From: Acidimicrobiia bacterium
GTDB taxonomy: Bacteria > Actinomycetota > Acidimicrobiia > Spongiisociales > ZC4RG35
Direction: 5' to 3'
Assembly: GCA_050741915.1 (NCBI GenBank)
Contig: JBOGEX010000126.1
Span: forward strand, 10,668-74,667
Length of the DNA: 64,000 nt
Of this stretch, positions 1 to 64,000 are shown one piece after another (positions within the stretch are counted from its first letter, which is position 1; each line of letters opens with the position of its first letter). Made by a program: the position numbers and the translations under genes. The notes beneath the pieces were generated by a model, which worked only from the letters and a program-made list of their open reading frames with translations, made no database searches and was not told the DNA's origin.

Positions 1-228
1 GCTTCATCAGCCGGCCAGGTTGAAATCGCGGTCGAGGTCACCTCCGACATCCACCCTGGTGTGGTCTCGATTCCGTATGGCTGGGGTCATGGCCGCCTGG
101 GATCGGCGATGAAGGTTGCCGTCGCCTACGCCGGAGTCAACGTCAACTTCCTCTCCGACGGGTCGATCGACCCGGTCTCGGGCAACGCGGTCCTCAACGG
201 GATTCCGGTCAAGGTCGGACCCGCCTGA
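1..228 (+). CDS. C-terminal fragment of a molybdopterin oxidoreductase (DMSO-reductase family); the 5' part lies outside the window
   Basis: In-frame translation of 1-225 gives ...VEIAVEVTSDIHPGVVSIPYGWGHGRLGSAMKVAVAYAGVNVNFLSDGSIDPVSGNAVLNGIPVKVGPA*. This is typical of the C-terminal molybdopterin-dinucleotide-binding domain of formate/nitrate-reductase-like enzymes. TGA stop at 226-228. Confidence 0.5.
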   Translation, partial: ASSAGQVEIAVEVTSDIHPGVVSIPYGWGHGRLGSAMKVAVAYAGVNVNFLSDGSIDPVSGNAVLNGIPVKVGPA

Positions 229-235
229 GCGACCG

Positions 236-1528
236 ATGACGCAGCCTGAGAACCCGGGTTTCGAGACCCGGGCAGTGCACGCCGGGGTGAAGGCGGACCC
301 GGCGACCGGGGCCAGGCTGATGCCCATCTACCTCACCGCCGGCTTTGTCTTCGATGACACCGACCACGCCGCCTCGCTCTTCAACCTGGAGCGACCGGGC
401 CACATCTATTCGCGCATCTCCAACCCAACGGTGGCGGCGTTCGAGGAGCGGATGGCATCTCTCGAGGGAGGAGTGGGAGCGGTGGCCACCGCCAGCGGAC
501 AGGCGGCCCTCGCTTTAGCGGTCATGACACTGGTCGGCGCCGGTGGGCACCTGGTGTGCTCGGCCGCGGTTTACGGTGGCACGGCCAATCTCCTCCGCAT
601 CACCCTTCCTCGTTTCGGGATCAGCACCACATTTGTCCGAAGCGATGATCTCGACGGGCTCAAGGCGGCGATTGGCTCCGAAACCGGAGCAGTCATTGCC
701 GAGACGATCGGAAACCCGGGCATGAGTGTCATCGATCAACCACGGGTGGCCGAGATCGCCCACGAGGCAGGCGTGCCCCTGCTGATCGACAACACCTTTG
801 CCACTCCGTATTTATGCCGCCCCTTTGACCATGGGGCTGATCTCGTCATCCATTCGGCCACCAAGTTCCTGGCCGGCAATGGATCTGTGATTGGCGGAGT
901 GTTGGTCGATTCCGGCCGGTTCGACTGGAACTCCTCAGGTCGGTTTCCCGGACTGACCGAGCCCTATGCCCCCTATCACGACGTGGTGTTCACAGATGAG
1001 TTCGGTCCCGCCGCTTTTATTGCCCGTGCTCGCGCCGAGGGACTCCGCGACTTTGGGGCCTGTCTCGCTCCGGAGACTGCCTTTCGACTTCTGCAGAGCA
1101 TCGAATCTTTGCCGGCCAGGATGGACCGCCATCTGGCCAATACCGATCGGATCGTCGACTTTCTCACCGCCGCCCCTGAGGTAGAAAGAGTTCTCTACCC
1201 GGGCCGGGCTGATCATCCCGATTACGAGATCGCTCGACGCATGCTGGCCCGGGGAGCGGGAGCGGTGCTTGCCTTCACCGTCAAAGGCGGACGGGGGGCC
1301 GGGGCGCGGTTCATCGAGGGCGTCAGACTCTTCTCTCACCTCGCCAATGTTGGTGACAGTCGTTCCCTGGTCATTCATCCGGCCTCGACCACTCATCAGC
1401 AACTCGACTCCGAGGGACTGCGCATGGCGGGTGTCGACCCGGGCTTGGTGCGGATCTCGGTCGGGCTCGAGAGTCCCGACGATCTCATAGCCGATCTCCG
1501 ACGGGGGCTTCGATCGAGCCAGGGCTAA
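236..1528 (+). CDS. metY: O-acetylhomoserine aminocarboxypropyltransferase/sulfhydrylase (PLP-dependent Cys/Met-metabolism family)
   Basis: ORF 116-1528. I place the start at ATG 236 (MTQPENPGFETRAVHAG...) just after the upstream stop. The ORF carries the family motifs (SRISNPT, HSATKFLAGNG, VGDSRSLVIHPASTTH) and is about 430 aa. Confidence 0.85.
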   Translation: MTQPENPGFETRAVHAGVKADPATGARLMPIYLTAGFVFDDTDHAASLFNLERPGHIYSRISNPTVAAFEERMASLEGGVGAVATASGQAALALAVMTLVGAGGHLVCSAAVYGGTANLLRITLPRFGISTTFVRSDDLDGLKAAIGSETGAVIAETIGNPGMSVIDQPRVAEIAHEAGVPLLIDNTFATPYLCRPFDHGADLVIHSATKFLAGNGSVIGGVLVDSGRFDWNSSGRFPGLTEPYAPYHDVVFTDEFGPAAFIARARAEGLRDFGACLAPETAFRLLQSIESLPARMDRHLANTDRIVDFLTAAPEVERVLYPGRADHPDYEIARRMLARGAGAVLAFTVKGGRGAGARFIEGVRLFSHLANVGDSRSLVIHPASTTHQQLDSEGLRMAGVDPGLVRISVGLESPDDLIADLRRGLRSSQG

Positions 1529-1530
1529 TT

Positions 1531-2247
1531 GTCCTCATCCACGGTGCGGGCGAGAACCACACCAGGTGGCGTTATCAATCCCGGTGGCTGCGGAGCCGCG
1601 GCTTCCAGGTGCTGGCCCTCGACCTTCCCGGCCACGGTGACGACCAGGGCGAGCCCTTGCTTACGGTCGAAGCGATGGCGATGTGGGTGGCGGGAGAGTT
1701 TGACCGGCCCGCCACGGTCGTCGGTCACAGTCTGGGTGGGCTGATCGCGCTCGAACTGACTCGGATACGCCCGGATCTGGTCGAACGGCTGGTCCTTTCC
1801 GGTACGTCGACCTCCATCGAAGTCAACGCCGAGCTCCAGGAGGCGGCGGACCAGCGACTCGCCCAAGCCGTGGCGATGATCGTCGGTTGGTCCTATGACT
1901 CCATCGCTCGCCTAGGTGGTCATCCCGACCCCGGCATCGCCCCCTCCATCGTCACCGGACGACTAATCGAGTCCGAGCTCGGGAACCTGGGCACCGACCT
2001 CCGGGCGACCGCGTCCTACCGGCGCGGCGAGGAGGCTGCTTTGGGCATCAAGGTTCCAACCCTTGTCATTGCCGGAGCGCTCGATCGAATGGTGCCTCTG
2101 GCTTCCGTCCGCCGATTGGCCGCGGCGATCGAGGGGGCTCACCTCGAGATCCTGGAGGAGGCGGGCCACATGATGTTGACCGACTCTCCCAACCAGGTCC
2201 GTGGGCTCTTGGCGAGCGTCCTGCTGTTAGCTTTGCGCCCGGAATGA
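1531..2247 (+). CDS. Alpha/beta-hydrolase fold protein (start codon uncertain)
   Basis: In-frame reading from 1531 gives VLIHGAGENHTRWRYQSRWLRSRGFQVLALDLPGHGDD, followed by the ORF-track product 1609-2247 (nucleophile elbow GHSLGG). There is no canonical ATG/GTG/TTG between the metY stop (1526-1528) and the LIHGAG motif. Confidence 0.6.
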   Translation, partial: VLIHGAGENHTRWRYQSRWLRSRGFQVLALDLPGHGDDQGEPLLTVEAMAMWVAGEFDRPATVVGHSLGGLIALELTRIRPDLVERLVLSGTSTSIEVNAELQEAADQRLAQAVAMIVGWSYDSIARLGGHPDPGIAPSIVTGRLIESELGNLGTDLRATASYRRGEEAALGIKVPTLVIAGALDRMVPLASVRRLAAAIEGAHLEILEEAGHMMLTDSPNQVRGLLASVLLLALRPE

Positions 2248-2885
2248 TCCATCCCCTGACGTGGCTGGCTCCAATCCTCTGCTATCTGATCGGGGCGATT
2301 CCATTCGCCTTCGTCATCGGCAAGCTGCGCGGTGTCGATCTGCGCGAAGTCGGAACGGGCAATGTCGGCGCCGGGAACCTCACCCGTACGGTGGGCGTGA
2401 AAGCGGGCATCGCCGCCGCTTTGCTCGACGGCTTCAAGGGGCTGATTCCGGTCCTGCTTTTGCGCGAGTGGGAGATAGGTCCGGCCGTCGTCGCCATCTC
2501 GGGTCTGGCCGTAGTCATCGGGCACAACTGGTCGATCTTCATGCGGGGTCGCTCAGGACGGGGCCTGGCTCCATCGTCTGGAGTGCTCCTCGGAGTCGAG
2601 CCCTCTCTGATCGTGTGGCCGGGAGGATGGGCGGTGGCCGGATGGAGATTCGGCGGGGGTGTGTGTGGTTTTCTTGGCTGGGCGTCGTTACCGGTGGTTT
2701 CAGTTCTGCTCCGGCGGCCGGCGTCATCTGTTCTCGCCGGCCTGGGCCTCAGTCTCTTGATGCTCGTCCGTCGAATCCAAGGCAATCCCGGCCGTCTTCC
2801 GGGGATACGGGCAGCCCTTCATCGCGCGGTCTTCGATACCGATGGCGGCGAACTATCGGAGGCGAAGGAGTCGGTCCGCCCCTGA
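2244..2885 (+). CDS. plsY: Glycerol-3-phosphate acyltransferase PlsY
   Basis: 213-aa membrane protein with the PlsY signature GTGNVGAGN and IGHNWSIF. Its ATG overlaps the upstream stop (ATGA). Confidence 0.85.
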   Translation: MIHPLTWLAPILCYLIGAIPFAFVIGKLRGVDLREVGTGNVGAGNLTRTVGVKAGIAAALLDGFKGLIPVLLLREWEIGPAVVAISGLAVVIGHNWSIFMRGRSGRGLAPSSGVLLGVEPSLIVWPGGWAVAGWRFGGGVCGFLGWASLPVVSVLLRRPASSVLAGLGLSLLMLVRRIQGNPGRLPGIRAALHRAVFDTDGGELSEAKESVRP

Positions 2886-3805
2886 TGCGGCGCCTGAGCC
2901 GCCGCACCATACTCGTCATCGGCGCGGTCACGGCATTGGTCTACGCGACGGCCCTGGTTCTGACTCTGACGAATCTCGACATTCCCCGCTTTGGTTTGTT
3001 GTCGAGCATCCTTCTGGTGGTGGCCGCCGCCGGTCAACTGGCGGCCCTCTGGGCGTTCGGCATGCAGTTCCGTCACGGCGTGGTTGAGACCGGGGGTCAC
3101 CTTCAGCCCAGGTCGGCGGTGAGGGCGGCGCTGGTGGGAGCAGGCGTGGCCAGACTGATCCCCGCCGGCGGAGCGATGACGCCGGTGGCGATGTCGTGGA
3201 TGGTGCGCAAGGAGGCCCGGGCATCGGGAGGGGCGGCGGTGCGGGCGACGGTCCTCAACTACGCCGGGCTGCTGCTTAGCACCGGGTTCGCCTTGCTGTG
3301 GGTCATCAACCGCGGTCTCTTCGAATCGCTCGAAGCTGGCACCTGGGTCCTGGGGATCTTCGCCATCATCATCGGGCTCGTGTTGTTGTTCGGCACGAGG
3401 CTCATCGGCCTTCTGGCCGCTCGTCTTCCCGCCAAGCTTCGGGACCGTCTGGGTCCGCCGATGGAGAGCCACATCCCCGACGGTCGCTCGCAATTTCTCC
3501 TCTGGTCGCGGCTGGCCCTGGAAGCGTTCGCTCTCTTCCTGGTTCTGCAGGCCTTTGGCCTTCATCTCACGCCGATGCAGACGGCTGCCGCTTTCGGGGT
3601 CGGTCAACTCGCCGGTGGCCTTCCGGGGACGCCGGGGGGAGTTGGCTTTGCGGAGGCAGGCCTCGTCGGCGCTCTGGCCGCATTCGGTTTCGAGGCCGAG
3701 ATCTCCTTGGCTCCGGTTTTGATCTACCGGATCGTCTCCTACTGGATCCCGCTCATCGCAGGTCTGGTGGCCGGAGGGTCGTCGTTTCTCAAGGAAACGA
3801 CTTGA
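2885..3805 (+). CDS. Flippase-like / lysylphosphatidylglycerol-synthase transmembrane-domain protein (UPF0104)
   Basis: ATG at 2885 overlaps the plsY TGA (TGATG). The product MRRLSRRTILVIGAVTALVYAT... is polytopic and glycine-rich, typical of the LPG-synthase TM / flippase-like family. The longer track ORF 2261-3805 overlaps plsY out of frame and is rejected upstream of 2885. Confidence 0.7.
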   Translation: MRRLSRRTILVIGAVTALVYATALVLTLTNLDIPRFGLLSSILLVVAAAGQLAALWAFGMQFRHGVVETGGHLQPRSAVRAALVGAGVARLIPAGGAMTPVAMSWMVRKEARASGGAAVRATVLNYAGLLLSTGFALLWVINRGLFESLEAGTWVLGIFAIIIGLVLLFGTRLIGLLAARLPAKLRDRLGPPMESHIPDGRSQFLLWSRLALEAFALFLVLQAFGLHLTPMQTAAAFGVGQLAGGLPGTPGGVGFAEAGLVGALAAFGFEAEISLAPVLIYRIVSYWIPLIAGLVAGGSSFLKETT

Positions 3806-3806
3806 G

Positions 3807-3877
3807 CCTCGTTCTCTGAGCTGTAGACGCTGTAGAACAGCGTCTACAACCCTTGGGTTCGCTCAAGGTTTGGGGGG
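3807..3877 (+). repeat. About 65-70 bp palindromic intergenic element, copy 1 of 4 (hairpin plus AACCC-N-GGGTT)
   Basis: CTCGTTCTCTGAGCTGTAGACGCTGtagaaCAGCGTCTACAACCCTTGGGTTCGCTCAAGG lies immediately after the stop at 3803-3805. Central 11-bp perfect stem; the 3' end overlaps the stop of the convergent gene at 3863-3865. Related copies at 17551-17619, 41884-41945 (reverse) and 56437-56497 (reverse). Confidence 0.7.
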
Positions 3878-4639
3878 ACGGCTGGGTCCGGGTGGCCCGG
3901 CAAAGATCTGGGCTACATCCATCCACTGGCGAGCAATGGGACCTTCGATATTGAGATCGGTGTCGCGGTAGTTGATTCGCTGGGCGACCACCAGGCAGAA
4001 GTCGAGCGCGGGACCGGAGATGGATTCATCCGAGTCTTGGTTCCAAACCTGCATGTTCCCGGCGGGTCCGGTGAGCTCAACCCGAACCCGGTCTGTCGGC
4101 ACTTCCAGGCCCCGATTGAGGAAGCTCCAGGAGAAGGTTTTGACCCCGAGCTCGGCAATGTGGAATAGCCGATCGGTAGGACGGCGCTCGACCGCAAGTG
4201 CTTCGGCTACATCGTGGCCGTGCGCCCACGTTTCCATCAGCCGGGCGGTGGCCGCCGAGCGCGCCTTCATCGGTGGCCCGTACCAGGGGAGCTGTTCCTC
4301 GGGAGCCAAACCCCAGAGGGCAGTGAGCTCCTCGGCGCGGGCTGTTCGCCACCATTCGAGCACCTCTGCGGACTCTAAGGAGCGGCCATGATTGAGCCCG
4401 ATGGCCATGTATTCGTTGTAGTCCCCGGTGAGGCGCTGGTTGACTTCACGGCCAAATCCCTCAGGATCGAGAATCGCCTGAGTCTGGCGCTCGTCGAAGA
4501 AGGCAAGGTGGGAGATGGTGTCGCGAATCGACCACGGCTCGGCGGCGGTGGGGAGGTACCATTGCTCCGGCGAAAGAGCGGCGACGAGGCGGTCGAGGTC
4601 ATCTTGTTCCGCCACCAGATCGAGGAGTAGGTCACGCAC
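3863..4639 (-). CDS. DinB/maleylpyruvate-isomerase-like (mycothiol-dependent enzyme family, TIGR03084-like) protein
   Basis: 258-aa ORF. The N-terminal DinB_2-like region carries conserved His (ISHLAFFDE). Actinobacterial-type family; call from family resemblance only. Confidence 0.5.
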   Translation of the reverse strand: MRDLLLDLVAEQDDLDRLVAALSPEQWYLPTAAEPWSIRDTISHLAFFDERQTQAILDPEGFGREVNQRLTGDYNEYMAIGLNHGRSLESAEVLEWWRTARAEELTALWGLAPEEQLPWYGPPMKARSAATARLMETWAHGHDVAEALAVERRPTDRLFHIAELGVKTFSWSFLNRGLEVPTDRVRVELTGPAGNMQVWNQDSDESISGPALDFCLVVAQRINYRDTDLNIEGPIARQWMDVAQIFAGPPGPSRPPKP

Positions 4640-5504
4640 GCGCTACATCTCCGGCGAGCCGGCGAAGCGCCTTGATGAGGGCGTGGTTTCCCTCCGCGCC
4701 CAGCCCCGACTGCTGGAGCGCCCGAAAGAGCTGAAAGATGAGGGCGGTGCCAGGGAGCGGGGCACCAATCTCGTCGGCGGTGTCGAGCACCAGGCGGAGG
4801 TCCTTCTGCTGCAGGTCGATCGTGAAGCCGGGTTCCCAATCGTCGGCGATCATCTGCGGCCCGCGATTGGACAGCATCCAGGAGCCGCCGGCTCCTCCCT
4901 TGACCGCCTCGAGGGTGCGGGCGAGATCGAGGCCCGCAGCCTCGGCAAAGAGCAGGGCCTCGGAGGCGGCCATTTGGTTTCCCACCACGAGGATCTGATT
5001 CACGAGCTTGGCCAGCTGCCCGCTTCCGACCGGCCCGAGGTGGGTGATAGTCGTCGAGTAGGTCTCAAGAAAAGGACACGCCCGCGCCAAGTCGGCTTCG
5101 CTTCCCCCCACCATTGTCGTCAGGGTGCCGTTGGCCGCACCTTCGGACCCTCCGCTCACCGGTGCGTCGAGCCAATCGACCTTTCGTTCCAACAGCTCCA
5201 GAGCCAGCCGCCGCGTCTCGGTGGGAGAGATCGTGGAGTGATCGACGAGCAGTTTGCCTGCGCTCAGTCCCTCGCTCAGGCCGGAGACAACCTCGACCAC
5301 ATCCGGCGTGTCGGAGACGCACATGATGATGACGTCAGCCTGTTTGGCGAGGGAAGGGAGGTCATCGGCCTCTGTCAGAGCAAGTCCCCGGGCCTTTCCC
5401 GGGGTGCGATTCCAAACCGTCGGCCGATATCCCTTGGCCACCAGGTTGGCGACCATTCCCCGCCCCATGATTCCGAGGCCTACGAACCCAATTCGCTCCT
5501 CCAT
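4632..5504 (-). CDS. NAD(P)-dependent 3-hydroxyisobutyrate dehydrogenase / 2-hydroxy-3-oxopropionate reductase family oxidoreductase
   Basis: Rossmann motif IGFVGLGIMG at the N-terminus, plus the 6-phosphogluconate-dehydrogenase-like NAD-binding and C-terminal domains (GPVGSGQLAKLVNQ). Confidence 0.8.
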   Translation of the reverse strand: MEERIGFVGLGIMGRGMVANLVAKGYRPTVWNRTPGKARGLALTEADDLPSLAKQADVIIMCVSDTPDVVEVVSGLSEGLSAGKLLVDHSTISPTETRRLALELLERKVDWLDAPVSGGSEGAANGTLTTMVGGSEADLARACPFLETYSTTITHLGPVGSGQLAKLVNQILVVGNQMAASEALLFAEAAGLDLARTLEAVKGGAGGSWMLSNRGPQMIADDWEPGFTIDLQQKDLRLVLDTADEIGAPLPGTALIFQLFRALQQSGLGAEGNHALIKALRRLAGDVARA

Positions 5505-5524
5505 CCGCCGACAACACTATTCGG

Positions 5525-6199
5525 GTGGGGTACCTTGATCGGGTGGACGACCGTCCCACCATCGTCAAGCAGGCATCGCGCTGGCCGTATGCGCTGGTGG
5601 TGATGACAATTCTCTTGCTACTGGCAGGGTTTCTGGCAGTCCGGGCGATAGTCGACCGCATCCCCACGGTCGATGACATCTCCACCGCCTTCAAAGGCGA
5701 GCCTTTCGAAGAAGTCGGTCCGGTCGTGATCCGCTCGATCCGTGAGCTGGCCAACCTGACGACGGTCGAGTACGTCGAATACACCATCGTCGAGAAGGGC
5801 ACGAACTCCGGCATCCTCAACTGGGCGACGGGTGATTCCTTGACGCTCCTGGCAGTGGCCCGGATCGGGGCGGGTGTCGACCTCTCAGCTCTCGACGCCT
5901 CCTCGTTTGACGTCAATCTCGAAACCGGCGAGGTGGTGGTACGCCTGCCGCCAGCCGACATCCAGTACGTCGCGGTCGACAACGAAGCGACCCAGGTGCT
6001 CGACCGGTCGACCGGGGTCTTCAGACAAGGCGATCCTCGCCTGGAAACGGATGCCCGCCTGGTGGCCGAGAATGTTCTGGTCGAACAAGCCCGGGTGTCG
6101 GGCATCATCGACGAGGCCGAGGTGAACGCCGCCGAGGTTCTGACCAACTTCCTGCTGGGGCTCGGTTACAGCGACGTCAGCGTGGTCCAGGCCGGTTAG
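5525..6199 (+). CDS. DUF4230-family membrane-anchored protein
   Basis: N-terminal TM helix (ALVVMTILLLLAGFLAV) followed by a soluble domain. Family assignment from overall resemblance. Start could be GTG 5525 or ATG 5600. Confidence 0.45.
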   Translation: MGYLDRVDDRPTIVKQASRWPYALVVMTILLLLAGFLAVRAIVDRIPTVDDISTAFKGEPFEEVGPVVIRSIRELANLTTVEYVEYTIVEKGTNSGILNWATGDSLTLLAVARIGAGVDLSALDASSFDVNLETGEVVVRLPPADIQYVAVDNEATQVLDRSTGVFRQGDPRLETDARLVAENVLVEQARVSGIIDEAEVNAAEVLTNFLLGLGYSDVSVVQAG

Positions 6200-8172
6200 G
6201 ACTCGACCACCACCAGCACCTGTCCGGCCGCGACTTGTTCGCCTTCGATGGATCTAATCGCTTTCACCATTCCCGAGTGAGGCGCTCGCAGGCTGTGCTC
6301 CATCTTCATGGCCTCGAGCACCACCAACACCTGTCCTTCGTCGACGATCTCGCCTTCGCTCACCAGGACCTTGATGACCTTGCCCGGCATTGGAGCATGG
6401 AGGGAGCCTGCTTCCTCCTCGATCGACGATTCCGGAAAGCGCGGGAGCTCGCGCAATCGCAGATATCCGCTCGGCCCGTCGACATGAAAGGTATCTCCCA
6501 CCCGATTGACGGCAAACCAGCGCAGATGTCCATCAAGGACTAAGCCGATCCGATCTCCGGCCGCGTGGTGGACCTCGAGTCCCGACAACGGTCGACCGTC
6601 GACTTCTGCCATCACGATCTCGCCCTGGTGTCGGTATCCGATTCGGACTTCTTGGTGACCACGGGCGAAGGTGACTGCCTGTGATTGAGATGGGTTGTTG
6701 CGCCAGCCCGAAGGGAGGCTCGGCAGGAGGTCGGCTTCCGATCTACGGGCCTGGGCGGCGGCGAGAGCCGCGGCCACGGCAGCCAATTCCGATTCTTCTC
6801 GACTCGGAAGCGGGCCACCAAGTTCGATGGGCGAGTTTCGCTCGAGGAAGTGGGTGTCGGTCTGTCCGGCGAGGAATTCGGGATGGCGGAGGATGCGGAC
6901 CAGAAGGTCGCGGTTGTTGGTAGGTCCGTGGATACGCGCCGTTTGCAGCGAGTGGGCGAGTAGGGAGGCGGCCTCATCGCGGGTCTCGGCCCAGGCGATC
7001 ACCTTGGCGATCATCGGGTCATAGAACGGACTGATCTCCGAGCCGCTTTCGACACCGGAGTCGATCCGCAAGCCGGGGAGCGATTCGAATTCGAAGCGGT
7101 CGACCTTCCCACTCACCGGTAAGAAGTCGTGAGTGGGATCCTCGGCATAGAGGCGGACTTCAATGGCGTGGCCGATGCGGACCGGTTCCAGCAGCTCCTC
7201 GTTGAGGCGCTCGCCCTGGGCGATCAGGATCTGCCAGCGCACTAGGTCGATACCACAGATCTCCTCCGTTACCGGGTGCTCGACCTGCAAGCGCGTGTTC
7301 ATCTCCAAGAAGAAGAACTCGCCCCGGTCGTAGAGGAACTCAACAGTGCCTGCGCTCTGGTAGTCGACCGCCTTGCACACCGCCACCGCCGCCTCGCACA
7401 TCCGGTCGCGGGTGGACTCGTCGAGAGCCAGCGAGGGTGCCTCCTCAACGATCTTCTGATGACGCCGCTGGATCGAGCACTCCCTTTCGAATAGGGCGCT
7501 GACCTGCCCGTGGCGATCACCGAGGACCTGGATCTCGATGTGGCGCGGCTGGTCGAGGTAGCGCTCGATGAAGACCGTGCCGTCGCCAAAAGCGGAGGTG
7601 GCCTCGCGGGTCGCCGAGGCCACAGCCTCGGTGAGATCGGATTGCTGGCGAACAATCCGCATTCCCTTCCCGCCACCCCCCGCCGAGGCTTTGACCAGCA
7701 CGGGATACCCGATTTTCTCTCCTGATTCTTCGATCCCGGAATTGTCGAGACCGCTCAAATCGATCGACGGGAGAGTGGGCACCCCTGCTGCTTCGACCAG
7801 GCGCTTCGATTCGAGCTTGCTTCCCATGGTCGTTATCGACTGCGGGGTGGGGCCGATCCATGTCAGCCCTGCGGCCACTACCTCAGCAGCAAAACTGCCG
7901 TTTTCGGCCAGGAACCCGTAGCCCGGATGGATGGCATCGGCTCCCGTGACCCTCGCCGCCGCCAGGAGCTTGCGGACATCGAGATAGGACTCGGCCGGAG
8001 CGTTGCCTCTCAAGGCGAAGCCTTCGTCGGCATCTGTCAGGAAGGGAGAGTGGCGGTCGGCTTCGGAGAAGACGGCGACAGTGGCGATCCCCATCGCATG
8101 ACAGGTGCGAAAAATTCGGCGGGCGATCTCCCCGCGGTTGGCTACGAGCACTTTGCTGATCGCTCTGCTCAC
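6196..8172 (-). CDS. Acyl-CoA carboxylase biotin-containing alpha subunit (biotin carboxylase plus BCCP; methylcrotonyl-/propionyl-CoA carboxylase type)
   Basis: N-terminus ISKVLVANRGEIARRIFRTCH (biotin carboxylase). C-terminus VLEAMKMEH (biotinyl-lysine motif). I prefer the GTG start at 8172 (VSRAISKVL...) over the ORF-track ATG at 8277, whose extension is low-complexity. Confidence 0.85.
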   Translation of the reverse strand: MSRAISKVLVANRGEIARRIFRTCHAMGIATVAVFSEADRHSPFLTDADEGFALRGNAPAESYLDVRKLLAAARVTGADAIHPGYGFLAENGSFAAEVVAAGLTWIGPTPQSITTMGSKLESKRLVEAAGVPTLPSIDLSGLDNSGIEESGEKIGYPVLVKASAGGGGKGMRIVRQQSDLTEAVASATREATSAFGDGTVFIERYLDQPRHIEIQVLGDRHGQVSALFERECSIQRRHQKIVEEAPSLALDESTRDRMCEAAVAVCKAVDYQSAGTVEFLYDRGEFFFLEMNTRLQVEHPVTEEICGIDLVRWQILIAQGERLNEELLEPVRIGHAIEVRLYAEDPTHDFLPVSGKVDRFEFESLPGLRIDSGVESGSEISPFYDPMIAKVIAWAETRDEAASLLAHSLQTARIHGPTNNRDLLVRILRHPEFLAGQTDTHFLERNSPIELGGPLPSREESELAAVAAALAAAQARRSEADLLPSLPSGWRNNPSQSQAVTFARGHQEVRIGYRHQGEIVMAEVDGRPLSGLEVHHAAGDRIGLVLDGHLRWFAVNRVGDTFHVDGPSGYLRLRELPRFPESSIEEEAGSLHAPMPGKVIKVLVSEGEIVDEGQVLVVLEAMKMEHSLRAPHSGMVKAIRSIEGEQVAAGQVLVVVES

Positions 8173-8191
8173 GGTCGCCGAGCGTAGCCCT

Positions 8192-9669
8192 CTACAGGGC
8201 GGCCTCACCTGAGTCGGGAGCGACTTGCCGGCCAGAGACGTCGACGGCTTCGAACGCTGAACCCGAGATCGAACCAAGCTCGTGGAGCACGTCGTTGTTC
8301 CAACGGGAGTCGGGGGCGCCGGAGATGTACCAGGGGGAACCGTTGTCAGCGAGGATCATCCCGTATTGGTTGAGGGCGGTGAGGATCACCTGGACCTCGG
8401 GCGAAAACCCGCTCTGATCAAACGACCCCCGGAGCCGAAAACGCTGCCCCATCAGAGTGAGGCTCGACGACGTGTTGGACGACGCGAAATGCCGGGCCGG
8501 CCAGACGTAGGCCCGCTGGGTTTGGGGAGCGGTGAACCGGATGGCATGACCGATGAAGCCGGAGGCGACCTGGTCGTAGAGAACAAGTCCGGGAAAGATC
8601 GGGAGCCCGGCCGCATCGGCCGAGGCCCAGCCCGCAGGTCGAAGAGCATTGGAGCGGAGGTCATATGCGGCACCAGATTCGGCCTCCCAGCTCCCGTTCG
8701 ACTGCGGAACGCCCGGTAGAGCTCGTAAAGCCGACAGCTCGAACGGTCGAGGGCGAGGACGTGCCGATCCCCATCTGCGGATGGTCCAACCTCGACCGGG
8801 GCGCTCGCCGCGATGGGGAACGGACCAGGGTCGCTCTCCTCGCCGTAAGCCGTGTAGGTGATGGTGACGAGCGGTTGGCCCGCCGCCTCTATGAAAGGGA
8901 TCCCGATCGGCGAGTTCGAGCCGGGAGGCCAGACCCTGAACCGAAGTCGGCGTGCATGCGAGCGCTCGCTCCGATCGAGGAGACGTATTGGGCCGAGCGA
9001 GCATGGATCGGTGCCTGGTCGACCCTGGTGTTCCAGATGTTGTTCGCCGGGAGAATCGAACAATCATTTGGAGGGGGCACGGAGATCGAGGTCAGGTTCT
9101 CAGCTCGGACAAGAAACGTGGCCATCTGGTCGCGCAAGACGGGATCTCGGGGGCAGAACCGGTCAGTGGTGCAGCCGGTGGTGATTCCGGCCGCGGCGAG
9201 GCGGTTGATCTCGTTCTCGAGGGCTGAGCTCTCGTCGTCGACGAACCTATCCACGGTTGCATCTCCATAGACGTAAGCGCGGACCAAGAAAGCCGCCATC
9301 TGCTCGCGGGTGACCGGGTCGTTCGGGCAAAAGGTATTGGTGGAGCATCCGGTGGTGATACCGGTTGCGGCGAGACGGTTGATGAAGTCCTCGAAAGGGG
9401 AAGCTTCGTCGTCTGTGAAGCGGTCGCCCGATGAGGCGGAAAGCGCGAGTGCCCGCGAGAGGAAGGCCGCCATTTGACCGCGGCTGACAACGTCGCCCGG
9501 CCAGAAACGACTGGTGAGACAGCCGGTGGTGATTCCCGGCGGCAAAGAGTGCCTCGATGTTGGGCTCGTGCGGGTTGCCGTTGTCGTCGACGAAGGTCCC
9601 GCCAGGCGGAAGGTCGGCCGCCAGCAGCAGCACCAGGCTCAGGACGCCAAGAGATCTTCGCAACCTCAC
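8192..9669 (-). pseudogene. SLH-domain surface protein with a C-terminal catalytic-like domain, disrupted by at least 3 frameshifts
   Basis: Four consecutive minus-strand ORFs in different frames together read as one protein. 9669-9247 gives a signal peptide and the first half of SLH domain 1. 9545-8889 gives three SLH repeats (GITTGCxTxxFCPxDPVTREQMAAFLVRA). 9063-8452 and 9067-8192 give a C-terminal domain (...GMILADNGSPWYISGAPDSRWNND...). Confidence 0.5.
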
Positions 9670-9735
9670 CGAGTTTTATCGGCTGATGCCGCCAGGAGGG
9701 TTTAGGTCTACCGGAGGGTTACCGGGCGGTCGTGG

Positions 9736-10659
9736 TTGAATCGCTGTGTGGCTGGATCTCGGACCGGGGTGGTGTCGAGCGCCGATGTCGATTCCTACCT
9801 TCGCCGCTTGGGCGTCGATGCCGAGCGACCTTCAGCTGCTGCGCTCTTCCGCCTCCACAGAGCGCAAGTGGAGCACGTCACGTACGAAACGATCTGGATT
9901 CACCTCGGCCAGCAGTGGGGCATCGATCCGGTCGATTCGCTCCGCCGCGTGGCGCACGATCGACGAGGCGGTTACTGCTATCACCTCAACGGCGCATTTT
10001 TCGAGCTCCTGAGGGCGCTTGGCTACCAGGTGACCCGTCATATCGGTGGCGTGCATGGGCCCGAGGGGCCGAGCCCCGAAGCCCTCACGAATCACCTTGT
10101 GCTAGTCGTGGATGGATTGCCGACGGACGCCAACCCGGCGGGCAGGTGGTACGTCGACGCCGGACTGGGAGACGCGCTCTATGAGCCCTTGCCGATGGTG
10201 GCGGGGAAGTACGTGCAAGCACCGATGCGATTCGGGTTGACCGAGACCAACGATGGTGTCGGTGACTGGCACCTCGCTCACGACCCGACCGGTTCCTTCA
10301 CGGGCATGAGCTTCCGCCTGGAACCGGTTTCGATCAACGCTTTCACCGAGCGCCACGCCTACTTATCGACGTCACCGCAGTCAGGCTTTGTGAGAGTGAT
10401 CACGGTCCAGCGCCGCCATGCCACCGGCGCCGACATCTTGCGCGGCCTGGTGTTGACTCGGACCGGCGCCGAGCAACGCGACGAGCGAGTGCTCGATCAG
10501 CGCCGCGACTGGCTGGGCGTGATCAATGATCTGTTTGGTCTGCGGCTTGATGCCGCCCCTCAAGCCCTTGAGTCCTTGTGGGCCAAAGTCGTGGCCATTC
10601 ACGAGGCCCGGTCCCCCTCTACCGGAGGGTTACTGGTGCGCCCTCCGGGCGCCATTTGA
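9736..10659 (+). CDS. Arylamine N-acetyltransferase (NAT family)
   Basis: Catalytic-cysteine motif RRGGYCYHLNGAF and overall NAT architecture (about 290 aa). The last 13 codons are encoded by a 16-bp repeat also present upstream of the gene. Confidence 0.75.
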   Translation: MNRCVAGSRTGVVSSADVDSYLRRLGVDAERPSAAALFRLHRAQVEHVTYETIWIHLGQQWGIDPVDSLRRVAHDRRGGYCYHLNGAFFELLRALGYQVTRHIGGVHGPEGPSPEALTNHLVLVVDGLPTDANPAGRWYVDAGLGDALYEPLPMVAGKYVQAPMRFGLTETNDGVGDWHLAHDPTGSFTGMSFRLEPVSINAFTERHAYLSTSPQSGFVRVITVQRRHATGADILRGLVLTRTGAEQRDERVLDQRRDWLGVINDLFGLRLDAAPQALESLWAKVVAIHEARSPSTGGLLVRPPGAI

Positions 10660-11194
10660 TCGAGCAGCCGAGCGAGGGAACCTGCTCCACCTTGACCTCC
10701 TCGCGGGCGAGAACAGCCTTCGTCGCCGCCCGCAAGCTCTCCCCGGTCACCTCGACCTCGTTACTGGGTCTGGCGCCGTCGAACTGACCTCGGTAAGCCA
10801 GGCGATGCTCATGGTCGAAGAGGAAGAAGTCGGGGGTGCAGGCGGCGGTGAAGGCGCGGGCTACTTCCTGGCTCTCGTCGAAGAGAATGGGGAAGATGAA
10901 GCCCACTTCGTTGGCCACTCGGGCCTGGTTCTTTGGGGCGTCCTCGGGGTAGGCGTTGGTGTCGTTGGAAGCAATGCCGACGATCGCCAGTTCGGTCCCG
11001 CCAAAGTCATTGCCGAACCGAGCTAGCCCACTCTGGATCCGCTTTACGTATGGGCAGTGAACGCAAAGGAACACGACCAGGAGTGGTCGATCGACGAAGT
11101 CGTCGGAACCGACGCTCTCGCCAGTGCGAACGTCGGTGAGGAGGAACTTGGGGAGCTCGGTGCCGAGCGAGAGCATTGTCGAAGCAACAGCCAT
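10619..11194 (-). CDS. Thioredoxin-fold thiol-disulfide oxidoreductase (redoxin/TlpA-like)
   Basis: CxxC motif in LVVFLCVHCPYV; about 190 aa thioredoxin-like fold. Confidence 0.65.
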   Translation of the reverse strand: MAVASTMLSLGTELPKFLLTDVRTGESVGSDDFVDRPLLVVFLCVHCPYVKRIQSGLARFGNDFGGTELAIVGIASNDTNAYPEDAPKNQARVANEVGFIFPILFDESQEVARAFTAACTPDFFLFDHEHRLAYRGQFDGARPSNEVEVTGESLRAATKAVLAREEVKVEQVPSLGCSIKWRPEGAPVTLR

Positions 11195-11229
11195 CCGGCA
11201 AGGCTAAACCCTCGCAGCATGTAGGCCAG

Positions 11230-12585
11230 CTAACTCTCGCGGGAGTACCACACATTGCCGGGGCCGATGTAGCTGTTGCCCTCGCCCCATAACGCGACGG
11301 TTCTACTTTCTGAGTCGATGTCGAGCTCGAAGTAGTCGCCATAGGGCTGCAGGTAACCATCGTCAGGGGTTGCCAGTTTGTAGGGGAAACCGTTCACGAA
11401 GGCGGACAGCTGCGCCTCCGTCGACCAAGTGATGCCGCCGTCCACCGAGCGGCGGTAGTAGGTATTCCATCGAGCATTGGGGTCGTTCCCGCCCGCATCG
11501 AGACCGTTGCGGTCGTCCTGCCAGGCGATGCGCACGTCGCCAGCGCCGGTGGCTATCAGCGCCGGAAACAGGTTGTTGACTCCGGGGGGGGCGAGCGATA
11601 CATCGACTGGGTTGCTCCAGGTCTCGCCGGTCGATCGGGCGACGAACATCCGATTCGGATCGAACTTGGCGCGGTTGGCGTTCCACAGCACGTACACCCC
11701 ATCCCCGTCGTCGACGCCGATTGCCATCTGTGCGCCCCAGTAGTCCCAGCCGCCGCAGTCGCAAGGTGGCGGCGCCTGCGATTGGTCGATGACGGTGGTC
11801 GTCCACGTATCGCCGCCGTCCGCGGTCGAGGTGATGTACAGGTTGATCGTCCCTTTTGCCTGGCCCGGGTTGTTAACGCCGTTCCACGCGAAGTAGACAG
11901 TGCCATCGGGGCTTATCGCCGCACCGGATGGCAGCGAGACGCCGAGCTTGCTGTTGGTGTTGTGCACCGGTTGGACCACGCTCCAGGTGTTACCGCCGTC
12001 ATGGCTGATCGATACCCAGATCTTTTGCTGGCTGTGGTAGGAGAGGTACACGTGGCCGTCCCTCGCCGCCAGGGCGATCTTGTCAAGGCCGCGCTGAATG
12101 TCTTCGACGAGCACCGGCTCGAAGGTTTGCCCGAAGTCGTCGGAGCGGGCGACGAACATGCTCGACTTGTCGCCTTCCATATAGGCCGCGTAGACGGTTT
12201 TTCCGTCGCCGGCATCGACCACGATCTGGGGGTCGTCCTGGCGGGTTTCCGATGGTGCCAGCGCGTGCGGCTCACCCCAGGTCGTGCCGTTGTCGTCGGA
12301 TATCTGTATCACCATGTGCGGGCTGGGACATTCCGGGCAGGAGGGATCGATCTCGCCGGAGGATCCACCTCCAAATCCCACGTAATGGGTCCAGAGCGCG
12401 TAGACGTGCCCGAAGTCGTCCGCGGCGATGGCCGGTTCCCAGTCGTCGCCGGCCGGGAATCCGAGTCGCACCGGCGCCTCAAAACCCGGCGTCGGAGGAG
12501 GCGGCAACGCTGCGGCCGCGGGGCCGATGACCAGGGCAGCCAATAACCCAAGAGCGGCGGGTACGACCGCCGATCGGGCACGCAT
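11230..12585 (-). CDS. Secreted BNR/Asp-box repeat protein (sialidase-like glycosyl hydrolase fold)
   Basis: N-terminal signal peptide (MRARSAVVPAALGLLAALVIGPAAAA). Four Asp-box motifs: SDDNGTTW, SHDGGNTW, STADGGDTW, SVDGGITW. Confidence 0.65.
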   Translation of the reverse strand: MRARSAVVPAALGLLAALVIGPAAAALPPPPTPGFEAPVRLGFPAGDDWEPAIAADDFGHVYALWTHYVGFGGGSSGEIDPSCPECPSPHMVIQISDDNGTTWGEPHALAPSETRQDDPQIVVDAGDGKTVYAAYMEGDKSSMFVARSDDFGQTFEPVLVEDIQRGLDKIALAARDGHVYLSYHSQQKIWVSISHDGGNTWSVVQPVHNTNSKLGVSLPSGAAISPDGTVYFAWNGVNNPGQAKGTINLYITSTADGGDTWTTTVIDQSQAPPPCDCGGWDYWGAQMAIGVDDGDGVYVLWNANRAKFDPNRMFVARSTGETWSNPVDVSLAPPGVNNLFPALIATGAGDVRIAWQDDRNGLDAGGNDPNARWNTYYRRSVDGGITWSTEAQLSAFVNGFPYKLATPDDGYLQPYGDYFELDIDSESRTVALWGEGNSYIGPGNVWYSRES

Positions 12586-12614
12586 CGGCTCAGCCTACTG
12601 GGCCGATGTCGCCG

Positions 12615-14213
12615 TCACATGCGGAAGACGCCGAACTCGTTCGAGCCCTGGACAGGGGCCGAATGGCTGGCGGAGAGTGCGATCCCGAGCACATGGCGGG
12701 TTTGCCGGGGGTCGATGAGGCCGTCGTCACGAATTCGGGCGGTGGAGAAGAACGCCTGCTCCTCGTGACCGATCTGAGACTCGATCAATGCTCGTCGTTG
12801 CTGATCGGCGTCCTCGTCGAAGGGTCGACCCTGATCGAGGGCGGCCTGCCGGGCGATGATGGACATGACCCCGGCGAGCTGTTTGGGCCCCATCACCGCC
12901 ACCTTGTGATTCGGCCATCCGAAGACAAACCGGGGGTTGTAAGAACGTCCCGACATGCCGTAGTTCCCGGCGCCGTAGGACACCCCTGCCATCAGCGAGA
13001 AATGAGGGACCGTCGAGTTGGCGACAGCGTTGATCATCTTCGCCCCATCTTTGATGATCCCTCTCTGCTCGTACGCCTTGCCCACCATGTAGCCGGTCGT
13101 GTTATGGATAAAGAGCAGCGGAGTGTCATATCGATTGCACAACTGGATGAACTCGGTGGCCTTATGGGCCTCCTCCGAAAAGAGGACACCCTGGGCATTG
13201 GCGAGGACTCCGACGACGAAACCGTGGATCGAACCCCATCCGGTTACTAGTGAGGTTCCGTAAACCGCCTTGTACTCCTCGAAACGCGAGCCGTCGAGGG
13301 TGCGAGTCAGAATTTCGCGGGGATCGAAGGGGATCCGCAGATCGGCCGGAATGATGCCGAGGATGTCGTCGGGATCATGAATCGGTGAGTCGGGCGTCTG
13401 CGTGGGGCCATATCCGTGCTTGCGCCAGTTGAGATGGGCGACGATGTCGCGGCCGATACGAAGGGCGTCGAGCTCGTCCTGGGCGAAGTAGTCGGAGAGT
13501 CCAGAGATCCGGGAATGCATCTCCGCCCCGCCCAGCTCCTCGTCGGTGGACTCCTCGCCCGTCGCCATCTTCACCAGCGGGGGACCGCCGAGAAAAACCT
13601 TGGCCCGCTCTTTCACCATGACGGAGTAGTCGCACATCGCCGGCACATAGGCACCTCCGGCCGTCGAGCTCCCGAAGACCAACGCCACCGTGGGGATGCC
13701 GAGGCGGGAGAGCTGAGTGAGATTGCGAAACCACTTGCCCCCGGTAATGAAGACCTCGGCCTGATCGGGGAGATCCGCCCCGCCCGACTCCACCAGGTTG
13801 ACCAAGGGCAGCCGGTTCTCCCGCGCGATGTCCTGAGCGCGCAAGGTCTTGGCCAGGCTGTAGCGATTCGAGGACCCCGCCTGGCTGGTGGGGTCGTGGG
13901 CCGAGATGAGGCATTCCACCCCCGAGATGACGCCGAGGCCGGTGACAGCATTGCCCCCGAGGTTCTTGTCGGTCCCCCAGGCCGCCAGCGTCGACAGCTC
14001 GAGGAAGTGGGAGTCGCGGTCTAGCAGGAGCTCGATGCGCTCGCGGACCATCATCTTTCCCCGGGCGCGGTGACGATCGATGTACTTCTGGCCCCCACCC
14101 AGCCTCGCCTCGGCTTGGAGGGCCTCAAACTCCTCGAGCCGCTCAGTGCTTGCCTGGTAGTTGGAGGCAAACTCGTCGCTCTTCCGATCGACCCGGCTTC
14201 CGAGCACCTGCAT
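12615..14213 (-). CDS. Acyl-CoA carboxylase carboxyltransferase (beta) subunit, methylcrotonyl-CoA carboxylase beta-like
   Basis: 532 aa with both carboxyltransferase domains (GGGQKYIDRHRARGKMMVRERIELLLD..., GGAYVPAMCD, GVSYGAGNYGMSG). Confidence 0.85.
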   Translation of the reverse strand: MQVLGSRVDRKSDEFASNYQASTERLEEFEALQAEARLGGGQKYIDRHRARGKMMVRERIELLLDRDSHFLELSTLAAWGTDKNLGGNAVTGLGVISGVECLISAHDPTSQAGSSNRYSLAKTLRAQDIARENRLPLVNLVESGGADLPDQAEVFITGGKWFRNLTQLSRLGIPTVALVFGSSTAGGAYVPAMCDYSVMVKERAKVFLGGPPLVKMATGEESTDEELGGAEMHSRISGLSDYFAQDELDALRIGRDIVAHLNWRKHGYGPTQTPDSPIHDPDDILGIIPADLRIPFDPREILTRTLDGSRFEEYKAVYGTSLVTGWGSIHGFVVGVLANAQGVLFSEEAHKATEFIQLCNRYDTPLLFIHNTTGYMVGKAYEQRGIIKDGAKMINAVANSTVPHFSLMAGVSYGAGNYGMSGRSYNPRFVFGWPNHKVAVMGPKQLAGVMSIIARQAALDQGRPFDEDADQQRRALIESQIGHEEQAFFSTARIRDDGLIDPRQTRHVLGIALSASHSAPVQGSNEFGVFRM

Positions 14214-14293
14214 CGTTTTTCGAGGCTAGCTCCCACTCAACTTCGGGTCTGAGAGGGCCGATACATCCTGGTAACTCAGGAGGTCTGTGAGGG

Positions 14294-15157
14294 ATGCTTC
14301 TTTCTGGGAGTCTTAGCAACTGGTCGGTGGGCGACCTATTGCAGATCATGCGGGTGACGGCCAAAACGGCCACGCTGCGAATCGATGGTTCGCGCCCCGG
14401 TGTGATCCATTTCGGCGAAGGGCGCATCGTCGGCGCCGGACTCGCCGGCCAGCGGGTTCCTCGCAACGCCGAAGAGGCTTTACGGGCTACGGTCGATGCC
14501 CTTCACGTCCTCACTTCCACCGTCGACGGTGCCTTCCTTGTCGCCGAGCCCGACTTCGACCCTGCCCTTCGGGGCTGGGATGTGGCCGAAGTGATGATGG
14601 AGGTCGACCGCCTCCGGCAAATGGAACACGAGGTCATCTCACAGGGAGTTACCGATGACACCTTGCTCCATCTTGCCTCCGAAGTAGCCACTCCGGTCAC
14701 ACTCCATTCCGAGGAGTGGGCGGCACTTTGTGCCCTCGTGCCCTCCTTCAGCCTGAGCTCGCTCCAGGAGGCCTTCGGTAACTCCCGCGCTCTCCAGTTC
14801 CTGAGCGCTCTTCTCGGACGCGGACTCACGGTTCTTGCCCCCGATACCCAAGTCGAGGTAGCGATCGACACGGTCCCCGCTCCGGAGCCCATCGTCCTCA
14901 ATGAGGTGAGCGTGGTCGTCGATTCGGAGCCAGAGCTGCCGATCCTCGACTGGTTGGGCGACCATCGGGTCGAGGGCGCGATCGATCTCAGTCCCGAAAT
15001 GGCCGAAGAAGAAGGGGAAGAGTACGAAGAAGACGAAGAGGAGTTAGAAGCCGATCCCAGTCGCCGGGTATTGCGGGCCGTCGTCGCCTCACCAGAGACC
15101 ACCCTCGTTTCCAACGTACTCGGTGATATGCGAAAGCTGAGGACCGGTCAGAGCTGA
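14294..15157 (+). CDS. DUF4388-domain protein (PatA-N-like)
   Basis: N-terminal GSLSNWSVGDLLQIM... matches DUF4388. The C-terminus is acidic and low-complexity. Confidence 0.45.
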   Translation: MLLSGSLSNWSVGDLLQIMRVTAKTATLRIDGSRPGVIHFGEGRIVGAGLAGQRVPRNAEEALRATVDALHVLTSTVDGAFLVAEPDFDPALRGWDVAEVMMEVDRLRQMEHEVISQGVTDDTLLHLASEVATPVTLHSEEWAALCALVPSFSLSSLQEAFGNSRALQFLSALLGRGLTVLAPDTQVEVAIDTVPAPEPIVLNEVSVVVDSEPELPILDWLGDHRVEGAIDLSPEMAEEEGEEYEEDEEELEADPSRRVLRAVVASPETTLVSNVLGDMRKLRTGQS

Positions 15158-15163
15158 CGTTTT

Positions 15164-15215
15164 CATTCTTGCGTAAATTTCGGCACATAAATGCGCCGAG
15201 ATTTACGCAAGAATG
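15164..15215 (+). promoter_or_regulatory. 21-bp-stem inverted repeat sequestering the udk start codon
   Basis: CATTCTTGCGTAAATTTCGGC (15164-15184), loop ACATAAATG, GCCGAGATTTACGCAAGAATG (15194-15214). 20/21 complementary with one G-U wobble. The ATG at 15191 sits at the loop/stem junction. The element is AT-rich in a GC-rich genome. Confidence 0.6.
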
Positions 15216-15832
15216 TTGTGATCGGGATCGCCGGGGGATCTGGCTCGGGCAAAACCACGATTGCCGCAGCGGCGGCAGCAGCCGTCTCCGGGGTTCTGAT
15301 CATCCAGCACGATGCCTACTACCGGCATCGACCCGAGCTCGCCTTGGCCGAACGAGCAGCGGTCAATTACGACCATCCGGATTCGCTCGAGACCGAGCTC
15401 TTGATCAATCACCTCCAACTCCTCCGCAAAGGGGATAGGGTCGAGATCCCGACCTATGACTTCGCCGCCCATCTGCGGGCGGAGCGCACGACGCCGGTCG
15501 AGCTAGCCCAGGTAGTGATCGTCGAAGGGATTCTCGTGCTGGCCGACGTTGATCTCCGATCTCAACTCGATTTGAAGATCTATGTCGACACCGATGCCGA
15601 CCTGCGACTGGCGCGACGTATCCAACGTGACATCGACGAGCGAGGTCGCCACCTTGCCTCCGTGTTGGATCAATACTTCGCCACGGTGCGGCCGATGCAT
15701 CTCGAGTTCGTCGAACCTTCCAAGAGGTACGCCGACCTCATCATCCCGGAGGGTTATAACCCGAATGCACTGGCGACCATGGTGGAGATGATTCGAGCCA
15801 ACCTGGCCGGGAACGACCCTTCCATATACTAA
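15191..15832 (+). CDS. udk: Uridine kinase
   Basis: P-loop VVIGIAGGSGSGKTT, the uridine-kinase motif YDHPDS, and a length of 213 aa. Confidence 0.85.
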   Translation: MRRDLRKNVVIGIAGGSGSGKTTIAAAAAAAVSGVLIIQHDAYYRHRPELALAERAAVNYDHPDSLETELLINHLQLLRKGDRVEIPTYDFAAHLRAERTTPVELAQVVIVEGILVLADVDLRSQLDLKIYVDTDADLRLARRIQRDIDERGRHLASVLDQYFATVRPMHLEFVEPSKRYADLIIPEGYNPNALATMVEMIRANLAGNDPSIY

Positions 15833-15837
15833 CCCCA

Positions 15838-16644
15838 ATGACCAGGCGCCCTACGGTCGCTGTCGTCGGAGTCGGCGCCATGGGTGAGGCTCTGACCGCC
15901 GGACTCCTCAACGCCGGGTGGGATCCTACCGATCTCACGCTGGTCGTGCGTCGTCCCGAAAGGATTGCTCAACTCCGGGAAAGAACCGGGCTGGAGGCGT
16001 CACTTTCGATCGAAGACGCTTCGGGTCGCGATGTGATCGTCATTGCGGTCAAGCCGCGCGACGTCGCCTCGCTGCTCGAGGGCCTGAAGGCGGCGATCAA
16101 GCCTGGGCAAGTACTGCTCTCGATCGCCGCCGGGGTGCCGACGTCGACCTACGAGGCGGCTCTGAGCGATGTGGCTGTGGTGAGGGCGATGCCCAACACT
16201 CCGGCGTTGGTCAAAGAAGCGGTCACCGGGATGGCCGGGGGCCGGCATGCAGGCGAGGGCGAGCTCGAAAAGGCGCGCCTGGTACTCGAAGCGGTCGGGG
16301 GAGTGCAACAACTCGACGAAAGCCTCCTCGACGCCGTCACCGCGGTGAGCGGCACCGGACCGGCCTATGTATTCCTCCTGGCGGAGGCCCTCACCGAAGC
16401 TGCGGTCCGCGAGGGCCTGCCCCGCGACATTGCCGAGTCTTTTGTCAACCAGACCATCCGTGGCGCCGGCCACCTTCTCACCGAGACGTCACGGGGTCCG
16501 TTCGAGCTTCGGTCGCAGGTGACCTCGCCTGGAGGAACCACCGCCGCCGCGGTCCATGTGCTCGAAGAGCGCGGTTTTCGAGCCCTGGTCGAAGACGCCG
16601 TGCGGGCCGCTGCCCAGCGAGCTAGGGAGCTCGGCTCGGGATGA
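15838..16644 (+). CDS. proC: Pyrroline-5-carboxylate reductase
   Basis: Rossmann N-terminus VAVVGVGAMGEAL and the ProC C-terminal signature SPGGTTAAAV; 268 aa. Confidence 0.85.
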   Translation: MTRRPTVAVVGVGAMGEALTAGLLNAGWDPTDLTLVVRRPERIAQLRERTGLEASLSIEDASGRDVIVIAVKPRDVASLLEGLKAAIKPGQVLLSIAAGVPTSTYEAALSDVAVVRAMPNTPALVKEAVTGMAGGRHAGEGELEKARLVLEAVGGVQQLDESLLDAVTAVSGTGPAYVFLLAEALTEAAVREGLPRDIAESFVNQTIRGAGHLLTETSRGPFELRSQVTSPGGTTAAAVHVLEERGFRALVEDAVRAAAQRARELGSG

Positions 16645-17549
16645 GCCTCTTTTCCCGCCTGCTGGTGGGAACGGCTGAATCCCCCCCGATCAAGCGACTC
16701 ATCACCCGAACCACCGCCGGCCAAGCGCTCGCTTATCGGTTCGTAGCTGGAGAGACCCTCGACCAGGCCGCCGCGGTCGCTCGGCGGCTCAATCATTCCG
16801 GGATGGCAGTGTCACTCGACCTGCTCGGCGAAGAGGTGCTGTCAACTGCCGAGGTCGACCTTGCCTACAAGGGGTATGAGGAGTGCCTGCAACGCATCGC
16901 TGACGACGAGCTCGATGCCAACATTTCGATCAAGCTCACCCAACTCGGGTTGGCCGTCGATCGCGACGTCGCTTCCTCGACCCTCGATCGACTCGCCGTC
17001 GTTGCCCGGGAGATCGGGCTCACGATCACCATCGATATGGAGGACTCTCGTTACACCGCGGCCACGGTCGATCTCTACCGGCAGGCGCAAGAGCGTCACG
17101 GCAACCTCGGGCTGGCTCTCCAGGCCTATCTGTATCGAACTCCGGGCGACATCACGAGCCTGGTGGGTCTCGGCGGACACCTGCGGCTTTGCAAAGGTGC
17201 CTATGTCGAAGAGCGCGATGTTGCCTTCATCGACAAGGACGAAGTCGACGCGGCCTTCGCCCGTCTCCTGGAGATGCTGATGTCGGCCGACCAGGTGATG
17301 CCAGCCATCGCCACCCACGATCCTCCCTTGATCGAGCTGACGAGGCGATTGGCCCGCACAAGGCGAGCACCCTTCGAGTTTCAGATGCTGTACGGGGTCC
17401 GCACGCAAGCGCAGCAGGAACTCGTCAGGGCCGATTATCCGGTTCGGATCTACCTGCCGTACGGCGTCGCCTGGTATCCGTATCTGGTGCGCCGGTTAGG
17501 AGAGCGCCCTGCCAATCTCGGTTTCTTCCTGAGATCGCTTTGGCGATGA
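16641..17549 (+). CDS. Proline dehydrogenase (monofunctional PutA-like)
   Basis: 302-aa ProDH TIM-barrel family (…LDLLGEEV…, YLPYGVAWYPYLVRRLGERPANLGFFLRSL). Its ATG overlaps the proC stop (ATGA). Confidence 0.8.
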   Translation: MSLFSRLLVGTAESPPIKRLITRTTAGQALAYRFVAGETLDQAAAVARRLNHSGMAVSLDLLGEEVLSTAEVDLAYKGYEECLQRIADDELDANISIKLTQLGLAVDRDVASSTLDRLAVVAREIGLTITIDMEDSRYTAATVDLYRQAQERHGNLGLALQAYLYRTPGDITSLVGLGGHLRLCKGAYVEERDVAFIDKDEVDAAFARLLEMLMSADQVMPAIATHDPPLIELTRRLARTRRAPFEFQMLYGVRTQAQQELVRADYPVRIYLPYGVAWYPYLVRRLGERPANLGFFLRSLWR

Positions 17550-17550
17550 G

Positions 17551-17619
17551 GGCTCGTTCTCTGGGCTGTAGAGGCTGTTGGACAACCTCTAGAACCCAGG
17601 GTTCGCTTTAAGGTCGGGG
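17551..17619 (+). repeat. About 65-70 bp palindromic intergenic element, copy 2 of 4
   Basis: GCTCGTTCTCTGGGCTGTAGAGGCTGTtggACAACCTCTAGAACCCAGGGTTCGCTTTAAGG lies directly after the stop at 17547-17549. About 75% identical to copy 1, with compensatory stem changes (C:G to G:C). Confidence 0.7.
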
Positions 17620-17621
17620 CC

Positions 17622-18065
17622 ATGAGCATCGAATTCACTCTCCCCGATCAGGACGGCCGGCCTTTCTCGTCCAACGACCACAAGGGCCGAAAGTTGATCG
17701 TCTTCTTCTATCCGGCGGCGATGACGCCGGGCTGCACCGCCGAGGCCTGTGACTTTCGCGACAACTACCAGGCCTTGCAGAAGGCCGGTTACGACCTGGT
17801 CGGGATCAGTCCGGATGCCCCGGCGAAGAACGCTCGCTTCCGTGAGAAAGAGGGACTCAATTTTCCTCTTCTATCGGATACCGATCACAAAGTCGCCGGC
17901 CAGTTCGGCGCCTGGGGACCGAAGAAGCTGTACGGGAAGGATTCAGTCGGCCTCATCCGCTCGACGTTTGTCCTGGGAGGAAACGGCGAGTTGGAACGGG
18001 AGTATCGCAACGTCAAAGCCAAAGGCCACGTTGCCCGGTTGACAGCTGATCTCGGGGTGTCGTGA
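17622..18065 (+). CDS. bcp: Thiol peroxidase Bcp (peroxiredoxin Q)
   Basis: Peroxidatic cysteine context FYPAAMTPGCTAEACDFRD; 147 aa. Confidence 0.85.
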   Translation: MSIEFTLPDQDGRPFSSNDHKGRKLIVFFYPAAMTPGCTAEACDFRDNYQALQKAGYDLVGISPDAPAKNARFREKEGLNFPLLSDTDHKVAGQFGAWGPKKLYGKDSVGLIRSTFVLGGNGELEREYRNVKAKGHVARLTADLGVS

Positions 18066-19258
18066 TCGCACTGCTCCTTGCGACCCTGTTGCTGGCAACC
18101 GAGCCCGGCGGTCCCGATATTTCCCCGATCGTCGACGAACTCGAACTGCGTCGGTTTTACCTCGAGGAGGGCATAGACGCGTCGGTGGACGAGCTCGAAA
18201 GGCTCGTGGACCGCTTCGATGACATCTACTTCGTTGCCCTCGAGAGCGAAAGTGATGCTGACGCACTCGCCGATGACCTCCTCGACCGGTTTGGTAGCGG
18301 CACCGTCGTCGTGTTGACCCCGAGCGAGATCGGGGCGGTGAGCACCGTTTACGACGACGACCAAATCGATGCCGCCCTCGACGAGACCGTCGGTAGCAGC
18401 GGCAGTACCTACCTCGAGGACTTCAGCGAGTTCGCCGGCGCCTTGACCGGAGTCGTCGATAGCTCGAGTGAAGGCGGGGGGTTCAGCCTGGTACCGGTGC
18501 TGGTCGTCGTCGGCATCGTCGGGTTGGTCGGGTTCTTTATCTGGCGGGGGAGTGCCGAGAGAAAGCAAGCAAAAGAGAAGCTTTTCGCAGAAGCGCGCGA
18601 AGAGATCCGCCAGCAGATGGACGTGATCGCTAACGAGATCGTCGACCTGGCCGACGACCCGCGAGTGGCGAGCAACGAAACCGCCACCAATCACTACCGG
18701 CAGGCCTCGGAAACCTTTCGTCAGGCTGAGTCGCGGCTCGCGGCTGCATCGACTCTCGATCAACTCGAAGATCTATCCGACGACCTTGACCGAGCCCGCT
18801 GGCAACTCGACGCCAGCAACGCCCTGGTTGAAGGGCGACCATTACCTCCCGAGCCAACCGAAGTCGCCCCTCCTCATTGTTTCTTCGATCCCACCCACGG
18901 CACCGGCCGGGTCGAGGCCGAGATCCAAACGCCGGCCGGGGCAAGGAAGGTGATGGTTTGCGAGGCCGACGCCGAGAAACTTCGCCGGGGCCAATCCCCT
19001 GACGCCCGCCAGATTCCCTATGACAGCCAGCCGGTGCCCGCCCCTCGCGCTCCCCGTACCCATGGTGGTTTGGGGATGGACTGGCTCGAGGTTTTCTCCA
19101 TCATCGTGGGCGGCATGGGAAGCGGTCTTCCCTACGACTGGTCCGGCGGACCCCGAACGAGGGGCCGGGGGCGCGGAGGAATCCCGTTCCCCAGTGTCAG
19201 CCGCGGTCGCGGGAGCGCTGCCCGCGGTTCTCGCAGCCAAGGCCGTCGTACCCGCTGA
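18062..19258 (+). CDS. Membrane-anchored hypothetical protein (coiled-coil; upstream partner of pspA)
   Basis: GTG start overlaps the bcp stop. Signal-like N-terminus, a central TM helix (VPVLVVVGIVGLVGFFIW), then a coiled-coil region; C-terminus Arg/Gly-rich. No family assigned. Confidence 0.45.
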   Translation: MIALLLATLLLATEPGGPDISPIVDELELRRFYLEEGIDASVDELERLVDRFDDIYFVALESESDADALADDLLDRFGSGTVVVLTPSEIGAVSTVYDDDQIDAALDETVGSSGSTYLEDFSEFAGALTGVVDSSSEGGGFSLVPVLVVVGIVGLVGFFIWRGSAERKQAKEKLFAEAREEIRQQMDVIANEIVDLADDPRVASNETATNHYRQASETFRQAESRLAAASTLDQLEDLSDDLDRARWQLDASNALVEGRPLPPEPTEVAPPHCFFDPTHGTGRVEAEIQTPAGARKVMVCEADAEKLRRGQSPDARQIPYDSQPVPAPRAPRTHGGLGMDWLEVFSIIVGGMGSGLPYDWSGGPRTRGRGRGGIPFPSVSRGRGSAARGSRSQGRRTR

Positions 19259-19304
19259 CGCCCGACACCGGTATCCTCGCCGACCGGAAACGAAAGGGCG
19301 AGAA

Positions 19305-20018
19305 TTGCTGCGGCGCATTTGGAACTATCTGCGAACCCTGTTTGGAATGGCAGCGGAGCGGGCCATGGATCCATCAGTCGAGATCGAGCAAGCGATCAAC
19401 GAGGCCAAGCGACGAGACCAGGAGCTGCGCAACCAGGCCGCCAAAGTGATAGCTCACCGCACCCAGATCGAAGCCAAGATCGAAGATTCTGCGAAGGATG
19501 TCGGCGAGGCGCGGGAGATCGCCAAGCAGGCCCTGCTCAAGGCCGAGGCGGCGAAAAACTCCGGGGATACCGCCGCTCAGACCAAATGGACCAATGCCGC
19601 CCAATCCGTCGCTCTCAAGCTGCAGGCCGCCGAATCGAACTTGGAAGGCTTCAAAGAGCAGTACGAGATCGCCATCACCCAGGCCGACTCCGCCAAGAGC
19701 GCCGTCACCCAGAACGCCATGCGGCTCCAAGAGCTGGCCGCCAAGCGGATGCAGCTCGTAGGTCAGTTGGAACAAGCCCGCATGCAAGAGGCAGTCAACC
19801 GGGCAGTAGAAACGATTTCGGTCTCGATGGAAGCCAACGCTCCCAGCCTGGACAAGGTCGAGGAGAAGATCCAGCGCCGTCTGTCAGAAGCTCAGGCCCG
19901 GGCGGAGCTGCGGGAAGCCACACCGGAAGGTGCCGAAAGCGAATTGCGTGAGGCCGTGTCAATGGCTCAGGCCGACGCTCGTCTCGAGGAGTTGAAGAAG
20001 GAGCTCGGCCTCGCTTGA
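19305..20018 (+). CDS. pspA: PspA/IM30 family protein (phage-shock protein A)
   Basis: LRRIWNYLRTLFGMAAERAMDPSVEIEQAINEAKRRDQELRNQAAKVIAHRTQIEAKI..., long coiled coil. Start assigned to TTG 19305, preceded by AAAGGGCGAGAA. The ORF-track start at 19020 adds a low-complexity extension that overlaps the upstream gene. Confidence 0.8.
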   Translation: MLRRIWNYLRTLFGMAAERAMDPSVEIEQAINEAKRRDQELRNQAAKVIAHRTQIEAKIEDSAKDVGEAREIAKQALLKAEAAKNSGDTAAQTKWTNAAQSVALKLQAAESNLEGFKEQYEIAITQADSAKSAVTQNAMRLQELAAKRMQLVGQLEQARMQEAVNRAVETISVSMEANAPSLDKVEEKIQRRLSEAQARAELREATPEGAESELREAVSMAQADARLEELKKELGLA

Positions 20019-20100
20019 GACTCACTTAGAGGAAGAGGCACAGGCCGAAGAGACCGAGAAGCGTCTCAAGGCCTCGGCCCTCATTGGGCCTCTCGCCGGT

Positions 20101-22182
20101 GTGGGGGCCCTGGCGACCGTTTTGCTCGGCTACCTGGGGACTCTGCCCGAGACAATCGAACCCGAAGTAGGCCGGGTCGTCTTCGGAAACATCCCCGGTT
20201 GGCTCCAGGCAGTCTTCTATGTCACCACCGCGGCATTCATCGCTCTAACCGGGGCGCTCTTTTTCCTCCGCGCCCAGTCGTGGGAGCGGGGAGCGCGCGA
20301 TCCGCGGAGCGGTCGCTGGGGCGAGCGAGTCCGCCAGCTCTTCCGCGGCCTCTCGATGCAAACCCTGCTGCGGGATCGGGCCGCCGGGTTGATGCACTCG
20401 ATGATCTACTTCGGATTTCTGATTCTTTTCGCCGGCACGGTAACTCTTGAGATCGACCATCTCCTGCCCAACAACCTCAAGTTCCTGGAAGGCGGGGTCT
20501 ATCTCGGGTACTCATTGATCCTCGACCTCACCTCGCTCATATTCCTGGGCGGTCTGGCTTGGGCGTTCTTCCGTCGCTATGTGCAGCGACCCTGGCGACT
20601 GCGATCGAAAACCAAGCCCGAGGATGCCTGGAATCTCCTGACCCTGGCCGCGCTTGGCATTACAGGCCTCACCACCGAGGCTGCTCGCATCGCCCTATCC
20701 GGGCGACCGAGCTTCGAACGGTGGTCGGTCGTCGGCTATTCGCTTTCGCTCTTGGTCCCCGAAGCGAGCGCCGGCACGGTTCATCTCACCTCATGGATCG
20801 TGCATGCGGCGGCCTTCCTGGCCTTTCTCGTGATCCTGCCCATGACCAAGCTCCGGCACATGCTGACGAGCCCGACCAACATGTTCCTCTCGCCCCACGG
20901 AAGGCCCAAGGGGGCGATGCGCCCGGTCGTAAACCTGGCCAAGGTCGAGGACATCGACACGATCGGCGCCTCGGTGGTCAGTGATTTCACGTGGAAGCAG
21001 CTCTTCGACACCGATGCCTGCACGATTTGTGGTCGATGCACATCCGTCTGCCCCGCCAATATCACCGGCAAACCACTCGATCCCCGGGAGATGGTGCTCA
21101 AAGTTGGCGAGGTGGCGGCAGTCACGGCCGGGGTATCGCCGCCGGTGAGCCTCGCCGAGGGGATCGAGATCAGCGGTGAAAGCGTCATGCAGCGAGTCCA
21201 GCCCGAAGAGGTGTGGGCGTGCACCACCTGTCGAGCCTGCGATGAGATCTGCCCCGTCAACATCGAAATTCTTGACCGCATCCTCGACATCCGCCGCTAT
21301 CTCACGATGATGGAATCTTCGTTTCCACCGGAGCTCTCCAAAGCATTCGTGGCGATGGAGAACCAGGGCAATCCCTGGGGCATGAGCAAGGAACGTCGCG
21401 CGGCCTGGACCGAAGCGCTCGACTTCAAGGTTCCAGTCCTGGGGGAGGACGCCGACCGCGCGGAGTATCTGTGGTTCGTCGGTTGCGCAGGCTCCTTTGA
21501 TGATCGCAACACGGCAGTGTCGATCGCCCTCGCCAGGCTTTTGCACGAAGCGGAGATCGACTTCGCCATCCTCGGCCCGGCCGAGACCTGCAACGGCGAT
21601 CCCGCTCGCCGAGCAGGCAATGAGTACCTCTGGCAGCAACTCGCCACGCAGAACATCGAGACATTTGCCGCCCGCGGGGTGCAGAAGATCATCACCCAGT
21701 GCCCGCACTGCTTCAACACGCTTGCCAACGAGTACCCGCAGTTGGGCGGGGAGTACGAGGTGGTTCATCACTCACAGCTTCTGGCAGACCTGTTGACTCG
21801 GCGGAAGATCACTGTCAATGGCACCGGCTCGGGACGGAAGACCACCTATCACGATCCTTGCTACCTCGGCCGCCACAACGACATCTACTTGGCGCCACGG
21901 GAGGTGGCCGCCGCGACCGGAGCGGAACTGGTCGAGATGCGGCGCCACGGAACCAGGGCCCTTTGTTGTGGCGCCGGTGGAGCACGTTTCTGGATGGAGG
22001 AGCACACCGGCAAGAAGGTCAACATTGAAAGGGCGGAGGAGGCCCTCCAGACCGGAGCGAGCGAAGTGGCGGTCTCCTGCCCCTTCTGCTACGTAATGCT
22101 CGACGACGGCATCAAAGAGCTCGGGAGAGGCGGCGACGTTTCGGTGCGGGACCTGGCCATGATGCTGGCTGATCCCCGATAG
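20101..22182 (+). CDS. Membrane-bound (Fe-S)-binding oxidoreductase: NarI-like TM domain, 2x[4Fe-4S] ferredoxin domain and two CCG cysteine-rich domains (HdrD/GlpC-like)
   Basis: N-terminal polytopic region. Ferredoxin-like motifs CTICGRCTSVCP and CTTCRACDEICP. C-terminal CCG domains (CAGSFDD..., CPHCFNT..., CCGAGGA..., CPFCYVML). Confidence 0.75.
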   Translation: MGALATVLLGYLGTLPETIEPEVGRVVFGNIPGWLQAVFYVTTAAFIALTGALFFLRAQSWERGARDPRSGRWGERVRQLFRGLSMQTLLRDRAAGLMHSMIYFGFLILFAGTVTLEIDHLLPNNLKFLEGGVYLGYSLILDLTSLIFLGGLAWAFFRRYVQRPWRLRSKTKPEDAWNLLTLAALGITGLTTEAARIALSGRPSFERWSVVGYSLSLLVPEASAGTVHLTSWIVHAAAFLAFLVILPMTKLRHMLTSPTNMFLSPHGRPKGAMRPVVNLAKVEDIDTIGASVVSDFTWKQLFDTDACTICGRCTSVCPANITGKPLDPREMVLKVGEVAAVTAGVSPPVSLAEGIEISGESVMQRVQPEEVWACTTCRACDEICPVNIEILDRILDIRRYLTMMESSFPPELSKAFVAMENQGNPWGMSKERRAAWTEALDFKVPVLGEDADRAEYLWFVGCAGSFDDRNTAVSIALARLLHEAEIDFAILGPAETCNGDPARRAGNEYLWQQLATQNIETFAARGVQKIITQCPHCFNTLANEYPQLGGEYEVVHHSQLLADLLTRRKITVNGTGSGRKTTYHDPCYLGRHNDIYLAPREVAAATGAELVEMRRHGTRALCCGAGGARFWMEEHTGKKVNIERAEEALQTGASEVAVSCPFCYVMLDDGIKELGRGGDVSVRDLAMMLADPR

Positions 22183-22283
22183 CTCAGGGGCTAGTACCAA
22201 CGGCTCAATTGGTGAGTGGTCACCCGAAGTGCCTCAGGCCGCCACTTAGAGTGATCGGCAGTTGATCTGGGGAGGTAGGGGCA

Positions 22284-22520
22284 ATGACAAACATTCGTTC
22301 GTGCAACGGCGGGCATCACAACTACATGACGATGGGTAGTCGCAGCAAGTGTTCGCGGTGTGGTGCCGTCCAGGTTGATCTGACCGGTAACCGAGCCGCG
22401 GATGCCGTCGATCCGCAAAAGGTCTTTGGTGCCCGGCGTCCGACCCTGTTTTCGCTCAAGCTCGAGAAGGCTGAGCCAGGGGGCGAAGCCGGATTTGGAA
22501 AAGCGCGCCACCGGCGGTAA
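22284..22520 (+). CDS. Small Cys/His-containing (zinc-ribbon-like) protein, hypothetical
   Basis: 78-aa ORF with RBS GGGGAGGTAGGGG 6 nt upstream. Motif C-x3-HH-x11-C-x2-C (CNGGHH...CSRCG). Confidence 0.35.
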   Translation: MTNIRSCNGGHHNYMTMGSRSKCSRCGAVQVDLTGNRAADAVDPQKVFGARRPTLFSLKLEKAEPGGEAGFGKARHRR

Positions 22521-22529
22521 TCCAACCCA

Positions 22530-23039
22530 ATGCAACGGCTGGTCGGGGGAGCTCTTTTGCTAGGCGTCCTCGCTTGCACGGGTCCGGCTACGCAGGTGTC
22601 GACCATTCCAACCACGACTACGACCGCTCCACCCGCCACCGGGGCCGAGGCGGTCGCCATGTTCGGGGCTTGCATGAGCGCGGCTGGCTTCGATGTCCCA
22701 GAGATTGCGACTGATGATGAGGGCCGCCCCGACCTGAGCGCGCTGTCGGGAGCTTCCACCGACTCGGGTTTCAGACAGGCGGTCACTCTCTGTGCGGGTC
22801 CCCTGAGCGAGTTTCTCGGGCTCGAGGACTCACCTGGCCTGCAGGTGATGATTCGGGCTCAACTGCAGAGCTATGCCGGGTGCATGCGATCGAGCGGCGT
22901 CGAGAGCTTTCCCGATCCAGCGCCCGACTTTGACGGCACCTTTGCACCCTTCCCGCCCGAGCAGGTCCCAACCGACGACCCCGACTTTGCTCCGGCGGTA
23001 GAGGCTTGTGCGGCTGCTCTCGGGGCGAATGGGGAGTAG
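22530..23039 (+). CDS. Hypothetical lipoprotein
   Basis: Signal peptide with lipobox LLGVLAC, a Thr/Pro-rich linker, then a Cys-containing acidic domain. Confidence 0.45.
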   Translation: MQRLVGGALLLGVLACTGPATQVSTIPTTTTTAPPATGAEAVAMFGACMSAAGFDVPEIATDDEGRPDLSALSGASTDSGFRQAVTLCAGPLSEFLGLEDSPGLQVMIRAQLQSYAGCMRSSGVESFPDPAPDFDGTFAPFPPEQVPTDDPDFAPAVEACAAALGANGE

Positions 23040-23067
23040 CGGGGCACCCGCAGACGCTCGGGTTAAC

Positions 23068-23889
23068 TTGGCTGGCGTGCGCATCGGCTTTCAAGGCGAG
23101 GACTACTCATACTCCGACCAGACAGCCCAGGAGCTCTATCCGAACGACACCCGGCTGGGTTTCTCAACCTTTGTGGGAGCGTTCGACTCCCTTCAGGCCG
23201 GCGAGGTGGACTTGCTCGTCATGCCGATCGAAAACTCGACCACCGGCAGCGTCCTGGCCGTGTTGGATCGTCTGCTTCCCGGGCAAGTGAGAATCGTCCG
23301 CGAGCACCTGGTCGAGGTACGACATGTCCTGATCGGCCACCACGGCGCTTCGCTCGAGGACATCAGGGAGGTGCGGTCGCATCCCGAGGCGCTCGCCCAG
23401 GCCGAAGCGATCCTGACTCACTGGGGTTGGGAGCCAATTCCAGTCCACGACACGGCTGGTGCAGTGCGGATAGTTTCCGAATCGGGCGACTTGGCCAGCG
23501 CTGCCCTCGGGCCGGAGCGAGCGGCAGCCCCGTTCGGTCTCAGCGTGCTACTGCGTGACGTGATCGATCGTTCGCACAACACCACCCGCTTCGTGGTTCT
23601 CAGCTCCGGCGAGCCGGCTATCGCCGATGATGCCGACAAGACCACGGTCGCCTTTACGACTGCCCATACCCCTGGATCCCTTGCCCTCGCCCTCACCGAA
23701 CTGGGCCTGCGCGGCGCCAACCTCACCCGGATCGAATCCCGCCCCACCGATCAGGCCTGGCGCTATCGGATGTTCGTGGATTTGACCCATCTTCCCGGCC
23801 CCGAAGGTGTCAGGCGAATCTTCGAGCCCCGGCCCTCGAGCCTCGACGATCTCGAATTTCTAGGTACCTATCGATCGGTGGTTCGTTAG
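23068..23889 (+). CDS. pheA: Prephenate dehydratase
   Basis: PDT domain (RIGFQGEDYSYSDQ..., ESRP motif in TRIESRPT) plus a C-terminal ACT domain. Start set at in-frame TTG 23068 (or GTG 23077) rather than ATG 23008. Confidence 0.8.
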   Translation: MAGVRIGFQGEDYSYSDQTAQELYPNDTRLGFSTFVGAFDSLQAGEVDLLVMPIENSTTGSVLAVLDRLLPGQVRIVREHLVEVRHVLIGHHGASLEDIREVRSHPEALAQAEAILTHWGWEPIPVHDTAGAVRIVSESGDLASAALGPERAAAPFGLSVLLRDVIDRSHNTTRFVVLSSGEPAIADDADKTTVAFTTAHTPGSLALALTELGLRGANLTRIESRPTDQAWRYRMFVDLTHLPGPEGVRRIFEPRPSSLDDLEFLGTYRSVVR

Positions 23890-23926
23890 GACCGATACAC
23901 CAATCCTCGACATACGATGCCCGGAC

Positions 23927-24205
23927 ATGACGACCAAACCTCTCGAACGACCGGTCACTGATACCGATGTCGACGCCGATCTGCCGTGGCAGGTTGTGGT
24001 TTGGAATGATCCCGTCAATCTCATGGACTACGTGGTTTGGGTGTTCCGTCGGCTGTTTGGACACTCGGTCGAAGAGGCCACCCGGTTGATGCTGGCTGTG
24101 CACAACGAAGGTAAGGCGACGGTGTCCCAAGGCCCACGGGAGCAGGCCGAAATGGATGCCTATCGCCTCCATCAGCACGGGCTCTGGGCGACGATCGAAA
24201 AATGA
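23927..24205 (+). CDS. clpS: ATP-dependent Clp protease adaptor ClpS
   Basis: WQVVVWNDPVNLMDYVVWVFRRLFGHSVEEATRLMLAVHNEGKATV is a textbook ClpS core; 92 aa. Confidence 0.85.
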   Translation: MTTKPLERPVTDTDVDADLPWQVVVWNDPVNLMDYVVWVFRRLFGHSVEEATRLMLAVHNEGKATVSQGPREQAEMDAYRLHQHGLWATIEK

Positions 24206-24681
24206 TTCCGTTCCTGCCGGTGCGGGACGGGATATTGGTCACCCTCACTCCCGAGGACCTCGACCTGCTTTCCCAGCTACCCGAATTCCTGCAGAGCCTC
24301 GGCGGTCCTCTTACCGATCCGGCGGCTGCCCGCTTGCAGTCACCGGTATATCGAGAGGATCACGCCGCCTCGGCGGAGTGGTGGCGCCTCATGGACGATG
24401 AGTTCCGCGAGTCGCGGGCTGCCGATCGCTCCGCCTTCGAGCTGATACTCGAAGCTGCTACGGCGGGCACGGTCGCGTCGGTGGCAGAGTCGGAAGCGTT
24501 TATGCGCGTGCTCAACGAGGCGCGTCTGGCGCTAGCAGCGCGGCTGGGGGTGGAGGAAGAAGGGGACATGGAGCGCCTCGAGGAAGACGATCGCGGAGCT
24601 CTCGACTATCTGGCGGGGCTGCAGCAACTACTGGTCGTCGCCCTGATGGGCGAGGAGCTCGATTTCGAGGTCGAGCCTTAG
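24202..24681 (+). CDS. DUF2017-domain protein (conserved clpS neighbour in Actinobacteria)
   Basis: Acidic 159-aa protein translationally coupled to clpS (ATGA). Family assignment from context and composition. Confidence 0.55.
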   Translation: MIPFLPVRDGILVTLTPEDLDLLSQLPEFLQSLGGPLTDPAAARLQSPVYREDHAASAEWWRLMDDEFRESRAADRSAFELILEAATAGTVASVAESEAFMRVLNEARLALAARLGVEEEGDMERLEEDDRGALDYLAGLQQLLVVALMGEELDFEVEP

Positions 24682-25709
24682 GGAGCCGCGATCGGGACGC
24701 GCTCGCGGTGTTCGAGACGTCCGTCGGCGTGAATGGCGAATCTTCCCGCGCTCCGATCATGCACCGGTTCCGTGCTGGGCCACGGCCAACCTCCGAATTG
24801 GGTCTGGCGGTAGTCGATCATGGCTTGGGTGATCTCTTCGGGGGTGTTCATCACAAACGGGCCCATCTGGAACACCGGGGCGCCGATTGGCTGACCCTGG
24901 AGTAGAAGGAACTCGGCGGGCGCTCCATGGTTGGAGAGAGTGGTGATGACATCGGGACGGAGCCGCGCACCGGTGTCGGTAATGATTCGGTGCCCGCTCA
25001 CCGCGACGTCGGTGCCATCGAAGAAATGGAGCATGCGGTTGACCCCCGGCGGGGCGGCCGGCAGCTCCCAATTCGCTTGGGCCCCCAAGCGAATGAGCCA
25101 GATGGCCAAATCCGATGCGTCATGAGATGCCCAGGAGTCGGGAGGCGGAGCGGGAGCGCGATTGCCCTCGAAGCGGCCGGCGATGATGTCGACGCTGGTC
25201 TGACCATTCTCGGAGACGACGGTTGGGATCTCCTCGGACCAGAGCATGCGGAAGTATGGGGGGACCATCTTCGAAACAGGCGGCAGATTCAGCCAGATCT
25301 GAAAAAGTTCGAGCTCGTTGGCTCCCTCCAAATTGATGAGTGGAAACATCTCCGAGTGTTGAATGCCGCCTCCGGCAGTGAGCCACTGGGTGTCGCCTTG
25401 CCCGAAGCGGGCGGAGGCACCGAGGGAGTCGGAATGGTCGATGAACCCGCGGCGGACAACGGTGACGGTTTCAAATCCCCGGTGCGGGTGCTGGGGGAAG
25501 CCGGGCACCTGCCGGCCGTGGTACATGCTCCAGCCATCTCGATAGGAGAAGTCCGCCCCGATCGAGCGCCCATTGGTCCCCGGTTGTGGTCCCTGCATCT
25601 CGTTGCCGGCCGGGTAATGATCGAGGTGATGCACCGTGAAGATGAACGGATCGAGCCCGATCCAGGGCATCGAGAGGGGGATGAGGTCGAGAATGGGGCC
25701 GGTCTTCAT
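24678..25709 (-). CDS. Pirin-family (bicupin) protein
   Basis: Pirin N-terminal motif HPHRGFETVTVV; bicupin length (343 aa). Confidence 0.8.
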   Translation of the reverse strand: MKTGPILDLIPLSMPWIGLDPFIFTVHHLDHYPAGNEMQGPQPGTNGRSIGADFSYRDGWSMYHGRQVPGFPQHPHRGFETVTVVRRGFIDHSDSLGASARFGQGDTQWLTAGGGIQHSEMFPLINLEGANELELFQIWLNLPPVSKMVPPYFRMLWSEEIPTVVSENGQTSVDIIAGRFEGNRAPAPPPDSWASHDASDLAIWLIRLGAQANWELPAAPPGVNRMLHFFDGTDVAVSGHRIITDTGARLRPDVITTLSNHGAPAEFLLLQGQPIGAPVFQMGPFVMNTPEEITQAMIDYRQTQFGGWPWPSTEPVHDRSAGRFAIHADGRLEHRERVPIAAP

Positions 25710-26143
25710 TGCACGCAGAACCAGTTTCCTTCGGGGTCGAACATTTCAATCCAAGTCTCTCCCGCCATGCCGCTGGCCTCTCGCTTGTACGTCGCCCCGA
25801 ACGCTTCGAGCCGCATGCGCTCCTTGGCAAGTCGGCTCCGGCGCTCCTCGTTTGTGAGCTCTTCTCCGGCTCCGACCGAGTTGACGTCGATGTGGACTCT
25901 CTGGTTGGGTTGTCCGCCGTCATACCGCTCGAAGAAGAGCCGCGGTCCCCGGGCCTCCGGGTCGACGGCGGCGGAAACATCACCCCATTTGTCCTCCGGG
26001 ATCGAGAGCTCTCGAGCAAAGGCTTCCCACGTCGCGAAACCCGGCGGGGGCGGTTGGAGGACATAGTCGAGCGCCCCGGCCCAAAAGGTGGCCAGCTTCT
26101 CGGGATCCTCGCATGCGAAGACAACCTGAATTGAGTGCGCCAT
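25706..26143 (-). CDS. VOC (glyoxalase/bleomycin-resistance/dioxygenase) family protein
   Basis: Start assigned to ATG 26143 (MAHSIQVVFACEDPEKLATFWAGALDY...). The ORF-track start at 26278 adds an unlikely extension. Confidence 0.6.
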   Translation of the reverse strand: MAHSIQVVFACEDPEKLATFWAGALDYVLQPPPPGFATWEAFARELSIPEDKWGDVSAAVDPEARGPRLFFERYDGGQPNQRVHIDVNSVGAGEELTNEERRSRLAKERMRLEAFGATYKREASGMAGETWIEMFDPEGNWFCVQ

Positions 26144-26167
26144 GGGGGTTCTGCCTATCGTGAGATT

Positions 26168-27178
26168 ATGGACTTCGGGGTCGTACTGCAGCCCAACCCG
26201 CCCGCCCGTGAGGTTATTTCTCTCGCCGTCAATGCGGAGAAGTTCGGTTTCGATTACGTGTGGACCTTTGACTCGCACATCCTTTGGCAGGAACCCTTCG
26301 TCATCTACAGCCAGATTCTTGCTCAGACCAAGCGCCTGAAAGTCGGCCCGATGGTGACGAACCCAGGGACTCGCGACTGGACGGTGCTGGCGTCGCTCTT
26401 CGCCACATTGGGAGAGATGTACGGGCCCCGGCTGGTATGTGGCATGGGTCGGGGCGACTCAGCCCTCCGCTACATCGGCCGCACACCGACAACTCTCGAA
26501 ACTACGGCGGCGGCCACCAAAGTCATCAAGGACCTGGTAGCGGGGCGGGCGGTTGATTACAACGGCAAGGAGCTCTCGATCCCGTGGGTGGGCGCTGGCT
26601 TCGATCTGCCGGTGTGGATGGCTGCCTACGGTCCGAAGGCACTGGCCTCGGCGGGCGCCCACTACGACGGCTTCATCCTGCAGCTAGCCGATCCCCAGAT
26701 CGCGGAGTGGACGATCGGGGCCGTCCGGGCGGCGGCCACCGAGGCAGGGCGCGACCCGAACTCGCTGACGATCTGCGTCGCCGCTCCGGCCTACGTGGGA
26801 GAAGACCTCGGTCATCAGCGCGATCAAGTGCGATGGTTCGGCGGCATGGTCGGCAATCACGTCGCCGATCTCGTCAATCGATATGGGGTCACCTCGAGTG
26901 CTGTTCCTCGAGCATTGACCGATTACATAAAGGCCCGGGAGAGTTACGACTACTCACACCACGGCAAGGCCGGCAATCCCACTACCGAGTTCGTACCGGA
27001 CGACATCATCGACCGGTTCTGCCTGCTGGGCCGCGAGGAGGCCCACATCGGGCGCCTCGAGGAGCTTCGGGCTTTGGGGGTGGACCAGTTCGCCATCTAC
27101 CTGATGCACGACCAGATGGACGCCACCTTGGCGGCTTATGGAGACGCCGTCATCCCCGCCCTCCAAATGCAAACCTAA
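26168..27178 (+). CDS. LLM-class (luciferase-like) F420-dependent oxidoreductase
   Basis: MDFGVVLQPNPP... is the typical LLM N-terminus; TIM-barrel flavin/F420 family. Start at ATG 26168 rather than 26135. Confidence 0.75.
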   Translation: MDFGVVLQPNPPAREVISLAVNAEKFGFDYVWTFDSHILWQEPFVIYSQILAQTKRLKVGPMVTNPGTRDWTVLASLFATLGEMYGPRLVCGMGRGDSALRYIGRTPTTLETTAAATKVIKDLVAGRAVDYNGKELSIPWVGAGFDLPVWMAAYGPKALASAGAHYDGFILQLADPQIAEWTIGAVRAAATEAGRDPNSLTICVAAPAYVGEDLGHQRDQVRWFGGMVGNHVADLVNRYGVTSSAVPRALTDYIKARESYDYSHHGKAGNPTTEFVPDDIIDRFCLLGREEAHIGRLEELRALGVDQFAIYLMHDQMDATLAAYGDAVIPALQMQT

Positions 27179-27204
27179 TGCACTGCGCTGCGGTTTCCGC
27201 ATAA
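27176..27204 (+). repeat. Left inverted repeat (about 29 bp) bracketing the DUF559 gene
   Basis: TAATGCACTGCGCTGCGGTTTCCGCATAA overlaps the TAA stop of the upstream gene. Partner at 28213-28241 is TTATGCGGTTTCCGCAGCGCTGTGCATTA (27/29 complementary). The core TGCGG-TTT-CCGCA is itself a hairpin. Confidence 0.65.
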
Positions 27205-27222
27205 TCCTGCACGCGGAATCGT

Positions 27223-28140
27223 CTAAGAGGCCGAGGCGAAGGCGCGTGCGATCATGGCCCGAACCACCTCGGGCTGTTCCTTGAGCATGCGATAGGTGAT
27301 TCGGAGAACACGCCAACCGGCCAGCTGGGCGTGGTTGTCACGCAGGCGGTCTTCTTCAAATGCCTCCAACGTGGCATGCCACCTCCGTCCGTCGAACTCG
27401 ATGATGAGTCGAATGGCGGGGTAGGCGAAATCAACTCGACCCTTGCGGCGTGAGCGCCACGGCAAGGGATACTGCAGCTGCGGCTCCGGGAAGCCCCAAT
27501 CCCGGAGGAGCCGCAGCCCTTCCATCTCGAGCGCGCTTTCACCCATGAACGCCTCGCCGGCTCGGGCCTCGAGGACTTTGTGCATCGTCTGCATCCCGGG
27601 CTTGCCGCGCCGCGCCAGGTCAGAGACAAGGTTGGCTGCGTCTTCGATCGTCGTGTCGCCTTTAATGACAAGGTGATCGAGGATCCGACCGATCGTGAGA
27701 GGCGATCGCTTAGCAGCGAGGTCGATCGCAGTCCGCACCGGCGTTGTCACCGGCAGGCCTTCGACTTCGATGACTTGCCCATGGGTCAGGTCGGTGGACT
27801 GATGAACGATCACGTCAGGAAAACGGTTGGTGGTACGAATCCGAACGGTCACCACCGCAAGTGCCCTCATGACTCCAGGGAGGCCATGTATCTCAGCCGC
27901 GGACTCGTGCGAGACGACTGCCCCCAGCGCCGCTGTCGCCGCCAGGAGGCGACCACGCAACGTCGGGGAAAATCCCGGGATCATGAACAACCCGGGTTTG
28001 ACCCGGACCCATCTGATCGAATTGACCCTTCGATTGATGGCGTCCGACGACATCCCACACGCGAGGGCCTGCCGACGCGTCACATATCCGGCTTGCGACC
28101 CGGCGAGCTGGTGGACGCGGTGTTCGGCCGGGTTGATCAC
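27223..28140 (-). CDS. DUF559-domain protein (restriction-endonuclease-like fold) with an AbiEi-like N-terminal domain
   Basis: C-terminal GRVDFAYPAIRLIIEFDGRRWHATLEAFEEDRLRDNHAQLAGWRVLRITYRML matches DUF559. The N-terminal region is HTH/AbiEi_4-like. Confidence 0.65.
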   Translation of the reverse strand: MINPAEHRVHQLAGSQAGYVTRRQALACGMSSDAINRRVNSIRWVRVKPGLFMIPGFSPTLRGRLLAATAALGAVVSHESAAEIHGLPGVMRALAVVTVRIRTTNRFPDVIVHQSTDLTHGQVIEVEGLPVTTPVRTAIDLAAKRSPLTIGRILDHLVIKGDTTIEDAANLVSDLARRGKPGMQTMHKVLEARAGEAFMGESALEMEGLRLLRDWGFPEPQLQYPLPWRSRRKGRVDFAYPAIRLIIEFDGRRWHATLEAFEEDRLRDNHAQLAGWRVLRITYRMLKEQPEVVRAMIARAFASAS

Positions 28141-28212
28141 CCATCGATCATTGACGAAATGAGGGTGGGGGTCTAGGGGTTTGTTACTGCGGCGCGGAAA
28201 CCGCGGGCTGCT

Positions 28213-28241
28213 TTATGCGGTTTCCGCAGCGCTGTGCATTA
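28213..28241 (+). repeat. Right inverted repeat bracketing the DUF559 gene
   Basis: See 27176-27204. An additional related hairpin, GCGCGGAAACCGCG, lies at 28192-28206. Confidence 0.65.
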
Positions 28242-28249
28242 GGTTTCGA

Positions 28250-29740
28250 TTAGCGGTCGTGTTGGGGGAAGCCGAGATCGACGCCGCGGTAGATCGGGTC
28301 GGGCCAGCGGGAGATGACGACTTTCTGGCGGGTATAGAAACGGATCCCCTCCGGGCCGTAGATCGGGCTTGACCCGAAGATCGAGGACTTCCACCCCCCA
28401 AACGAATAGAACGCCAAGGGCACCGGGATCGGGACATTGACCCCGACCATTCCCACCTGGATCTCACTCCCGAACTTGCGGGCCGCCCCCCCGTCATTGG
28501 TGAAGACCGCAGTGCCATTGGCATACGGATTGGCGTTGATGAGGTCGATCGCCTCCTGATAGTGCTCGACCCGCACCATCCCCAGCACTGGGCCGAAGAT
28601 CTCGTCGTCGTAGATCTTCATCCCCGGTTGCACCCGGTCAAACAACGTCGGGGCCACGTAGAACCCGCCCTCGAAACCCTCAGGCTGATATCCCCTCCCG
28701 TCGACGACCAGGTCGGCACCTTCGGAGACGCCTTGGTCGATGTAACCGATCACCTTGTCCCGATGCTCGGGGGTGACAAGCGGTCCCATCTCCGAATCGG
28801 GGTCGTGACCGGGCCCGGTGCGGAGCTTGGCAATGCGGGCCGTGATGTGGGGCAGCAACCGGTCGGCGGCGTCCCCGACCGTGACCACCACCGATATCGC
28901 CATGCAGCGCTCACCGGCCGACCCGTAGCCAGCCGAAACCGCGGCATCGGCGGCGAGTTCCATGTCGGCATCGGGCAGCACGACCATGTGGTTCTTGGCC
29001 CCCCCGAGAGCCTGGACCCGTTTTCCGGCTTTGGTTCCGTTCTCGTAGATGTATCGAGCGATCGGAGTCGATCCGACAAAGGAGACGGCGGCGATGTCGG
29101 GGTGTTCGAGGATGCGGTCGACAGCCACTTTGTCGCCGTGGACGACGTTGAAGACCCCGGGGGGCAGCCCGGCCTCACGCAACAACTCGGCGCAGAGCAT
29201 TGAAGGCGATGGATCCTTCTCCGAGGGCTTGAGAACGAACGAGTTGCCGGCGGCGATGGCGAGGGGATACATCCACATCGGGACCATCCCCGGAAAATTG
29301 AAGGGGGTGATGCCGGCGACGACGCCGAGGGGTTGGCGCATCGTGAAGGTGTCCACCCCGGTCGACACCTGCTCGGAGAACTCTCCCTTCATCAGGTGGG
29401 TGATGTTGCAGGCGAACTCCACCACCTCGAGCCCCCGTTGGACCTCGCCGAGGGCGTCGGACTCGGTCTTTCCGTGCTCGGAGGTGATGAGCTTGGCGAT
29501 CTCATGGCGGTTCTCGACTACCAGCTCGCGAAAAGCAAACATCACGTTTTGGCGGCGCGTAACCGGCGTGTCCCGCCAGGCCGGATAGGCGTCTACTCCT
29601 GCCTTGACGGCGGCATCTACCTCTTCGGCACCGGCCAGTGCAACCTCGTCTTGCACCTCACCCGTGGCGGGGTTGTATACCTTTCCGGTACGTTCGGGCT
29701 TACCGGACCATTGCCGGCCGTCGATCCAGTGATTGATCAT
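28250..29740 (-). CDS. mmsA: Methylmalonate-semialdehyde dehydrogenase (CoA-acylating)
   Basis: Start at ATG 29740 (MINHWIDGRQWSG...NPATGEV). ALDH motifs include VLKPSEKDPS and GSAGERCMA (catalytic Cys); about 496 aa. The ORF-track extension to 30568 is antisense to the neighbouring protease gene and is rejected. Confidence 0.85.
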   Translation of the reverse strand: MINHWIDGRQWSGKPERTGKVYNPATGEVQDEVALAGAEEVDAAVKAGVDAYPAWRDTPVTRRQNVMFAFRELVVENRHEIAKLITSEHGKTESDALGEVQRGLEVVEFACNITHLMKGEFSEQVSTGVDTFTMRQPLGVVAGITPFNFPGMVPMWMYPLAIAAGNSFVLKPSEKDPSPSMLCAELLREAGLPPGVFNVVHGDKVAVDRILEHPDIAAVSFVGSTPIARYIYENGTKAGKRVQALGGAKNHMVVLPDADMELAADAAVSAGYGSAGERCMAISVVVTVGDAADRLLPHITARIAKLRTGPGHDPDSEMGPLVTPEHRDKVIGYIDQGVSEGADLVVDGRGYQPEGFEGGFYVAPTLFDRVQPGMKIYDDEIFGPVLGMVRVEHYQEAIDLINANPYANGTAVFTNDGGAARKFGSEIQVGMVGVNVPIPVPLAFYSFGGWKSSIFGSSPIYGPEGIRFYTRQKVVISRWPDPIYRGVDLGFPQHDR

Positions 29741-29749
29741 GGGAGAACA

Positions 29750-31321
29750 GTGAAGCACAATCTGAAGTTGACGTTGCTGGCCGCGGCGTTGGTCGCCTGC
29801 CAAAGCGGAGGATCGCCTGCGACCACCCTTTCCACGCTTGCTACCACCACTGCTGCCGTGAGCACGACCGCCGGGCCGGAAGGACTTGTCACCACCGTCG
29901 AGGAGCTGCCGATGGCGACAATCCAGATTGTTTCCACCGGCACATTCATCACCCCTGACTTCGGCATCTTCGAAGGAGGCGGCAGCGGCTCCGGTTTCAT
30001 CATCGACCCGTCGGGAGTGGCGGTGACCAATAGTCACGTCGTGAGCGGGGCCGGTTTGCTCGATGTGCACATCGGGGGCTCGGCAGAGACCGTCAACGCC
30101 CAGATCCTCGGCGTGTCCGAGTGCAACGACCTCGCCGTCATCGATCTGGCCGGCGATGGCTACCGCTATCTCGAGTGGTACGACGGCGACATCTTCGCCG
30201 GCCTCGACGTGCGAGCCGCTGGCTATCCCCTGGGCGAACCCGAGTTCGCTCTCACTCAGGGAATCATCTCCAAAGCCGACGCCCCCGGTGAGACCGAGTG
30301 GGCCTCGATCGATGCAATCTTGGAACATGATGCTCGCATCCGCGGAGGCAACTCCGGCGGTCCGCTGGTGACCGACGAGATGAAGGTCGTCGGGGTCAAT
30401 TATGCGGGCCGAGATGACACCGACCAGAACTACGCCATCAGTGTGCGGGAAGCTGAGCGGGTGGTGGACGCTCTGCGGTCTGGAATCGATGTGGACTCGG
30501 TGGGGATCAACGGTTACGCCGTAACAGCCGACGATGGCACCCAGGGCGTATGGGTGGAAACCGTGCAAGCCGGCTCTTCTGCCGATCGGGCCGGAGTGAC
30601 GGGCGGAGACATCGTCACCCGTATGGCCGGGGTTTCACTGGCCCTCGAGGGGACGATGGAGGAGTTCTGCGACGTCATTCGCACGCAAGGCGAACAGGGC
30701 GTTATCGACGTCGAGGTTCTTCGGTACGACACGTCTCAAGTCCTGCGAGGCCAGTTCAACGGCGATGCCCTCACCGAGGCCTTTTCGTTTGCGGAAGAAC
30801 TCGACGAGGAGGCGACGGTGGGAACGGACACGAGTGTCTACTCCGAGTACGTCGTCATCACGGATGACACCGGAGCCATCAGCGTCGAGGTTCCGGTCGA
30901 GTGGAGTGACGTCGACGGCCAGCCCTATGAGGACGAGCAGGGTCGCTCCATTGTAGATGTGAGAGCGGCGAGCGATCTGGCTCTGTTCCACGAAAGCTGG
31001 TCAACGCCCGGCATGATCGTCAGCGCCTCGTCGGATTGGGCAACCACCACGACCGAGGAAGAACTGCTGGACGAGATCCAGACCAGCTTCGTCGAGATCT
31101 GCGAGTACGGCGGTCGCGACGTTTATGAAGATCCGCTCTATGCCGGGTCGTTCGATACCTTCGTCAACTGCGGGAACGAGGCGGCCACGTACGTGGTGGT
31201 AGCCGCCCGACCGGCCGAGGCCAACTTTCTCGTTCGGGTAGCCGTACAGGCCAACTCCGATCGCGACTTCGAAGCCCTTGACCGCATCCTGGCCAGCTTC
31301 GTCGTCACCGGCGACGTTTAG
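29750..31321 (+). CDS. Secreted trypsin-like serine protease (S1C/HtrA-like) lipoprotein with a PDZ domain
   Basis: GTG 29750 is preceded by GGGAGAA. Lipoprotein signal KHNLKLTLLAAALVAC, a Thr-rich linker, the protease core (...GNSGGPLV...), and a PDZ-like region (GDIVTRMAG). Confidence 0.75.
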   Translation: MKHNLKLTLLAAALVACQSGGSPATTLSTLATTTAAVSTTAGPEGLVTTVEELPMATIQIVSTGTFITPDFGIFEGGGSGSGFIIDPSGVAVTNSHVVSGAGLLDVHIGGSAETVNAQILGVSECNDLAVIDLAGDGYRYLEWYDGDIFAGLDVRAAGYPLGEPEFALTQGIISKADAPGETEWASIDAILEHDARIRGGNSGGPLVTDEMKVVGVNYAGRDDTDQNYAISVREAERVVDALRSGIDVDSVGINGYAVTADDGTQGVWVETVQAGSSADRAGVTGGDIVTRMAGVSLALEGTMEEFCDVIRTQGEQGVIDVEVLRYDTSQVLRGQFNGDALTEAFSFAEELDEEATVGTDTSVYSEYVVITDDTGAISVEVPVEWSDVDGQPYEDEQGRSIVDVRAASDLALFHESWSTPGMIVSASSDWATTTTEEELLDEIQTSFVEICEYGGRDVYEDPLYAGSFDTFVNCGNEAATYVVVAARPAEANFLVRVAVQANSDRDFEALDRILASFVVTGDV

Positions 31322-31453
31322 GTCAGAGCCAGGCCATGGTCCTTTGGCGCCCCCTGTCGGCGGCAGCGTTGGTGTGATCGATGCCTCGGCCCTGGCAAAC
31401 CAGAAGCCCGGCCGCGGGCCCCTGTTCCCCCCAGCACCACCCCACCCGTGGCA

Positions 31454-31876
31454 CTAGCGGGCGGCACCCTCCATCGATCCGGTGAGCTTGCTGAGGTCGA
31501 CGTTGTAGAGGGCGCAGATGATCTCGCGATCGTCCTCGTCGGTCCAGCTCTCTTCGGTTGGGTAAATGGGAAAAACCTCCAGAGCCGAACTCTGATAGTC
31601 GAGCCCAACATAACCTTCGAACTGGGCGACGCACAGATCTTCGGAGATCTCCGACATCTGATCTGTCCCCGGATAGGTGTCAGTCTCGGTGTAATCGATC
31701 AACGCAAACACCTCGTTGTCATGGGGTTCCGAGCAGTCGACCTCGGGCACTGAAGAGATTTCACCGTCGGCCTGGTCGTCGAAACAGGTGCCCACGGCAA
31801 GGCTGAACACCGACTGCTGACCACAGGCGAACATGATCAACGCCAAGGCGACGAAGGAGATTGACTTGGGCATCAA
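31454..31876 (-). CDS. Small acidic hypothetical lipoprotein
   Basis: Signal peptide/lipobox (VALALIMFAC); Cys-containing acidic 140-aa product; overlaps the upstream gene by 4 nt. Confidence 0.45.
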   Translation of the reverse strand: MMPKSISFVALALIMFACGQQSVFSLAVGTCFDDQADGEISSVPEVDCSEPHDNEVFALIDYTETDTYPGTDQMSEISEDLCVAQFEGYVGLDYQSSALEVFPIYPTEESWTDEDDREIICALYNVDLSKLTGSMEGAAR

Positions 31877-33282
31877 ACGAGGTATTGGTTCAGGTCACGT
31901 GCAAGGTACTGCCCGTCGCCCTTCCTGCCGTGGTATTGCTCACCTGAGATGATGATCCGGCCCCGGGAAAGAACCGTGTCGACCCCGCCCGACACTTCCA
32001 GTCCCTCGTAGCACGAATAATCGGTGCGCATGTGGTGGGTCTCGGCCGAGAGCCGGTGCCTCCGCTTCGGATCGAAGATGACGATGTCCGCGTCCGAGCC
32101 CACTGCAATCGTGCCCTTGCGAGGGAAAAGCCCGAACATTCGAGCCGGGGTGGTGGCGCAAACCTCGACCCACCGTTCCAGCGCCAATCGCTCCTCGGCC
32201 ACGGCCCCGTGGTACATCAACTCGACCCGGTGCTCGACCCCGGGGAGGCCGTTGGGGATCTTGGAGAAGTCTCCCTCGCCCAACCGCTTCTGCCGCCCGA
32301 GCTCGGGATGATCCTCGAAGCAGAAGGGGCAATGATCGGTGGACACAATCTGCAGATCGTTCGTGGCCAGCCCGGACCACAGAGCCTCCTGGTGGCCTTC
32401 GGCCCGGTCTCGCAGCGGCGGCGAGCAGACGAACTTGGCGCCTTCGAAGCCGTTGCCGAGATCGTCGAGGTCCAAGAAGAGATACTGCGGGCAGGTTTCG
32501 GCGAAGACGTTGAGCCCTTCGTCGCGAGCGTTGGTGACCTCCGCCAATGCCTCCAAGGCCGACAGGTGGACGACATAGAGAGGACAACCTGCCAGCTCGG
32601 CGAGCTTGATCGCTCGATGGGTGGCCTCGCCCTCGAGGATCGAACGGCGGACGATTCCGTGATAGATCGGGTCGGTCTCACCCCGCTCGAGCGCCTGAGC
32701 GATGAGCACATCGATTGCTATCCCGTTCTCGGCGTGCATCATGATCGTGGCGCCGTTTTCGGCTGCCTTCTGCATCGCCCGGAAGATTTCGCCATCGGTG
32801 GAGTAGAAGACTCCCGGATAGGCCATGAACATCTTGAACGACGTCACTCCCTCGCCCATGGCGATATCCATCTCCTTCAATGATTGGTCGGTGACGTCGC
32901 CGACGATCAAGTGGAAGCCGTAGTCGATGGCACAGTTCCCTTCGGCCTTCTCCCGCCAGGCCTCATAACCGTTCATCAGGTTTTGGCCCTTGGTCTGCAC
33001 CGCGAAGTCGACGATTGTGGTCGTGCCTCCCCAGGCGGCCGCTCTGGTCCCGGTCTCGAAGTTGTCAGATGCGAAGGTGCCGCCGAAGGGCAACTCCATG
33101 TGAGTGTGGACGTCGATACCACCCGGCACGACGTACTTTCCCTGGGCGTCGATGATCTCGTCTGCCTCAACTTCGGTCCCCCGGGCCGAAAGACTGGCGA
33201 CCTTCTCGCCGACAACGAGCACATCGGCCTCCTGCTGACCGGCATGGGTAATGACGGTTCCGTTCTTGATCAGGATCGACAT
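31873..33282 (-). CDS. Dihydropyrimidinase / D-hydantoinase
   Basis: Start at ATG 33282 (MSILIKNGTVITH...). Metal-binding HxH (GGIDVHTHM) and the carboxylated-Lys region. RBS AGGAAC upstream. 469 aa. Confidence 0.85.
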   Translation of the reverse strand: MSILIKNGTVITHAGQQEADVLVVGEKVASLSARGTEVEADEIIDAQGKYVVPGGIDVHTHMELPFGGTFASDNFETGTRAAAWGGTTTIVDFAVQTKGQNLMNGYEAWREKAEGNCAIDYGFHLIVGDVTDQSLKEMDIAMGEGVTSFKMFMAYPGVFYSTDGEIFRAMQKAAENGATIMMHAENGIAIDVLIAQALERGETDPIYHGIVRRSILEGEATHRAIKLAELAGCPLYVVHLSALEALAEVTNARDEGLNVFAETCPQYLFLDLDDLGNGFEGAKFVCSPPLRDRAEGHQEALWSGLATNDLQIVSTDHCPFCFEDHPELGRQKRLGEGDFSKIPNGLPGVEHRVELMYHGAVAEERLALERWVEVCATTPARMFGLFPRKGTIAVGSDADIVIFDPKRRHRLSAETHHMRTDYSCYEGLEVSGGVDTVLSRGRIIISGEQYHGRKGDGQYLARDLNQYLV

Positions 33283-33884
33283 CAGGTTCCTTTCGGGTAG
33301 TGATTTTGGTAATCGCGCTGAGCCGCTTCGATCAGGCGGCCGGCGTGGTCCGCTCCGTAGCGCTCCTGAATTGTGATGACATCTGGCTGACCGGCGAGTT
33401 GCTTGTAGGTCTCGAAATAGTGGGCAAGACGATCGACCAATGCAAGCGGAAGCTCGGACAGTTCGACAATGTCCCCCCACACCGGATCCCTGTTGAGGAC
33501 TGCCACCACCTTGTCGTCGGCCTCGCCCTGGTCGAGGATCTGGAGGCCGCCCACGGCGCGGGCAGTGAGGAGGATGTCAGCCCGATCGATCGGGCGCTCG
33601 GAGATAACGCAGATGTCCAGGGGGTCGCCGTCTCCGCCGCTGGCGCCAGGACACATTGCTGCCACCTCCTCGGCACAAAAAGTCTGGGGGATAAAGCCGT
33701 ACAAAGTCGGGGGAGAGGACGACGTTTGCTGGGGACGGTCCACCTTCAGGTAGCCGCTGGGTTTATCCACCTCGTACTTGATCACGTCGAAGGGGGTGAT
33801 CTCGATATAGGCGTTGACCAGCAAGGGGGGATCGGGGCCGACCGGGAGGCCATGCCAGGGGTGGGGCCGCCAGGAAGTGAACAT
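33282..33884 (-). CDS. ppa: Inorganic pyrophosphatase (family I)
   Basis: Family I PPase motifs (DGDPLDICVIS etc.). Its stop overlaps the hydantoinase ATG by 1 nt. Confidence 0.75.
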   Translation of the reverse strand: MFTSWRPHPWHGLPVGPDPPLLVNAYIEITPFDVIKYEVDKPSGYLKVDRPQQTSSSPPTLYGFIPQTFCAEEVAAMCPGASGGDGDPLDICVISERPIDRADILLTARAVGGLQILDQGEADDKVVAVLNRDPVWGDIVELSELPLALVDRLAHYFETYKQLAGQPDVITIQERYGADHAGRLIEAAQRDYQNHYPKGT

Positions 33885-33893
33885 CAGCCCAAA

Positions 33894-33945
33894 CCTAGAC
33901 GGCGCGCCTAGACAGCACGCCGAGACGGCACGCCTGACCGCGGCT
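33894..33945 (+). promoter_or_regulatory. Tandem 13-bp direct repeats (3 good copies plus 1 degenerate) in the ppa / ABC-transporter divergent promoter
   Basis: CCTAGACGGCGCG (33894-906), CCTAGACAGCACG (33907-919), CCGAGACGGCACG (33920-932), CCTGACCGCGGCT (33933-945). The array begins 10 bp upstream of the ppa ATG. Confidence 0.6.
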
Positions 33946-33965
33946 TAGTAACTTGGCCGTCCACA

Positions 33966-35162
33966 GTGTCGAAGGAGGCACACCTGAAACAGAAATTGAC
34001 CATCCTCCTCGTGTTCGGGCTGTTCGTCGCAGCCTGCGGAGGAACAGCAGCAACGACCACCGCCGCCGACAGCCCCGCCACCACCGCCGGGGGACCGGCG
34101 ACGACCGCCGGAGGAGGAACCGAAACCACCGGTGCCGCCGCCGGGGGCATGGAGGAACTGATTGCCGCCGCCCAGGCGGAGGGAACGCTGACCACCATCG
34201 CCCTTCCTCACGACTGGTGCAACTACGGCGAGGTCATCTCGACCTTTGCCGACAAGTACGGCATCGCCGTGAACGAGCTCGCTCCCGACGCCGGTTCGGC
34301 CGACGAGCTGGAGGCGGTGCGAGCCAATCAGGGCAGCACCGGTCCGCAGGCCCCGGATGTGCTCGACATCGGTCTCGCCTTCGGTCCGGACGCCAAGGAC
34401 GAGGGCCTGCTCCAGGCGTACCAGGTGGAGACTTGGGATTCGATTCCCGGCGATGCCAAGGACGCCGAGGGCTACTGGTACGGCGACTACTACGGCGTTC
34501 TCGCCTTCGAGGTCAATGCCGATGTGATCGACAACGTCCCCCAGACGTGGGCCGACCTGCTCAAGCCCGAGTACCAGGGCGCCATCGCCCTGGCGGGAGA
34601 TCCGAGAGTCTCAGCCCAAGCGATCTCGGCGGTGTTTGCCGCCGGCCTCGCCAGCGGAGGCTCACTCGACGACGCCCAGCCCGGTCTCGACTTCTTTGCT
34701 CAACTGGCAGAGGCAGGCAACCTGGTGCCCGTGATCGCCGAGTCAGGAACGGTTGCTTCCGGTGAGACCCCGATCACCATTCGCTGGACCTACAACGCCC
34801 TGGCCAATCGCGACGCCAACGCCGACATCGCCAACATCGAGGTGGTGGTACCGGCCGACAGCGGTCGCTACGCCGGGGTCTATGTGCAGGGGATCAGCGC
34901 CTATGCCCCCCATCCCAATGCCGCCAAGCTTTGGATGGAGTTCCTGTACTCGGATGAAGGCCAGAACATCTGGCTCAAGGGCTACTGCCATCCCATTCGC
35001 TACCAGGATCTGGTGGCTCGCGACGCGGTGCCGCAGGAGCAGCTCGACCAGCTACCCGACGTGGAAGGTGCGGTGTTTCCGACGCTCGACCAGATCGGCG
35101 CCGCTAGCGAGTTAATCACCACCAACTGGGACTCGGAGGTTGGCGTCAATGTCGGGGGTTGA
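33966..35162 (+). CDS. ABC transporter substrate-binding lipoprotein (family-1 SBP, PotD/PotF-like)
   Basis: Lipoprotein signal LTILLVFGLFVAACGG and a Thr/Gly-rich linker. Start may be GTG 33966 or in-frame TTG 33996. Confidence 0.75.
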   Translation: MSKEAHLKQKLTILLVFGLFVAACGGTAATTTAADSPATTAGGPATTAGGGTETTGAAAGGMEELIAAAQAEGTLTTIALPHDWCNYGEVISTFADKYGIAVNELAPDAGSADELEAVRANQGSTGPQAPDVLDIGLAFGPDAKDEGLLQAYQVETWDSIPGDAKDAEGYWYGDYYGVLAFEVNADVIDNVPQTWADLLKPEYQGAIALAGDPRVSAQAISAVFAAGLASGGSLDDAQPGLDFFAQLAEAGNLVPVIAESGTVASGETPITIRWTYNALANRDANADIANIEVVVPADSGRYAGVYVQGISAYAPHPNAAKLWMEFLYSDEGQNIWLKGYCHPIRYQDLVARDAVPQEQLDQLPDVEGAVFPTLDQIGAASELITTNWDSEVGVNVGG

Positions 35163-36041
35163 GTGACCGCAATCAGTGAGGTGGGGGGCAAGCGCCCCCC
35201 ACCCCGCTCCTGGAACTGGGTGGGGATCGTCCCCTTCCTGCTGTTCTCCGGTGCCTTCTTGCTCGGTCCGGCCGCGATCCTCCTCGTTCGCAGCTTCCAG
35301 GCCAACGAAGGCGGCTGGACCTTCCTCAATTATCGCCAGTTGATCGACCCCCAGGTGCTAGAAGCGTATGGACTCTCGGTCCGGATCAGCCTGGTCACCG
35401 CCGTCGTGGGTGGGGTCTTCGGGTTCTTGATGGCCTGGGCTGTGATTTACGGCGGCCTGCCGAGGCCGTTCCGTTCGTTGCTCACCACTTTCTCCGGGGT
35501 GGCTTCGAACTTCGCCGGTGTCCCGTTGGCGGCCGCCTTCATCTTCACCCTCGGCCGCATCGGGCTCATTACCGCACTGTTTGGCTTCTTCGGGGTGGAG
35601 CTCTATCAGTCCGGTTTTTCGCTCTACAACTTCTGGGGCCTCACCGTCGTTTATATGTTCTTTCAATTTCCACTGATGGTTCTCACCATCACTCCGGCCC
35701 TCGAGGGTTTGAAGAAGGAGTGGAAGGAGGCATCGGAAAACCTGGGGGCCACTTCCTGGCAGTACTGGCGCCATGTCGCCCTCCCGGTCCTCTTGCCCTC
35801 GATCCTGGGCACGATCATTCTGCTTTTCGGCAACGCCTTCGGTGCCCACGCCACGGCTTACGCCTTAACCGGCGGCACGTTGCGGCTGGCCACGATTTTG
35901 ATTGGTGCCCAAATCTCGGGCGACGTTCTCCAAAACCAAGGACTTGGTTATGCGGTGGCGATGGGGATGGTCGTAATCATGGGCGTTTCGATCGGCATCT
36001 ACACGCTGCTCCAGCGACGAGCGGAGAGGTGGCTCGGTTGA
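35163..36041 (+). CDS. ABC transporter permease (PotB-like)
   Basis: Six-TM MetI-like permease. GTG start abuts the SBP stop. Confidence 0.75.
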   Translation: MTAISEVGGKRPPPRSWNWVGIVPFLLFSGAFLLGPAAILLVRSFQANEGGWTFLNYRQLIDPQVLEAYGLSVRISLVTAVVGGVFGFLMAWAVIYGGLPRPFRSLLTTFSGVASNFAGVPLAAAFIFTLGRIGLITALFGFFGVELYQSGFSLYNFWGLTVVYMFFQFPLMVLTITPALEGLKKEWKEASENLGATSWQYWRHVALPVLLPSILGTIILLFGNAFGAHATAYALTGGTLRLATILIGAQISGDVLQNQGLGYAVAMGMVVIMGVSIGIYTLLQRRAERWLG

Positions 36042-36895
36042 CGGTGACAACCGCACCGACGGCGGTCGAGACACCGACCGCAATAGTAACCCCGGCCAAG
36101 GCTGGCGCCGGAAGCAAGCTGATGGCGTGGCTCATCCTCCTCGCCGGGCTCGCTTACTTCTTCACGCCTTTGATCGCCACTGGCGAACGAGCCTTTGGGG
36201 CGATCGGGAGAACGTTCAGCTTCGAAGCCTTTCGACGGATTATCACCGATCCAGAGTTCGTGAGAACCTTCGGCGAATCGGCGATCAATGCCGTCCTCAC
36301 CATTTTCGTCTCATTGCTCGTCATCGTCCCGACCGCTTATTGGGTTACGTTGCGAGTGCCGAAGCTGCGCTCGGTGGTCGAGTTCATCACGCTGCTCCCC
36401 TTTGTCATTCCGGCGGTGGTACTGGTCTTCGGCCTGATCCGGATGTACAGCCGGCCCCCGCTGGCCGTCCTCTCGACCTACGGATCTACCAGAGTGGTGT
36501 TGATCTGTGCCTATGCCGCCCTCTCGTTTCCCTACATGTATCGCTCGGTCGACAACGGCTTGCGGGCCATCAATGTCCGCACCTTGACGGAAGCCGCCCA
36601 GAGTCTCGGAGCGAAATGGCCGACGATCATCTGGCGGGTGATCTTTCCCAACCTGAAAGTCGCTCTCTTGTCGGGTGCGCTTCTCACCTTCGCCATCGTC
36701 ATCGGTGAGCTGACGATCGCGCTCTTCATGGGTCAGCACACTTTTGGGCCTTACATGTCGAATCTGGTCCGCAACTTCGTCGCCGAACCGGCTGCCCTGA
36801 CGATCTTGAGTTTTGCTATGACCTGGGGGGCAATGGGGATCATCTCGTATCTGACTCGCCGGCAGCCATCGTCGCGGCCCAAGAAGGCTGTTTGA
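36038..36895 (+). CDS. ABC transporter permease (PotC-like)
   Basis: Start TTG 36038 or GTG 36044 overlaps the upstream stop. The ORF-track 5' extension from 35720 is rejected. MetI-like permease. Confidence 0.7.
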   Translation: MTVTTAPTAVETPTAIVTPAKAGAGSKLMAWLILLAGLAYFFTPLIATGERAFGAIGRTFSFEAFRRIITDPEFVRTFGESAINAVLTIFVSLLVIVPTAYWVTLRVPKLRSVVEFITLLPFVIPAVVLVFGLIRMYSRPPLAVLSTYGSTRVVLICAYAALSFPYMYRSVDNGLRAINVRTLTEAAQSLGAKWPTIIWRVIFPNLKVALLSGALLTFAIVIGELTIALFMGQHTFGPYMSNLVRNFVAEPAALTILSFAMTWGAMGIISYLTRRQPSSRPKKAV

Positions 36896-37965
36896 TGGCG
36901 TTCCTCACTCTCGATCATGTTCGGAAGGAGTTCGGCGGCAACGCCGCGGTGGAGGACTTCAACCTCGACGTCGAAGCAGGCGAGTTCGTCTCGTTCCTCG
37001 GTCCCTCCGGTTGCGGGAAGACCACCACCCTGCGGATGATCGCCGGCTTCGAGAAGCCGTCGAGCGGGCGTATCAGCGTTAACGGCCGCGATATCACCAA
37101 TGCTCGTCCCAACGAGCGCGACGTGGGGATGGTCTTTCAGCAATATGCGCTGTTTCCCAACATGACGGTGGCGCAGAACGTGGGCTTTGGCCTCAAGTTG
37201 AAGAAGAGCCCGAGCCGCGAGATCACCTCTCGGGTGGCTGAGCTGCTCGAGTTGATCCATATGCCCGACAAGGGCCATAACTATCCCCACGAGCTGTCAG
37301 GTGGCCAGCAGCAACGAGTGGCCCTGGCCCGGGCGCTCGCCATTAGCCCGCAGGTGCTGTTGCTCGATGAGCCGCTGTCGGCCCTCGATGCCAAGATCCG
37401 CGACGAGCTGCGCAATGAGATCCGCCGCATCCAACGGCAACTCAACATCACCACGATCTATGTGACTCATGATCAGGAGGAAGCGATGGCCCTCTCCGAT
37501 CGAGTGGTAGTCATGAGCCGGGGAGCGATGGAGCAGGTGGGTCCGCCGTTCCAGATCTACAACTATCCCGAGACTCAATTCGTCGCCTCTTTCGTCGGCA
37601 AGCTCAACCAGCTTCCTGGCAAGGTGCTCGATCCCGCGGCTGGCACCGTGCAGTGCGGAGACACAAAGGTCAGAACCACGACACCGATCGAAGAGAAGGC
37701 CGGTGCTCCCGTAAACGTGATGGTGCGGCCCGAGGAACTCGATCTGGGGGCGGGCGAAGAGAATCAGGTGTCGGGAGTCGTGGAGTCGGTCAACTTTCTC
37801 GGGGCCATCGTTCGGGTGCGGCTCGATCGAGCTCACTCCAACGGCGCAGGCGACATGATTACCGCCGACCTTTTCAACGAGCGCCTGCTCGAATTGCCGA
37901 GCGTCGGAGCCACGGTGATAGTGTCGTTTCCCGCCCACGCCTGCTGGGTCCTGACAGCCCGTTAG
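36895..37965 (+). CDS. ABC transporter ATP-binding protein (PotA/MalK-like with a C-terminal TOBE-like domain)
   Basis: Walker A GPSGCGKTT, signature LSGGQQQRV, Walker B LLLDEP. TGATG overlap with the upstream permease. Confidence 0.8.
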   Translation: MAFLTLDHVRKEFGGNAAVEDFNLDVEAGEFVSFLGPSGCGKTTTLRMIAGFEKPSSGRISVNGRDITNARPNERDVGMVFQQYALFPNMTVAQNVGFGLKLKKSPSREITSRVAELLELIHMPDKGHNYPHELSGGQQQRVALARALAISPQVLLLDEPLSALDAKIRDELRNEIRRIQRQLNITTIYVTHDQEEAMALSDRVVVMSRGAMEQVGPPFQIYNYPETQFVASFVGKLNQLPGKVLDPAAGTVQCGDTKVRTTTPIEEKAGAPVNVMVRPEELDLGAGEENQVSGVVESVNFLGAIVRVRLDRAHSNGAGDMITADLFNERLLELPSVGATVIVSFPAHACWVLTAR

Positions 37966-38831
37966 TCGGGAAAAGTCCTGCTTCCCAGCAGAGAGAAGAG
38001 CTGGCGAGACCCCGCCAGGCCCCGCAGTTCGTGTTGGCCTCTGTCGGCCCAATCGAAGTCCGAGCTGCCCACCAGGTCCCTAACTGTGGACGAGGCGAGG
38101 ATTTCGTCGGGTCGAGCTTCAGACAGGATTCGGGCCGCTTCGTTGACAGAGATCCCGCGGATGTCAGAGCCGACAAGGTCGATCTCGCCTGCGTGAATAG
38201 CCACCCGCAGGTGGAGGTCGAGGGATAAAGCGACGTCGCGCAAAGTGCGAGCGCAGCGGATCGCCCGTGCCGCGCTAGCGAACACGGCCAGTACTCCGTC
38301 CCCCGTGGTCTTGATCACACGGCCTCCATATTTACCAAGAGTTTCACGGACCCTTTCCTCGTGGGTGGCGATTAGATCGGCCCACCTTGTTTCCCCTAGG
38401 GACTGGGCGATTGCGGTCGACTCGACGATGTCGGTGAAGACGATCGTGGCCAGTACACGTTCCATTCCCTCGTCGGTAGCCGGGAGCCAGCTACGAGAGC
38501 CAGTCCACGTCAGGTCCACGTAGGGCTCGTCGCCCAAAACTATGGCATCGTGCCCGGGTGGGACATCGATCACCGTTCCCGGGCCGATATCGAGCTCGAC
38601 TCCCGAGCCGGTCAACAAGCGGAGCTCACCAGCGAGAGTCATCCCTACGTGTCGGGTTTGGCACAACTCACCGCCCACGAGGGGCCGCAGGTGAGTCGAC
38701 CATCTCCAGCCCGGGTAGTGAAAGGTCCTAGCCACCGTCAGACCTCCCAGGTGGACCAACTCCGAACGCAGGGAATCAAGCTCGATCACTTCGTCCGGAT
38801 TCTCGAAGCTGGCAATGATTCGAGGGCCCAC
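37962..38831 (-). CDS. Class III adenylate/guanylate cyclase with an N-terminal cupin-like domain
   Basis: C-terminal CHD motifs (VFTDIVESTAIA, KTTGDGVLAVF). Confidence 0.7.
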   Translation of the reverse strand: MGPRIIASFENPDEVIELDSLRSELVHLGGLTVARTFHYPGWRWSTHLRPLVGGELCQTRHVGMTLAGELRLLTGSGVELDIGPGTVIDVPPGHDAIVLGDEPYVDLTWTGSRSWLPATDEGMERVLATIVFTDIVESTAIAQSLGETRWADLIATHEERVRETLGKYGGRVIKTTGDGVLAVFASAARAIRCARTLRDVALSLDLHLRVAIHAGEIDLVGSDIRGISVNEAARILSEARPDEILASSTVRDLVGSSDFDWADRGQHELRGLAGSRQLFSLLGSRTFPD

Positions 38832-38872
38832 GACCCAAATGTTATGCGGCGGCTTCTTAGCATCGGTGGGCG

Positions 38873-40180
38873 ATGTCCTATGCAGCGAGATTTACCTGGG
38901 GAGCAGCCACGTCTGCCTACCAGATCGAGGGCGGTCGGATTGACGGCAAGGGCCAGTCGATCTGGGACACCTTCTCCGAGCAAGAAAGGATGAGAGACCC
39001 GGGCGACACCACCTGCGATCACTACCACCGCTGGGAAGAGGACGTTCGTCTAATGGCCGAGCTCGGGCTGACCGCCTATCGGATGTCGGTGGCCTGGACG
39101 CGCGTCCTACCCGAGGGTCGCGGCATTGTCAATCAAAAGGGCCTCGATTTCTATCGACGTCTGGTCGACGCCCTACTCGAAGTAGGAATCGAGCCCTGGG
39201 TCACCCTCTTCCATTGGGATCTGCCGCAGGCTTTGGAGGACGAGGGCGGCTGGCCGGCGCGGAGCACCGTCGATGCGTTCCGCGGCTATGTCGAAGTGGT
39301 CGCGTCGGCGTTGGGCGATCGGGTCAAGAACTGGATCACGATCAACGAACCATGGGTGGCGGCAACACTCGGTTACATCGAGGGAGTCTTCGCCCCCGGT
39401 CGTGCCGACTGGAAGGACGGCCTGGCGGCCGGTCATCACCTCCTCCTGGCTCATGGCCAAGCCGTTCCAGTGATCCGGTCGCGATCGCCTGGCTCGAAGG
39501 TGGGAGTCGCGATCGACTGCCGGCCTGCTTCGCCGGCCAGCCCGAGCCCAGCCGACGAAGCCGCCTGGCAGCATTTCGATGGCTTCCGCAACCGCTGGTA
39601 TTTCGATCCGATCTTCGGTCGGGGTTATCCCGAGGACATGGTGCAGACCTATCGCCAGCGCGGCCGCTGGGATGACGGCCTGGTTCACCCGGGCGACCTC
39701 GAGACGATTGGGGCGCCGATCGATTTCCTGGGGGTCAACTACTACACGGCCATCTCCGTGTCAGCGGGGAGAGAAGAAAGCGAGCAGACCGACATCGGTC
39801 CCGGTCCGAATCCCCCCGACGGTTACACCGAGATGGGATGGGAAATCGTTCCTTCGGCTCTGACCGAGTTCCTAGTCCGACTCAACAACGACTATCGACC
39901 ACCCGCGATCGTCATCACCGAGAACGGGGCCTCGTATTCCGATCCCTATGACGATCAGCGTCGGATCGACTATCTCGCCGCCCATATCGCCGCGACAGAA
40001 GATGCGATCGAGAGTGGAGTACCTGTGGAGGGGTACTTCGTCTGGAGTCTGCTCGACAACCTGGAGTGGACCGCCGGCTTCAGCCAGCGGTTCGGGCTGA
40101 TCCACGTCGACTTCGAAACCCTCGTCCGAACCCCCAAGGCAAGTTTCGACTGGTACCGGCGTCGGATTGCCTCCGGGTAG
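38873..40180 (+). CDS. GH1 beta-glucosidase
   Basis: FTWGAATSAYQIEGG N-terminus; catalytic motifs TINEP and ITENGA. 435 aa. Confidence 0.85.
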   Translation: MSYAARFTWGAATSAYQIEGGRIDGKGQSIWDTFSEQERMRDPGDTTCDHYHRWEEDVRLMAELGLTAYRMSVAWTRVLPEGRGIVNQKGLDFYRRLVDALLEVGIEPWVTLFHWDLPQALEDEGGWPARSTVDAFRGYVEVVASALGDRVKNWITINEPWVAATLGYIEGVFAPGRADWKDGLAAGHHLLLAHGQAVPVIRSRSPGSKVGVAIDCRPASPASPSPADEAAWQHFDGFRNRWYFDPIFGRGYPEDMVQTYRQRGRWDDGLVHPGDLETIGAPIDFLGVNYYTAISVSAGREESEQTDIGPGPNPPDGYTEMGWEIVPSALTEFLVRLNNDYRPPAIVITENGASYSDPYDDQRRIDYLAAHIAATEDAIESGVPVEGYFVWSLLDNLEWTAGFSQRFGLIHVDFETLVRTPKASFDWYRRRIASG

Positions 40181-41306
40181 CGAGATCCGAGTCACCGCCG
40201 AGTCGATGGCCCACGGCGGGCGAGCCGTGGCCCGTTATGAGGGTCAGGTGGTTTTCGTCGACGGTGCCTATCCCGGCGAGGTGGTCGATGCCGGGGTGAC
40301 GGGCTCGGGGCAACGGCATCTCTTCGCCAAGGCATTGCGAATCATAGAGCCGAGTGCAGAACGAATTGCAGCTCCCTGTCCTCACTTCGGTCCATGCGGA
40401 GGCTGCCAATGGCAAACCGCTTCTTATCCGGCGCAGCGTCGCTGGAAGCAGGAGATCGTCGCCGACCAACTCCGATTCGTCGGTCACTTGCCGGAGGTTC
40501 CGGTCCGGCCGACCATCGCTCCCGGGCCCGAGTACGGGTATCGCAATCGGATGGACTTCAAGCTGATCGACGGCGGACCGGCTTTGCATCGATTCGAGAG
40601 CCACGAGCTCGTTCCCATCTCGGTGTGCCTGTTGTTGGCGCCACCGGTTCGGAAGCTTTTCGAGTCGCTTCAAGTTCGCCCCGATGCGGAGCGGGTGACG
40701 TTGCGAGCTGGGGTGCGGACCGGCGAAACTTTGGTTCTCTTCGATAACGAGAGGGGTCGGCTGCACGAGGTCGTGGCCGGGGCCCGTTTCCAAATCACGA
40801 GCCGGGCCTTTTTTCAGACCAATACCGACGGCGCCGAGTCGCTGGTGGCGCTCGTTGGCGAAGCGCTGCAACCGACGGCAGGTGACGTCCTTGTCGATGG
40901 CTACGCCGGCGGTGGTCTCTTCTCTGCCACGGTGGGCGCCCTCTGTCGGAAGGTCTTGGCCGTGGAGTCGGACCCGGTGGCGCTCGGAGACCTCAACGCC
41001 AATGCTCAAGCAAAAGTCATCGGCAAACGGTTCGAACGCTCCCGCCAGTTGCTGCCTCGAACATGGGACCTGGCTGTCGTCGATCCTCCTCGGGCCGGCC
41101 TCGGCCGATCCGGCGTGAACACGCTCGTCGTTGGTCGGCCCCGCTCCATCGCTTACGTCTCCTGCGATCCCGCCACCTTTGCTCGCGACGCCGCCTGGCT
41201 CGTGGCGGCTGGCTATCGACTCGACTGGGTGCAACCGGTTGACCTCTTCCCGCAGACCTATCACATCGAACTGGTCGGCGCGTTTCGATCGACTGTGGCG
41301 AGATGA
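40167..41306 (+). CDS. TRAM-domain RNA (uracil-5-)-methyltransferase, RlmD/TrmA family
   Basis: TRAM N-terminus, a [4Fe-4S] cysteine cluster (CPHFGPCGGCQWQ), and a class I SAM-methyltransferase C-terminus (VLVDGYAGGGLFS, DPPRAG). Confidence 0.75.
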   Translation: MPPGSEIRVTAESMAHGGRAVARYEGQVVFVDGAYPGEVVDAGVTGSGQRHLFAKALRIIEPSAERIAAPCPHFGPCGGCQWQTASYPAQRRWKQEIVADQLRFVGHLPEVPVRPTIAPGPEYGYRNRMDFKLIDGGPALHRFESHELVPISVCLLLAPPVRKLFESLQVRPDAERVTLRAGVRTGETLVLFDNERGRLHEVVAGARFQITSRAFFQTNTDGAESLVALVGEALQPTAGDVLVDGYAGGGLFSATVGALCRKVLAVESDPVALGDLNANAQAKVIGKRFERSRQLLPRTWDLAVVDPPRAGLGRSGVNTLVVGRPRSIAYVSCDPATFARDAAWLVAAGYRLDWVQPVDLFPQTYHIELVGAFRSTVAR

Positions 41307-41342
41307 GCCCCCTAAGGGTTCCCTCTCCGGAGCCTGCTCATT

Positions 41343-41396
41343 CCCAAATTCGGTGCAGCACGACCATTCCTCAGCAAATTCGGTGCAGGACGACCA
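41343..41396 (+). repeat. Two 24-bp direct repeats (CAAATTCGGTGCAG[C/G]ACGACCA, 30-bp period) in a convergent intergenic region
   Basis: 41343-41366 and 41373-41396 (22/24 identical). Followed by the perfect palindrome ACAAATTTGT (41415-41424) and AATTTGAAAT (41449-41458). The motif CAAATTCGGT is shared with the element at 60877-60986. Confidence 0.6.
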
Positions 41397-41474
41397 GGGG
41401 TCGGTCGTGGGGCGACAAATTTGTGTGGACTTGGTCGTAGAGCAAGGAATTTGAAATCGGGCGGCCTAACTGCC

Positions 41475-41870
41475 CTAGGTCCAGGTTGCGTACGGAGGTT
41501 CTCTGCCCGCCACCTGATTCCAGTAGTCACGATGATCGGTGATCAAGCCGTCGTCACCGAACGTGAGAAACGTCGAACCGGCCATGGTGCGTTCCTCGCC
41601 GGCCTCGACCCAGCTCGCCCACCATTCGATGGCGGCTCGATTGCGATCGACGATCGGATCTCGGAACCAGCATTCGATCTCCGATTCGACTCGGAACTCC
41701 CGGGTCAGGTAGGCGCGGACCCCTTCGACGCCGCGGTCGGGCTCGCGGAAAGGAACCGACAAATAAGTGGCGTCCGGCGCATAGAACGACGTCATGGCAT
41801 CGATGTCCTTGGCCGGCCAGCCCGCTTGCCACACCTCCGCCCATCGTTGCGCCCGCTCGGAAATGTCCAT
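41475..41870 (-). CDS. SnoaL-like / NTF2-fold protein
   Basis: Start at ATG 41870 (MDISERAQRWAEVWQAGW...). 131 aa with an NTF2-like fold signature. Confidence 0.55.
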   Translation of the reverse strand: MDISERAQRWAEVWQAGWPAKDIDAMTSFYAPDATYLSVPFREPDRGVEGVRAYLTREFRVESEIECWFRDPIVDRNRAAIEWWASWVEAGEERTMAGSTFLTFGDDGLITDHRDYWNQVAGREPPYATWT

Positions 41871-41883
41871 GCACTTCTCCTTT

Positions 41884-41945
41884 GGAAAACCCTGGGTTTT
41901 TACCGTCGTCCTACAACGGTTCCAGCCCAGAGAATTGCGTTTCGA
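41884..41945 (-). repeat. About 62-bp palindromic element, copy 3 of 4 (oriented with the minus-strand gene whose stop it contains)
   Basis: Plus-strand read: GAAAACCCTGGGTTTTTACCGTCGTCCTACAACGGTTCCAGCCCAGAGAATTGCG. Its reverse complement shares TTCTCTGGGCTG ... AACCCAGGGTT with copies 1 and 2. It encodes the last 9 residues and the stop of the gene at 41911-43017. Confidence 0.7.
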
Positions 41946-43017
41946 CCTCTCCGTGCCAAAAGCGGCCGAGGCAATGGGCCTCCTCCGCCACCGCGGCAAG
42001 GTGTCGCTTCGACAGAGCGAGGTGCTCGATCACCAGCCGCATTGGCGACGCTTTTTCGAATCGCCAGATCGCTGCCACTTCTCCGTCGACGAGGACGGTG
42101 CCTTTGATCGGACCTTTAACGTCGGCAAATCTCCGCTTCTGGTCAGCGCCAAACCGAGAACGGTCGGCGTGTCCCAGGAGCAGATTGTCGTACTCGGGCA
42201 AGAACCGAACCGGAGCGGTGGTGTCAGGGTCGGGCCGGGGCGCGTCGGGCAAATCGAACAACTCGGTTCCGCGCTTGTTGCGAAACGTCACCAGCCGTGG
42301 CCGCAGCCCCTCGACCACCTTCCGGAGTCCGGTAAGCCGCGACCAGTTCGAGATGTCGGCGACCGAGGCTGGACCGAAGGCCGCCAGATACTTGAGCACC
42401 ATCGCGGCAGTTGACGGCGCCGGGTCCATTGGCTTTCCCACCCAAGACTCGAGGGTGGCTAGTTCGACCTGCCGGGTCTTTCCCCAAACTCCCCGTGGAG
42501 GAGCCTGGATCAGAGGGAGGAGGCATCGACATGCATAGACCAGAGCGGTGGGGTTGAGGCTCGGGAAAGTCTCTGCCAGGGCTGCCCGCAACTCGGGACC
42601 GCTCAGAGGCCGCCATGCCAGGAGCGGCCGGGCAACTGCCAGAACCGGCTCGATGTCGACTCCGGCCAACGCCGGAGCAAAATCGCGATGGCGGGAAAGC
42701 TCGGCGGTGAGTACCGGTTGGGTGAGGGGGCGCAGCCAGAGCGCATCATCGGCGGTGAGCAAGTGGATCGTTGCCCTCATGGCGACGATTCGCACGAGGG
42801 ACCGGTCCTCGATCAGCTTGCCCAAATGAGTCGGCTCGAAACTGTCCAGCCTCGACCACAGGGCCAGATAGGGATCGAGGGGATTCTGGGCCTGGAGACC
42901 GACGAGCATTTCGACGGCGGACATGAGAGGCATCGATGATCGTCGCAATAAGAGCTGACGCTCGAGCGAGGCTCGATTCAGTTGGCGGTTGGTGATGAGT
43001 TCAGCGGACGAGGGCAT
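41911..43017 (-). CDS. Winged-helix DNA-binding domain protein (AlkZ/YcaQ-like, DUF1006)
   Basis: 368 aa; architecture and composition match the AlkZ-like DNA-glycosylase/YcaQ family. Family call from overall resemblance. Confidence 0.6.
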   Translation of the reverse strand: MPSSAELITNRQLNRASLERQLLLRRSSMPLMSAVEMLVGLQAQNPLDPYLALWSRLDSFEPTHLGKLIEDRSLVRIVAMRATIHLLTADDALWLRPLTQPVLTAELSRHRDFAPALAGVDIEPVLAVARPLLAWRPLSGPELRAALAETFPSLNPTALVYACRCLLPLIQAPPRGVWGKTRQVELATLESWVGKPMDPAPSTAAMVLKYLAAFGPASVADISNWSRLTGLRKVVEGLRPRLVTFRNKRGTELFDLPDAPRPDPDTTAPVRFLPEYDNLLLGHADRSRFGADQKRRFADVKGPIKGTVLVDGEVAAIWRFEKASPMRLVIEHLALSKRHLAAVAEEAHCLGRFWHGEVETQFSGLEPL

Positions 43018-43763
43018 CGAGACCGATGGTGATCATCCGTTCCACCGCTTCGTGCACCACCGGTCGGTCGGGGTTGTAACCCTCCATCGAGTCGTCCTTC
43101 TCGAGAAGGGGATTCCCATCGATGGCCAGGATGGCTCCTGCCGTGGATCCATGTAGTGAAGCAAGGACGAGAAGAGCGGCGACCTCCATTTCCACTGCCA
43201 CCAGTCCCGCTTGTTGCCACATCGGGAGACTGCTGCCGAGAACCGCGTGTGGATAGAACGACGCCAGGGTCAGCACGATCCCGCGATGGACCTCGACCCC
43301 GGCGGCCGCGGCCGCCCCCAGCAGACTGTCGACCACCTTATGGTCAGCCACCGCTGGATACTCGATCGGGACCACTTGCTGGGTGTAACCATCGGTACGG
43401 ACCGCGGCAGTGGCCACGACCAGGTCCCCGTCGAGGACGTTTGCTTGCAGGCCTCCGGCGGTGCCTGCTCGAATCACTCGTCCGGCACCCGCTCGAAACA
43501 ACTCCTCGAAACAGACTGCCGCTCCGGCGCTTCCCACCCCGTGGGACACGGTGGCTACCTCGATATCGTGGCGACGGCCGGCGAACGAGACGTACTCGCG
43601 AGTGCGGCCCAGCTCCCTCACATCGTCGAGGTGTTCCGCGGCCTTCTCGGCTCGGTTGGGATCGCCGACCACCAGCACCCGCTTCGGGAGGTCGCCGGCC
43701 CGAAATCCGAGAATGGGCAGCTTGGAATCCTCGGGGACTCGGATGGGAGCCATCACCTCACCC
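43001..43763 (-). CDS. PNP/UDP family-1 nucleoside phosphorylase or nucleosidase (DeoD/MtnN-like)
   Basis: Start at ATG 43763 with RBS GGGGTGAGGTG. Motifs SHGVGSAGAAVCFEEL and VAVEMEVAAL match the hexameric PNP/MTA-nucleosidase fold. 254 aa. Confidence 0.7.
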
Positions 43764-44825
43764 CCTGAGACCTGACACAAGGCGATCGAGGTCCTCCTCG
43801 CTTGTCCACCACCCGACTGAGGCGCGCACGAGACCGGTCTTGGGTATGTCGCGGACCAACACTCCCGCCGATGCCAGACGGGCAACGACATCGGCTGGCA
43901 CCACGCCTTGGGGTCTCCACGAGACGATGGTGGCACGCTCAGTCGGGGAAACAACGTCCTCGCCGGCATCTGCGAGCATTTGGTGACAGCGCTCGGCCAT
44001 CTCCGTTCCTCGAGTGAAACCCCAGTCGGGTCGATTAGCCAGCGCCGCCAGCCAACCCGACATCGAAGCCGTGGAGAGCAAGCTGGGGTCGAAGCGACGG
44101 GCGCCGGGCCAGGGCGCGAAGGAACCGTCCGGTTCGTAGCTTTCCTGTGAGAAATAGCTGGGCCGCGCTACCCGCAGCTGGTCGGCGTCGGCAACCACGA
44201 GGGCACCGGTGGACTCAGGGCCACAAAGCCACTTTTGGCCCGAGATCGTCATGAAATCGAGACCCCCGGCCAAGACGGGCATGGAGCCAACCGACTGGGC
44301 GCCATCGACCAGGATCGGAATCTCCGTTTGCTCTCGGAGCTCATGAACCGGAAGCACTCGCCCCGTTGTCCACAGCACTTGGGAAACGGCTATCAGGCGT
44401 GTTCTCAAAGTTACGGCCTCGATGATCGCTTGCGGATCCGGGGCCGTGACCACCACCCGCGCTCCTGAACTGTGGAGCGGACCGAGGAGCCCGAAGTGCT
44501 CGTCGGTGGTGGTGATGATCTCGTCACCGGGCCCGAGCTCGAGCCCGGCCAAGACCAGATTGCAGCCGTCAGTCGTCGACGCCGTCAACGCCACTTGCGT
44601 CGCTTCGACAGCAACGAGTGAGGCAAGCTCGTCACGCAGCTTCGCCCGCAGCGCCAGAACCCGGTCGAAGGAGTCTTGCCCCGACCTACCTTCCATCAGG
44701 TTGCGCTCGTCTTCGGCGTGCATGGCCGCGATGGTTTGGCGGGCGAGCGGCCCGGTGCTTCCAGCCTGAAGATAGGCAATTCGCTCGAGCACCGGAAACT
44801 GAGCCCGTGCCTCGGCGTAAGTCAT
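43758..44825 (-). CDS. Class V aminotransferase-fold PLP-dependent enzyme
   Basis: Start at ATG 44825 (MTYAEARAQFPVLERIAYLQAGSTGP...), typical of the class V (SufS/CsdA-like) fold. PLP-Lys context ISGQKWLCGP. Confidence 0.75.
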   Translation of the reverse strand: MTYAEARAQFPVLERIAYLQAGSTGPLARQTIAAMHAEDERNLMEGRSGQDSFDRVLALRAKLRDELASLVAVEATQVALTASTTDGCNLVLAGLELGPGDEIITTTDEHFGLLGPLHSSGARVVVTAPDPQAIIEAVTLRTRLIAVSQVLWTTGRVLPVHELREQTEIPILVDGAQSVGSMPVLAGGLDFMTISGQKWLCGPESTGALVVADADQLRVARPSYFSQESYEPDGSFAPWPGARRFDPSLLSTASMSGWLAALANRPDWGFTRGTEMAERCHQMLADAGEDVVSPTERATIVSWRPQGVVPADVVARLASAGVLVRDIPKTGLVRASVGWWTSEEDLDRLVSGLRG

Positions 44826-44830
44826 CGGCA

Positions 44831-46771
44831 CTAGATCACCCGCTCGTTTCCACCGTCGATCGGAATCTGGGCACCGGTGGTCGCTCGATAACGGTCCGAG
44901 CACAGATCAGCGACAATGGTCGCCACGGTCCTGGCGCTGACCTCAATCTTGAGCAGGTTGCGACGCTTGTAGTCCTCCACTTCGAGGCCATACGCGGCGG
45001 CCCGAGACCGAATCAGATCCTCGGTCCAGATGCCGGTGTCGAAAACACCGTCGGGGTGAACGATGTTGACTCTGATGCCGGCCTCGGCCCATTCCAGCGC
45101 CGCGACGCGGGCGAGCTGAGTCAAGGCGGCTTTCGAGGCCGAGTACGCCGCCGCTCCCTTGCCTGGAGCGGTGGCATTGCGCGAAGCAACCACCGCCACT
45201 CTTCCTCCTACCGGCGATCGACGCAAGAACGGTTCGAGATCACGCAGCAGCGCACCAACCGCCCGCACATTTACTGCCATGACCCGATCCCATGAGTCCA
45301 AGTCGAGGTCGGCCACGTTCTGGGACTCCCCGAAGACGCCAGCTCCGATGACGGCGATGTCGATCCCCCCGAAGTGATCGATAGCCTGGGCAATGGCCGC
45401 CTGTTGCTCACGATCCTTGGTGACGTCGAGTTGCAACCCGAGACAGCCGGGCTCACTGATCGTCGGATCAGCGATGTCGAACCCGACTACTGCCGCTGCC
45501 CGATCGAGAAGCTCCATGGCACATGCTCGACCGATGCCCGATGCCGTTCCGGTCACGAGAGCGACCATTCCCCCGAACTCGGGCGGCGGACCCGAACGCT
45601 GGAGCTTGGCCTGTTCGAGGTCCCAGTACTCGCAGTCGAAAAGATCCTCGGGCGATAGTGCCTGGTAGCCGCCCAGCTGATCTTCGGCGCGCTCCAGGAC
45701 CGGGATCGTGTGGTGGTAGATGTCGGCAGCTATGTCGGCTTCGGCTAGCGAGCGCCCGGTGGTGAGCATGCCCCACGCCGAATCGAGCACGACCCGCGGC
45801 GACGGATCGAGCATTTGCAGGTCGCGTCCTGTCCGCTCTTGGTTGGCCTCGAAATATTCGGTGTAGTCCTGGGCGAACTGGCCGACATCTCGCCCGATCA
45901 ACGGCGCGCGCTTGGTCCGGATGACGTGGTCGGGCGTGAGGGGACCGCGGCTAGCGAGCGAGGCGAGGTCGGGCCGAGATACGAACCGGGCGACATCGGG
46001 ATCGGCGTGGCGGCGGACAATCATCGGTGCTCCGGCCACCTGCGAAATCCTCTGGCGAAGCTCGGCCAGTTCAACCGGGTTGGACGGCGGCAGGGGCTTG
46101 GAAGTAGCTGTCGAGGGCGGCCCCAGGTAAAGCTCGGCTTTGGCAATCAACTCGACGTGCCGTTCATAGGCCTCGCGAGTGGTGTCGCCGAAGGTAAAAA
46201 GCCCATGGTTCATCAGGACCATTCCGATCGCCGAGGTATCGGTCGGCCACACTTTTCGAACCAGCCGAGCGAGATCGAATCCCGGCATGACATAGCGGAC
46301 AACCACCACGTCATCGCCGTAGGCGTCGCGGACGCGGGCGTCACCGTTGGCCAAGTTGGTCAAGTTGACGATTACATCGGCGTGCGAGTGCTGTACCGCC
46401 GGATAAGGGAGGAAGGCGTGAAGCAGGCTCTCCACTGATGGCTGAGGAGCTCCCGGGTCGAGGCGAGCTGCCGACAGCTCGCGCATCATTTCCTGATCGG
46501 AGATGGCCTCGAGGTCGAGCAGCTCGACGAGCCTGCTCATGCGCAAGGGTGTGAATCCGGCAGCTTCGATCGTGCTCAGGTCCCAGCCCGATCCCTTCAC
46601 GAAGAGAGCGTCGATCTCGATCCCGGTTATGTCGAGGTATGACCCCTTGACCGAAGTATTGCCACCACCGTGGAGCACGAGGCCCCGGTCGGATCCCAAA
46701 AGGCGCGAGCCATAGACACATTGCTCGAGCGGCGACGAACCGGCGTCGGCGTCTATCCAGCGGCTCTCCAT
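44831..46771 (-). CDS. Bifunctional class II aldolase/adducin-domain plus short-chain dehydrogenase fusion (RhaD/YuxG-like)
   Basis: Start at ATG 46771 (MESRWIDADAG...). N-terminal class II aldolase domain (HGGGNTSVK, metal-binding VQHSHADV). C-terminal SDR domain (TGTASGIGRA, YSASKAAL). 646 aa. Confidence 0.8.
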   Translation of the reverse strand: MESRWIDADAGSSPLEQCVYGSRLLGSDRGLVLHGGGNTSVKGSYLDITGIEIDALFVKGSGWDLSTIEAAGFTPLRMSRLVELLDLEAISDQEMMRELSAARLDPGAPQPSVESLLHAFLPYPAVQHSHADVIVNLTNLANGDARVRDAYGDDVVVVRYVMPGFDLARLVRKVWPTDTSAIGMVLMNHGLFTFGDTTREAYERHVELIAKAELYLGPPSTATSKPLPPSNPVELAELRQRISQVAGAPMIVRRHADPDVARFVSRPDLASLASRGPLTPDHVIRTKRAPLIGRDVGQFAQDYTEYFEANQERTGRDLQMLDPSPRVVLDSAWGMLTTGRSLAEADIAADIYHHTIPVLERAEDQLGGYQALSPEDLFDCEYWDLEQAKLQRSGPPPEFGGMVALVTGTASGIGRACAMELLDRAAAVVGFDIADPTISEPGCLGLQLDVTKDREQQAAIAQAIDHFGGIDIAVIGAGVFGESQNVADLDLDSWDRVMAVNVRAVGALLRDLEPFLRRSPVGGRVAVVASRNATAPGKGAAAYSASKAALTQLARVAALEWAEAGIRVNIVHPDGVFDTGIWTEDLIRSRAAAYGLEVEDYKRRNLLKIEVSARTVATIVADLCSDRYRATTGAQIPIDGGNERVI

Positions 46772-47529
46772 CAGTAGGGAGTGTCCCCGCCGTCGACGTT
46801 GATCGCTTGGCCCCGGATAATCAGAGCATCGTCGGAGAGGAGGAATGCGATGACCCGAGCGACCTCGGCCGGCTGGACCTTGCGACCCAACTGCGTCGGG
46901 CCCATTCCGGCCAGTAACTCGGCGGCGGGAACCCCAACTCGGGGCTCGAGCCATTGCGCCACCCCGGCCAGCATTGGGGTGTCGACCCCTCCCGGGCAAA
47001 CCGCGTTGACGTTGATGTTGTGCTCAGCCCATTCCATCGCCAGCGAGCGGGTAAGGCTGATCACGGCGGCTTTCGCCGCGTTGTAGGCCGCCATGTTCTT
47101 ATAACCGACCTTCCCGCAATTCGAGGCGACGTTGACGATCGCCCCGCCTCGTTCCTTGAGATGATTTCCGACCTGACGCGAACATAGAAAAGTTCCGGTG
47201 ACGTTGACGTCAAGCTGGTGACGCCAATCGCTCGCGCCTGCGTCCCAAGCCGTGTCGAGCACAACCGCCCCAGCGTTGTTGACCAACCCGTCGATGCCGC
47301 CCCAGGCATCGACGACCTCCTCCACCGCCGCGGCCACGTCTGCTTCGTTGGTGACGTCGCAAGCGATGGGAAGGGTACGGGCGATATCAAGGGCGGCAGC
47401 GGCCGTCCGCACGCGGTCACCATCCAGATCCACCATCGCCACCAGGGCGCCTCGCTCCAGCAAGACTTCCGTGATCGCCGAGCCGATTCCCCCTCCGGCC
47501 CCAGTCACCACGTACCTCCTGCCCTCCAC
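46771..47529 (-). CDS. Short-chain dehydrogenase/reductase (SDR)
   Basis: GTG 47529 (VEGRRYVVTGAGGGIGSA...). NNAG motif and catalytic YNAAK. Its stop overlaps the ATG of the aldolase fusion. Confidence 0.75.
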   Translation of the reverse strand: MEGRRYVVTGAGGGIGSAITEVLLERGALVAMVDLDGDRVRTAAAALDIARTLPIACDVTNEADVAAAVEEVVDAWGGIDGLVNNAGAVVLDTAWDAGASDWRHQLDVNVTGTFLCSRQVGNHLKERGGAIVNVASNCGKVGYKNMAAYNAAKAAVISLTRSLAMEWAEHNINVNAVCPGGVDTPMLAGVAQWLEPRVGVPAAELLAGMGPTQLGRKVQPAEVARVIAFLLSDDALIIRGQAINVDGGDTPY

Positions 47530-47534
47530 TGCGG

Positions 47535-48269
47535 CTACCACGTGGGGTTGGTAAGCACGCCCCCGTCGACCACCAGGTCGACGCCGGTGATGAACCTGGC
47601 CAGATCGGAGCACAGAAACACGCAGGCATCTCCGACATCGTCGGCTGTGCCCAGGCGTCCCAAGGGAACAGCCGACATCCAACGCTGCACTCCCTCCGGC
47701 CAGTCCCGAGCCAAACCGGGGCGATCGATCAGACCTGGGGAGACGGTGTTGATTCGGATGCGATGCCGGCCGAGCTCCGAGGCCGCCGCCCGGGCGTGCA
47801 TCCGCACCGCCGCCTTGGCAGTGGCGTAGTGGCCGTGTAAGGGCGCCGGCTGAATTCCCTCGATGGAGGCGATGTGGACGATCGATCCGCCCTCTCCCTG
47901 AGCGATCATTTGCCGACCAACCACCTGAGTCATGCGATGAACCGCGGTCACGTTGGTTTCCAGCATGGATCGGAAGTCCTCATCAGAAACGTTCAGCGTG
48001 GAGGCGAGCGGTTGGATACCGGCGTTATTGACCAATCCATCAACCCGGCCAAAAGCCTCCAACGCCGCTTCCACTATCAGGGTCGGAGTCGCGGCCGCAT
48101 TCAAGTCGACCTCGAGGACGACCTGTTTTGGTGCCGTGTCCAACACCGGAGAGGAGCGGGTGGCCAGCACCAAAGAAGCGTTGGCCGTGGCGAAGCTCCG
48201 GGCGATGCCCGCTCCCACCCCTCCACCGGCTCCCGTGACGATTATCACTCGGCCGCTGAGATCGATCAT
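47535..48269 (-). CDS. Short-chain dehydrogenase/reductase (SDR)
   Basis: ATG 48269 (MIDLSGRVIIVTGAGGGVGAG...). NNAG motif and catalytic YATAK. 245 aa. Confidence 0.75.
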   Translation of the reverse strand: MIDLSGRVIIVTGAGGGVGAGIARSFATANASLVLATRSSPVLDTAPKQVVLEVDLNAAATPTLIVEAALEAFGRVDGLVNNAGIQPLASTLNVSDEDFRSMLETNVTAVHRMTQVVGRQMIAQGEGGSIVHIASIEGIQPAPLHGHYATAKAAVRMHARAAASELGRHRIRINTVSPGLIDRPGLARDWPEGVQRWMSAVPLGRLGTADDVGDACVFLCSDLARFITGVDLVVDGGVLTNPTW

Positions 48270-48994
48270 CTGGTCCTGACCAAAGAAAAGGTGAAGCGTC
48301 CTTCGATGAAGTACGTGCGGTTGAACATCACTGGCCGAGCGCTGTCGTGGTAGTGAACCTGGGACAAAAGCACGTAGGCGGCGTTTCGTGGGCGCTTTCC
48401 CCAACCGATGTCGCCTCCGGCGGCGGCATGGATATCGGTAACGGCGGTGGCGACGTCGATGCCGTTTTTCGTCAGGGCTTCAAAGAGAGAACCAGTCAAC
48501 GACGACACCTCGAAATCCGGTGGCAGCAGGCGACGATCAATGGCGTCATAGGAGAACGCCACCACTTGGCCCGACGCCGTCAGCGAACGGTTGGTCGCAA
48601 TTACCAGAGCACCCTCACCCAGTTCGAGTCGGTCCCTTTCGTCGGGGGTAGCCGCTCTCACCCGGCGCGAGCGGTAGCTCATGCCCGGCTCGAGACCGGA
48701 GAAGCGAATGGTCGCCGACAAAGACTCGAGCCGGCGAAGATCGGCCCTGATCTCGGCCTGAGCAGGCGTGGCAAAGGTGCCGAGGCCATGACGAGTGATC
48801 GTGAGGCCCAAGCTCTCGAGCCGCCCGAGAGCGCTGCGAACCGTGGGCCGGGAAACGCCAAACTCGGCACTGAGCTGATGCTCGGTCGGGAGGCGCTCGC
48901 CCGGCTTCCACTCACCCCGTCGCAGCCGATCACTGAGCTCGGAAGCCACCTGGTCGGTCAGTCGGGAAGCCGGCACCGTTCGATCATACGGCAA
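48266..48994 (-). CDS. GntR-family transcriptional regulator (HutC subfamily: GntR HTH plus UTRA effector domain)
   Basis: N-terminal GntR HTH (LPTEHQLSAEFGVSRPTVRSALGRLESLGL) and a C-terminal UTRA-like domain. TTG start at 48994. Its stop overlaps the downstream SDR start. Confidence 0.8.
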   Translation of the reverse strand: MPYDRTVPASRLTDQVASELSDRLRRGEWKPGERLPTEHQLSAEFGVSRPTVRSALGRLESLGLTITRHGLGTFATPAQAEIRADLRRLESLSATIRFSGLEPGMSYRSRRVRAATPDERDRLELGEGALVIATNRSLTASGQVVAFSYDAIDRRLLPPDFEVSSLTGSLFEALTKNGIDVATAVTDIHAAAGGDIGWGKRPRNAAYVLLSQVHYHDSARPVMFNRTYFIEGRFTFSLVRTR

Positions 48995-49005
48995 ACGGTC
49001 GCGTG

Positions 49006-49018
49006 GTTGTCAGACAAC
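49006..49018 (+). promoter_or_regulatory. Perfect palindrome GTTGTCAGACAAC (putative GntR/HutC operator), site 1
   Basis: Lies 12 bp upstream of the gntR-like TTG start and overlaps the cupin stop codon. An identical 13-mer is at 50779-50791. Confidence 0.5.
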
Positions 49019-49462
49019 TCGCGTAAGGCGGGCGATCTCGCTCGACGCCTCTGGATACCGTCTCGTCAGACCTTCCCGATCCCCCAACTCGAACATTTCC
49101 GGCCGATATCCAGGGGCCATCGTCGCCCCTACCAGCGACCAAGCACCGGTCGTTTCAGAGCCCTGCCAAACCCCGGCCGGCACCGACAGACCCGGCCGCT
49201 CGCCGGCGGCTGTATCCATGCCGAGCAGGGGACGTTCGACCCGCCCATCGGGATTCAGCAGGAGAAAGCGCAAGGGTGCACCGGCGTGGAAGTGGTACGT
49301 CTCCCTTGCACTCAATCGGTGCATTGCCGAGAAGTCACGTTGCTGCACCAGGAAGAAGATCGCCGTCGAATATTCGTCGGCCAAGTACTGGGAGTACATG
49401 CCGCCCTCGTCTGGCAGCGGCTTCAGGCCCAAATCGGCGATCAGCCGTTCGGGTCCGATCAC
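49010..49462 (-). CDS. Cupin-domain protein (DUF985-like)
   Basis: 150 aa with the cupin beta-barrel signature (...ETYHFHAGAPLRFLLL...). Confidence 0.6.
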   Translation of the reverse strand: MIGPERLIADLGLKPLPDEGGMYSQYLADEYSTAIFFLVQQRDFSAMHRLSARETYHFHAGAPLRFLLLNPDGRVERPLLGMDTAAGERPGLSVPAGVWQGSETTGAWSLVGATMAPGYRPEMFELGDREGLTRRYPEASSEIARLTRVV

Positions 49463-50763
49463 ACCGACGCCAGAGACATTGCTCGGTCATTCACCTCCGA
49501 ACGGACTCCGGCCAGATCGACGGTCAGGACACCTGTCTCGTCGACAACGCGGCGCCCCCCTACCCACACCCCTTTTATGAGCCCGGGATGACCGGAGTAG
49601 ACGAGGTGGGTGATGAGGTCACGGTCTTCGGTAATCGGCACCAAGGAGTCGGTATCGAGCAGGATCATGTCGGCTCTCGCTCCGGTTCCCAGGTGCCCGA
49701 GATCCTGTCGGCCGAGCGCCAGTGCTCCTTCTCTCGTGGCCATTTCCAGGACGTCGGTGGGTCCCAGGGCACCGGCATCAGCTGCGCGCAGGCGGGCGAG
49801 ACGGAGGGCACCCCTCATATCTTCGAAGAGGTCGAGCCGATCGTGCGAGGCCGGGCCATCGGTCCCGAGGCCAACCCGGATGCCGGCCCTTCTCATCTCC
49901 GTCACCCGGGCAATGCCCGAGGCGTGCTTGCCATTCGACGAGGGGCAATGAGCCACGGCTGCCTCGTGCGTGGCGAGCATCTCGATGTCGTCGTCAGAGA
50001 GCCAAACCGAATGAGCCGCAACTACGGGAGAGTCGAGAATCCCAACTTTTTCGAGGTAGGCCGTTACAGACATGCCGGTGGTCGCGGTGACGGCATCTCC
50101 TTCATGTTCCGCTTCGGCCAGATGGATCTGGATGTGCATTCCGTTCTGCCGAGCCAGGTCGGCGACCATGCGCAAGGCTTCCTCGGCCACGGCATAAGCC
50201 GAATGAGGACCAAAGCCGACGCTGATCAGCTCGTGGTGCTGCCAGCGACGCGCTTCTTCCACCATCGCTTCGACTTGAGACTCCCAATCGCCGAAGCGAG
50301 CCAGGTCTGCGGCCACCAGGATCGGCGGTGTCACCACGCAGCGAAGGCCGGCGCGGTTGGCGGCGTTGGCCACCGCCCGGGGATAGAAGTACATCTCATG
50401 GCTGGTGGTTATCCCATTGCTCAAGAGCTCGGCGGCACCCAGCGTCATCGCCAGTTCCACGTCCGCGGGCGTGAGCCTTCCTTCCCGGGGCCACATCACC
50501 TCGGTGAGCCATCGCGAGACCGGCAGCCCTTCACCCGCCCCCCGCAGGAGGACCATGGGGGTATGGGCATGGGTGTTGATCAGCCCCGGTATAAGCAAAC
50601 CGTGCAGTTCGACTGATTCGCCTTCGAATCTGGGAGCTTCCACGGCAGGGCCAGACCAGGTCACCAGTCCGTCGGTCACGTCGACCGCCGCCCGCGCCAC
50701 TACCTCCGGTTGTGCCGTCATCGTTATCAACCGGTCGCAGAGGAACCTGGTCACGACCGGCAT
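49459..50763 (-). CDS. Amidohydrolase-superfamily nucleoside/nucleobase deaminase (MtaD-like MTA/SAH deaminase or related chlorohydrolase)
   Basis: Start at ATG 50763 (MPVVTRFLCDRLITMTAQPE...). Metal-binding HxH (INTHAHTPM) and downstream His/Asp residues of the ATZ/TRZ-MtaD family. About 434 aa. Confidence 0.7.
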   Translation of the reverse strand: MPVVTRFLCDRLITMTAQPEVVARAAVDVTDGLVTWSGPAVEAPRFEGESVELHGLLIPGLINTHAHTPMVLLRGAGEGLPVSRWLTEVMWPREGRLTPADVELAMTLGAAELLSNGITTSHEMYFYPRAVANAANRAGLRCVVTPPILVAADLARFGDWESQVEAMVEEARRWQHHELISVGFGPHSAYAVAEEALRMVADLARQNGMHIQIHLAEAEHEGDAVTATTGMSVTAYLEKVGILDSPVVAAHSVWLSDDDIEMLATHEAAVAHCPSSNGKHASGIARVTEMRRAGIRVGLGTDGPASHDRLDLFEDMRGALRLARLRAADAGALGPTDVLEMATREGALALGRQDLGHLGTGARADMILLDTDSLVPITEDRDLITHLVYSGHPGLIKGVWVGGRRVVDETGVLTVDLAGVRSEVNDRAMSLASV

Positions 50764-50778
50764 GGTAAGTTTCCGGTA

Positions 50779-50791
50779 GTTGTCAGACAAC
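50779..50791 (+). promoter_or_regulatory. Perfect palindrome GTTGTCAGACAAC (putative GntR/HutC operator), site 2
   Basis: In the divergent mtaD-like/mtnA region, 16 bp upstream of the mtaD-like ATG and overlapping the mtnA TTG start. Identical to site 1. Confidence 0.5.
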
Positions 50792-51844
50792 CTCGAAACC
50801 GCGTCGAACCTTCGGAGTGTCGACTGGGGCGACGACGCCCTGGTGATCATCGATCAGACCTTGCTCCCCGGGGAAGTGAGCTATTTGCGGCTCACCACCG
50901 TCGATCAAGTGGTGCGGGCTATCAAATCCTTGGCCGTGCGCGGAGCGCCCTCGATTGGGGTGGCCGGGGGTTTCGGAGTGATCCTCGCCTTTCGGGAGTT
51001 CTCGACCGAAAAGGCGCAGTTCGTCTCGGCGGTGGAGTCACTGCGCAGGGTTCGACCAACCGCCGTCAACCTCGCCCGATCGGTCGATCGGGTCGCACGA
51101 CGGGCGGAGGAGGGGATGGAAGCGATGCTGGCGGAGGCGACTGCTATCCGCGACGAGGAGATCGCGGCCTGCTGGTCGATGGGCATCAATGGCGCCGAGT
51201 TGCTTGTCGAGTTGTTGGGGAACCGCCCGCAGCGATTGATGACCATCTGCAATACCGGTGGCCTGGCCGCGGTGGAGCGAGGGACGGCACTGGGTGTGAT
51301 TCAGACGATGTTCGAGAGGGGTCTGCTGGAGGAGGCACTGGCGGTCGAGACGCGACCTCTTCTCCAGGGAAGCCGGCTCACCACCTGGGAGCTTGCCCGG
51401 ATGGGAGCGCCCTTTCGCCTGTTGGTGGATTCCGCTGGCCCTTTCGTTCTTGCCCGTGGTGGAGCAGAGGCGGTTCTGACCGGCGCCGACCGAATTGCTG
51501 CCAACGGCGACACCGCCAACAAAGTTGGATCCTTGGCCCTGGCGCTTGGCGCTAGGCACGCCGGGGCACCTTTCATCGTGGTCGCCCCAGAATCGACAAT
51601 CGACGAAGACACTCCCACCGGAGACATGATCGAGATCGAAGACCGCGGCGCCGCCGAGGTGATAGCCGCCGCCGGAATCCAGCTTGCGCCCGAAACCACC
51701 CAGGCTTTGAACCCGGCGTTCGATGTCACACCAGTTGAGCTGATCACTGCCATCGTTACCGACCGGCGGATCGTCAGAGTCGATCGAGGTGAAAAGCTCG
51801 CCGACGTTCCGTTGGGCGAGCGACGCCTCAGAGCTGAACAGTGA
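50780..51844 (+). CDS. mtnA: S-methyl-5-thioribose-1-phosphate isomerase (eIF-2B alpha/beta/delta-like)
   Basis: N-terminus ...RSVDWGDDALVIIDQTLLP (compare the RSVEW...DQ..LP family pattern). A conserved Cys/Asp-containing C-terminal domain. 354 aa. TTG start. Confidence 0.8.
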   Translation: MSDNLETASNLRSVDWGDDALVIIDQTLLPGEVSYLRLTTVDQVVRAIKSLAVRGAPSIGVAGGFGVILAFREFSTEKAQFVSAVESLRRVRPTAVNLARSVDRVARRAEEGMEAMLAEATAIRDEEIAACWSMGINGAELLVELLGNRPQRLMTICNTGGLAAVERGTALGVIQTMFERGLLEEALAVETRPLLQGSRLTTWELARMGAPFRLLVDSAGPFVLARGGAEAVLTGADRIAANGDTANKVGSLALALGARHAGAPFIVVAPESTIDEDTPTGDMIEIEDRGAAEVIAAAGIQLAPETTQALNPAFDVTPVELITAIVTDRRIVRVDRGEKLADVPLGERRLRAEQ

Positions 51845-51860
51845 AATAGGAGGAGGACCC

Positions 51861-52919
51861 ATGAAGAAGTACACCCAGTTGATGACCGCTGTGGGCGTCG
51901 TGACGTTGCTGGCAGCCTGCGCGGGCGAGAGCACCGCCACCACCAACGGCGGGGGTGGCACTGTGACGACGGGAGCCGCCGACGGGCCGACGTTCATCTA
52001 CATCACGCCGAACCCGATCGGCATCAACAAGTTCCTCGAGCTTGGACAGATCGGCACCCAGCGGGCGGCGGAGGCGACTGGCGGTAGCTTCAAAGTCTTC
52101 GAGAGCACCGATCTCAACAGCCGGCGAGCCAACGTCGAGGCTGCCATCGAGGAAGCTCCCGACGTAATCGTCCTCACGACGTTCGAGTTCACGGAGATGG
52201 CAGCCGAGTTTGCTCCCGCCATCCCCGAGCAGGAGTTCATCCTGATCGACGCCTGCCCCGAGTCCGAGTCGCCGATCGAGAACCTCCATTGCGGGGTTTT
52301 CCGCGAGCACGAAGGTGCCTACCTACTCGGTTTGATGGCGGGCAACCTCACCGAAAGCGGCCAGATCGGTTCGGTGGTGGCCCTCGACATTCCGTTCCTC
52401 CATCGTTGGTCGGACAGCTTCGCCCTCGGGGCGCAAACGATCGATCCATCGATCACCGACTCGCAGGTATTCATCGCCGGCGACAACCCGTTCTCCGATC
52501 CCGCCACCGCCAAAGAACAGGCCTTGGCTCTGGCAGCCCAGGGGGCGGATCAGATCTTCGCGGTCGGCGCAGGTTCTAACGGTGGAATCTTCGAGGCGGC
52601 CGTGGAGGAAGGATTCATGACCTACGGCGTGGACGTGAATCAGTGTCCCGATGCCCCGGGATCGATCGTCGACAACAACCTCAAGCTGGTCGACATCGTC
52701 GTCGAACAGCTCATCAACTCGATCCTCGACGGCAGCGCCGAACCGCTGACCTCGTTCGGTCTGGCCGAAGGTGGAACCGGCGTCGTTGCGATCTCAGACG
52801 AACTCGCCGATTCGGAGTGCCTGATCGCCGACTTTCCCGAGATTGTCTCCCAGGTCCAGACCGCGGCCGACCAGATCATCGACGGTTCGCTGGAAGTCCC
52901 CGACCCCCTATTCGGCTGA
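51861..52919 (+). CDS. BMP-family (PnrA/Med-like) nucleoside-binding ABC transporter lipoprotein
   Basis: ATG 51861 with a strong RBS AGGAGGA. Lipobox LLAACAG; BMP-family fold. Confidence 0.8.
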   Translation: MKKYTQLMTAVGVVTLLAACAGESTATTNGGGGTVTTGAADGPTFIYITPNPIGINKFLELGQIGTQRAAEATGGSFKVFESTDLNSRRANVEAAIEEAPDVIVLTTFEFTEMAAEFAPAIPEQEFILIDACPESESPIENLHCGVFREHEGAYLLGLMAGNLTESGQIGSVVALDIPFLHRWSDSFALGAQTIDPSITDSQVFIAGDNPFSDPATAKEQALALAAQGADQIFAVGAGSNGGIFEAAVEEGFMTYGVDVNQCPDAPGSIVDNNLKLVDIVVEQLINSILDGSAEPLTSFGLAEGGTGVVAISDELADSECLIADFPEIVSQVQTAADQIIDGSLEVPDPLFG

Positions 52920-52923
52920 CAAA

Positions 52924-54432
52924 GTGCCGAACGTGCTCGAACTCCGGGGAATCAGCAAGAGTTTCCCCGGAGTTCGTGCCAACGACGACGTGGACCTCGA
53001 GGTTCGCAAGGGCGAAATCCACGCCATCGTCGGTGAGAACGGAGCCGGCAAGACAACATTGATGTCAATCCTGTATGGATTGACGAGCCCCGACGCCGGG
53101 GAGATCATGGTTGATGGGCAATCCGTGCGATTCACCTCGGCCCTCGACGCGATTGCCGCCGGGCTGGGAATGGTTCATCAAGCCTTCAAGCTCTTCCCAA
53201 CCATGACCGTGGCGGAAAACGTGGTATTTCGCAACGAGCCTCGCCATGGCATCTTTCTCGATCGCGAGGAAGCAGCCGAACGAGTTCGAGCGTTGGGCTC
53301 GGAGTACGGGCTGGCGGTTGACCCGCAGGCACGAATCGAGGATCTGCCCGTCGGGGTTTTGCAACGGGTCGAGATTCTCAAGGCCCTCTATCGGGATGCT
53401 CAGGTTCTGATTCTCGACGAGCCCACGGCGGTCTTGACTCCGCAAGAAAGAGACAACCTCTTTGTAACCCTCCGGCGTCTCAAAGAGCGTGGGAGGACGG
53501 TGATCTTTATCACCCACAAACTTGCCGAGGTCATGGCGGTCTCCGATCGCGTCACCGTCCTGCGGGCCGGAAGGGCCGTCGCCCATCTCGACACCGCCTC
53601 GACCTCGCCGGCGGAGATGTCCCGGCTGATGACCGGACGGACCGTGGACCTCGACAGCCGCCCTCCACCATCGAATCTCGGAGCGCCGGTTCTCACCGTT
53701 GCCCACCTGACAGTGCGTGACGAGCACGGCTTCGCTCGGGTCGACGACGTTTCCTTTGAAGTCCGCTCCGGTGAGATTCTGGGGGTGGCGGCCGTGGCCG
53801 GCAACGGCCAGCACGAGCTCATCGAGGCGATCTGCGGTCTTCGGTCCCCCGATCAAGGATCGATCGCGGTGGGCGAGCGCGACGTTGCCACCGCCGACAT
53901 CGCTACCACCCGGCAAAGCGGCCTGGCATACATCCCCGAAGATCGGCATCGAGTGGGTACCGCTGCGGGAGGAGAGGTCTGGGCCAACCTGGTGATGGGA
54001 TTCCAGCGGTTAAAGCGATTTCGCCGGGGACGTTTCATTCGCCGGGCGGAGGTCGAAGAGCACGCGCGACGCATCATTGCCGATTACGACGTTCGCGTGT
54101 CGGGACCAGACGTTTCGGCCCACACTCTCTCGGGGGGAAACCTGCAGAAGGTGGTGGTCGGACGGGAGATGTCTCATGCCGCTCCGTTACTGGTGGCGGA
54201 ACAGCCGACCCGGGGTGTGGATGTCGGCGCCATCGAGTTTTTCCACCGCCAGCTCGTCGACTATCGGGATAAGGGCGGTGGGGTGCTGTTGTTGTCAGCG
54301 GAGTTGAGGGAGCTGCTGGCGCTTTCCGGCCGGATGGTGGTCATGTACGAGGGCCGGATAGTTGCCGAACTCGATCCGGCCGAAACGGACGAGGCAGAGC
54401 TGGGCTTTTTTATGACCGGGGGGACGAAGTGA
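52924..54432 (+). CDS. ABC transporter ATP-binding protein with two fused nucleotide-binding domains (nucleoside/sugar type)
   Basis: GTG 52924. Two Walker A / signature sets (GENGAGKTT ... LSGGNLQKV). Confidence 0.8.
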   Translation: MPNVLELRGISKSFPGVRANDDVDLEVRKGEIHAIVGENGAGKTTLMSILYGLTSPDAGEIMVDGQSVRFTSALDAIAAGLGMVHQAFKLFPTMTVAENVVFRNEPRHGIFLDREEAAERVRALGSEYGLAVDPQARIEDLPVGVLQRVEILKALYRDAQVLILDEPTAVLTPQERDNLFVTLRRLKERGRTVIFITHKLAEVMAVSDRVTVLRAGRAVAHLDTASTSPAEMSRLMTGRTVDLDSRPPPSNLGAPVLTVAHLTVRDEHGFARVDDVSFEVRSGEILGVAAVAGNGQHELIEAICGLRSPDQGSIAVGERDVATADIATTRQSGLAYIPEDRHRVGTAAGGEVWANLVMGFQRLKRFRRGRFIRRAEVEEHARRIIADYDVRVSGPDVSAHTLSGGNLQKVVVGREMSHAAPLLVAEQPTRGVDVGAIEFFHRQLVDYRDKGGGVLLLSAELRELLALSGRMVVMYEGRIVAELDPAETDEAELGFFMTGGTK

Positions 54433-55505
54433 TCAGCCAGAGCTCGTCAAACCGACTTTCCGTCGCCCTGGCCATCGCGGCCGCATTGCTGATCGGCGCC
54501 ATCGTGATCGCTCTCTCCGGTACCAACCCGGTGTTGGCTTATCGAGAGATGGTTGATGGCGCCTTGACCGGCTCCGGCCTTCGCAACACGTTGGCCCGAA
54601 TGATCCCGATTGTGGGAATGGGGCTGGCGCTCTCGATCCCGTTCCGCGCCGGAGTGATAAACCTGGGAGGTGAGGGTCAGATGGTGCTGGGCGGGCTGGC
54701 CGGGACTCTCGTTGCCATCTACCTCCCCGGCCCGCCGGCGCTAGCCATCGTGGCGGCGATTCTGGCGGGGGCTGTGGCCGGCTCTTTTTGGGCCTTTCTT
54801 GCGGCCGCCGGCCAGATCTGGCTCAAGCTGCCGATTTTGATCAGCTCGCTGCTTCTGGCCTATCCGGCCCGGGCGATCACCAGCTATCTGGTCCGCTTTC
54901 CTTTCGCCGACCCAACCGTCACTTCCTCCTCGACAGTCCCGGTGCCATTGCCCAACCGCATCCCCAAGCTCCCGCTGTTCGGAGGAATCTCGGCCAGCAT
55001 CATCCTGCTCGCTCTTTTCTTGATAGCGATTGCCGTCTTCAACCAGCGAACCGTGGCGGGCTATGAGACGAGGATGACAGGGTTCAACTCTCGCTTCTCG
55101 CGCTATGGGGGAGTGGGAGTCGACCGGCAGGTGATCTGGGTCATGATCGCTTCGGGGGCGATCAGCGGGGTGATCGGCACCCATCTGGTGGTCGGGGAAA
55201 CATATCGGTTCCTCGATGGCGACTTGGTTGTCTCTGGTTTCGCCTGGACCGGGTTGCTCGTCACGCTTCTGGCTGCCCATCGTCCCCTACCGATGCTGGC
55301 GGCAGGGGCGTTTTTTTCCGCCTTGCAGATCGGCGGTCTGGCTATGCAGCGGAATGTCAACGTTCCCTGGCAGATCGCTCTTGTCCTGCAGGCGGTGGTA
55401 ATCGTCATGCTCGCCGGTCGTTTCGTCCTCAGCTGGCGCCAGCGGGAGAAAGCCGACGAGGTTCCCATGGTGGAGGGGGAACTCACCGTGACGGGCGAGG
55501 TCTGA
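54429..55505 (+). CDS. ABC transporter permease (BMP-system permease 1)
   Basis: Polytopic 358-aa permease. GTGA overlap with the ATPase. Confidence 0.75.
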   Translation: MISQSSSNRLSVALAIAAALLIGAIVIALSGTNPVLAYREMVDGALTGSGLRNTLARMIPIVGMGLALSIPFRAGVINLGGEGQMVLGGLAGTLVAIYLPGPPALAIVAAILAGAVAGSFWAFLAAAGQIWLKLPILISSLLLAYPARAITSYLVRFPFADPTVTSSSTVPVPLPNRIPKLPLFGGISASIILLALFLIAIAVFNQRTVAGYETRMTGFNSRFSRYGGVGVDRQVIWVMIASGAISGVIGTHLVVGETYRFLDGDLVVSGFAWTGLLVTLLAAHRPLPMLAAGAFFSALQIGGLAMQRNVNVPWQIALVLQAVVIVMLAGRFVLSWRQREKADEVPMVEGELTVTGEV

Positions 55506-55512
55506 TGTAGAC

Positions 55513-56427
55513 ATGTTTGATCAGCTTTTCGACGGGGCGCTGCTCGAATCGGTGGTCCGAGCGCTGATACCGATTCTTTTGGCTGCCATCGGGGGGTTGG
55601 TGTGCGAGAGAGCCGGGGTCTTTCAGATCTCGCTAGAAGGAATGATGCTTGTCGGCGCATTTGTTGCCGTAGCCGGCTCCTACCTCGGGCAAAGCGCGTT
55701 GTTGGGAGTCACCATCGCCATGGTCGTAACCGCACTGTTCTCGCTCATCCTTGCGTACGGGGCAGTCAGCCGGCGAGGCGATCCGATCGTGCTGGGGGTG
55801 GCGGTGAACCTGCTCGCCCTCGGCTTGACGAGCTTCTTCTTGCCCCAGCTCTTCGGAGTCCGAGGAGTGTTGCAGCACCCACGGATCGACGGTCTCGATC
55901 AGTTCGGCGTTCCGATCCTGTCCGACATTCCCCTCGTTGGCCAGGCGCTGTTCAATCTCACGGTTCCGGCCTATATGGCACTTTTGGCGATACCGGTGAT
56001 CTGGGTGTTTCTTTTCCGCACTCCGATCGGTTTGCGCCTGCGCGGGGTGGGCGAACGACCGGCCTCGGCTGAGACCCTGGGAGTGAGTCCGACTCAGTAC
56101 AAATACGCAGCCGTGGTTTTCTCCGGTTTGGCGTGCGGTCTCGCCGGAGCGCAGCTGGCGCTGGGAAACGTGGTTCAGTTCGCCGAGAACATGAGCTCCG
56201 GACGGGGATGGATTGCGGTGGTGGCGGTCATGCTGGGTCGGGCCCATCCGGTCGGAGTGCTGGGCGCCAGCGCCCTTTTCGGACTCGCCGAAGGTTTGGG
56301 TTTTCGCCTGCAAGGAAACGGTCTTCCGGTCCAGATCACCGATGCGCTTCCTTATGTGGTCACGCTGATCGCCTTGGCCTTGGCCCGGAAGCGCTTCCAA
56401 AGGATCCTCGACCTGACCGCCGCCTAG
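55513..56427 (+). CDS. ABC transporter permease (BMP-system permease 2)
   Basis: Polytopic 304-aa permease. Confidence 0.75.
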   Translation: MFDQLFDGALLESVVRALIPILLAAIGGLVCERAGVFQISLEGMMLVGAFVAVAGSYLGQSALLGVTIAMVVTALFSLILAYGAVSRRGDPIVLGVAVNLLALGLTSFFLPQLFGVRGVLQHPRIDGLDQFGVPILSDIPLVGQALFNLTVPAYMALLAIPVIWVFLFRTPIGLRLRGVGERPASAETLGVSPTQYKYAAVVFSGLACGLAGAQLALGNVVQFAENMSSGRGWIAVVAVMLGRAHPVGVLGASALFGLAEGLGFRLQGNGLPVQITDALPYVVTLIALALARKRFQRILDLTAA

Positions 56428-56436
56428 AGCGGATTA

Positions 56437-56497
56437 TTGAGAAACCCTGGGTTTTTACCGTCGTACAGCGACGGTTCCAGCCCATAGATTCTCATTT
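56437..56497 (-). repeat. About 62-bp palindromic element, copy 4 of 4
   Basis: GAGAAACCCTGGGTTTTTACCGTCGTACAGCGACGGTTCCAGCCCATAGATTCTCATTTCG. It contains the TAA stop (56455-57) and the last 8 codons of the minus-strand gene. Perfect 7-bp inner stem ACCGTCG/CGACGGT. Confidence 0.7.
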
Positions 56498-57042
56498 CGC
56501 CCCCAGATCAGGAGCGAGGCGGCCGCGGCCAGGTGCCAGAAACCGTGTCCCTGCCAGAGGGAGTCGGGCACACACCAGGGCCACCCGGTGCGGGAAAGGG
56601 TGCCGACTACCGCTCCCAGACCGAGCAGGGCTACCGCTCCGAGGGTGGTCTGGCGTCTGCTCCTCAATATCAAGCCAACCGTTCCGGCGGCGAGCATTGC
56701 CTGGGACGGATCGGCGAGGACAGGCGTCAACGCCAGGAGGGAACCGACAAGAAAGGTCGCCGGCCAGAGGCGGCGCCGGCCGATCTCGCTCAGAATTACC
56801 CACATCAGCATCCAGACGATGCTCAGGTCATGAGCGAACTCCCCCCACGGAGGCATGGGACCATGAAAAGCGATCGAACCCACTCCGACCCCGGCGATGA
56901 GGGCGCTGGTGGGAAGGCTGGCACCACGGAGATAGACGACTACGGCGGCGAGTAGAAATCCGAAGGCGGTGGCGGTGTTGACCGGTTGCCCCCACCAGCT
57001 TTCGAGGATCCGCTCGCAGTCAACTGCCGCTCCGGTGAGCAC
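56455..57042 (-). CDS. Hypothetical integral membrane protein
   Basis: 195 aa with 5-6 predicted TM helices; no family recognised. Confidence 0.4.
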   Translation of the reverse strand: MLTGAAVDCERILESWWGQPVNTATAFGFLLAAVVVYLRGASLPTSALIAGVGVGSIAFHGPMPPWGEFAHDLSIVWMLMWVILSEIGRRRLWPATFLVGSLLALTPVLADPSQAMLAAGTVGLILRSRRQTTLGAVALLGLGAVVGTLSRTGWPWCVPDSLWQGHGFWHLAAAASLLIWGRNENLWAGTVAVRR

Positions 57043-57527
57043 TAGCCGGCAACAGGCTCGCTCTTGGCGATTAGATAACCCTCGGCCCTTTCTCCGAGTT
57101 CGTAACGTCCCACGATGGCGTTGAAAGCGGCGCTGTGTCCCGGCACCGCCAGATGAGCGAGTTCATGGACGATGACGTAATCGAGCACCCAGGCAGGCAT
57201 GTTGACGAGCCGGCTCGAGATACGCACCGACCGGTCGGAGAAGGTACACGATCCCCATCGCTCCAACTGGCGGTCCGACCACTCGATCCGGCGCGGTGTT
57301 GGCAGGTCGTATTGTTCGGCCAGGCAGCGCGCACGCGCGGTCAAATCGATTGAGCACGCCTCCGTCTTGCGGGTAAGCCGGGCAACCATCCGCTCGACGT
57401 GCTGTCGCTCCTCCTCCGGTCTAAGCCCGGCCGGGACCAGGACCCGGATACGACCCTCGACAAACGACGCTTGAATCGTGCGCTTGCGGCGGGTGCTGCG
57501 AATCACTTCGACCACCGGTTCGGACAT
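57042..57527 (-). CDS. M48-family metallopeptidase, YgjP/DUF45-like
   Basis: Zinc-binding motif HELAHL. 161 aa. Confidence 0.7.
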   Translation of the reverse strand: MSEPVVEVIRSTRRKRTIQASFVEGRIRVLVPAGLRPEEERQHVERMVARLTRKTEACSIDLTARARCLAEQYDLPTPRRIEWSDRQLERWGSCTFSDRSVRISSRLVNMPAWVLDYVIVHELAHLAVPGHSAAFNAIVGRYELGERAEGYLIAKSEPVAG

Positions 57528-57540
57528 GCGGGCATCGTAC

Positions 57541-57567
57541 GTGGAGGGGCTGACAAAACCCCTCCAC
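57541..57567 (+). promoter_or_regulatory. GC-rich 9-bp-stem hairpin in a divergent intergenic region
   Basis: GTGGAGGGG-ctgacaaaa-CCCCTCCAC lies 14 bp upstream of the M48 peptidase start. Confidence 0.4.
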
Positions 57568-57582
57568 TAGGGTTGAGCGGCG

Positions 57583-58422
57583 ATGGAGCGTCGCTTTCTG
57601 GTCGCCCGCAACTCCGATCCGGTCTCGACTCTTCCCTTCCTGGTCCGGATCCCGATCGGCCCTCAGGGTCTCGTGTTGCGAGTCCGGGAGACTTGGCCGA
57701 GAACCGCCAAGGTCTACTGCTACCGGGCCAACGATCCCTGGCCGTCCTCACCAGAGCTGGTCGATGACGTCGGCGTCAAATCCTGCCAGCGGCGCGGGGT
57801 GGCCATCGACTTGGTTCTCGACCGAGCTCGTGAGAACCGCAGCCAGTTCGTATTCACCCGTCTCAAAGCTGGGAGAGAGGCGATCTTTTGGCAGTCGGCC
57901 CGCACCACCGCCAAGTCCCGGCCCGGCGTTCGAGTCCCCGGCCGCCGGGCCTCGTGGCTCAAGGATTTCACGATCACGATCGACACTCGGGAGAGGTACC
58001 CATACCGATTCGCCAAGCAAAAGGTCACCGTCGCCCGGGCGGCGCTCCCGATCGGCGACTATGGCGTCTCGATCGAAGAGCGATTCATCGCAGTGGTGGA
58101 GAGGAAGAGCATGGCCGATCTCTCGGCCGGGCTATCCGACGGCGGCCTCGTCTTTCAGATGGCTGAGCTTGCGACCTACCCCAGCGCCGCGGTCGTGGTC
58201 GAAGACCGCTACGCCGCCGTCTTTAGGAATCAGTACATGCCGAGCGGGGCCCTGGCCGATCTTCTTGCGCGCCTGCAGGTTCGCTACCCGAGTGTTCCGG
58301 TGGCCTTCTGCGACACCCGTCCGCTGGCCGAAGAATGGACCTTCCGCTTCTTGGGAGCGGCGGCCGCCTCCTACCTCGAGCAGCCCACGGATCCCACCGC
58401 GCCCCGGATCTGGATCGATTGA
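57583..58422 (+). CDS. ERCC4-type nuclease-domain protein (XPF/Mus81-like catalytic motif) with an uncharacterised N-terminal domain
   Basis: ITIDTRERYPYRF...LPIGDYGVS...RFIAVVERKSMADL matches the GDxn-ERKxxxD ERCC4 nuclease signature. Confidence 0.55.
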   Translation: MERRFLVARNSDPVSTLPFLVRIPIGPQGLVLRVRETWPRTAKVYCYRANDPWPSSPELVDDVGVKSCQRRGVAIDLVLDRARENRSQFVFTRLKAGREAIFWQSARTTAKSRPGVRVPGRRASWLKDFTITIDTRERYPYRFAKQKVTVARAALPIGDYGVSIEERFIAVVERKSMADLSAGLSDGGLVFQMAELATYPSAAVVVEDRYAAVFRNQYMPSGALADLLARLQVRYPSVPVAFCDTRPLAEEWTFRFLGAAAASYLEQPTDPTAPRIWID

Positions 58423-58447
58423 CTCTCCCGGGGGACAGCCTGGCGGG

Positions 58448-59743
58448 CTAGCTGCTGGCCACCCGGTCGACGGCCCGGGACAGTTTCTCAAAACCCTCAT
58501 CGGCTTCTTCCTCAGTGAGAGATAAGGGAGGAGCCAGGCGGAGGGTGTTGCCGTAGAGGCCGCCCTTTCCTATCAAAAGACCTTCCTTTTTGGCCGCTTC
58601 CATCACCGCCGCTGCCGCTGCTGGGTCCGGATCGCGGGAACCCTTCTTCACCAACTCCACCCCCAGCATGAGGCCCTTGCCTCGCACCTCGGCGATGATC
58701 TCCGACCTCTCAGCCAGGCCATCGAGGTTCGACTTGAGCCGGTTACCAACCTTGTAGGCATTGGTCTGGAGATCGTGCTCGATCAGGTAGTCGAGGTTGG
58801 CGAGACCGGCCGCGGTGGAGAGGGGATTGCCGCCAAAGGTCGAGATGGAATTGGCCGGGAGCGAGTCCATAAGCTGAGCCGAGGCCACTACTCCGGCCAG
58901 CGCCATCCCGTTGCCGAGCCCCTTGGCAAACGTGAGCAAGTCGGGGGTGATGCCATGTGCCTGGTATCCCCAGAAGTGTTCGCCCGTACGGCCCCAGCCC
59001 GTTTGCACTTCGTCGGAGATGAAGAGGATGCCGTGACGATCAAGGGTTTCCTTGAAGGCGGCGAAGAATCCATCGGGTGGGGTGGCGAAGCCGCCCACAC
59101 CCTGAATCGGCTCGGCGATCATGCAGGCAACGTCTCCGGCAGTGGCGACCTCGAGCAGGTTCTCTAGATCGGCTTGGCATGCGGCGATGAACTCGTCATC
59201 GGGTAGGTGGCCGTAGGGGCTCCGCAGTTTGTACGGACCCTGGACGTAGGTGACATTGAACGGCGAGTTGGAGGTGGCCGACCAACTTCGCTGGCCAGTG
59301 ATCGCAACCGTGGAGTGGGACTTGCCGTGATAGCTCCCGCGGATGGCCAACACCTGATTCGAACGCCGGTACTGGGTGGCGATCATCAGAGCGGCGTCGT
59401 TGGCTTCGGTGCCCGAGTTGGTGAAGAACACCTTGGCGTCGGGAAAACCTGAGAGCTCGGCGATCCTCTCCGCCAGGGAGATCTGATTCTCGATCAGATA
59501 CAAGGTCGAGCTATGCAGCATCTTTCCCGCCTGTTCCTGAATGGCGCGGACCACTTCGGGCACGTTGTACCCGGTCATGGTCGTGAGGATGCCTCCGAAG
59601 AAGTCGAGGTACTCGTTGCCCTCGGCGTCGCGGACCCGACGCCCGTCTCCTTCCACCAGGGCGATTGGCTCGTGGTAGTAGAGGACCATCCACTTGGGCA
59701 GGACCTTCTGATGGCGGCTGTGCAGTTCGGCGTGCGTGCCCAC
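58448..59743 (-). CDS. Class III (omega-) aminotransferase
   Basis: 431 aa. PLP-Lys region ...LLTFAKGLGNG... and typical family motifs (DEVQTGWGRTG). Confidence 0.8.
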   Translation of the reverse strand: MGTHAELHSRHQKVLPKWMVLYYHEPIALVEGDGRRVRDAEGNEYLDFFGGILTTMTGYNVPEVVRAIQEQAGKMLHSSTLYLIENQISLAERIAELSGFPDAKVFFTNSGTEANDAALMIATQYRRSNQVLAIRGSYHGKSHSTVAITGQRSWSATSNSPFNVTYVQGPYKLRSPYGHLPDDEFIAACQADLENLLEVATAGDVACMIAEPIQGVGGFATPPDGFFAAFKETLDRHGILFISDEVQTGWGRTGEHFWGYQAHGITPDLLTFAKGLGNGMALAGVVASAQLMDSLPANSISTFGGNPLSTAAGLANLDYLIEHDLQTNAYKVGNRLKSNLDGLAERSEIIAEVRGKGLMLGVELVKKGSRDPDPAAAAAVMEAAKKEGLLIGKGGLYGNTLRLAPPLSLTEEEADEGFEKLSRAVDRVASS

Positions 59744-59802
59744 AAGGCTCCTCGGGTAATTGTGAACGGCAACGCTAGCTTCGGCGTCTATACAGTGACT
59801 AG

Positions 59803-60486
59803 GTGAAGAAGTCAGGCTGGATCGGACCCTTTCTCTCTATCGTGGTCCTTGCCTGCAGCGAGACCACTCCTCCCACCACCTCCATCTCGCCAGCCACCAC
59901 CATCGTGACGCCGTCATCCACGGACGCTGTCACCACCACTTCCTCGAGTCTTGCGGCCGCGCCTTGGGCGGCAGCGCCGCTTACGGCTGCAGACGTCGGG
60001 GTCCTCGCTGCCGAGTGGGAAGAAGCCGAGAACCAGGCTTCGTGCGCGGCGCTGGCGCCGAGCGGGGGCATCGCCGGGGCTACGCCGCGGGCGGCCAACT
60101 TCTCCGGCGGATGGGCCGTGGCCTGGGACGCCCCCGACGGACCAGGGATGGCGGCGGATGGCACATTCTGCGAGGACTGTGGACGCTCGGCAGTGGGAGT
60201 AGCAGGGGCCGGGGTGGCGGCAGTCGAAGCCGACGTTCGAGCCTGGCCCAACGTGATCGAATGGAATGACAGAAGTTTGGCGGGTTATGGCGTCGAGGGC
60301 TCGGTCGCGGGGTCGCTCGATCCCGCCGCGACGTCAAACAGCGATTCGCCGACCGTGCTCGCATACCTGGCGGTCACCGGTCAGGACTGCCTCTACAGCA
60401 TCTGGTCACGGCGAGGCGAAACCGAGCTCCTCGATGTCATCAATCGCCTTCGCTTCGTTTCGGGCCTCGGGTCACCGGCCGGGTAG
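59803..60486 (+). CDS. Hypothetical lipoprotein
   Basis: GTG start; lipobox SIVVLAC; Thr/Ser/Pro-rich linker. Confidence 0.45.
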   Translation: MKKSGWIGPFLSIVVLACSETTPPTTSISPATTIVTPSSTDAVTTTSSSLAAAPWAAAPLTAADVGVLAAEWEEAENQASCAALAPSGGIAGATPRAANFSGGWAVAWDAPDGPGMAADGTFCEDCGRSAVGVAGAGVAAVEADVRAWPNVIEWNDRSLAGYGVEGSVAGSLDPAATSNSDSPTVLAYLAVTGQDCLYSIWSRRGETELLDVINRLRFVSGLGSPAG

Positions 60487-60852
60487 ATGTTGGGCCCAGT
60501 CGCCATCCAGCGCTGGGAAGGGGCGTTCCTGCTGGCCTTGGCGATCTATGGCTTCTCGCAAAGTGAATGGTCTTGGTGGTGGTTCGGCCTCTTGTTTCTC
60601 ATCCCCGATCTGTCGATGGTTGGATACGTCGCCAACCCCACGGTCGGCGCGATGACTTACAACCTCGGCCACACCTTCGTCTTTCCCGGCCTGATCCTGG
60701 GTTGGTATCTCCTGGGCGGGCCGCTGGCCGCTCTCGCCATCGGCTCGATCTGGCTGGCTCACATCGGCTTTGACCGCTTACTTGGCTACGGCCTCAAGTT
60801 TCGCGACGGCTTCACCTCGACCCATCTCGGCGAGATCGGTCGCCGGCTTTAG
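60487..60852 (+). CDS. DUF4260-family small membrane protein
   Basis: 121 aa with 4 TM helices and a Trp-rich stretch (SEWSWWWFGLLFL). Confidence 0.55.
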   Translation: MLGPVAIQRWEGAFLLALAIYGFSQSEWSWWWFGLLFLIPDLSMVGYVANPTVGAMTYNLGHTFVFPGLILGWYLLGGPLAALAIGSIWLAHIGFDRLLGYGLKFRDGFTSTHLGEIGRRL

Positions 60853-60876
60853 GACCGGTGAAACCAACAGCACCCC

Positions 60877-60986
60877 CAAATTCGGTCACCCACGCCCGGT
60901 TTCTGGCTTATTCGGTCACTGGCGAACGAGCCGCCGGGCGCCAGTGACCGAATTTGCCGAGAAGCGTTCGTCAGTGACCGAATTAG
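60877..60986 (+). repeat. Nested inverted-repeat element built from the ATTCGGTCAC motif
   Basis: Inner perfect 15-bp inverted repeat ATTCGGTCACTGGCG (60910-60924) / CGCCAGTGACCGAAT (60939-60953). Outer arms CAAATTCGGTCAC (60877-60889) / CAGTGACCGAATT (60973-60985). Direct copies are spaced about 33 bp apart. Shares CAAATTCGGT with 41343-41396. Confidence 0.65.
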
Positions 60987-61825
60987 GGGGCGGTCAGATC
61001 TCCGTAAGCGTCGGGGCGTCGGTCGCGATAGAAGGCCCAGGTCTTGCGGACCTCTTCGACCATGTCGAGATCGAGGTCGCGGATGATCAACTCCTCATCG
61101 GTGTCGGAAGCCGCCTCTCCCACCTTCTGGCCGCGGGGATCGACGAAGTACGAAGACCCGTAGAAGTCGTTGTCCCCCAACGGTTCTTGTCCGACCCGGT
61201 TGATCGCACCGATGAAGTACTCGTTGGCGACTGCCGCGGCGGGTTGTTCGAGGTTCCAGAGATACATCGACAACCCCCGGCTCGTGGCCGAGGGGTTGAA
61301 GACGATCTTGGCCCCCTTGAGGCCGAGCGCTCGCCATCCCTCCGGAAAATGGCGGTCATAACAGATGTAGACCCCGATCCTCCCCACCTTGGTGTCGAAG
61401 ATCGGATACCCGGTGTTACCGGGACGGAAGTAGAACTTCTCCCAGAAACCCTTGACGTGAGGGATGTGGGTCTTGCGGTATTTGCCTAGGTAAATGCCAT
61501 CGGCGTCGATCACGGCCGCGGTGTTGTAGTAGAAGCCTTCCTGTTCCATCTCGAACATCGGCAGCACCAAGACCATGCCGGTCTCTTTGGCAAGAGCCTG
61601 CATGGCCTTGGTGGTAGGTCCGGCGGGAATGGGCTCGGCGTCGTCGAAGTGCTCGTTCTCCTGCACCTGGCAGAAGTATGGGCTGTAGAAGACCTCTTGA
61701 AAGCACATGACCTCCGCACCCTGCTCGGCGGCCTGGCGGGCGTAGTCCTCGTGCTTTTTGATCATCGAGTCCTTGTCGCCCGTCCATTCCGTCTGCAGCA
61801 GGGCCGCTCGAACAACGTCGCCCAC
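60983..61825 (-). CDS. Carbon-nitrogen hydrolase (nitrilase superfamily; beta-ureidopropionase / N-carbamoyl amidase-like)
   Basis: GTG 61825 with RBS GAAGGAGG. VVRAALLQTEW N-terminus and the Glu-Lys-Cys triad context (CYDRHFPE). Confidence 0.75.
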   Translation of the reverse strand: MGDVVRAALLQTEWTGDKDSMIKKHEDYARQAAEQGAEVMCFQEVFYSPYFCQVQENEHFDDAEPIPAGPTTKAMQALAKETGMVLVLPMFEMEQEGFYYNTAAVIDADGIYLGKYRKTHIPHVKGFWEKFYFRPGNTGYPIFDTKVGRIGVYICYDRHFPEGWRALGLKGAKIVFNPSATSRGLSMYLWNLEQPAAAVANEYFIGAINRVGQEPLGDNDFYGSSYFVDPRGQKVGEAASDTDEELIIRDLDLDMVEEVRKTWAFYRDRRPDAYGDLTAP

Positions 61826-62940
61826 TATTCGCCTCCTTCGTTGAGGGTGATGGTGGCCTTTTCGAAGCCATCGCCAGTGACGGCAATACCTTCCCCTTCG
61901 AGGTCCGCAACTGCAGCGGCGGCAAGATCGGAGCGGAAGGCCTCGGCTCCGGGGTCGGCGCCGATCACCCCCTCGCTCACCGCCACCTCGACCGTTTGTG
62001 CCCACAGGGCTTCATCCATCACTCCGATGCCGGCGGGCGAGGGCCAGATCAAGGCGTTGATCTCGTTCATCTGCCAGGCCTGATGGCTCGGGCCCAACGT
62101 GGAGCCGCGGTCGAGCACGATCTGGACGCAATCGTCGGGGTTGTCACGGCAGAAGATCCAGCCCCGGAATGAGGCCCGGAGGAATGCGGAAGCGGTCTCC
62201 TCGTTGTCGGCCAGCCAGCCAGCGTCGACCCAGATGGCATCCTGGAGCATGGCGGTCCCAATCTCGGGATCGTTGAAGTCGATCACTGCCAGGTCTGCGG
62301 GGGTATAGAGCTCGCCGGTGTCGGGGTTGACCGCCTCGAGCACCTGGGCGTATTCGTTGTAAGTCATCGCCTGGGCGGCGTCGATCTCGCGGTTGAGCAA
62401 GAGCGACATGTCAAATGGTTGCTGCACGACTTCCCCGGGGGTGACCCCGAACTTCTCGAAGGCGGCGGTGAGCTCGAACTCGTTCCCAAAACCCCAGGTT
62501 CCGACCCGCATTCCTTCCCAGTCCTCGGGGGTGGTGATGCCGGAGTCCGCCCAGGAGACTTCGAGCGTTCCCGAGCGCTGGAAGACCTGGCCGATGTTGA
62601 CGAGGTCGGCGCCCTCTTCACGAGAAACCAAGGCTTTTGGCACCCACGCCAGGCCGAACTCGGCGCCGCCGGCGGCGACGACCTGCTGGGGAACGATGTC
62701 GACGGCTCCTTCGAGGATCGTCACATCAAGGCCCTCGCCGGTATAGAAGCCCTGCTCGATGGCGGCGAAATAGCCGGCGAACTGCGCCTGTGTCACCCAT
62801 TGCAGCTGCAGCCGCACCGGTATCAGCTCACCGGTGGTGACCACAGGGGCGGCGGTGGTGGTCGCACCCGAACCACCCCCACAAGCGGCCAGCAACATCG
62901 CCGCCAGCAACAGCAATATCAGAACTGAACGATGCTTCAT
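61825..62940 (-). CDS. ABC transporter substrate-binding protein (NMT1/SsuA/TauA-like)
   Basis: ATG 62940 with RBS GGAGGAG. Lipoprotein signal LLLLAAMLLAACGGG. Confidence 0.7.
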   Translation of the reverse strand: MKHRSVLILLLLAAMLLAACGGGSGATTTAAPVVTTGELIPVRLQLQWVTQAQFAGYFAAIEQGFYTGEGLDVTILEGAVDIVPQQVVAAGGAEFGLAWVPKALVSREEGADLVNIGQVFQRSGTLEVSWADSGITTPEDWEGMRVGTWGFGNEFELTAAFEKFGVTPGEVVQQPFDMSLLLNREIDAAQAMTYNEYAQVLEAVNPDTGELYTPADLAVIDFNDPEIGTAMLQDAIWVDAGWLADNEETASAFLRASFRGWIFCRDNPDDCVQIVLDRGSTLGPSHQAWQMNEINALIWPSPAGIGVMDEALWAQTVEVAVSEGVIGADPGAEAFRSDLAAAAVADLEGEGIAVTGDGFEKATITLNEGGE

Positions 62941-62996
62941 GTGTCTCCTCCATGAGAGCCGGGTTGATCCCAACTCGTAGGCCGCAATTTAGGAGA

Positions 62997-63773
62997 TCAG
63001 GCGGGAGTCAGTCTCCGCGCCGGAGGCCAGGGAATGAGAATTCTTTCCGCGCCCATCACCAGCAGCTGGAGGGCGGCGCCGAGGAGGGTGGCGACGACGA
63101 TCCCCGCCCAGGCCTCGGCCATCCTGGTCAGACCAGCTTGCTGGGAGATGTAGACCCCGAGAGCATCCCGGGAACCTCCGAAATACTCCGTCACCACCGC
63201 CCCGATGAGAGAGAGGGCAACTGCCACTCGCAGGGCGGAGAGCAAGTAGGGGAGAGCATTGGGCAGTCGCACTTTCCAGAGAGTGGTGAAGTCGGGGGCG
63301 GCCAAGGAGTTCATCAGTTCGACCTTGGCCCCACCGACATCGGCGAGACCTCGCACCATGTTGATCATCACTGGGAAGAAGACCATCACCGCCACCACGG
63401 CCATCTTCGACACGGGGTTCGTGATCCCGAACCACTGATTCGTGATCGGGGCCAGAGCGATGATTGGGGCCGAGCCGGCGGCCACCGCCAGCGGCTGCAC
63501 GCCCGCTCGGATGGCCGTCCAGCGGGCGACGGCGAATGCAACAGCTATGCCGAGGATCGTTCCGCCCACCAGTCCTCCGAGTGCCTCCCGCAGGGTGAAC
63601 AAGCCTGCTGGCCACACAATCGGCCATTCCTCGGCCACCGTGCGCACGATATCTGAGGGAGGCGGGAGGAGGAAACCCTGAATTCCGGCGGCGCGGACGA
63701 AGAACTCCCAGGCAGCCAGCACGGCGACGAAAACAACTGCCGGCGCCAGATAGCGACGGAGGATCCGATTCAC
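62997..63773 (-). CDS. ABC transporter permease (SsuC/TauC-like)
   Basis: 258-aa MetI-like permease. Confidence 0.75.
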
Positions 63774-64000
63774 GCCTCTTCCGATCGGAGGACTTCTCGG
63801 ACCTCGACCAGCTTGTCGAAGTACTTGGCTTCCTCTCTGGTCCCGAGCTCCCGGGGCTGGGGAAGGTCGATCTCGACTACTTCGGTGACCCGTCCGGGAC
63901 GGGGAGACATCACCACCACCTGAGTCGAGAGGAAGACTGCCTCGGGAATGGAATGGGTAACAAAGAGCACCGTGGTCTGGGTCTCTTGCCAGATCCGCAT
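63770..64000 (-). CDS. ABC transporter ATP-binding protein, C-terminal fragment (the 5' part lies beyond the window)
   Basis: ...[23 protein letters not shown]... is the H-loop region of an SsuB/TauB-like ATPase. Confidence 0.7.

Follow-up and report, generated by a model that had tools for sequence, protein, structure and literature searches.

A predicted DHAP-shunt variant with a fused aldolase/SDR enzyme in an uncultured Acidimicrobiia bacterium

Introduction

The DHAP shunt, or 5-deoxyribose salvage, can serve growth on exogenous 5'-methylthioadenosine (MTA) or 5'-deoxyadenosine, and it works through MtnP or MtnK, MtnA, and Ald2 in Rhodospirillum rubrum, Rhodopseudomonas palustris, and extraintestinal E. 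coli, and through DrdK-DrdI-DrdA in Bacillus thuringiensis (PMC6079011, PMC10986504, PMC5893883). The nucleoside is turned into a sugar-1-phosphate, and an MtnA-type isomerase, a class II aldolase yielding DHAP and a C2 aldehyde, and a dehydrogenase follow. Entry is through MtnP, or through MtnN together with MtnK, the aldolase Ald2/DrdA is a FucA-like protein of about 210 aa, and the regulator is the DeoR-type MtnR.

Another route leads from MTA through methylthioinosine to MTR-1-P; it is carried out by ADA and PNP in Plasmodium, and by an MTA deaminase and a methylthioinosine phosphorylase, the latter of the trimeric MtnP type, in Pseudomonas aeruginosa. Both organisms use this route for purine salvage, and neither is known to have onward MtnA and aldolase steps. 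In the haloarchaeal non-carboxylating pentose bisphosphate pathway, nucleoside ribose passes through ribose-1,5-bisphosphate and RuBP to ribulose-1-P by means of a kinase, an e2b2-type isomerase, and a phosphatase, and a class II aldolase then splits this product into DHAP and glycolaldehyde (PMC9700705). Finally, in the two-domain RhaEW, the SDR half works on the aldehyde freed by the aldolase half, oxidizing it with NAD+ and having no reductase activity (PMC3870299).

Results

Gene content and control of the locus

The window analyzed here is a 64-kb stretch of DNA from an uncultured Acidimicrobiia MAG, in which a 13-kb set of thirteen genes (43001-56427) was confirmed on its strands with Pfam and NCBIfam models and with independent gene calls on another assembly. 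All 13 genes named in the original prediction are present where it placed them, after small fixes to starts and labels, while the minus-strand block, previously given as about 9 kb, measures about 7.8 kb. The window lacks homologues of MtnP, PunA, Apt, and MtnK.

On the plus strand, mtnA (50780..51844, 354 aa) is followed by genes for a BMP/PnrA-family substrate-binding lipoprotein (51861..52919; PF02608 at 3e-31, with 4PEV and the PnrA/TmpC structure 2FQW among its PDB relatives), an ABC ATPase with two nucleotide-binding domains (52924..54432; PF00005 matched twice, and the gene was also called independently), and two BPD_transp_2 permeases identified by profile match (54429..55505 and 55513..56427). 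We propose from these family matches that the BMP ABC system is a nucleoside-type importer, a component by which the locus differs from the DHAP shunt.

The regulator also differs from MtnR, being of the GntR/HutC type with a winged HTH and a UTRA domain (48266..48976, minus strand; PF00392 and PF07702). A 13-bp palindrome (6-1-6), GTTGTCAGACAAC, occurs in two copies with no strand assigned: copy 1 (50779..50791) sits over the TTG start codon of mtnA, 16-28 nt upstream of where the divergent amidohydrolase gene starts, and copy 2 (49006..49018) shares bases with the stop codon of the cupin gene, directly ahead of gntR. The exact 11-mer core has only these two occurrences in the 64-kb window, and the palindrome recurs in every orthologous locus having a GntR gene (L001-4, L006, L008, L015, L031). 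This palindrome is a conserved predicted operator, and the GntR/HutC-type protein is the probable repressor of the locus. The motif's conservation wherever the GntR orthologue occurs supports the earlier claim of co-regulation; instead of the single minus-strand operon that went with it, the block probably comprises two transcription units, since a second operator lies before gntR.

The fused aldolase/SDR

The gene at 44831..46771 (minus strand) encodes a 646-aa Aldolase_II+SDR fusion that passes NCBIfam NF006196 with 898.7 bits (cutoff 831) and fails both rhamnulose-1-P aldolase/SDR models, TIGR02632 (423, cutoff 568) and NF006189 (404, cutoff 634). A genuine rhizobial RhaD from a rha locus shows the opposite pattern and shares only about 33% identity with the fusion. 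The fusion has the same two-domain layout as RhaEW and rhizobial RhaD, and each of its domains belongs to the same superfamily as theirs, but it differs in its NCBIfam equivalog and in having mtn and nucleoside genes in place of a rha context. The fusion gene has no rhamnose genes nearby, and none of the NF006196 loci examined has a rhamnose isomerase or kinase gene in its neighborhood. The earlier assignment to a DHAP-shunt-like pathway thus survives the test by RhaD grouping and rhamnose-gene neighbors that had been named in advance as its refutation.

The catalytic residues of both the aldolase and the SDR domain do not vary, and the class II aldolase fold was confirmed. With phmmer, the aldolase domain shows no similarity to solved structures of FucA, RhaD, or further class II aldolases, 3M4R excepted. 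Its RhaE-type, SDR-fused domain is not orthologous to Ald2/DrdA of the DHAP shunt. We propose that the fusion is a 5-(methylthio)ribulose-1-P/5-deoxyribulose-1-P aldolase with NAD-linked aldehyde conversion. Because RhaEW, its only characterized relative, oxidizes the aldehyde and lacks reductase activity (PMC3870299), the previous label "aldolase-reductase" may have to give way to "aldolase-dehydrogenase".

MtnA, deaminase, and phosphorylase

MtnA scores 350 against TIGR00512 (cutoff 279) and 355 against NF004326 (cutoff 271), and only 136 against the ribose-1,5-bisphosphate isomerase model (cutoff 314), so that at the equivalog level it is a predicted 5-methylthioribose-1-P/5-deoxyribose-1-P isomerase. 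The haloarchaeal pathway is different in this respect, and its kinase, e2b2-type isomerase, and phosphatase have no counterpart here.

Instead of MtnP, or MtnN with MtnK, the locus has a deaminase and a hexameric-type PNP. The amidohydrolase (49459..50763, minus strand, 434 aa; MtaD/TRZ-ATZ deaminase group, PF01979 at 1e-63) has as its best PDB match the MTA/SAH deaminase 4F0R (2e-64), followed by 4DYK, 4GBD, the P. aeruginosa MTA deaminase, and 3LNP, and it is proposed to be an MTA/5'-deoxyadenosine (adenosine-type) deaminase. The PNP_UDP_1 phosphorylase (43001..43753, minus strand; PF01048 at 3.5e-36) has 250 aa in an independent gene call, its 322-aa ORF being over-extended, and its best solved relatives are Plasmodium PNPs (about 1e-39), which also cleave methylthioinosine. 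The alignment with PfPNP shows Arg27, Arg45, Arg88, Met183, Asp206, Val66, and Val73 in place, among them the residues that bind phosphate and purine, and no N-terminal His. Unlike in PfPNP, the position of Tyr160, a residue implicated in methylthioinosine specificity, holds Phe, and this counts against a role in MTA or 5'-deoxyadenosine use. The original "PNP/MtnN-type" assignment is therefore narrowed to a phosphorylase, given the retained phosphate-binding arginines, with the MtnN nucleosidase dropped, and we propose a hexameric-type methylthioinosine/5'-deoxyinosine (and inosine) phosphorylase yielding the sugar-1-phosphate. Deaminase followed by phosphorylase is also the order in Plasmodium and Pseudomonas.

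Accessory genes

The locus further differs from the DHAP shunt in its additional SDR and Cupin_5 genes. The first classical SDR oxidoreductase (46771..47529, minus strand, 252 aa; PF13561/PF00106), whose stop codon overlaps the fusion start by 1 nt, has generic small-alcohol/ketone SDRs as best PDB matches and is conserved in Acidimicrobiia clusters. The second (47535..48269, minus strand, 244 aa; Pfam) also matches generic structures, with the "L-xylulose reductase" 4EGF first, and its relatives travel with Cupin_5, being adjacent to it in four loci (L020, L028, L093, L095). The Cupin_5 (DUF985) protein itself (49010..49462, minus strand, 150 aa; PF06172 at 3e-33, PDB relatives 1YUD and 1ZNP) occurs together with MtnA and SDR genes in other Actinomycetes. 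Its homologue in yeast, Cff1p, is required for furanone (MHF) synthesis, and we regard the Cupin_5 protein as a candidate isomerase or lyase with a pentulose phosphate as substrate.

The class-V PLP enzyme (43758..44825, minus strand; PF00266) had been labeled an aminotransferase, a label to be replaced, as it is closest to the C-DES cystine C-S lyase (1ELQ/1N2T, L-cysteine/cystine C-S lyase, 4e-27; SufS about 1e-13). Among the relatives of the locus, only the closest (L006) has this gene, a lineage-specific accessory; in two sister assemblies it has lost 369 bp in frame and with them the PLP lysine.

NF006196 loci in other genomes

The comparison covered 82 NF006196 loci from many phyla with their fetched flanks, 47 of them having at least 5 kb on both sides. 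An MtnA gene turns up in the fetched flanks at 37 of the 82 loci, and at 21 of the 47 with long flanks; it is within 300 bp of the NF006196 gene in about 18 loci of several phyla, with adjacency in Actinomycetota, Beta- and Zetaproteobacteria, and in a rough NJ tree the MtnA-linked loci are spread over the whole clade. The full set of BMP ABC system, MtnA, amidohydrolase, two SDRs, fusion, and PNP is found in about 12 Acidimicrobiia loci, and gene order is kept well beyond chance.

Four Beta-/Zetaproteobacterial loci (L077, L034, L035, L085) have the order fused gene, MtnP, Apt, MtnA, with MtnP at 515.6 bits (equivalog cutoff 437). An MtnP-like gene adjoins MtnA in two freshwater relatives (L001, L015), an MtnK-like gene is present in L022, and a Shinella plasmid carries RefSeq-annotated mtnK-mtnA beside a sister fused subfamily. 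Other orthologous loci have a PunA-type inosine/guanosine phosphorylase (L005, L010, L014, L016), or Upp and PsuG, and these point to general nucleoside use.

Discussion

We hold with moderate confidence, from homology and gene context, that the locus serves the inducible uptake and catabolism of 5'-deoxy-type adenosine derivatives, chiefly MTA and 5'-deoxyadenosine, through a variant of the DHAP shunt. NF006196 membership, MtnA linkage, the MTA/SAH-type deaminase, the PNP, and the operator support this interpretation, which the original prediction had advanced. Against it count, besides the Phe at the Tyr160 position and the orthologous loci with PunA or with Upp and PsuG, that the fetched flanks of about half of the NF006196 loci lack MtnA, that deaminase and phosphorylase fall below cutoff in all NCBIfam equivalog models, that ordinary nucleosides, too, are among the substrates of the importer, PNP, and deaminase families, and that three SDR modules plus a cupin exceed the needs of the known shunt.

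This surplus would be explained, together with the C-S lyase, by the extra functional groups of another modified nucleoside, for example S-adenosylhomocysteine, also a substrate of the closest solved deaminases, or a sugar- or 5'-modified natural product, and the SDR-Cupin_5 module is indeed conserved elsewhere. We consider this improbable, given that proteobacterial, cyanobacterial, and Chloroflexi NF006196 loci lack the accessory genes and MtnP-Apt-MtnA suffices there, that sister strains can dispense with the C-S-lyase-like gene, and that no result points to a candidate compound. Hardly credible is a 6-deoxyhexose locus of the L-rhamnose/L-fucose type, in which the fusion would be a true RhaEW/RhaD and MtnA and the nucleoside genes mere neighbors: the domain architecture is that of RhaEW and JGI annotations call relatives "rhamnose utilization protein RhaD", but this reading is largely refuted by the family models and low identity given above, by the absence of rhaA/rhaI, rhaB/rhaK, mutarotase, and rhamnose transporter from all inspected loci, and by the tight operon and common operator that couple the fusion to nucleoside genes.

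A rather unlikely, yet weightier, alternative is ribonucleoside catabolism without phosphopentomutase, in which any imported purine (or pyrimidine) riboside would undergo deamination and phosphorolysis to ribose-1-P, MtnA would make ribulose-1-P, and the fusion would release DHAP and glycolaldehyde for the SDRs. In bacteria, ribose-1-P normally goes via phosphopentomutase, and this speaks against the scheme, as do the equivalog-level MtnP and the Apt of the proteobacterial partners, the MTA/SAH rather than Add type of the deaminase, and the passing of the methylthioribose-1-P isomerase equivalog by MtnA. In its favor, BMP/PnrA-type importers and the PNP family take standard nucleosides, the PunA-type PNPs point the same way, Microthrix-type loci carry psuG and a BMP ABC system next to genes in the order upp - mtnA-like - fusion, and L094 has a classical adenosine deaminase in the vicinity of MtnA-Cupin_5. 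Moreover, the haloarchaeal nucleoside pathway ends in a ribulose-1-P aldolase that yields glycolaldehyde (PMC9700705), and a title cited in PMC6302742 reports that Mtn enzymes of B. subtilis metabolize ribose. If the enzymes of the locus show promiscuity at C5, the use of ribonucleosides and that of MTA and 5'-deoxyadenosine would overlap.

In the favored MTA/5'-deoxyadenosine pathway, the BMP-family ABC system would bring in the nucleoside, the MtaD-like amidohydrolase would deaminate it to the inosine analogue, and the Plasmodium-PNP-like phosphorylase would then form hypoxanthine and 5-methylthio- or 5-deoxy-ribose-1-phosphate, to be turned by MtnA into the ribulose-1-phosphate. The NF006196 aldolase domain would cleave the latter into DHAP and 2-(methylthio)acetaldehyde or acetaldehyde, which the attached SDR domain would convert with NAD(H), oxidation to the acid being more likely than reduction by analogy with RhaEW. 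The two free SDRs, Cupin_5, and the lineage-only C-S-lyase-like PLP enzyme would act on side or downstream products, and the GntR/HutC repressor, bound to the palindrome at the divergent start region and before its own gene, would presumably be released by a pathway intermediate. A physiological precedent exists in E. coli, which the DHAP shunt enables to grow on exogenous MTA and 5'-deoxyadenosine (PMC10986504).

Our literature search found no paper describing a fused-aldolase variant, and a fused aldolase-dehydrogenase is not known to have been tied to the pathway before; judged by sequence, it is not orthologous to the known shunt aldolase. The locus most likely takes up the waste nucleosides of S-adenosylmethionine chemistry and breaks their sugar down to a glycolytic intermediate and a two-carbon aldehyde.

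Gene Content and Organization of the Locus

The locus itself is confirmed, and every gene listed in the original prediction was borne out by Pfam and NCBIfam scans together with independent gene calls from another assembly of the same population. The window comes from an uncultured Acidimicrobiia bacterium, and its fused protein matches, at 100% identity, a protein listed by NCBI under an Acidimicrobiia MAG. On the minus strand, these scans and gene calls place a PNP_UDP_1 phosphorylase (43001-43753), a class-V PLP enzyme (43758-44825), the 646-aa Aldolase_II+SDR fusion (44831-46771), two free SDRs (46771-47529 and 47535-48269), a GntR/UTRA regulator (48266-48976), a Cupin_5 protein (49010-49462), and an amidohydrolase (49459-50763). 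Divergently, on the plus strand, they place MtnA (50780-51844), with 350.4 bits on TIGR00512 (cutoff 279) and 355.1 bits on NF004326 (cutoff 271), followed by a BMP substrate-binding protein (51861-52919), a two-NBD ATPase (52924-54432), and two permeases (54429-55505 and 55513-56427). The genes are tightly packed, with 0-5 nt gaps or overlapping stop and start codons, and only 16 bp separate the start codon of the amidohydrolase gene (50763) from that of the divergent mtnA (50780). The importer set is complete, with a Bmp lipoprotein, the two-NBD ATPase, and two BPD_transp_2 permeases, and these components make it an ABC importer of the BMP/PnrA nucleoside type, with a nucleoside as the predicted ligand.

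The locus is flanked by unrelated genes, including AlkZ-like, YgjP-like, GH1, TrmA-like methyltransferase, and class-III aminotransferase genes, other ABC systems, and an aldehyde dehydrogenase (28250-30568), and no sulfur- or methionine-salvage genes were found in the window flanks beyond the locus. Homologues of MtnP, PunA, Apt, and MtnK were searched for through the 64-kb window, and none were found. The AlkZ-like DNA glycosylase gene (41911-43017) has the same orientation as the phosphorylase gene, shares 17 nt with its 3' end, and may therefore be co-transcribed with it; the position of the glycosylase gene beside the cluster is not conserved in the other lineages examined (for example, in L001 and L005, two of the loci fetched from other genomes).

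The Fused Aldolase/Dehydrogenase and Its Family

The fusion belongs to NF006196, “bifunctional aldolase/short-chain dehydrogenase”, an NCBIfam equivalog without an assigned function, on which it scores 898.7 bits (cutoff 831) over profile positions 1-657, with PF00596 at residues 95-292 and PF13561/PF00106 at residues 479-717 of the ORF. Members of this family linked to MtnA or MtnP in Proteobacteria, Cyanobacteria, and Chloroflexi score 923-1139 bits. The residues expected at the metal site, Glu and three His (E114, H128, H130, and H189), are invariant across the family, as are the cofactor and catalytic motifs of the SDR domain, and 3M4R is the only solved aldolase structure detectable from the fusion sequence, with neither FucA, RhaD, nor any other aldolase structure being found.

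The same layout of an N-terminal Aldolase_II domain and a C-terminal SDR is seen in RhaEW and RhaD, and the original prediction had to be abandoned if the aldolase proved to be a genuine RhaD accompanied by rhamnose genes. This was not what we found. The fusion falls below the cutoffs of both RhaD models, with 423.1 on TIGR02632 (cutoff 567.75) and 403.9 on NF006189 (cutoff 634), a pattern opposite to that of a control RhaD from the rha locus of a Rhizobium leguminosarum plasmid (L087, with rhaI, rhaM, rhaS, and a kinase as neighbors), which scores 1194.7 and 1288.3 on the same two models and shares only ~33% identity with the window fusion. Moreover, whereas RhaEW and RhaD lie in a rhamnose locus, no rhamnose isomerase, kinase, or transporter was found in the window or in the NF006196 loci inspected, and the annotated cyanobacterial and Chloroflexi loci likewise show no rhamnose genes beside the fusion. 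The family scores, the low identity to RhaD, and the gene context thus essentially exclude L-rhamnose as the substrate.

What the fusion gene does travel with is mtnA. A scan with one genome per species yielded 80 NF006196-type loci, which were compared with the window proteins. An MtnA homologue occurs within the fetched flanks of 37/82 loci, in 21 of the 47 whose flanks each extend for 5 kb or more, and at 300 bp or less from the fusion gene in ~18. The MtnA-linked loci belong to Acidimicrobiia, Microbacteriaceae, Streptomycetaceae, Euzebya, and Beta- and Zetaproteobacteria, and a rough NJ tree, in which the RhaD proteins form a distant outgroup, places them throughout the NF006196 clade; NF006196 genes were also present in several cyanobacteria. 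Four proteobacterial loci have the order fused gene, MtnP, Apt, and MtnA, with MtnP at 515.6 bits (cutoff 437) and Apt well over its cutoff, while an MtnP-like gene adjoins MtnA in freshwater relatives of the window locus, and an MtnK-like gene is present in the Euzebya locus. The conservation of the neighborhood also holds for the cluster as a whole, given that the full window type, with the BMP ABC importer, MtnA, amidohydrolase, two SDRs, fusion, and PNP, and often Cupin_5 as well, recurs in about a dozen Acidimicrobiia, among them sponge symbionts and soil and freshwater MAGs. From this gene context, the fusion is predicted to split 5-methylthioribulose-1-P or 5-deoxyribulose-1-P into DHAP and an aldehyde.

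Several related arrangements were observed besides these. On a Shinella sp. WSD5-1 plasmid (L089 5911-13944, a complete RefSeq record), a member of a sister aldolase/SDR subfamily, sharing 37% identity with the window fusion, has a sugar ABC importer and mtnK-mtnA, as annotated in RefSeq, for neighbors, and is a kinase-type version of the fusion/MtnA arrangement. Stand-alone RhaE-type aldolase domains, with 38-39% identity to fusion residues 1-391/396, are encoded on S. meliloti pSymB (L096 7001-8251) and Paracoccus aminophilus pAMI4 (L097 7001-8242), in both cases by the last gene of an lsr-type AI-2 uptake operon (lsrK, regulator, lsrACDB), a placement which suggests that the RhaE-type aldolase family also takes a phosphorylated C5 diketone or ketose. 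A GlpD-like FAD-dependent glycerol-3-phosphate dehydrogenase gene (DAO + DAO_C) is found near the fusion in five loci (L012, L021, L033, L049, and L075), possibly in connection with the DHAP that is produced.

Regarding the redox direction of the SDR half, the domain carries an invariant Asp after the second strand, which in SDRs is generally taken as an indicator of NAD(H), and this suggests that NAD(H) is the cofactor used. RhaEW, the only characterized relative of the fusion, oxidizes its aldehyde in an NAD+-dependent manner and showed no activity with NADH (PMC3870299). By analogy with this NAD+-dependent oxidation, and with the Asp suggesting NAD(H), the SDR half may yield acetate or (methylthio)acetate instead of the alcohols. 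Therefore, of the “aldolase-reductase” originally proposed, the aldolase/SDR fusion stands, and the reducing direction does not agree with the RhaEW precedent, which points to NAD+-dependent oxidation.

Entry Enzymes and Accessory Genes

The best solved relatives of the amidohydrolase are MTA/SAH deaminases, with 4F0R (2e-64) followed by 4DYK, 4GBD, and 3LNP, and the protein scores under every NCBIfam equivalog cutoff (258 on NF005557, cutoff 522; 196 on NF012037, cutoff 779). The PNP_UDP_1 protein, which had been left as a PNP/MtnN-type phosphorylase or nucleosidase, is of the hexameric type, with Plasmodium PNPs as its best solved relatives. In the alignment with Plasmodium PNP, Arg27, Arg45, Arg88, Met183, Asp206, Val66, and Val73 are kept, Ser91 is replaced by Thr and Tyr160 by Phe, and there is no equivalent of the N-terminal His that contacts the 5'-OH. 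The residues compared were those binding phosphate and purine, together with Val66, Val73, and Tyr160 of the 5'-pocket of the Plasmodium enzyme. On this alignment, the sequence identifies the protein as a purine nucleoside phosphorylase and not a nucleosidase, and probably not as a uridine phosphorylase either. Plasmodium PNP also phosphorolyses methylthioinosine, which is made by the adenosine deaminase of the parasite.

The two free SDRs gave only generic small-alcohol/ketone SDR matches in the PDB and NCBIfam comparisons. We considered the SDRs and the cupin as a stereochemical adapter for a RhaD-like aldolase, and set this aside given that they are absent from the proteobacterial, cyanobacterial, and Chloroflexi NF006196 loci. 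Cupin_5 (DUF985) also travels with SDR and/or MtnA in unrelated Actinomycetes (L094 6004-7468, L093 6099-7597, and L095 3476-4686, beside 49010-49462 in the window), and in a Streptosporangiales contig, mtnA and the cupin gene share 8 nt and adjoin a gene for a BMP binding protein. This bacterial gene context hints at a pentulose phosphate from MtnA as the Cupin_5 substrate. In yeast, the Cupin_5 homologue Cff1p is needed for the synthesis of the furanone MHF, an AI-2 mimic with a sugar-derived precursor.

The class-V PLP gene is present as predicted, and the aminotransferase label was not upheld, as the nearest match to its product is C-DES, a cystine C-S lyase. In two sister assemblies of the same population, represented by a Logan contig (SRR27067781) and a contig of NCBI GCA_974320245.1, the gene has lost 369 bp in frame (window 44074-44442), including the SGQK PLP-lysine motif, and across the aligned flanks of the deletion, the Logan contig is 99.9-100% identical to the window. 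The gene thus appears to be dispensable or decaying in the sister strains, and because it is otherwise found only in the nearest relative of the window locus, the class-V PLP enzyme is not core to the system.

Regulation

The palindrome GTTGTCAGACAAC occurs exactly twice in the window. One copy, at 50779-50791, overlaps the TTG start of mtnA and lies 16-28 nt upstream of the amidohydrolase start codon, and the other, at 49006-49018, covers part of the cupin stop codon and directly precedes gntR. The same motif, GTTGTCNGACAAC, was found in all eight fetched loci with an orthologous GntR gene, one Microbacteriaceae locus among them, and in none of the remaining 80 of the 88 loci compared. The regulator has the winged HTH and UTRA domains of the GntR/HutC type (PF00392 + PF07702), with a conserved inverted repeat at the proposed regulated promoters, and because the motif tracks the GntR orthologue, the palindrome is credible as a putative GntR operator. 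With the second palindrome copy before gntR, the minus-strand “operon” probably forms two regulated units. As the operator lies over the mtnA TTG and the divergent start codons are 16 bp apart, both promoters must lie inside the neighboring coding region, or the mRNAs are leaderless. No Rfam match to a riboswitch or structured RNA was obtained in 41500-57500 at E <= 0.1, and the sigma-70 promoter and terminator scans over the locus gave counts at the level of the shuffled controls and were uninformative.

Alternative Substrates and Relation to the DHAP Shunt

The serious alternative to the salvage of MTA and 5'-deoxyadenosine is general ribonucleoside catabolism, in which ribose-1-P would be converted to ribulose-1-P and then to DHAP plus glycolaldehyde. 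The importer family favors it, and so do the PunA-type phosphorylases of some orthologous loci and the context of the Microthrix-type Acidimicrobiales (L029, L030, L032, L046, and L074), where an operon of upp, an mtnA-like gene (43% identity), and the fusion is flanked by a pseudouridine-5'-phosphate glycosidase-like (psuG, Indigoidine_A) gene and a TauE-family gene, with a BMP ABC system farther away, pointing to pyrimidine or general nucleoside use. Both routes are compatible with each other, provided that OH, H, and SCH3 are all accepted at C5 by the enzymes. A different modified nucleoside, such as SAH, could also be proposed as the substrate, and nothing specific supports it. At the level of comparative genomics, the salvage of MTA and 5'-deoxyadenosine is the supported, sequence-based interpretation.

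MTA and 5'-deoxyadenosine are unavoidable and inhibitory by-products of S-adenosylmethionine chemistry. Among bacterial routes for them, the DHAP shunt is the most widespread, yet many genomes with mtnP and mtnA lack a recognizable Ald2 or DrdA. The window system would work like the DHAP shunt or 5-deoxyribose salvage (PMC6079011, PMC10986504, and PMC5893883), with which it shares an MtnA/DrdI-type isomerase. In contrast to the shunt of R. rubrum, E. coli, and B. thuringiensis, it lacks a FucA-like class II aldolase of the Ald2/DrdA type, and instead of entry through MtnP, or MtnN plus MtnK, it has the deaminase and the Plasmodium-PNP-like phosphorylase, although MtnP or MtnK occurs in related loci. 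It further adds the importer, the accessory genes, and a different regulator, given that the E. coli shunt has a DeoR-type repressor unrelated to the GntR/HutC protein. Full-text literature searches, covering work outside subscription journals, returned no paper joining a fused aldolase/SDR with mtnA, 5-deoxyribulose, or the DHAP shunt, and a study of cyanobacteria states that strains with only mtnP and mtnA and no Ald2 “must employ another pathway” (PMC8102628).

A broader, joint proposal would be that NF006196 supplies the “missing” aldolase for salvaging 5'-deoxynucleosides, and does so widely, wherever mtnP and mtnA occur without Ald2, DrdA, or MtnB (many cyanobacteria, Chloroflexi, sulfur-oxidizing symbionts, Beta- and Zetaproteobacteria, and Acidimicrobiia), and that, in Acidimicrobiia and other Actinomycetes, SDR/Cupin_5 act on MtnA products or on the thio-aldehyde. 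We consider both parts together rather unlikely to be true. Within this proposal, one possibility for SDR/Cupin_5 is the aerobic formation of methanethiol from 2-(methylthio)acetaldehyde or 2-(methylthio)ethanol, and another is the formation of a DPD/MHF-like furanone, which, if true, would also be a pointer to the substrate of yeast Cff1p.

The occurrence of the fused family beside mtnA, mtnP, and mtnK across phyla makes it a concrete candidate for filling the missing-aldolase gap and, if this is true, thousands of proteins labeled “RhaD” or generically would have to be re-annotated. Its SDR/Cupin_5 partners offer a starting point for finding what follows downstream in the aerobic shunt (PMC5893883). 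The import-linked version suggests that abundant uncultured Acidimicrobiia of freshwater, marine, soil, and sponge habitats scavenge environmental MTA and 5'-deoxyadenosine for carbon, and possibly also as a source of reduced sulfur.

Follow-up and report, generated by a model that had tools for sequence, protein, structure and literature searches.

The 64-kb stretch of DNA analysed here (the window) contains two identical copies of a perfect palindrome, both at gene boundaries of one salvage locus which also encodes a GntR-family regulator (48976-48266). The palindromes are very probably the DNA-binding sites of this regulator, and it appears highly likely that they serve as its operators, through which it would repress both divergent transcription units of the locus as well as its own gene. 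The features of the locus are, in order of position:

43001-43753, minus strand: PNP_UDP_1 nucleoside phosphorylase (Pfam PF01048), syntenic in relatives
44831-46771, minus strand: bifunctional class II aldolase/short-chain dehydrogenase (Pfam PF00596 plus SDR)
46771-47541, minus strand: SDR oxidoreductase 2 (Pfam), start codon putative, syntenic in relatives
47535-48269, minus strand: SDR oxidoreductase 1 (Pfam), directly 3' of gntR, syntenic in relatives
48266-48976, minus strand: gntR, regulator of 236 aa with GntR winged helix-turn-helix (wHTH) and UTRA domains, HutC-type (Pfam PF00392, PF07702), with an in-frame TTG at 48994
48984-48989, minus strand: TATGAT, candidate -10 element for a gntR promoter inside the operon, with GTG 48976 following 6 nt downstream
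49006-49018, no strand: predicted operator site 1, reading GTTGTCTGACAAC on the gene-sense (minus) strand
49010-49462, minus strand: Cupin_5 (DUF985) protein (Pfam PF06172)
49459-50763, minus strand: amidohydrolase of the TRZ/ATZ, MTA and 5'-deoxyadenosine deaminase group (Pfam PF01979), first gene of the minus-strand operon
50766-50771, plus strand: TAAGTT, candidate -10 element for mtnA, with site 2 following 7 nt downstream
50779-50791, no strand: predicted operator site 2, at the divergent deaminase/mtnA junction, in the 16-bp gap
50780-51844, plus strand: mtnA, S-methyl-5-thioribose-1-phosphate isomerase family, IF-2B fold (Pfam PF01008)
51861-56427, plus strand: Bmp/PnrA-type nucleoside ABC transporter, comprising binding protein, ATPase and two permeases (Pfam PF02608, open reading frames)

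The palindrome pair and the adjacent regulator

The window contains exactly two copies of the 13-bp palindrome GTTGTCAGACAAC (plus strand), one at 49006-49018 and one at 50779-50791, which is precisely where the initial annotation had placed two identical copies. The identity reaches 15 bp (GGTTGTCAGACAACT against the reverse complement GGTTGTCTGACAACT), and this extension fits the R/Y preference at -7/+7 of the orthologous sites described below. On its own, a single repeat of some 13-mer would be nothing rare in 64 kb, simple arithmetic giving ~30 expected pairs; two identical perfect palindromes, both at gene boundaries of a single locus, are rare. The window holds 25 perfect 6-N-6 palindromes, and GTTGTCAGACAAC is one of two that recur. 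A weight matrix derived from the orthologous sites scored the two copies at 23.4 and 23.5 bits, whilst the maximum in each of 50 shuffled windows averaged 12.6 bits with a top value of 17.5; the next best position in the window (14.0 bits) falls in this shuffle range, and no further operators were found within the 64 kb. Shuffles, composition expectation and weight-matrix scan together rule out a chance origin of the pair.

The palindrome matches the GntR-family operator consensus NyGTNxACNy (PMC4494728), read here as GTT-GT-CNG-AC-AAC. The family shape claimed by the initial annotation therefore holds, but its assignment needs correction in one respect, as the HutC-typical core GTMTAKAC, with 4 nt between GT and AC, is not matched; the distance here is 3 nt (GTC-N-GAC), a GT-N3-AC spacing of the FadR type (GTM-N0-1-KAC; PMC4494728) that is kept in the orthologous sites.

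The regulator is 100% identical to a 236-aa NCBI MAG Acidimicrobiia protein and combines a GntR-type winged helix (PF00392, 71.9 bits against a cut-off of 27, residues 12-74) with a UTRA domain (PF07702, 45.6 bits against 23.8, residues 100-234). Its full-length PDB match is the HutC-type protein 2ra5. It did not reach the NCBIfam equivalog cut-offs, the best being HutC TIGR02018 (71.7 bits against 220), followed by PhnF (70 against 156.8), with the remaining named HutC-type models (TreR, PhnR, Rv0792c family) far under theirs; as judged from these models, it is an ortholog of no named HutC-type protein. The best PDB matches to the wHTH domain alone are AraR 4egy (E = 1e-10) and PdhR 5kvr (E = 8e-13), whose effector domains are LacI-like and FCD, respectively, in place of UTRA. 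The operators of AraR and PdhR also differ in length and spacing from the palindrome. The orthologs of the regulator all keep the Arg opening the recognition helix (SRPT) and the wing Gly, and both residues are conserved in NagR and DasR. The second Arg of NagR, FadR and PdhR (Arg38 in the NagR/DasR comparison) is replaced by His in the regulator and by Asn in AraR. Of the two arginines that contact guanine, AraR resembles the regulator in lacking the first (PMC4333415). On the contacts set out in that work, the His matches a half-site with a single invariant G (TTGT, not TGGT), and the predicted DNA-contact residues fit the palindrome half-site.

NagR (YvoA) of Bacillus subtilis and DasR of Streptomyces have the same wHTH plus UTRA architecture, and their half-site, T-G/T-G-T-C, is closely related to that of the palindrome. 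Their dre sites are even palindromes (TGGTCTAGACCA) with GT-N4-AC, whereas the palindrome here is odd with GT-N3-AC. Both are GntR/HutC repressors that bind dre sites (PMC4333415, PMC4918961), acting as local, autoregulated repressors of a sugar or nucleoside catabolic regulon, which is the role that we propose for the regulator. Their regulon is different and the similarity is only distant (PDB E-values 5e-10 to 7e-7), which indicates that the regulator is not their ortholog. The DNase-footprinted operators of AlkR, a GntR/VanR protein of Pseudomonas aeruginosa (ATTGTCAGACAAT; PMC12042122), and of LhgR of P. putida (TTGTCTGACAA; bioRxiv 10.1101/2020.07.07.187567) share with the palindrome an 11-bp core, TTGTC-N-GACAA, and 6-nt arms around a 1-nt spacer. 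Both proteins are repressors bound over promoter elements (PMC12042122; bioRxiv 10.1101/2020.07.07.187567, which places LhgR only in the 'GntR family'). The effector domain of AlkR is all-helical and FCD-type (VanR group; PMC12042122), unlike the UTRA domain of the regulator. The ligands sensed are acyl-CoA for AlkR and L-2-hydroxyglutarate for LhgR, and the genes that these two proteobacterial regulators control are unrelated.

Promoters and start codons at the two sites

Site 2 had been placed 16 bp from the deaminase ATG and over the mtnA TTG start, and both statements were verified: 16 bp separate it from the ATG at 50763, and it contains the NCBI-annotated TTG (50780) together with codons 2-4 (TTG TCA GAC AAC). 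The site is invariant in relatives, and its position relative to the mtnA promoter recurs in many lineages. The putative -10 box TAAGTT at 50766-50771 is invariant non-coding sequence in the clade of the window, and the same TAAGTT is found in L006 and L007. The mtnA-side layout in other lineages is TTGACA-17/18-TAnnnT with the palindrome 3-12 nt later, and on the aldolase side it is TTGAC-~17-TAGGTTGTC, in which the -10 overlaps the left arm of the palindrome. For the deaminase side of site 2, a search of the conserved sequence in both orientations gave no convincing TAnnnT at leaderless or leadered distance. The TTG within the palindrome is the only canonical mtnA start in the window clade and in L006 and L007. 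As a general rule for mtnA it is ruled out by the start signals of other lineages: in Actinomycetes, the L011-L017/L080 clade and L009, mtnA has a Shine-Dalgarno (SD) sequence and an ATG or GTG downstream of the palindrome, and in L008 an ATG follows 3 nt after it, with no recognisable SD.

Site 1 provides the 3' end of the cupin gene, namely its final two codons and stop codon (GTT GTC TGA; TGA at 49012-49010, minus strand), and is unchanged in five relatives, while adjacent synonymous positions and the next 8 nt vary. The overlap with the cupin stop and the 12 bp from the site edge to the in-frame TTG at 48994 stand as initially annotated, but gntR itself likely starts at the NCBI-annotated GTG 48976, 30 bp from the edge; the start codon in relatives is ATG in L001 and GTG in the others. 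Relative to this putative leaderless start, site 1 lies at about -42..-30 and apparently overlaps the -35 region of a conserved internal gntR promoter. An internal promoter had been suggested before, and it is supported by the signature TAWGAT-N6-RTG downstream of site 1, which is kept throughout the window clade and recurs in L005, L007 and L008, three loci with gntR as the first gene of a separate transcription unit (12/80 loci vs 1/480 control windows). Promoters of Actinomycetota are -10-dominated. A sigma-70 scan of 48700-51000 with the E. coli consensus found no promoter around either site, so the promoter assignment is drawn solely from cross-lineage conservation.

That scan result, the location of site 1 inside a tightly packed operon and its distance of about -42..-30 from the putative gntR start, a position used by some activators too, could be read as signs that the GntR protein binds the sites as an activator or dual regulator, or that site 1 is mainly a roadblock inside the operon. 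We consider this quite unlikely, as the sites of most lineages lie across the -10 or the start of transcription of promoters that can be recognised, which is incompatible with activation, and as NagR, DasR and AlkR are described as repressors (PMC4333415, PMC4918961, PMC12042122). Where a TTGACA/TAnnnT promoter can be recognised, the site falls on its -10 or on the start of transcription, on the predicted layout the position of a repressor, and this placement supports the earlier proposal of autoregulation combined with control of the divergent mtnA and deaminase transcripts.

Distribution of the motif across genomes

We compared 80 genome loci carrying an ortholog of the adjacent GntR plus UTRA regulator (89-41% identity). 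The palindrome found most often beside the regulator gene, by a wide margin, is R-GTTGT(C)-N-(G)ACAAC-Y: an unbiased enumeration found TTGTC-N-GACAA in 34/80 loci and GTTGT-N3-ACAAC in 42/80, with any other palindrome in at most five. Allowing one mismatch or fewer, 76 matches lie within the 43 kb around gntR, and the remaining 945 kb contain 26, the majority of which precede mtnA, aldolase or Bmp genes; from composition, 1.2 matches would be expected in the 988 kb, against 102 observed. No such match was found beside gntR in 28 of the 80 loci, many of which have weaker or displaced sites, and some of their contigs end early. In many Actinomycetota genomes the motif accompanies the regulator and its salvage genes. 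Through at least four gene orders it is found at the 5' end of gntR, of mtnA, of the deaminase operon and of the class II aldolase, and it is retained beside gntR orthologs as distant as 41% identity, also where the genes have been rearranged. In most other lineages it is non-coding and lies in 5' untranslated or promoter regions with SD and ATG downstream. As controls we used 80 loci with aldolase homologs and no GntR ortholog, 34 of which also carry mtnA. Perfect GTTGTNNNACAAC is present in 48/80 regulator loci vs 2/80 controls (Fisher p = 1.4e-16, kinship among loci ignored). The initial annotation had held that loss of the palindrome from orthologous loci would speak against its reading; the motif is conserved there and nearly absent where the regulator is missing.

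Two control loci do carry the motif, ahead of mtnA in L086 and ahead of the aldolase in L130; neither has a linked GntR gene, and AlkR and LhgR recognise the same core, which is therefore not unique to one protein. The palindrome might accordingly be the operator of another transcription factor that co-occurs with the salvage genes, with the adjacent GntR binding elsewhere. This we regard as highly improbable. The motif is missing from 78/80 aldolase loci without a GntR ortholog, yet it is the dominant palindrome beside gntR; it precedes gntR itself in several gene orders, as is typical of autoregulated local regulators; and the contact residues of the adjacent protein fit the half-site. Moreover, L086 stops ~600 bp past the aldolase, and the regulator of L130 may be unlinked.

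Both window copies overlap coding sequence, and the MSDN N-terminus of MtnA and the VV-stop C-terminus of the cupin are conserved within the closest clade, so part of the invariance in that clade could reflect coding constraint; exact 13-mer repeats are also common by the arithmetic given above. A repeat arising as coincidence or as a by-product of such constraint (V-V-stop, M-S-D-N) nevertheless has a vanishingly small probability and is effectively refuted by the non-coding palindromes of most other lineages, by the excess of matches over the composition expectation, by the palindrome enumeration and control counts given above, and by the fourfold-degenerate third positions of GTT and GTC in site 1, which never vary while neighbouring codons change synonymously. 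Although it is an inverted repeat placed at gene junctions, the palindrome is almost certainly no RNA-level or mobile element (terminator hairpin, REP-like repeat or transposon end), since six-base arms around one central base allow no hairpin loop, a T-tract is absent and no terminator is predicted at either site, Rfam gave no match in the window, only two copies are present in 64 kb, and the sites track promoters, not 3' ends.

Proposed regulon and its significance

The genes around the predicted operators would form a salvage pathway of the DHAP-shunt or methylthioribose type. The MtnA-type isomerase exceeds its NCBIfam cut-offs (TIGR00512, 350 bits against 279; NF004326, 355 against 271), as does the aldolase/SDR fusion (NF006196, 899 against 831), a candidate for the class II aldolase that would split the ribulose-1-phosphate. 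For the entry step, which would call for an MtnP phosphorylase or for an MtnN nucleosidase with an MtnK kinase, the candidates in the window are the amidohydrolase, whose best NCBIfam matches are all under cut-off, and the phosphorylase, likewise under its cut-offs. The nucleoside ABC transporter downstream of mtnA is syntenic with it in Acidimicrobiia relatives. Actinomycete loci instead carry an APH-family kinase (presumed MtnK-like), RbsD/FucU and a sugar ABC transporter, and the 5' end of their aldolase has its own copy of the motif, with a stand-alone Aldolase_II in the same operator-controlled position in some. One regulator would serve two versions of the pathway: that of Acidimicrobiia takes up nucleosides and uses a deaminase and a phosphorylase, and that of Actinomycetes takes up sugars and uses a kinase.

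We propose that a dimer binds each 13-15 bp dyad (R-GTTGTC-N-GACAAC-Y), with one winged-helix domain per half-site. Site 2 would cover the region in which both transcription and translation of mtnA begin, mtnA being the first gene of the operon that it forms with the nucleoside ABC transporter, and because it also lies so close to the deaminase ATG, a bound dimer would silence both divergent units. Occupancy of site 1 would bring about negative autoregulation of gntR together with repression of the downstream SDR, aldolase and phosphorylase genes, and may also hinder read-through from upstream. The regulon would turn 5'-methylthioadenosine or 5'-deoxyadenosine into DHAP and an aldehyde by a route resembling the DHAP shunt, and in the Actinomycetes version the substrates would be free sugars. 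One regulator for both versions narrows the likely effector to intermediates after the entry routes converge, and release of the repressor would be expected from an intermediate common to both, the candidates being 5-methylthio- or 5-deoxy-ribose-1-phosphate or the corresponding ribulose-1-phosphate.

The physiological role proposed for the regulator is filled in E. coli by MtnR (YjhU), a DeoR-family repressor of the DHAP-shunt genes (mtnK-mtnA-aldolase) for 5'-deoxynucleoside and 5-deoxypentose use, whose suspected effector is a phosphorylated intermediate (PMC12632272). MtnR belongs to a different protein family from the GntR/HutC regulator, and its candidate site, CAAAT-N9-ATTTG, is unlike the palindrome (PMC12632272); the regulator would be a non-orthologous replacement of MtnR. 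Our literature searches found no GntR regulator of methylthioribose or DHAP-shunt genes, and none of any family for methylthioribose/5-deoxyribose salvage in Actinomycetota, the unrelated DeoR-type MtnR of E. coli being the only one retrieved; the main text of a large GntR motif survey (PMC4494728) mentions no mtn or methylthio genes.

A broader reading is offered tentatively, as a possibility that we do not yet favour. The regulator may found an orthologous group dedicated to DHAP-shunt-type salvage of SAM by-products in Actinomycetota and some Chloroflexota, replacing MtnR non-orthologously and using a FadR-type operator (GT-N3-AC, odd) despite its HutC-type effector domain. In the window lineage the operator would also be unusually compact, doubling as the mtnA start and first four codons (TTG TCA GAC AAC, on a near-leaderless mRNA) and as the last codons and stop of the cupin, such that the repressor would occupy the very 13 bp on which transcription and translation both start.

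The predicted repressor-operator system appears solid, and is ordinary in kind, with an as yet uncharacterised regulator. It gives Actinomycetota a concrete candidate regulator, with its predicted operator, for salvaging 5'-methylthioadenosine, 5'-deoxyadenosine and 5-deoxyribose, and a 15-bp motif by which regulon members could be picked out in any genome of the group. A HutC-type protein paired with FadR-type operator spacing would also be a clear case of relevance to predicting specificity in the GntR family.

The palindrome pair and the salvage locus

The 13-mer GTTGTCAGACAAC is real and occurs exactly twice in the window, on the plus strand at 49006-49018 (site 1) and 50779-50791 (site 2), with no further copy at up to 2 mismatches; the copies agree over 15 bp once one is reverse-complemented. 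It is one of two that recur among the 25 perfect 6-N-6 palindromes of the window (G+C ~63%). A weight matrix derived from orthologous sites, run over the window, scored the copies at 23.4 and 23.5 bits, the runner-up position reaching 14.0 and the maxima of 50 shuffled windows averaging 12.6 (highest 17.5).

Genes of the salvage locus
50763..49459, minus strand: amidohydrolase, MTA/5'-deoxyadenosine-deaminase group
49462..49010, minus strand: Cupin_5 protein
48976..48266, minus strand: GntR wHTH + UTRA regulator (gntR)
minus-strand operon, after gntR: two SDRs
minus-strand operon: class II aldolase/SDR fusion (NF006196, over cut-off)
minus-strand operon: class V aminotransferase
minus-strand operon: PNP_UDP_1 phosphorylase
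41911-43017, minus-strand operon: AlkZ-like DNA glycosylase (PF06224)
50780..51844, plus strand, divergent from the operon: mtnA (TIGR00512, over cut-off)
plus strand, divergent side with mtnA: Bmp-type nucleoside ABC transporter

The minus-strand genes form a tightly packed operon. Site 1 holds the cupin stop codon, as the initial annotation had it, but its distance of 12 bp to gntR applies only to an alternative TTG; the annotated start, GTG 48976, from which a 100% identical Acidimicrobiia MAG protein is annotated, lies 30 bp away. Site 2 largely fills the 16 bp that separate the deaminase ATG from the mtnA TTG, and its proposed overlap with the mtnA start agrees with NCBI, which annotates mtnA from the TTG within it.

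The glycosylase gene and the phosphorylase gene end overlap by 17 bp, in a synteny kept in the closest relatives (L002, L004, L015); the glycosylase seems to share the transcript of the salvage operon, with no functional link that is obvious. The window's other recurring palindrome, AAACCCTGGGTTT, lies in a ~65-nt plus-strand repeat (41882-41945 and 56437-56500; core GAAACCCTGGGTTTTTACCGTCGT...ACGACGGTTCCAGCCCA), whose two copies flank the entire locus, placed where convergent genes have their 3' ends. The repeat folds as a nested hairpin with compensatory inner-stem differences between copies, has no match in Rfam, no third copy in the window and none in related loci.

Conservation with the regulator

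With a profile built from 43 orthologs we retrieved 80 genome loci (the GntR set, 89-41% protein identity) from Acidimicrobiia, Nitriliruptoria, Limnocylindrales and many Actinomycetes (Cellulomonas, Leucobacter, Propionibacteriaceae, Ornithinimicrobium, Nocardioides, Streptomyces, Modestobacter). The palindrome is conserved at these loci: GTTGTCNGACAAC at ≤1 mismatch occurs 76 times close to gntR (43 kb, up to 250 bp from its ends) and 26 times in the other 945 kb, these 26 mostly before mtnA, aldolase or Bmp genes. From composition, 1.2 matches would be expected in both parts together. Motif-blind enumeration of every perfect palindrome (arms 5 or 6 nt, spacers 0-4 nt) returned TTGTC-N-GACAA in 34 of the 80 loci and GTTGT-N3-ACAAC in 42, every other palindrome occurring in five or fewer. 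The symmetrised profile reads R-G-T-T-G-T-(C)-N-(G)-A-C-A-A-C-Y, with G(-3)/C(+3) practically invariant and -1/+1 the most variable arm positions. Near-perfect GTTGTCGAACAAC also lies within the gntR coding region, ~190 bp past the start, in two Ornithinimicrobium loci (L040:6078, L057:7190).

As a negative control, an aldolase/SDR-fusion profile gave 80 metagenomic loci (949 kb), 34 also with an mtnA homolog and all 80 without a GntR ortholog by tblastn up to E = 10. Perfect GTTGTNNNACAAC was found in 2 of these vs 48 of the 80 GntR-set loci (70 sites; Fisher p = 1.4e-16, or 1.3e-8 for loci with mtnA only, both ignoring phylogeny), and the motif therefore tracks the regulator rather than the pathway genes as such. 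The exceptions are L086, with a perfect operator (2048) before mtnA on a contig ending 600 bp past the aldolase, and L130, with one (829) before the aldolase and no GntR ortholog in the available sequence; their regulator gene may be unlinked, or cut off beyond the contig end.

The sites stay with promoters despite rearrangement. Each layout has one at the mtnA 5' end, and they are usual at those of gntR, the aldolase and, where present, the deaminase operon, which supports the suggested autoregulation and control of divergent transcripts.

Gene orders around the sites
Window clade: mtnA <- /site/ -> deaminase-cupin-site-gntR-SDR-SDR-aldolase-...
L011-L017, L080: ...<- cupin <- deaminase /site/ gntR -> site mtnA -> bmp...
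L006-L008: SDR1 <- /site/ -> gntR; cupin <- deaminase <- /site/ -> mtnA
Actinomycetes: fucU <- APH-type kinase <- permease <- ATPase <- sugar-binding protein <- mtnA /site/ gntR -> site aldolase

At L026 the operator-controlled gene after gntR (7808-8470) is a stand-alone class II aldolase (Pfam), and L035, L036, L066 and L078 likewise have no aldolase/SDR fusion at this position.

In the window clade the operator sequence also codes for V-V-stop of the cupin and M-S-D-N of MtnA, with third positions of GTT and GTC constant while neighbouring Leu, Thr and Arg codons vary synonymously. Coding constraint as the cause of conservation is ruled out, because the palindrome is non-coding in most other lineages. 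The TTG within it is the sole canonical mtnA start in the window clade and L006/L007, and all five Acidimicrobiia/Nitriliruptoria lineages keep it in frame and the frame open, although lengths differ; in other lineages the start is clearly a downstream ATG or GTG.

Shape of the probable operator, and the regulator

The predicted operator shape agrees with the GntR family rule NyGTNxACNy (PMC4494728), but the GT-AC distance of 3 nt is FadR-type (GTM-N0-1-KAC), unlike the 4 nt of most HutC-subfamily motifs (GTMTAKAC; PMC4494728). Footprinted sites of the GntR-family repressors AlkR, placed in the FCD subfamily (PMC12042122), and LhgR contain an identical 11-bp core (PMC12042122; bioRxiv 10.1101/2020.07.07.187567). 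The regulator's wHTH domain most resembles those of PdhR and AraR. In NagR-DNA structures, Arg48 at the recognition-helix start contacts one guanine, Arg38 the adjacent guanine, and wing Gly69 the minor groove; FadR relies on the two arginines together, AraR on the second one alone (PMC4333415). In the 43 orthologs the wing glycines and the residue matching Arg48 (SRPT) are invariant, and the residue matching Arg38 is His (PTEHQL), which by homology would fit a half-site with a single invariant G (TTGT), not TGGT. Falling far under the NCBIfam cut-offs for HutC, PhnF, TreR, PhnR and Rv0792c, the regulator belongs to an orthologous group without a name. Our literature search found no paper that connects methylthioribose or DHAP-shunt genes with a GntR regulator; the repressor of the analogous E. 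coli DHAP-shunt operon is MtnR, of the DeoR family (PMC12632272).

Promoter placement and a candidate effector

On the Actinomycete mtnA side, TTGACA, 17-18 nt, TAnnnT, 3-12 nt and the palindrome precede SD + ATG, so placed that the operator would cover the transcription start. On the aldolase side (TTGAC(A/G), ~17 nt, TAG-GTTGTC...) the left arm shares bases with the -10 (TAGGTT), and on the gntR side of the L011-L017 clade the palindrome and an extended -10 downstream of it, TGGTAGCAT, are 4 nt apart. The non-coding string GGTAAGTTT, invariant within the window clade, yields a TAAGTT box 7 nt upstream of the palindrome on the mtnA side (identical in L006/L007), from which the transcript would start 0-2 nt upstream of the TTG. 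Such placements are those expected of a repressor shutting out RNA polymerase. In six Cellulomonas- and Actinotalea-type loci (L033, L039, L046, L049, L050, L059) a weaker second box, GTTGATTGACAAC (2 mismatches), ~43 bp away from the main site near mtnA, overlaps the TTGACA -35 of the mtnA promoter and may serve the divergent mtnA/gntR region as an auxiliary operator.

The internal gntR promoter of the initial annotation is putative: a strict E. coli-type scan of 48700-51000 found no promoter, this one included. A -10/start signature is conserved. Past the 8 freely varying nt immediately after site 1, the window clade keeps GTTTG(C/T)CGTA(T/A)GATCG-N4-(G/A)TG, placing TATGAT or TAAGAT 6 nt upstream of the start codon (ATG in L001), a leaderless-mRNA signature. 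TATGAT-N6/7-RTG likewise precedes gntR in L005, L007 and L008, where, standing first in a unit of its own, gntR must have a promoter. Of the 80 loci, 12 show the signature, vs 1 of 480 control windows taken within the gene. Site 1 would occupy -42..-30, over the -35 region (CTGACA, 19-nt spacer). From its start context (TATGAT/TAAGAT/TATCAT-N6/7-RTG; window 48976-48989, L005, L007, L008, L010, L020), gntR appears leaderless in Acidimicrobiia and in a small number of Actinomycetes; the majority of Actinomycete orthologs instead have a clear GGAGG Shine-Dalgarno.

The Acidimicrobiia regulon comprises nucleoside uptake, deaminase, phosphorylase, MtnA and aldolase/SDR, the Actinomycete one sugar uptake, RbsD/FucU, APH-type kinase, MtnA and aldolase, and we infer that they meet at (5-methylthio/5-deoxy)ribose-1-phosphate. 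Because one regulator serves both versions, its effector should lie at or after this point, and most plausibly it senses (5-methylthio/5-deoxy)ribose-1-phosphate, or the ribulose-1-phosphate derived from it. The earlier operator interpretation is well supported at the sequence level. The palindromes and regulator very probably form a classical local repressor-operator system whose mechanism is not new, with an operator spacing atypical for the subfamily and with regulatory signals that overlap coding ones compactly.
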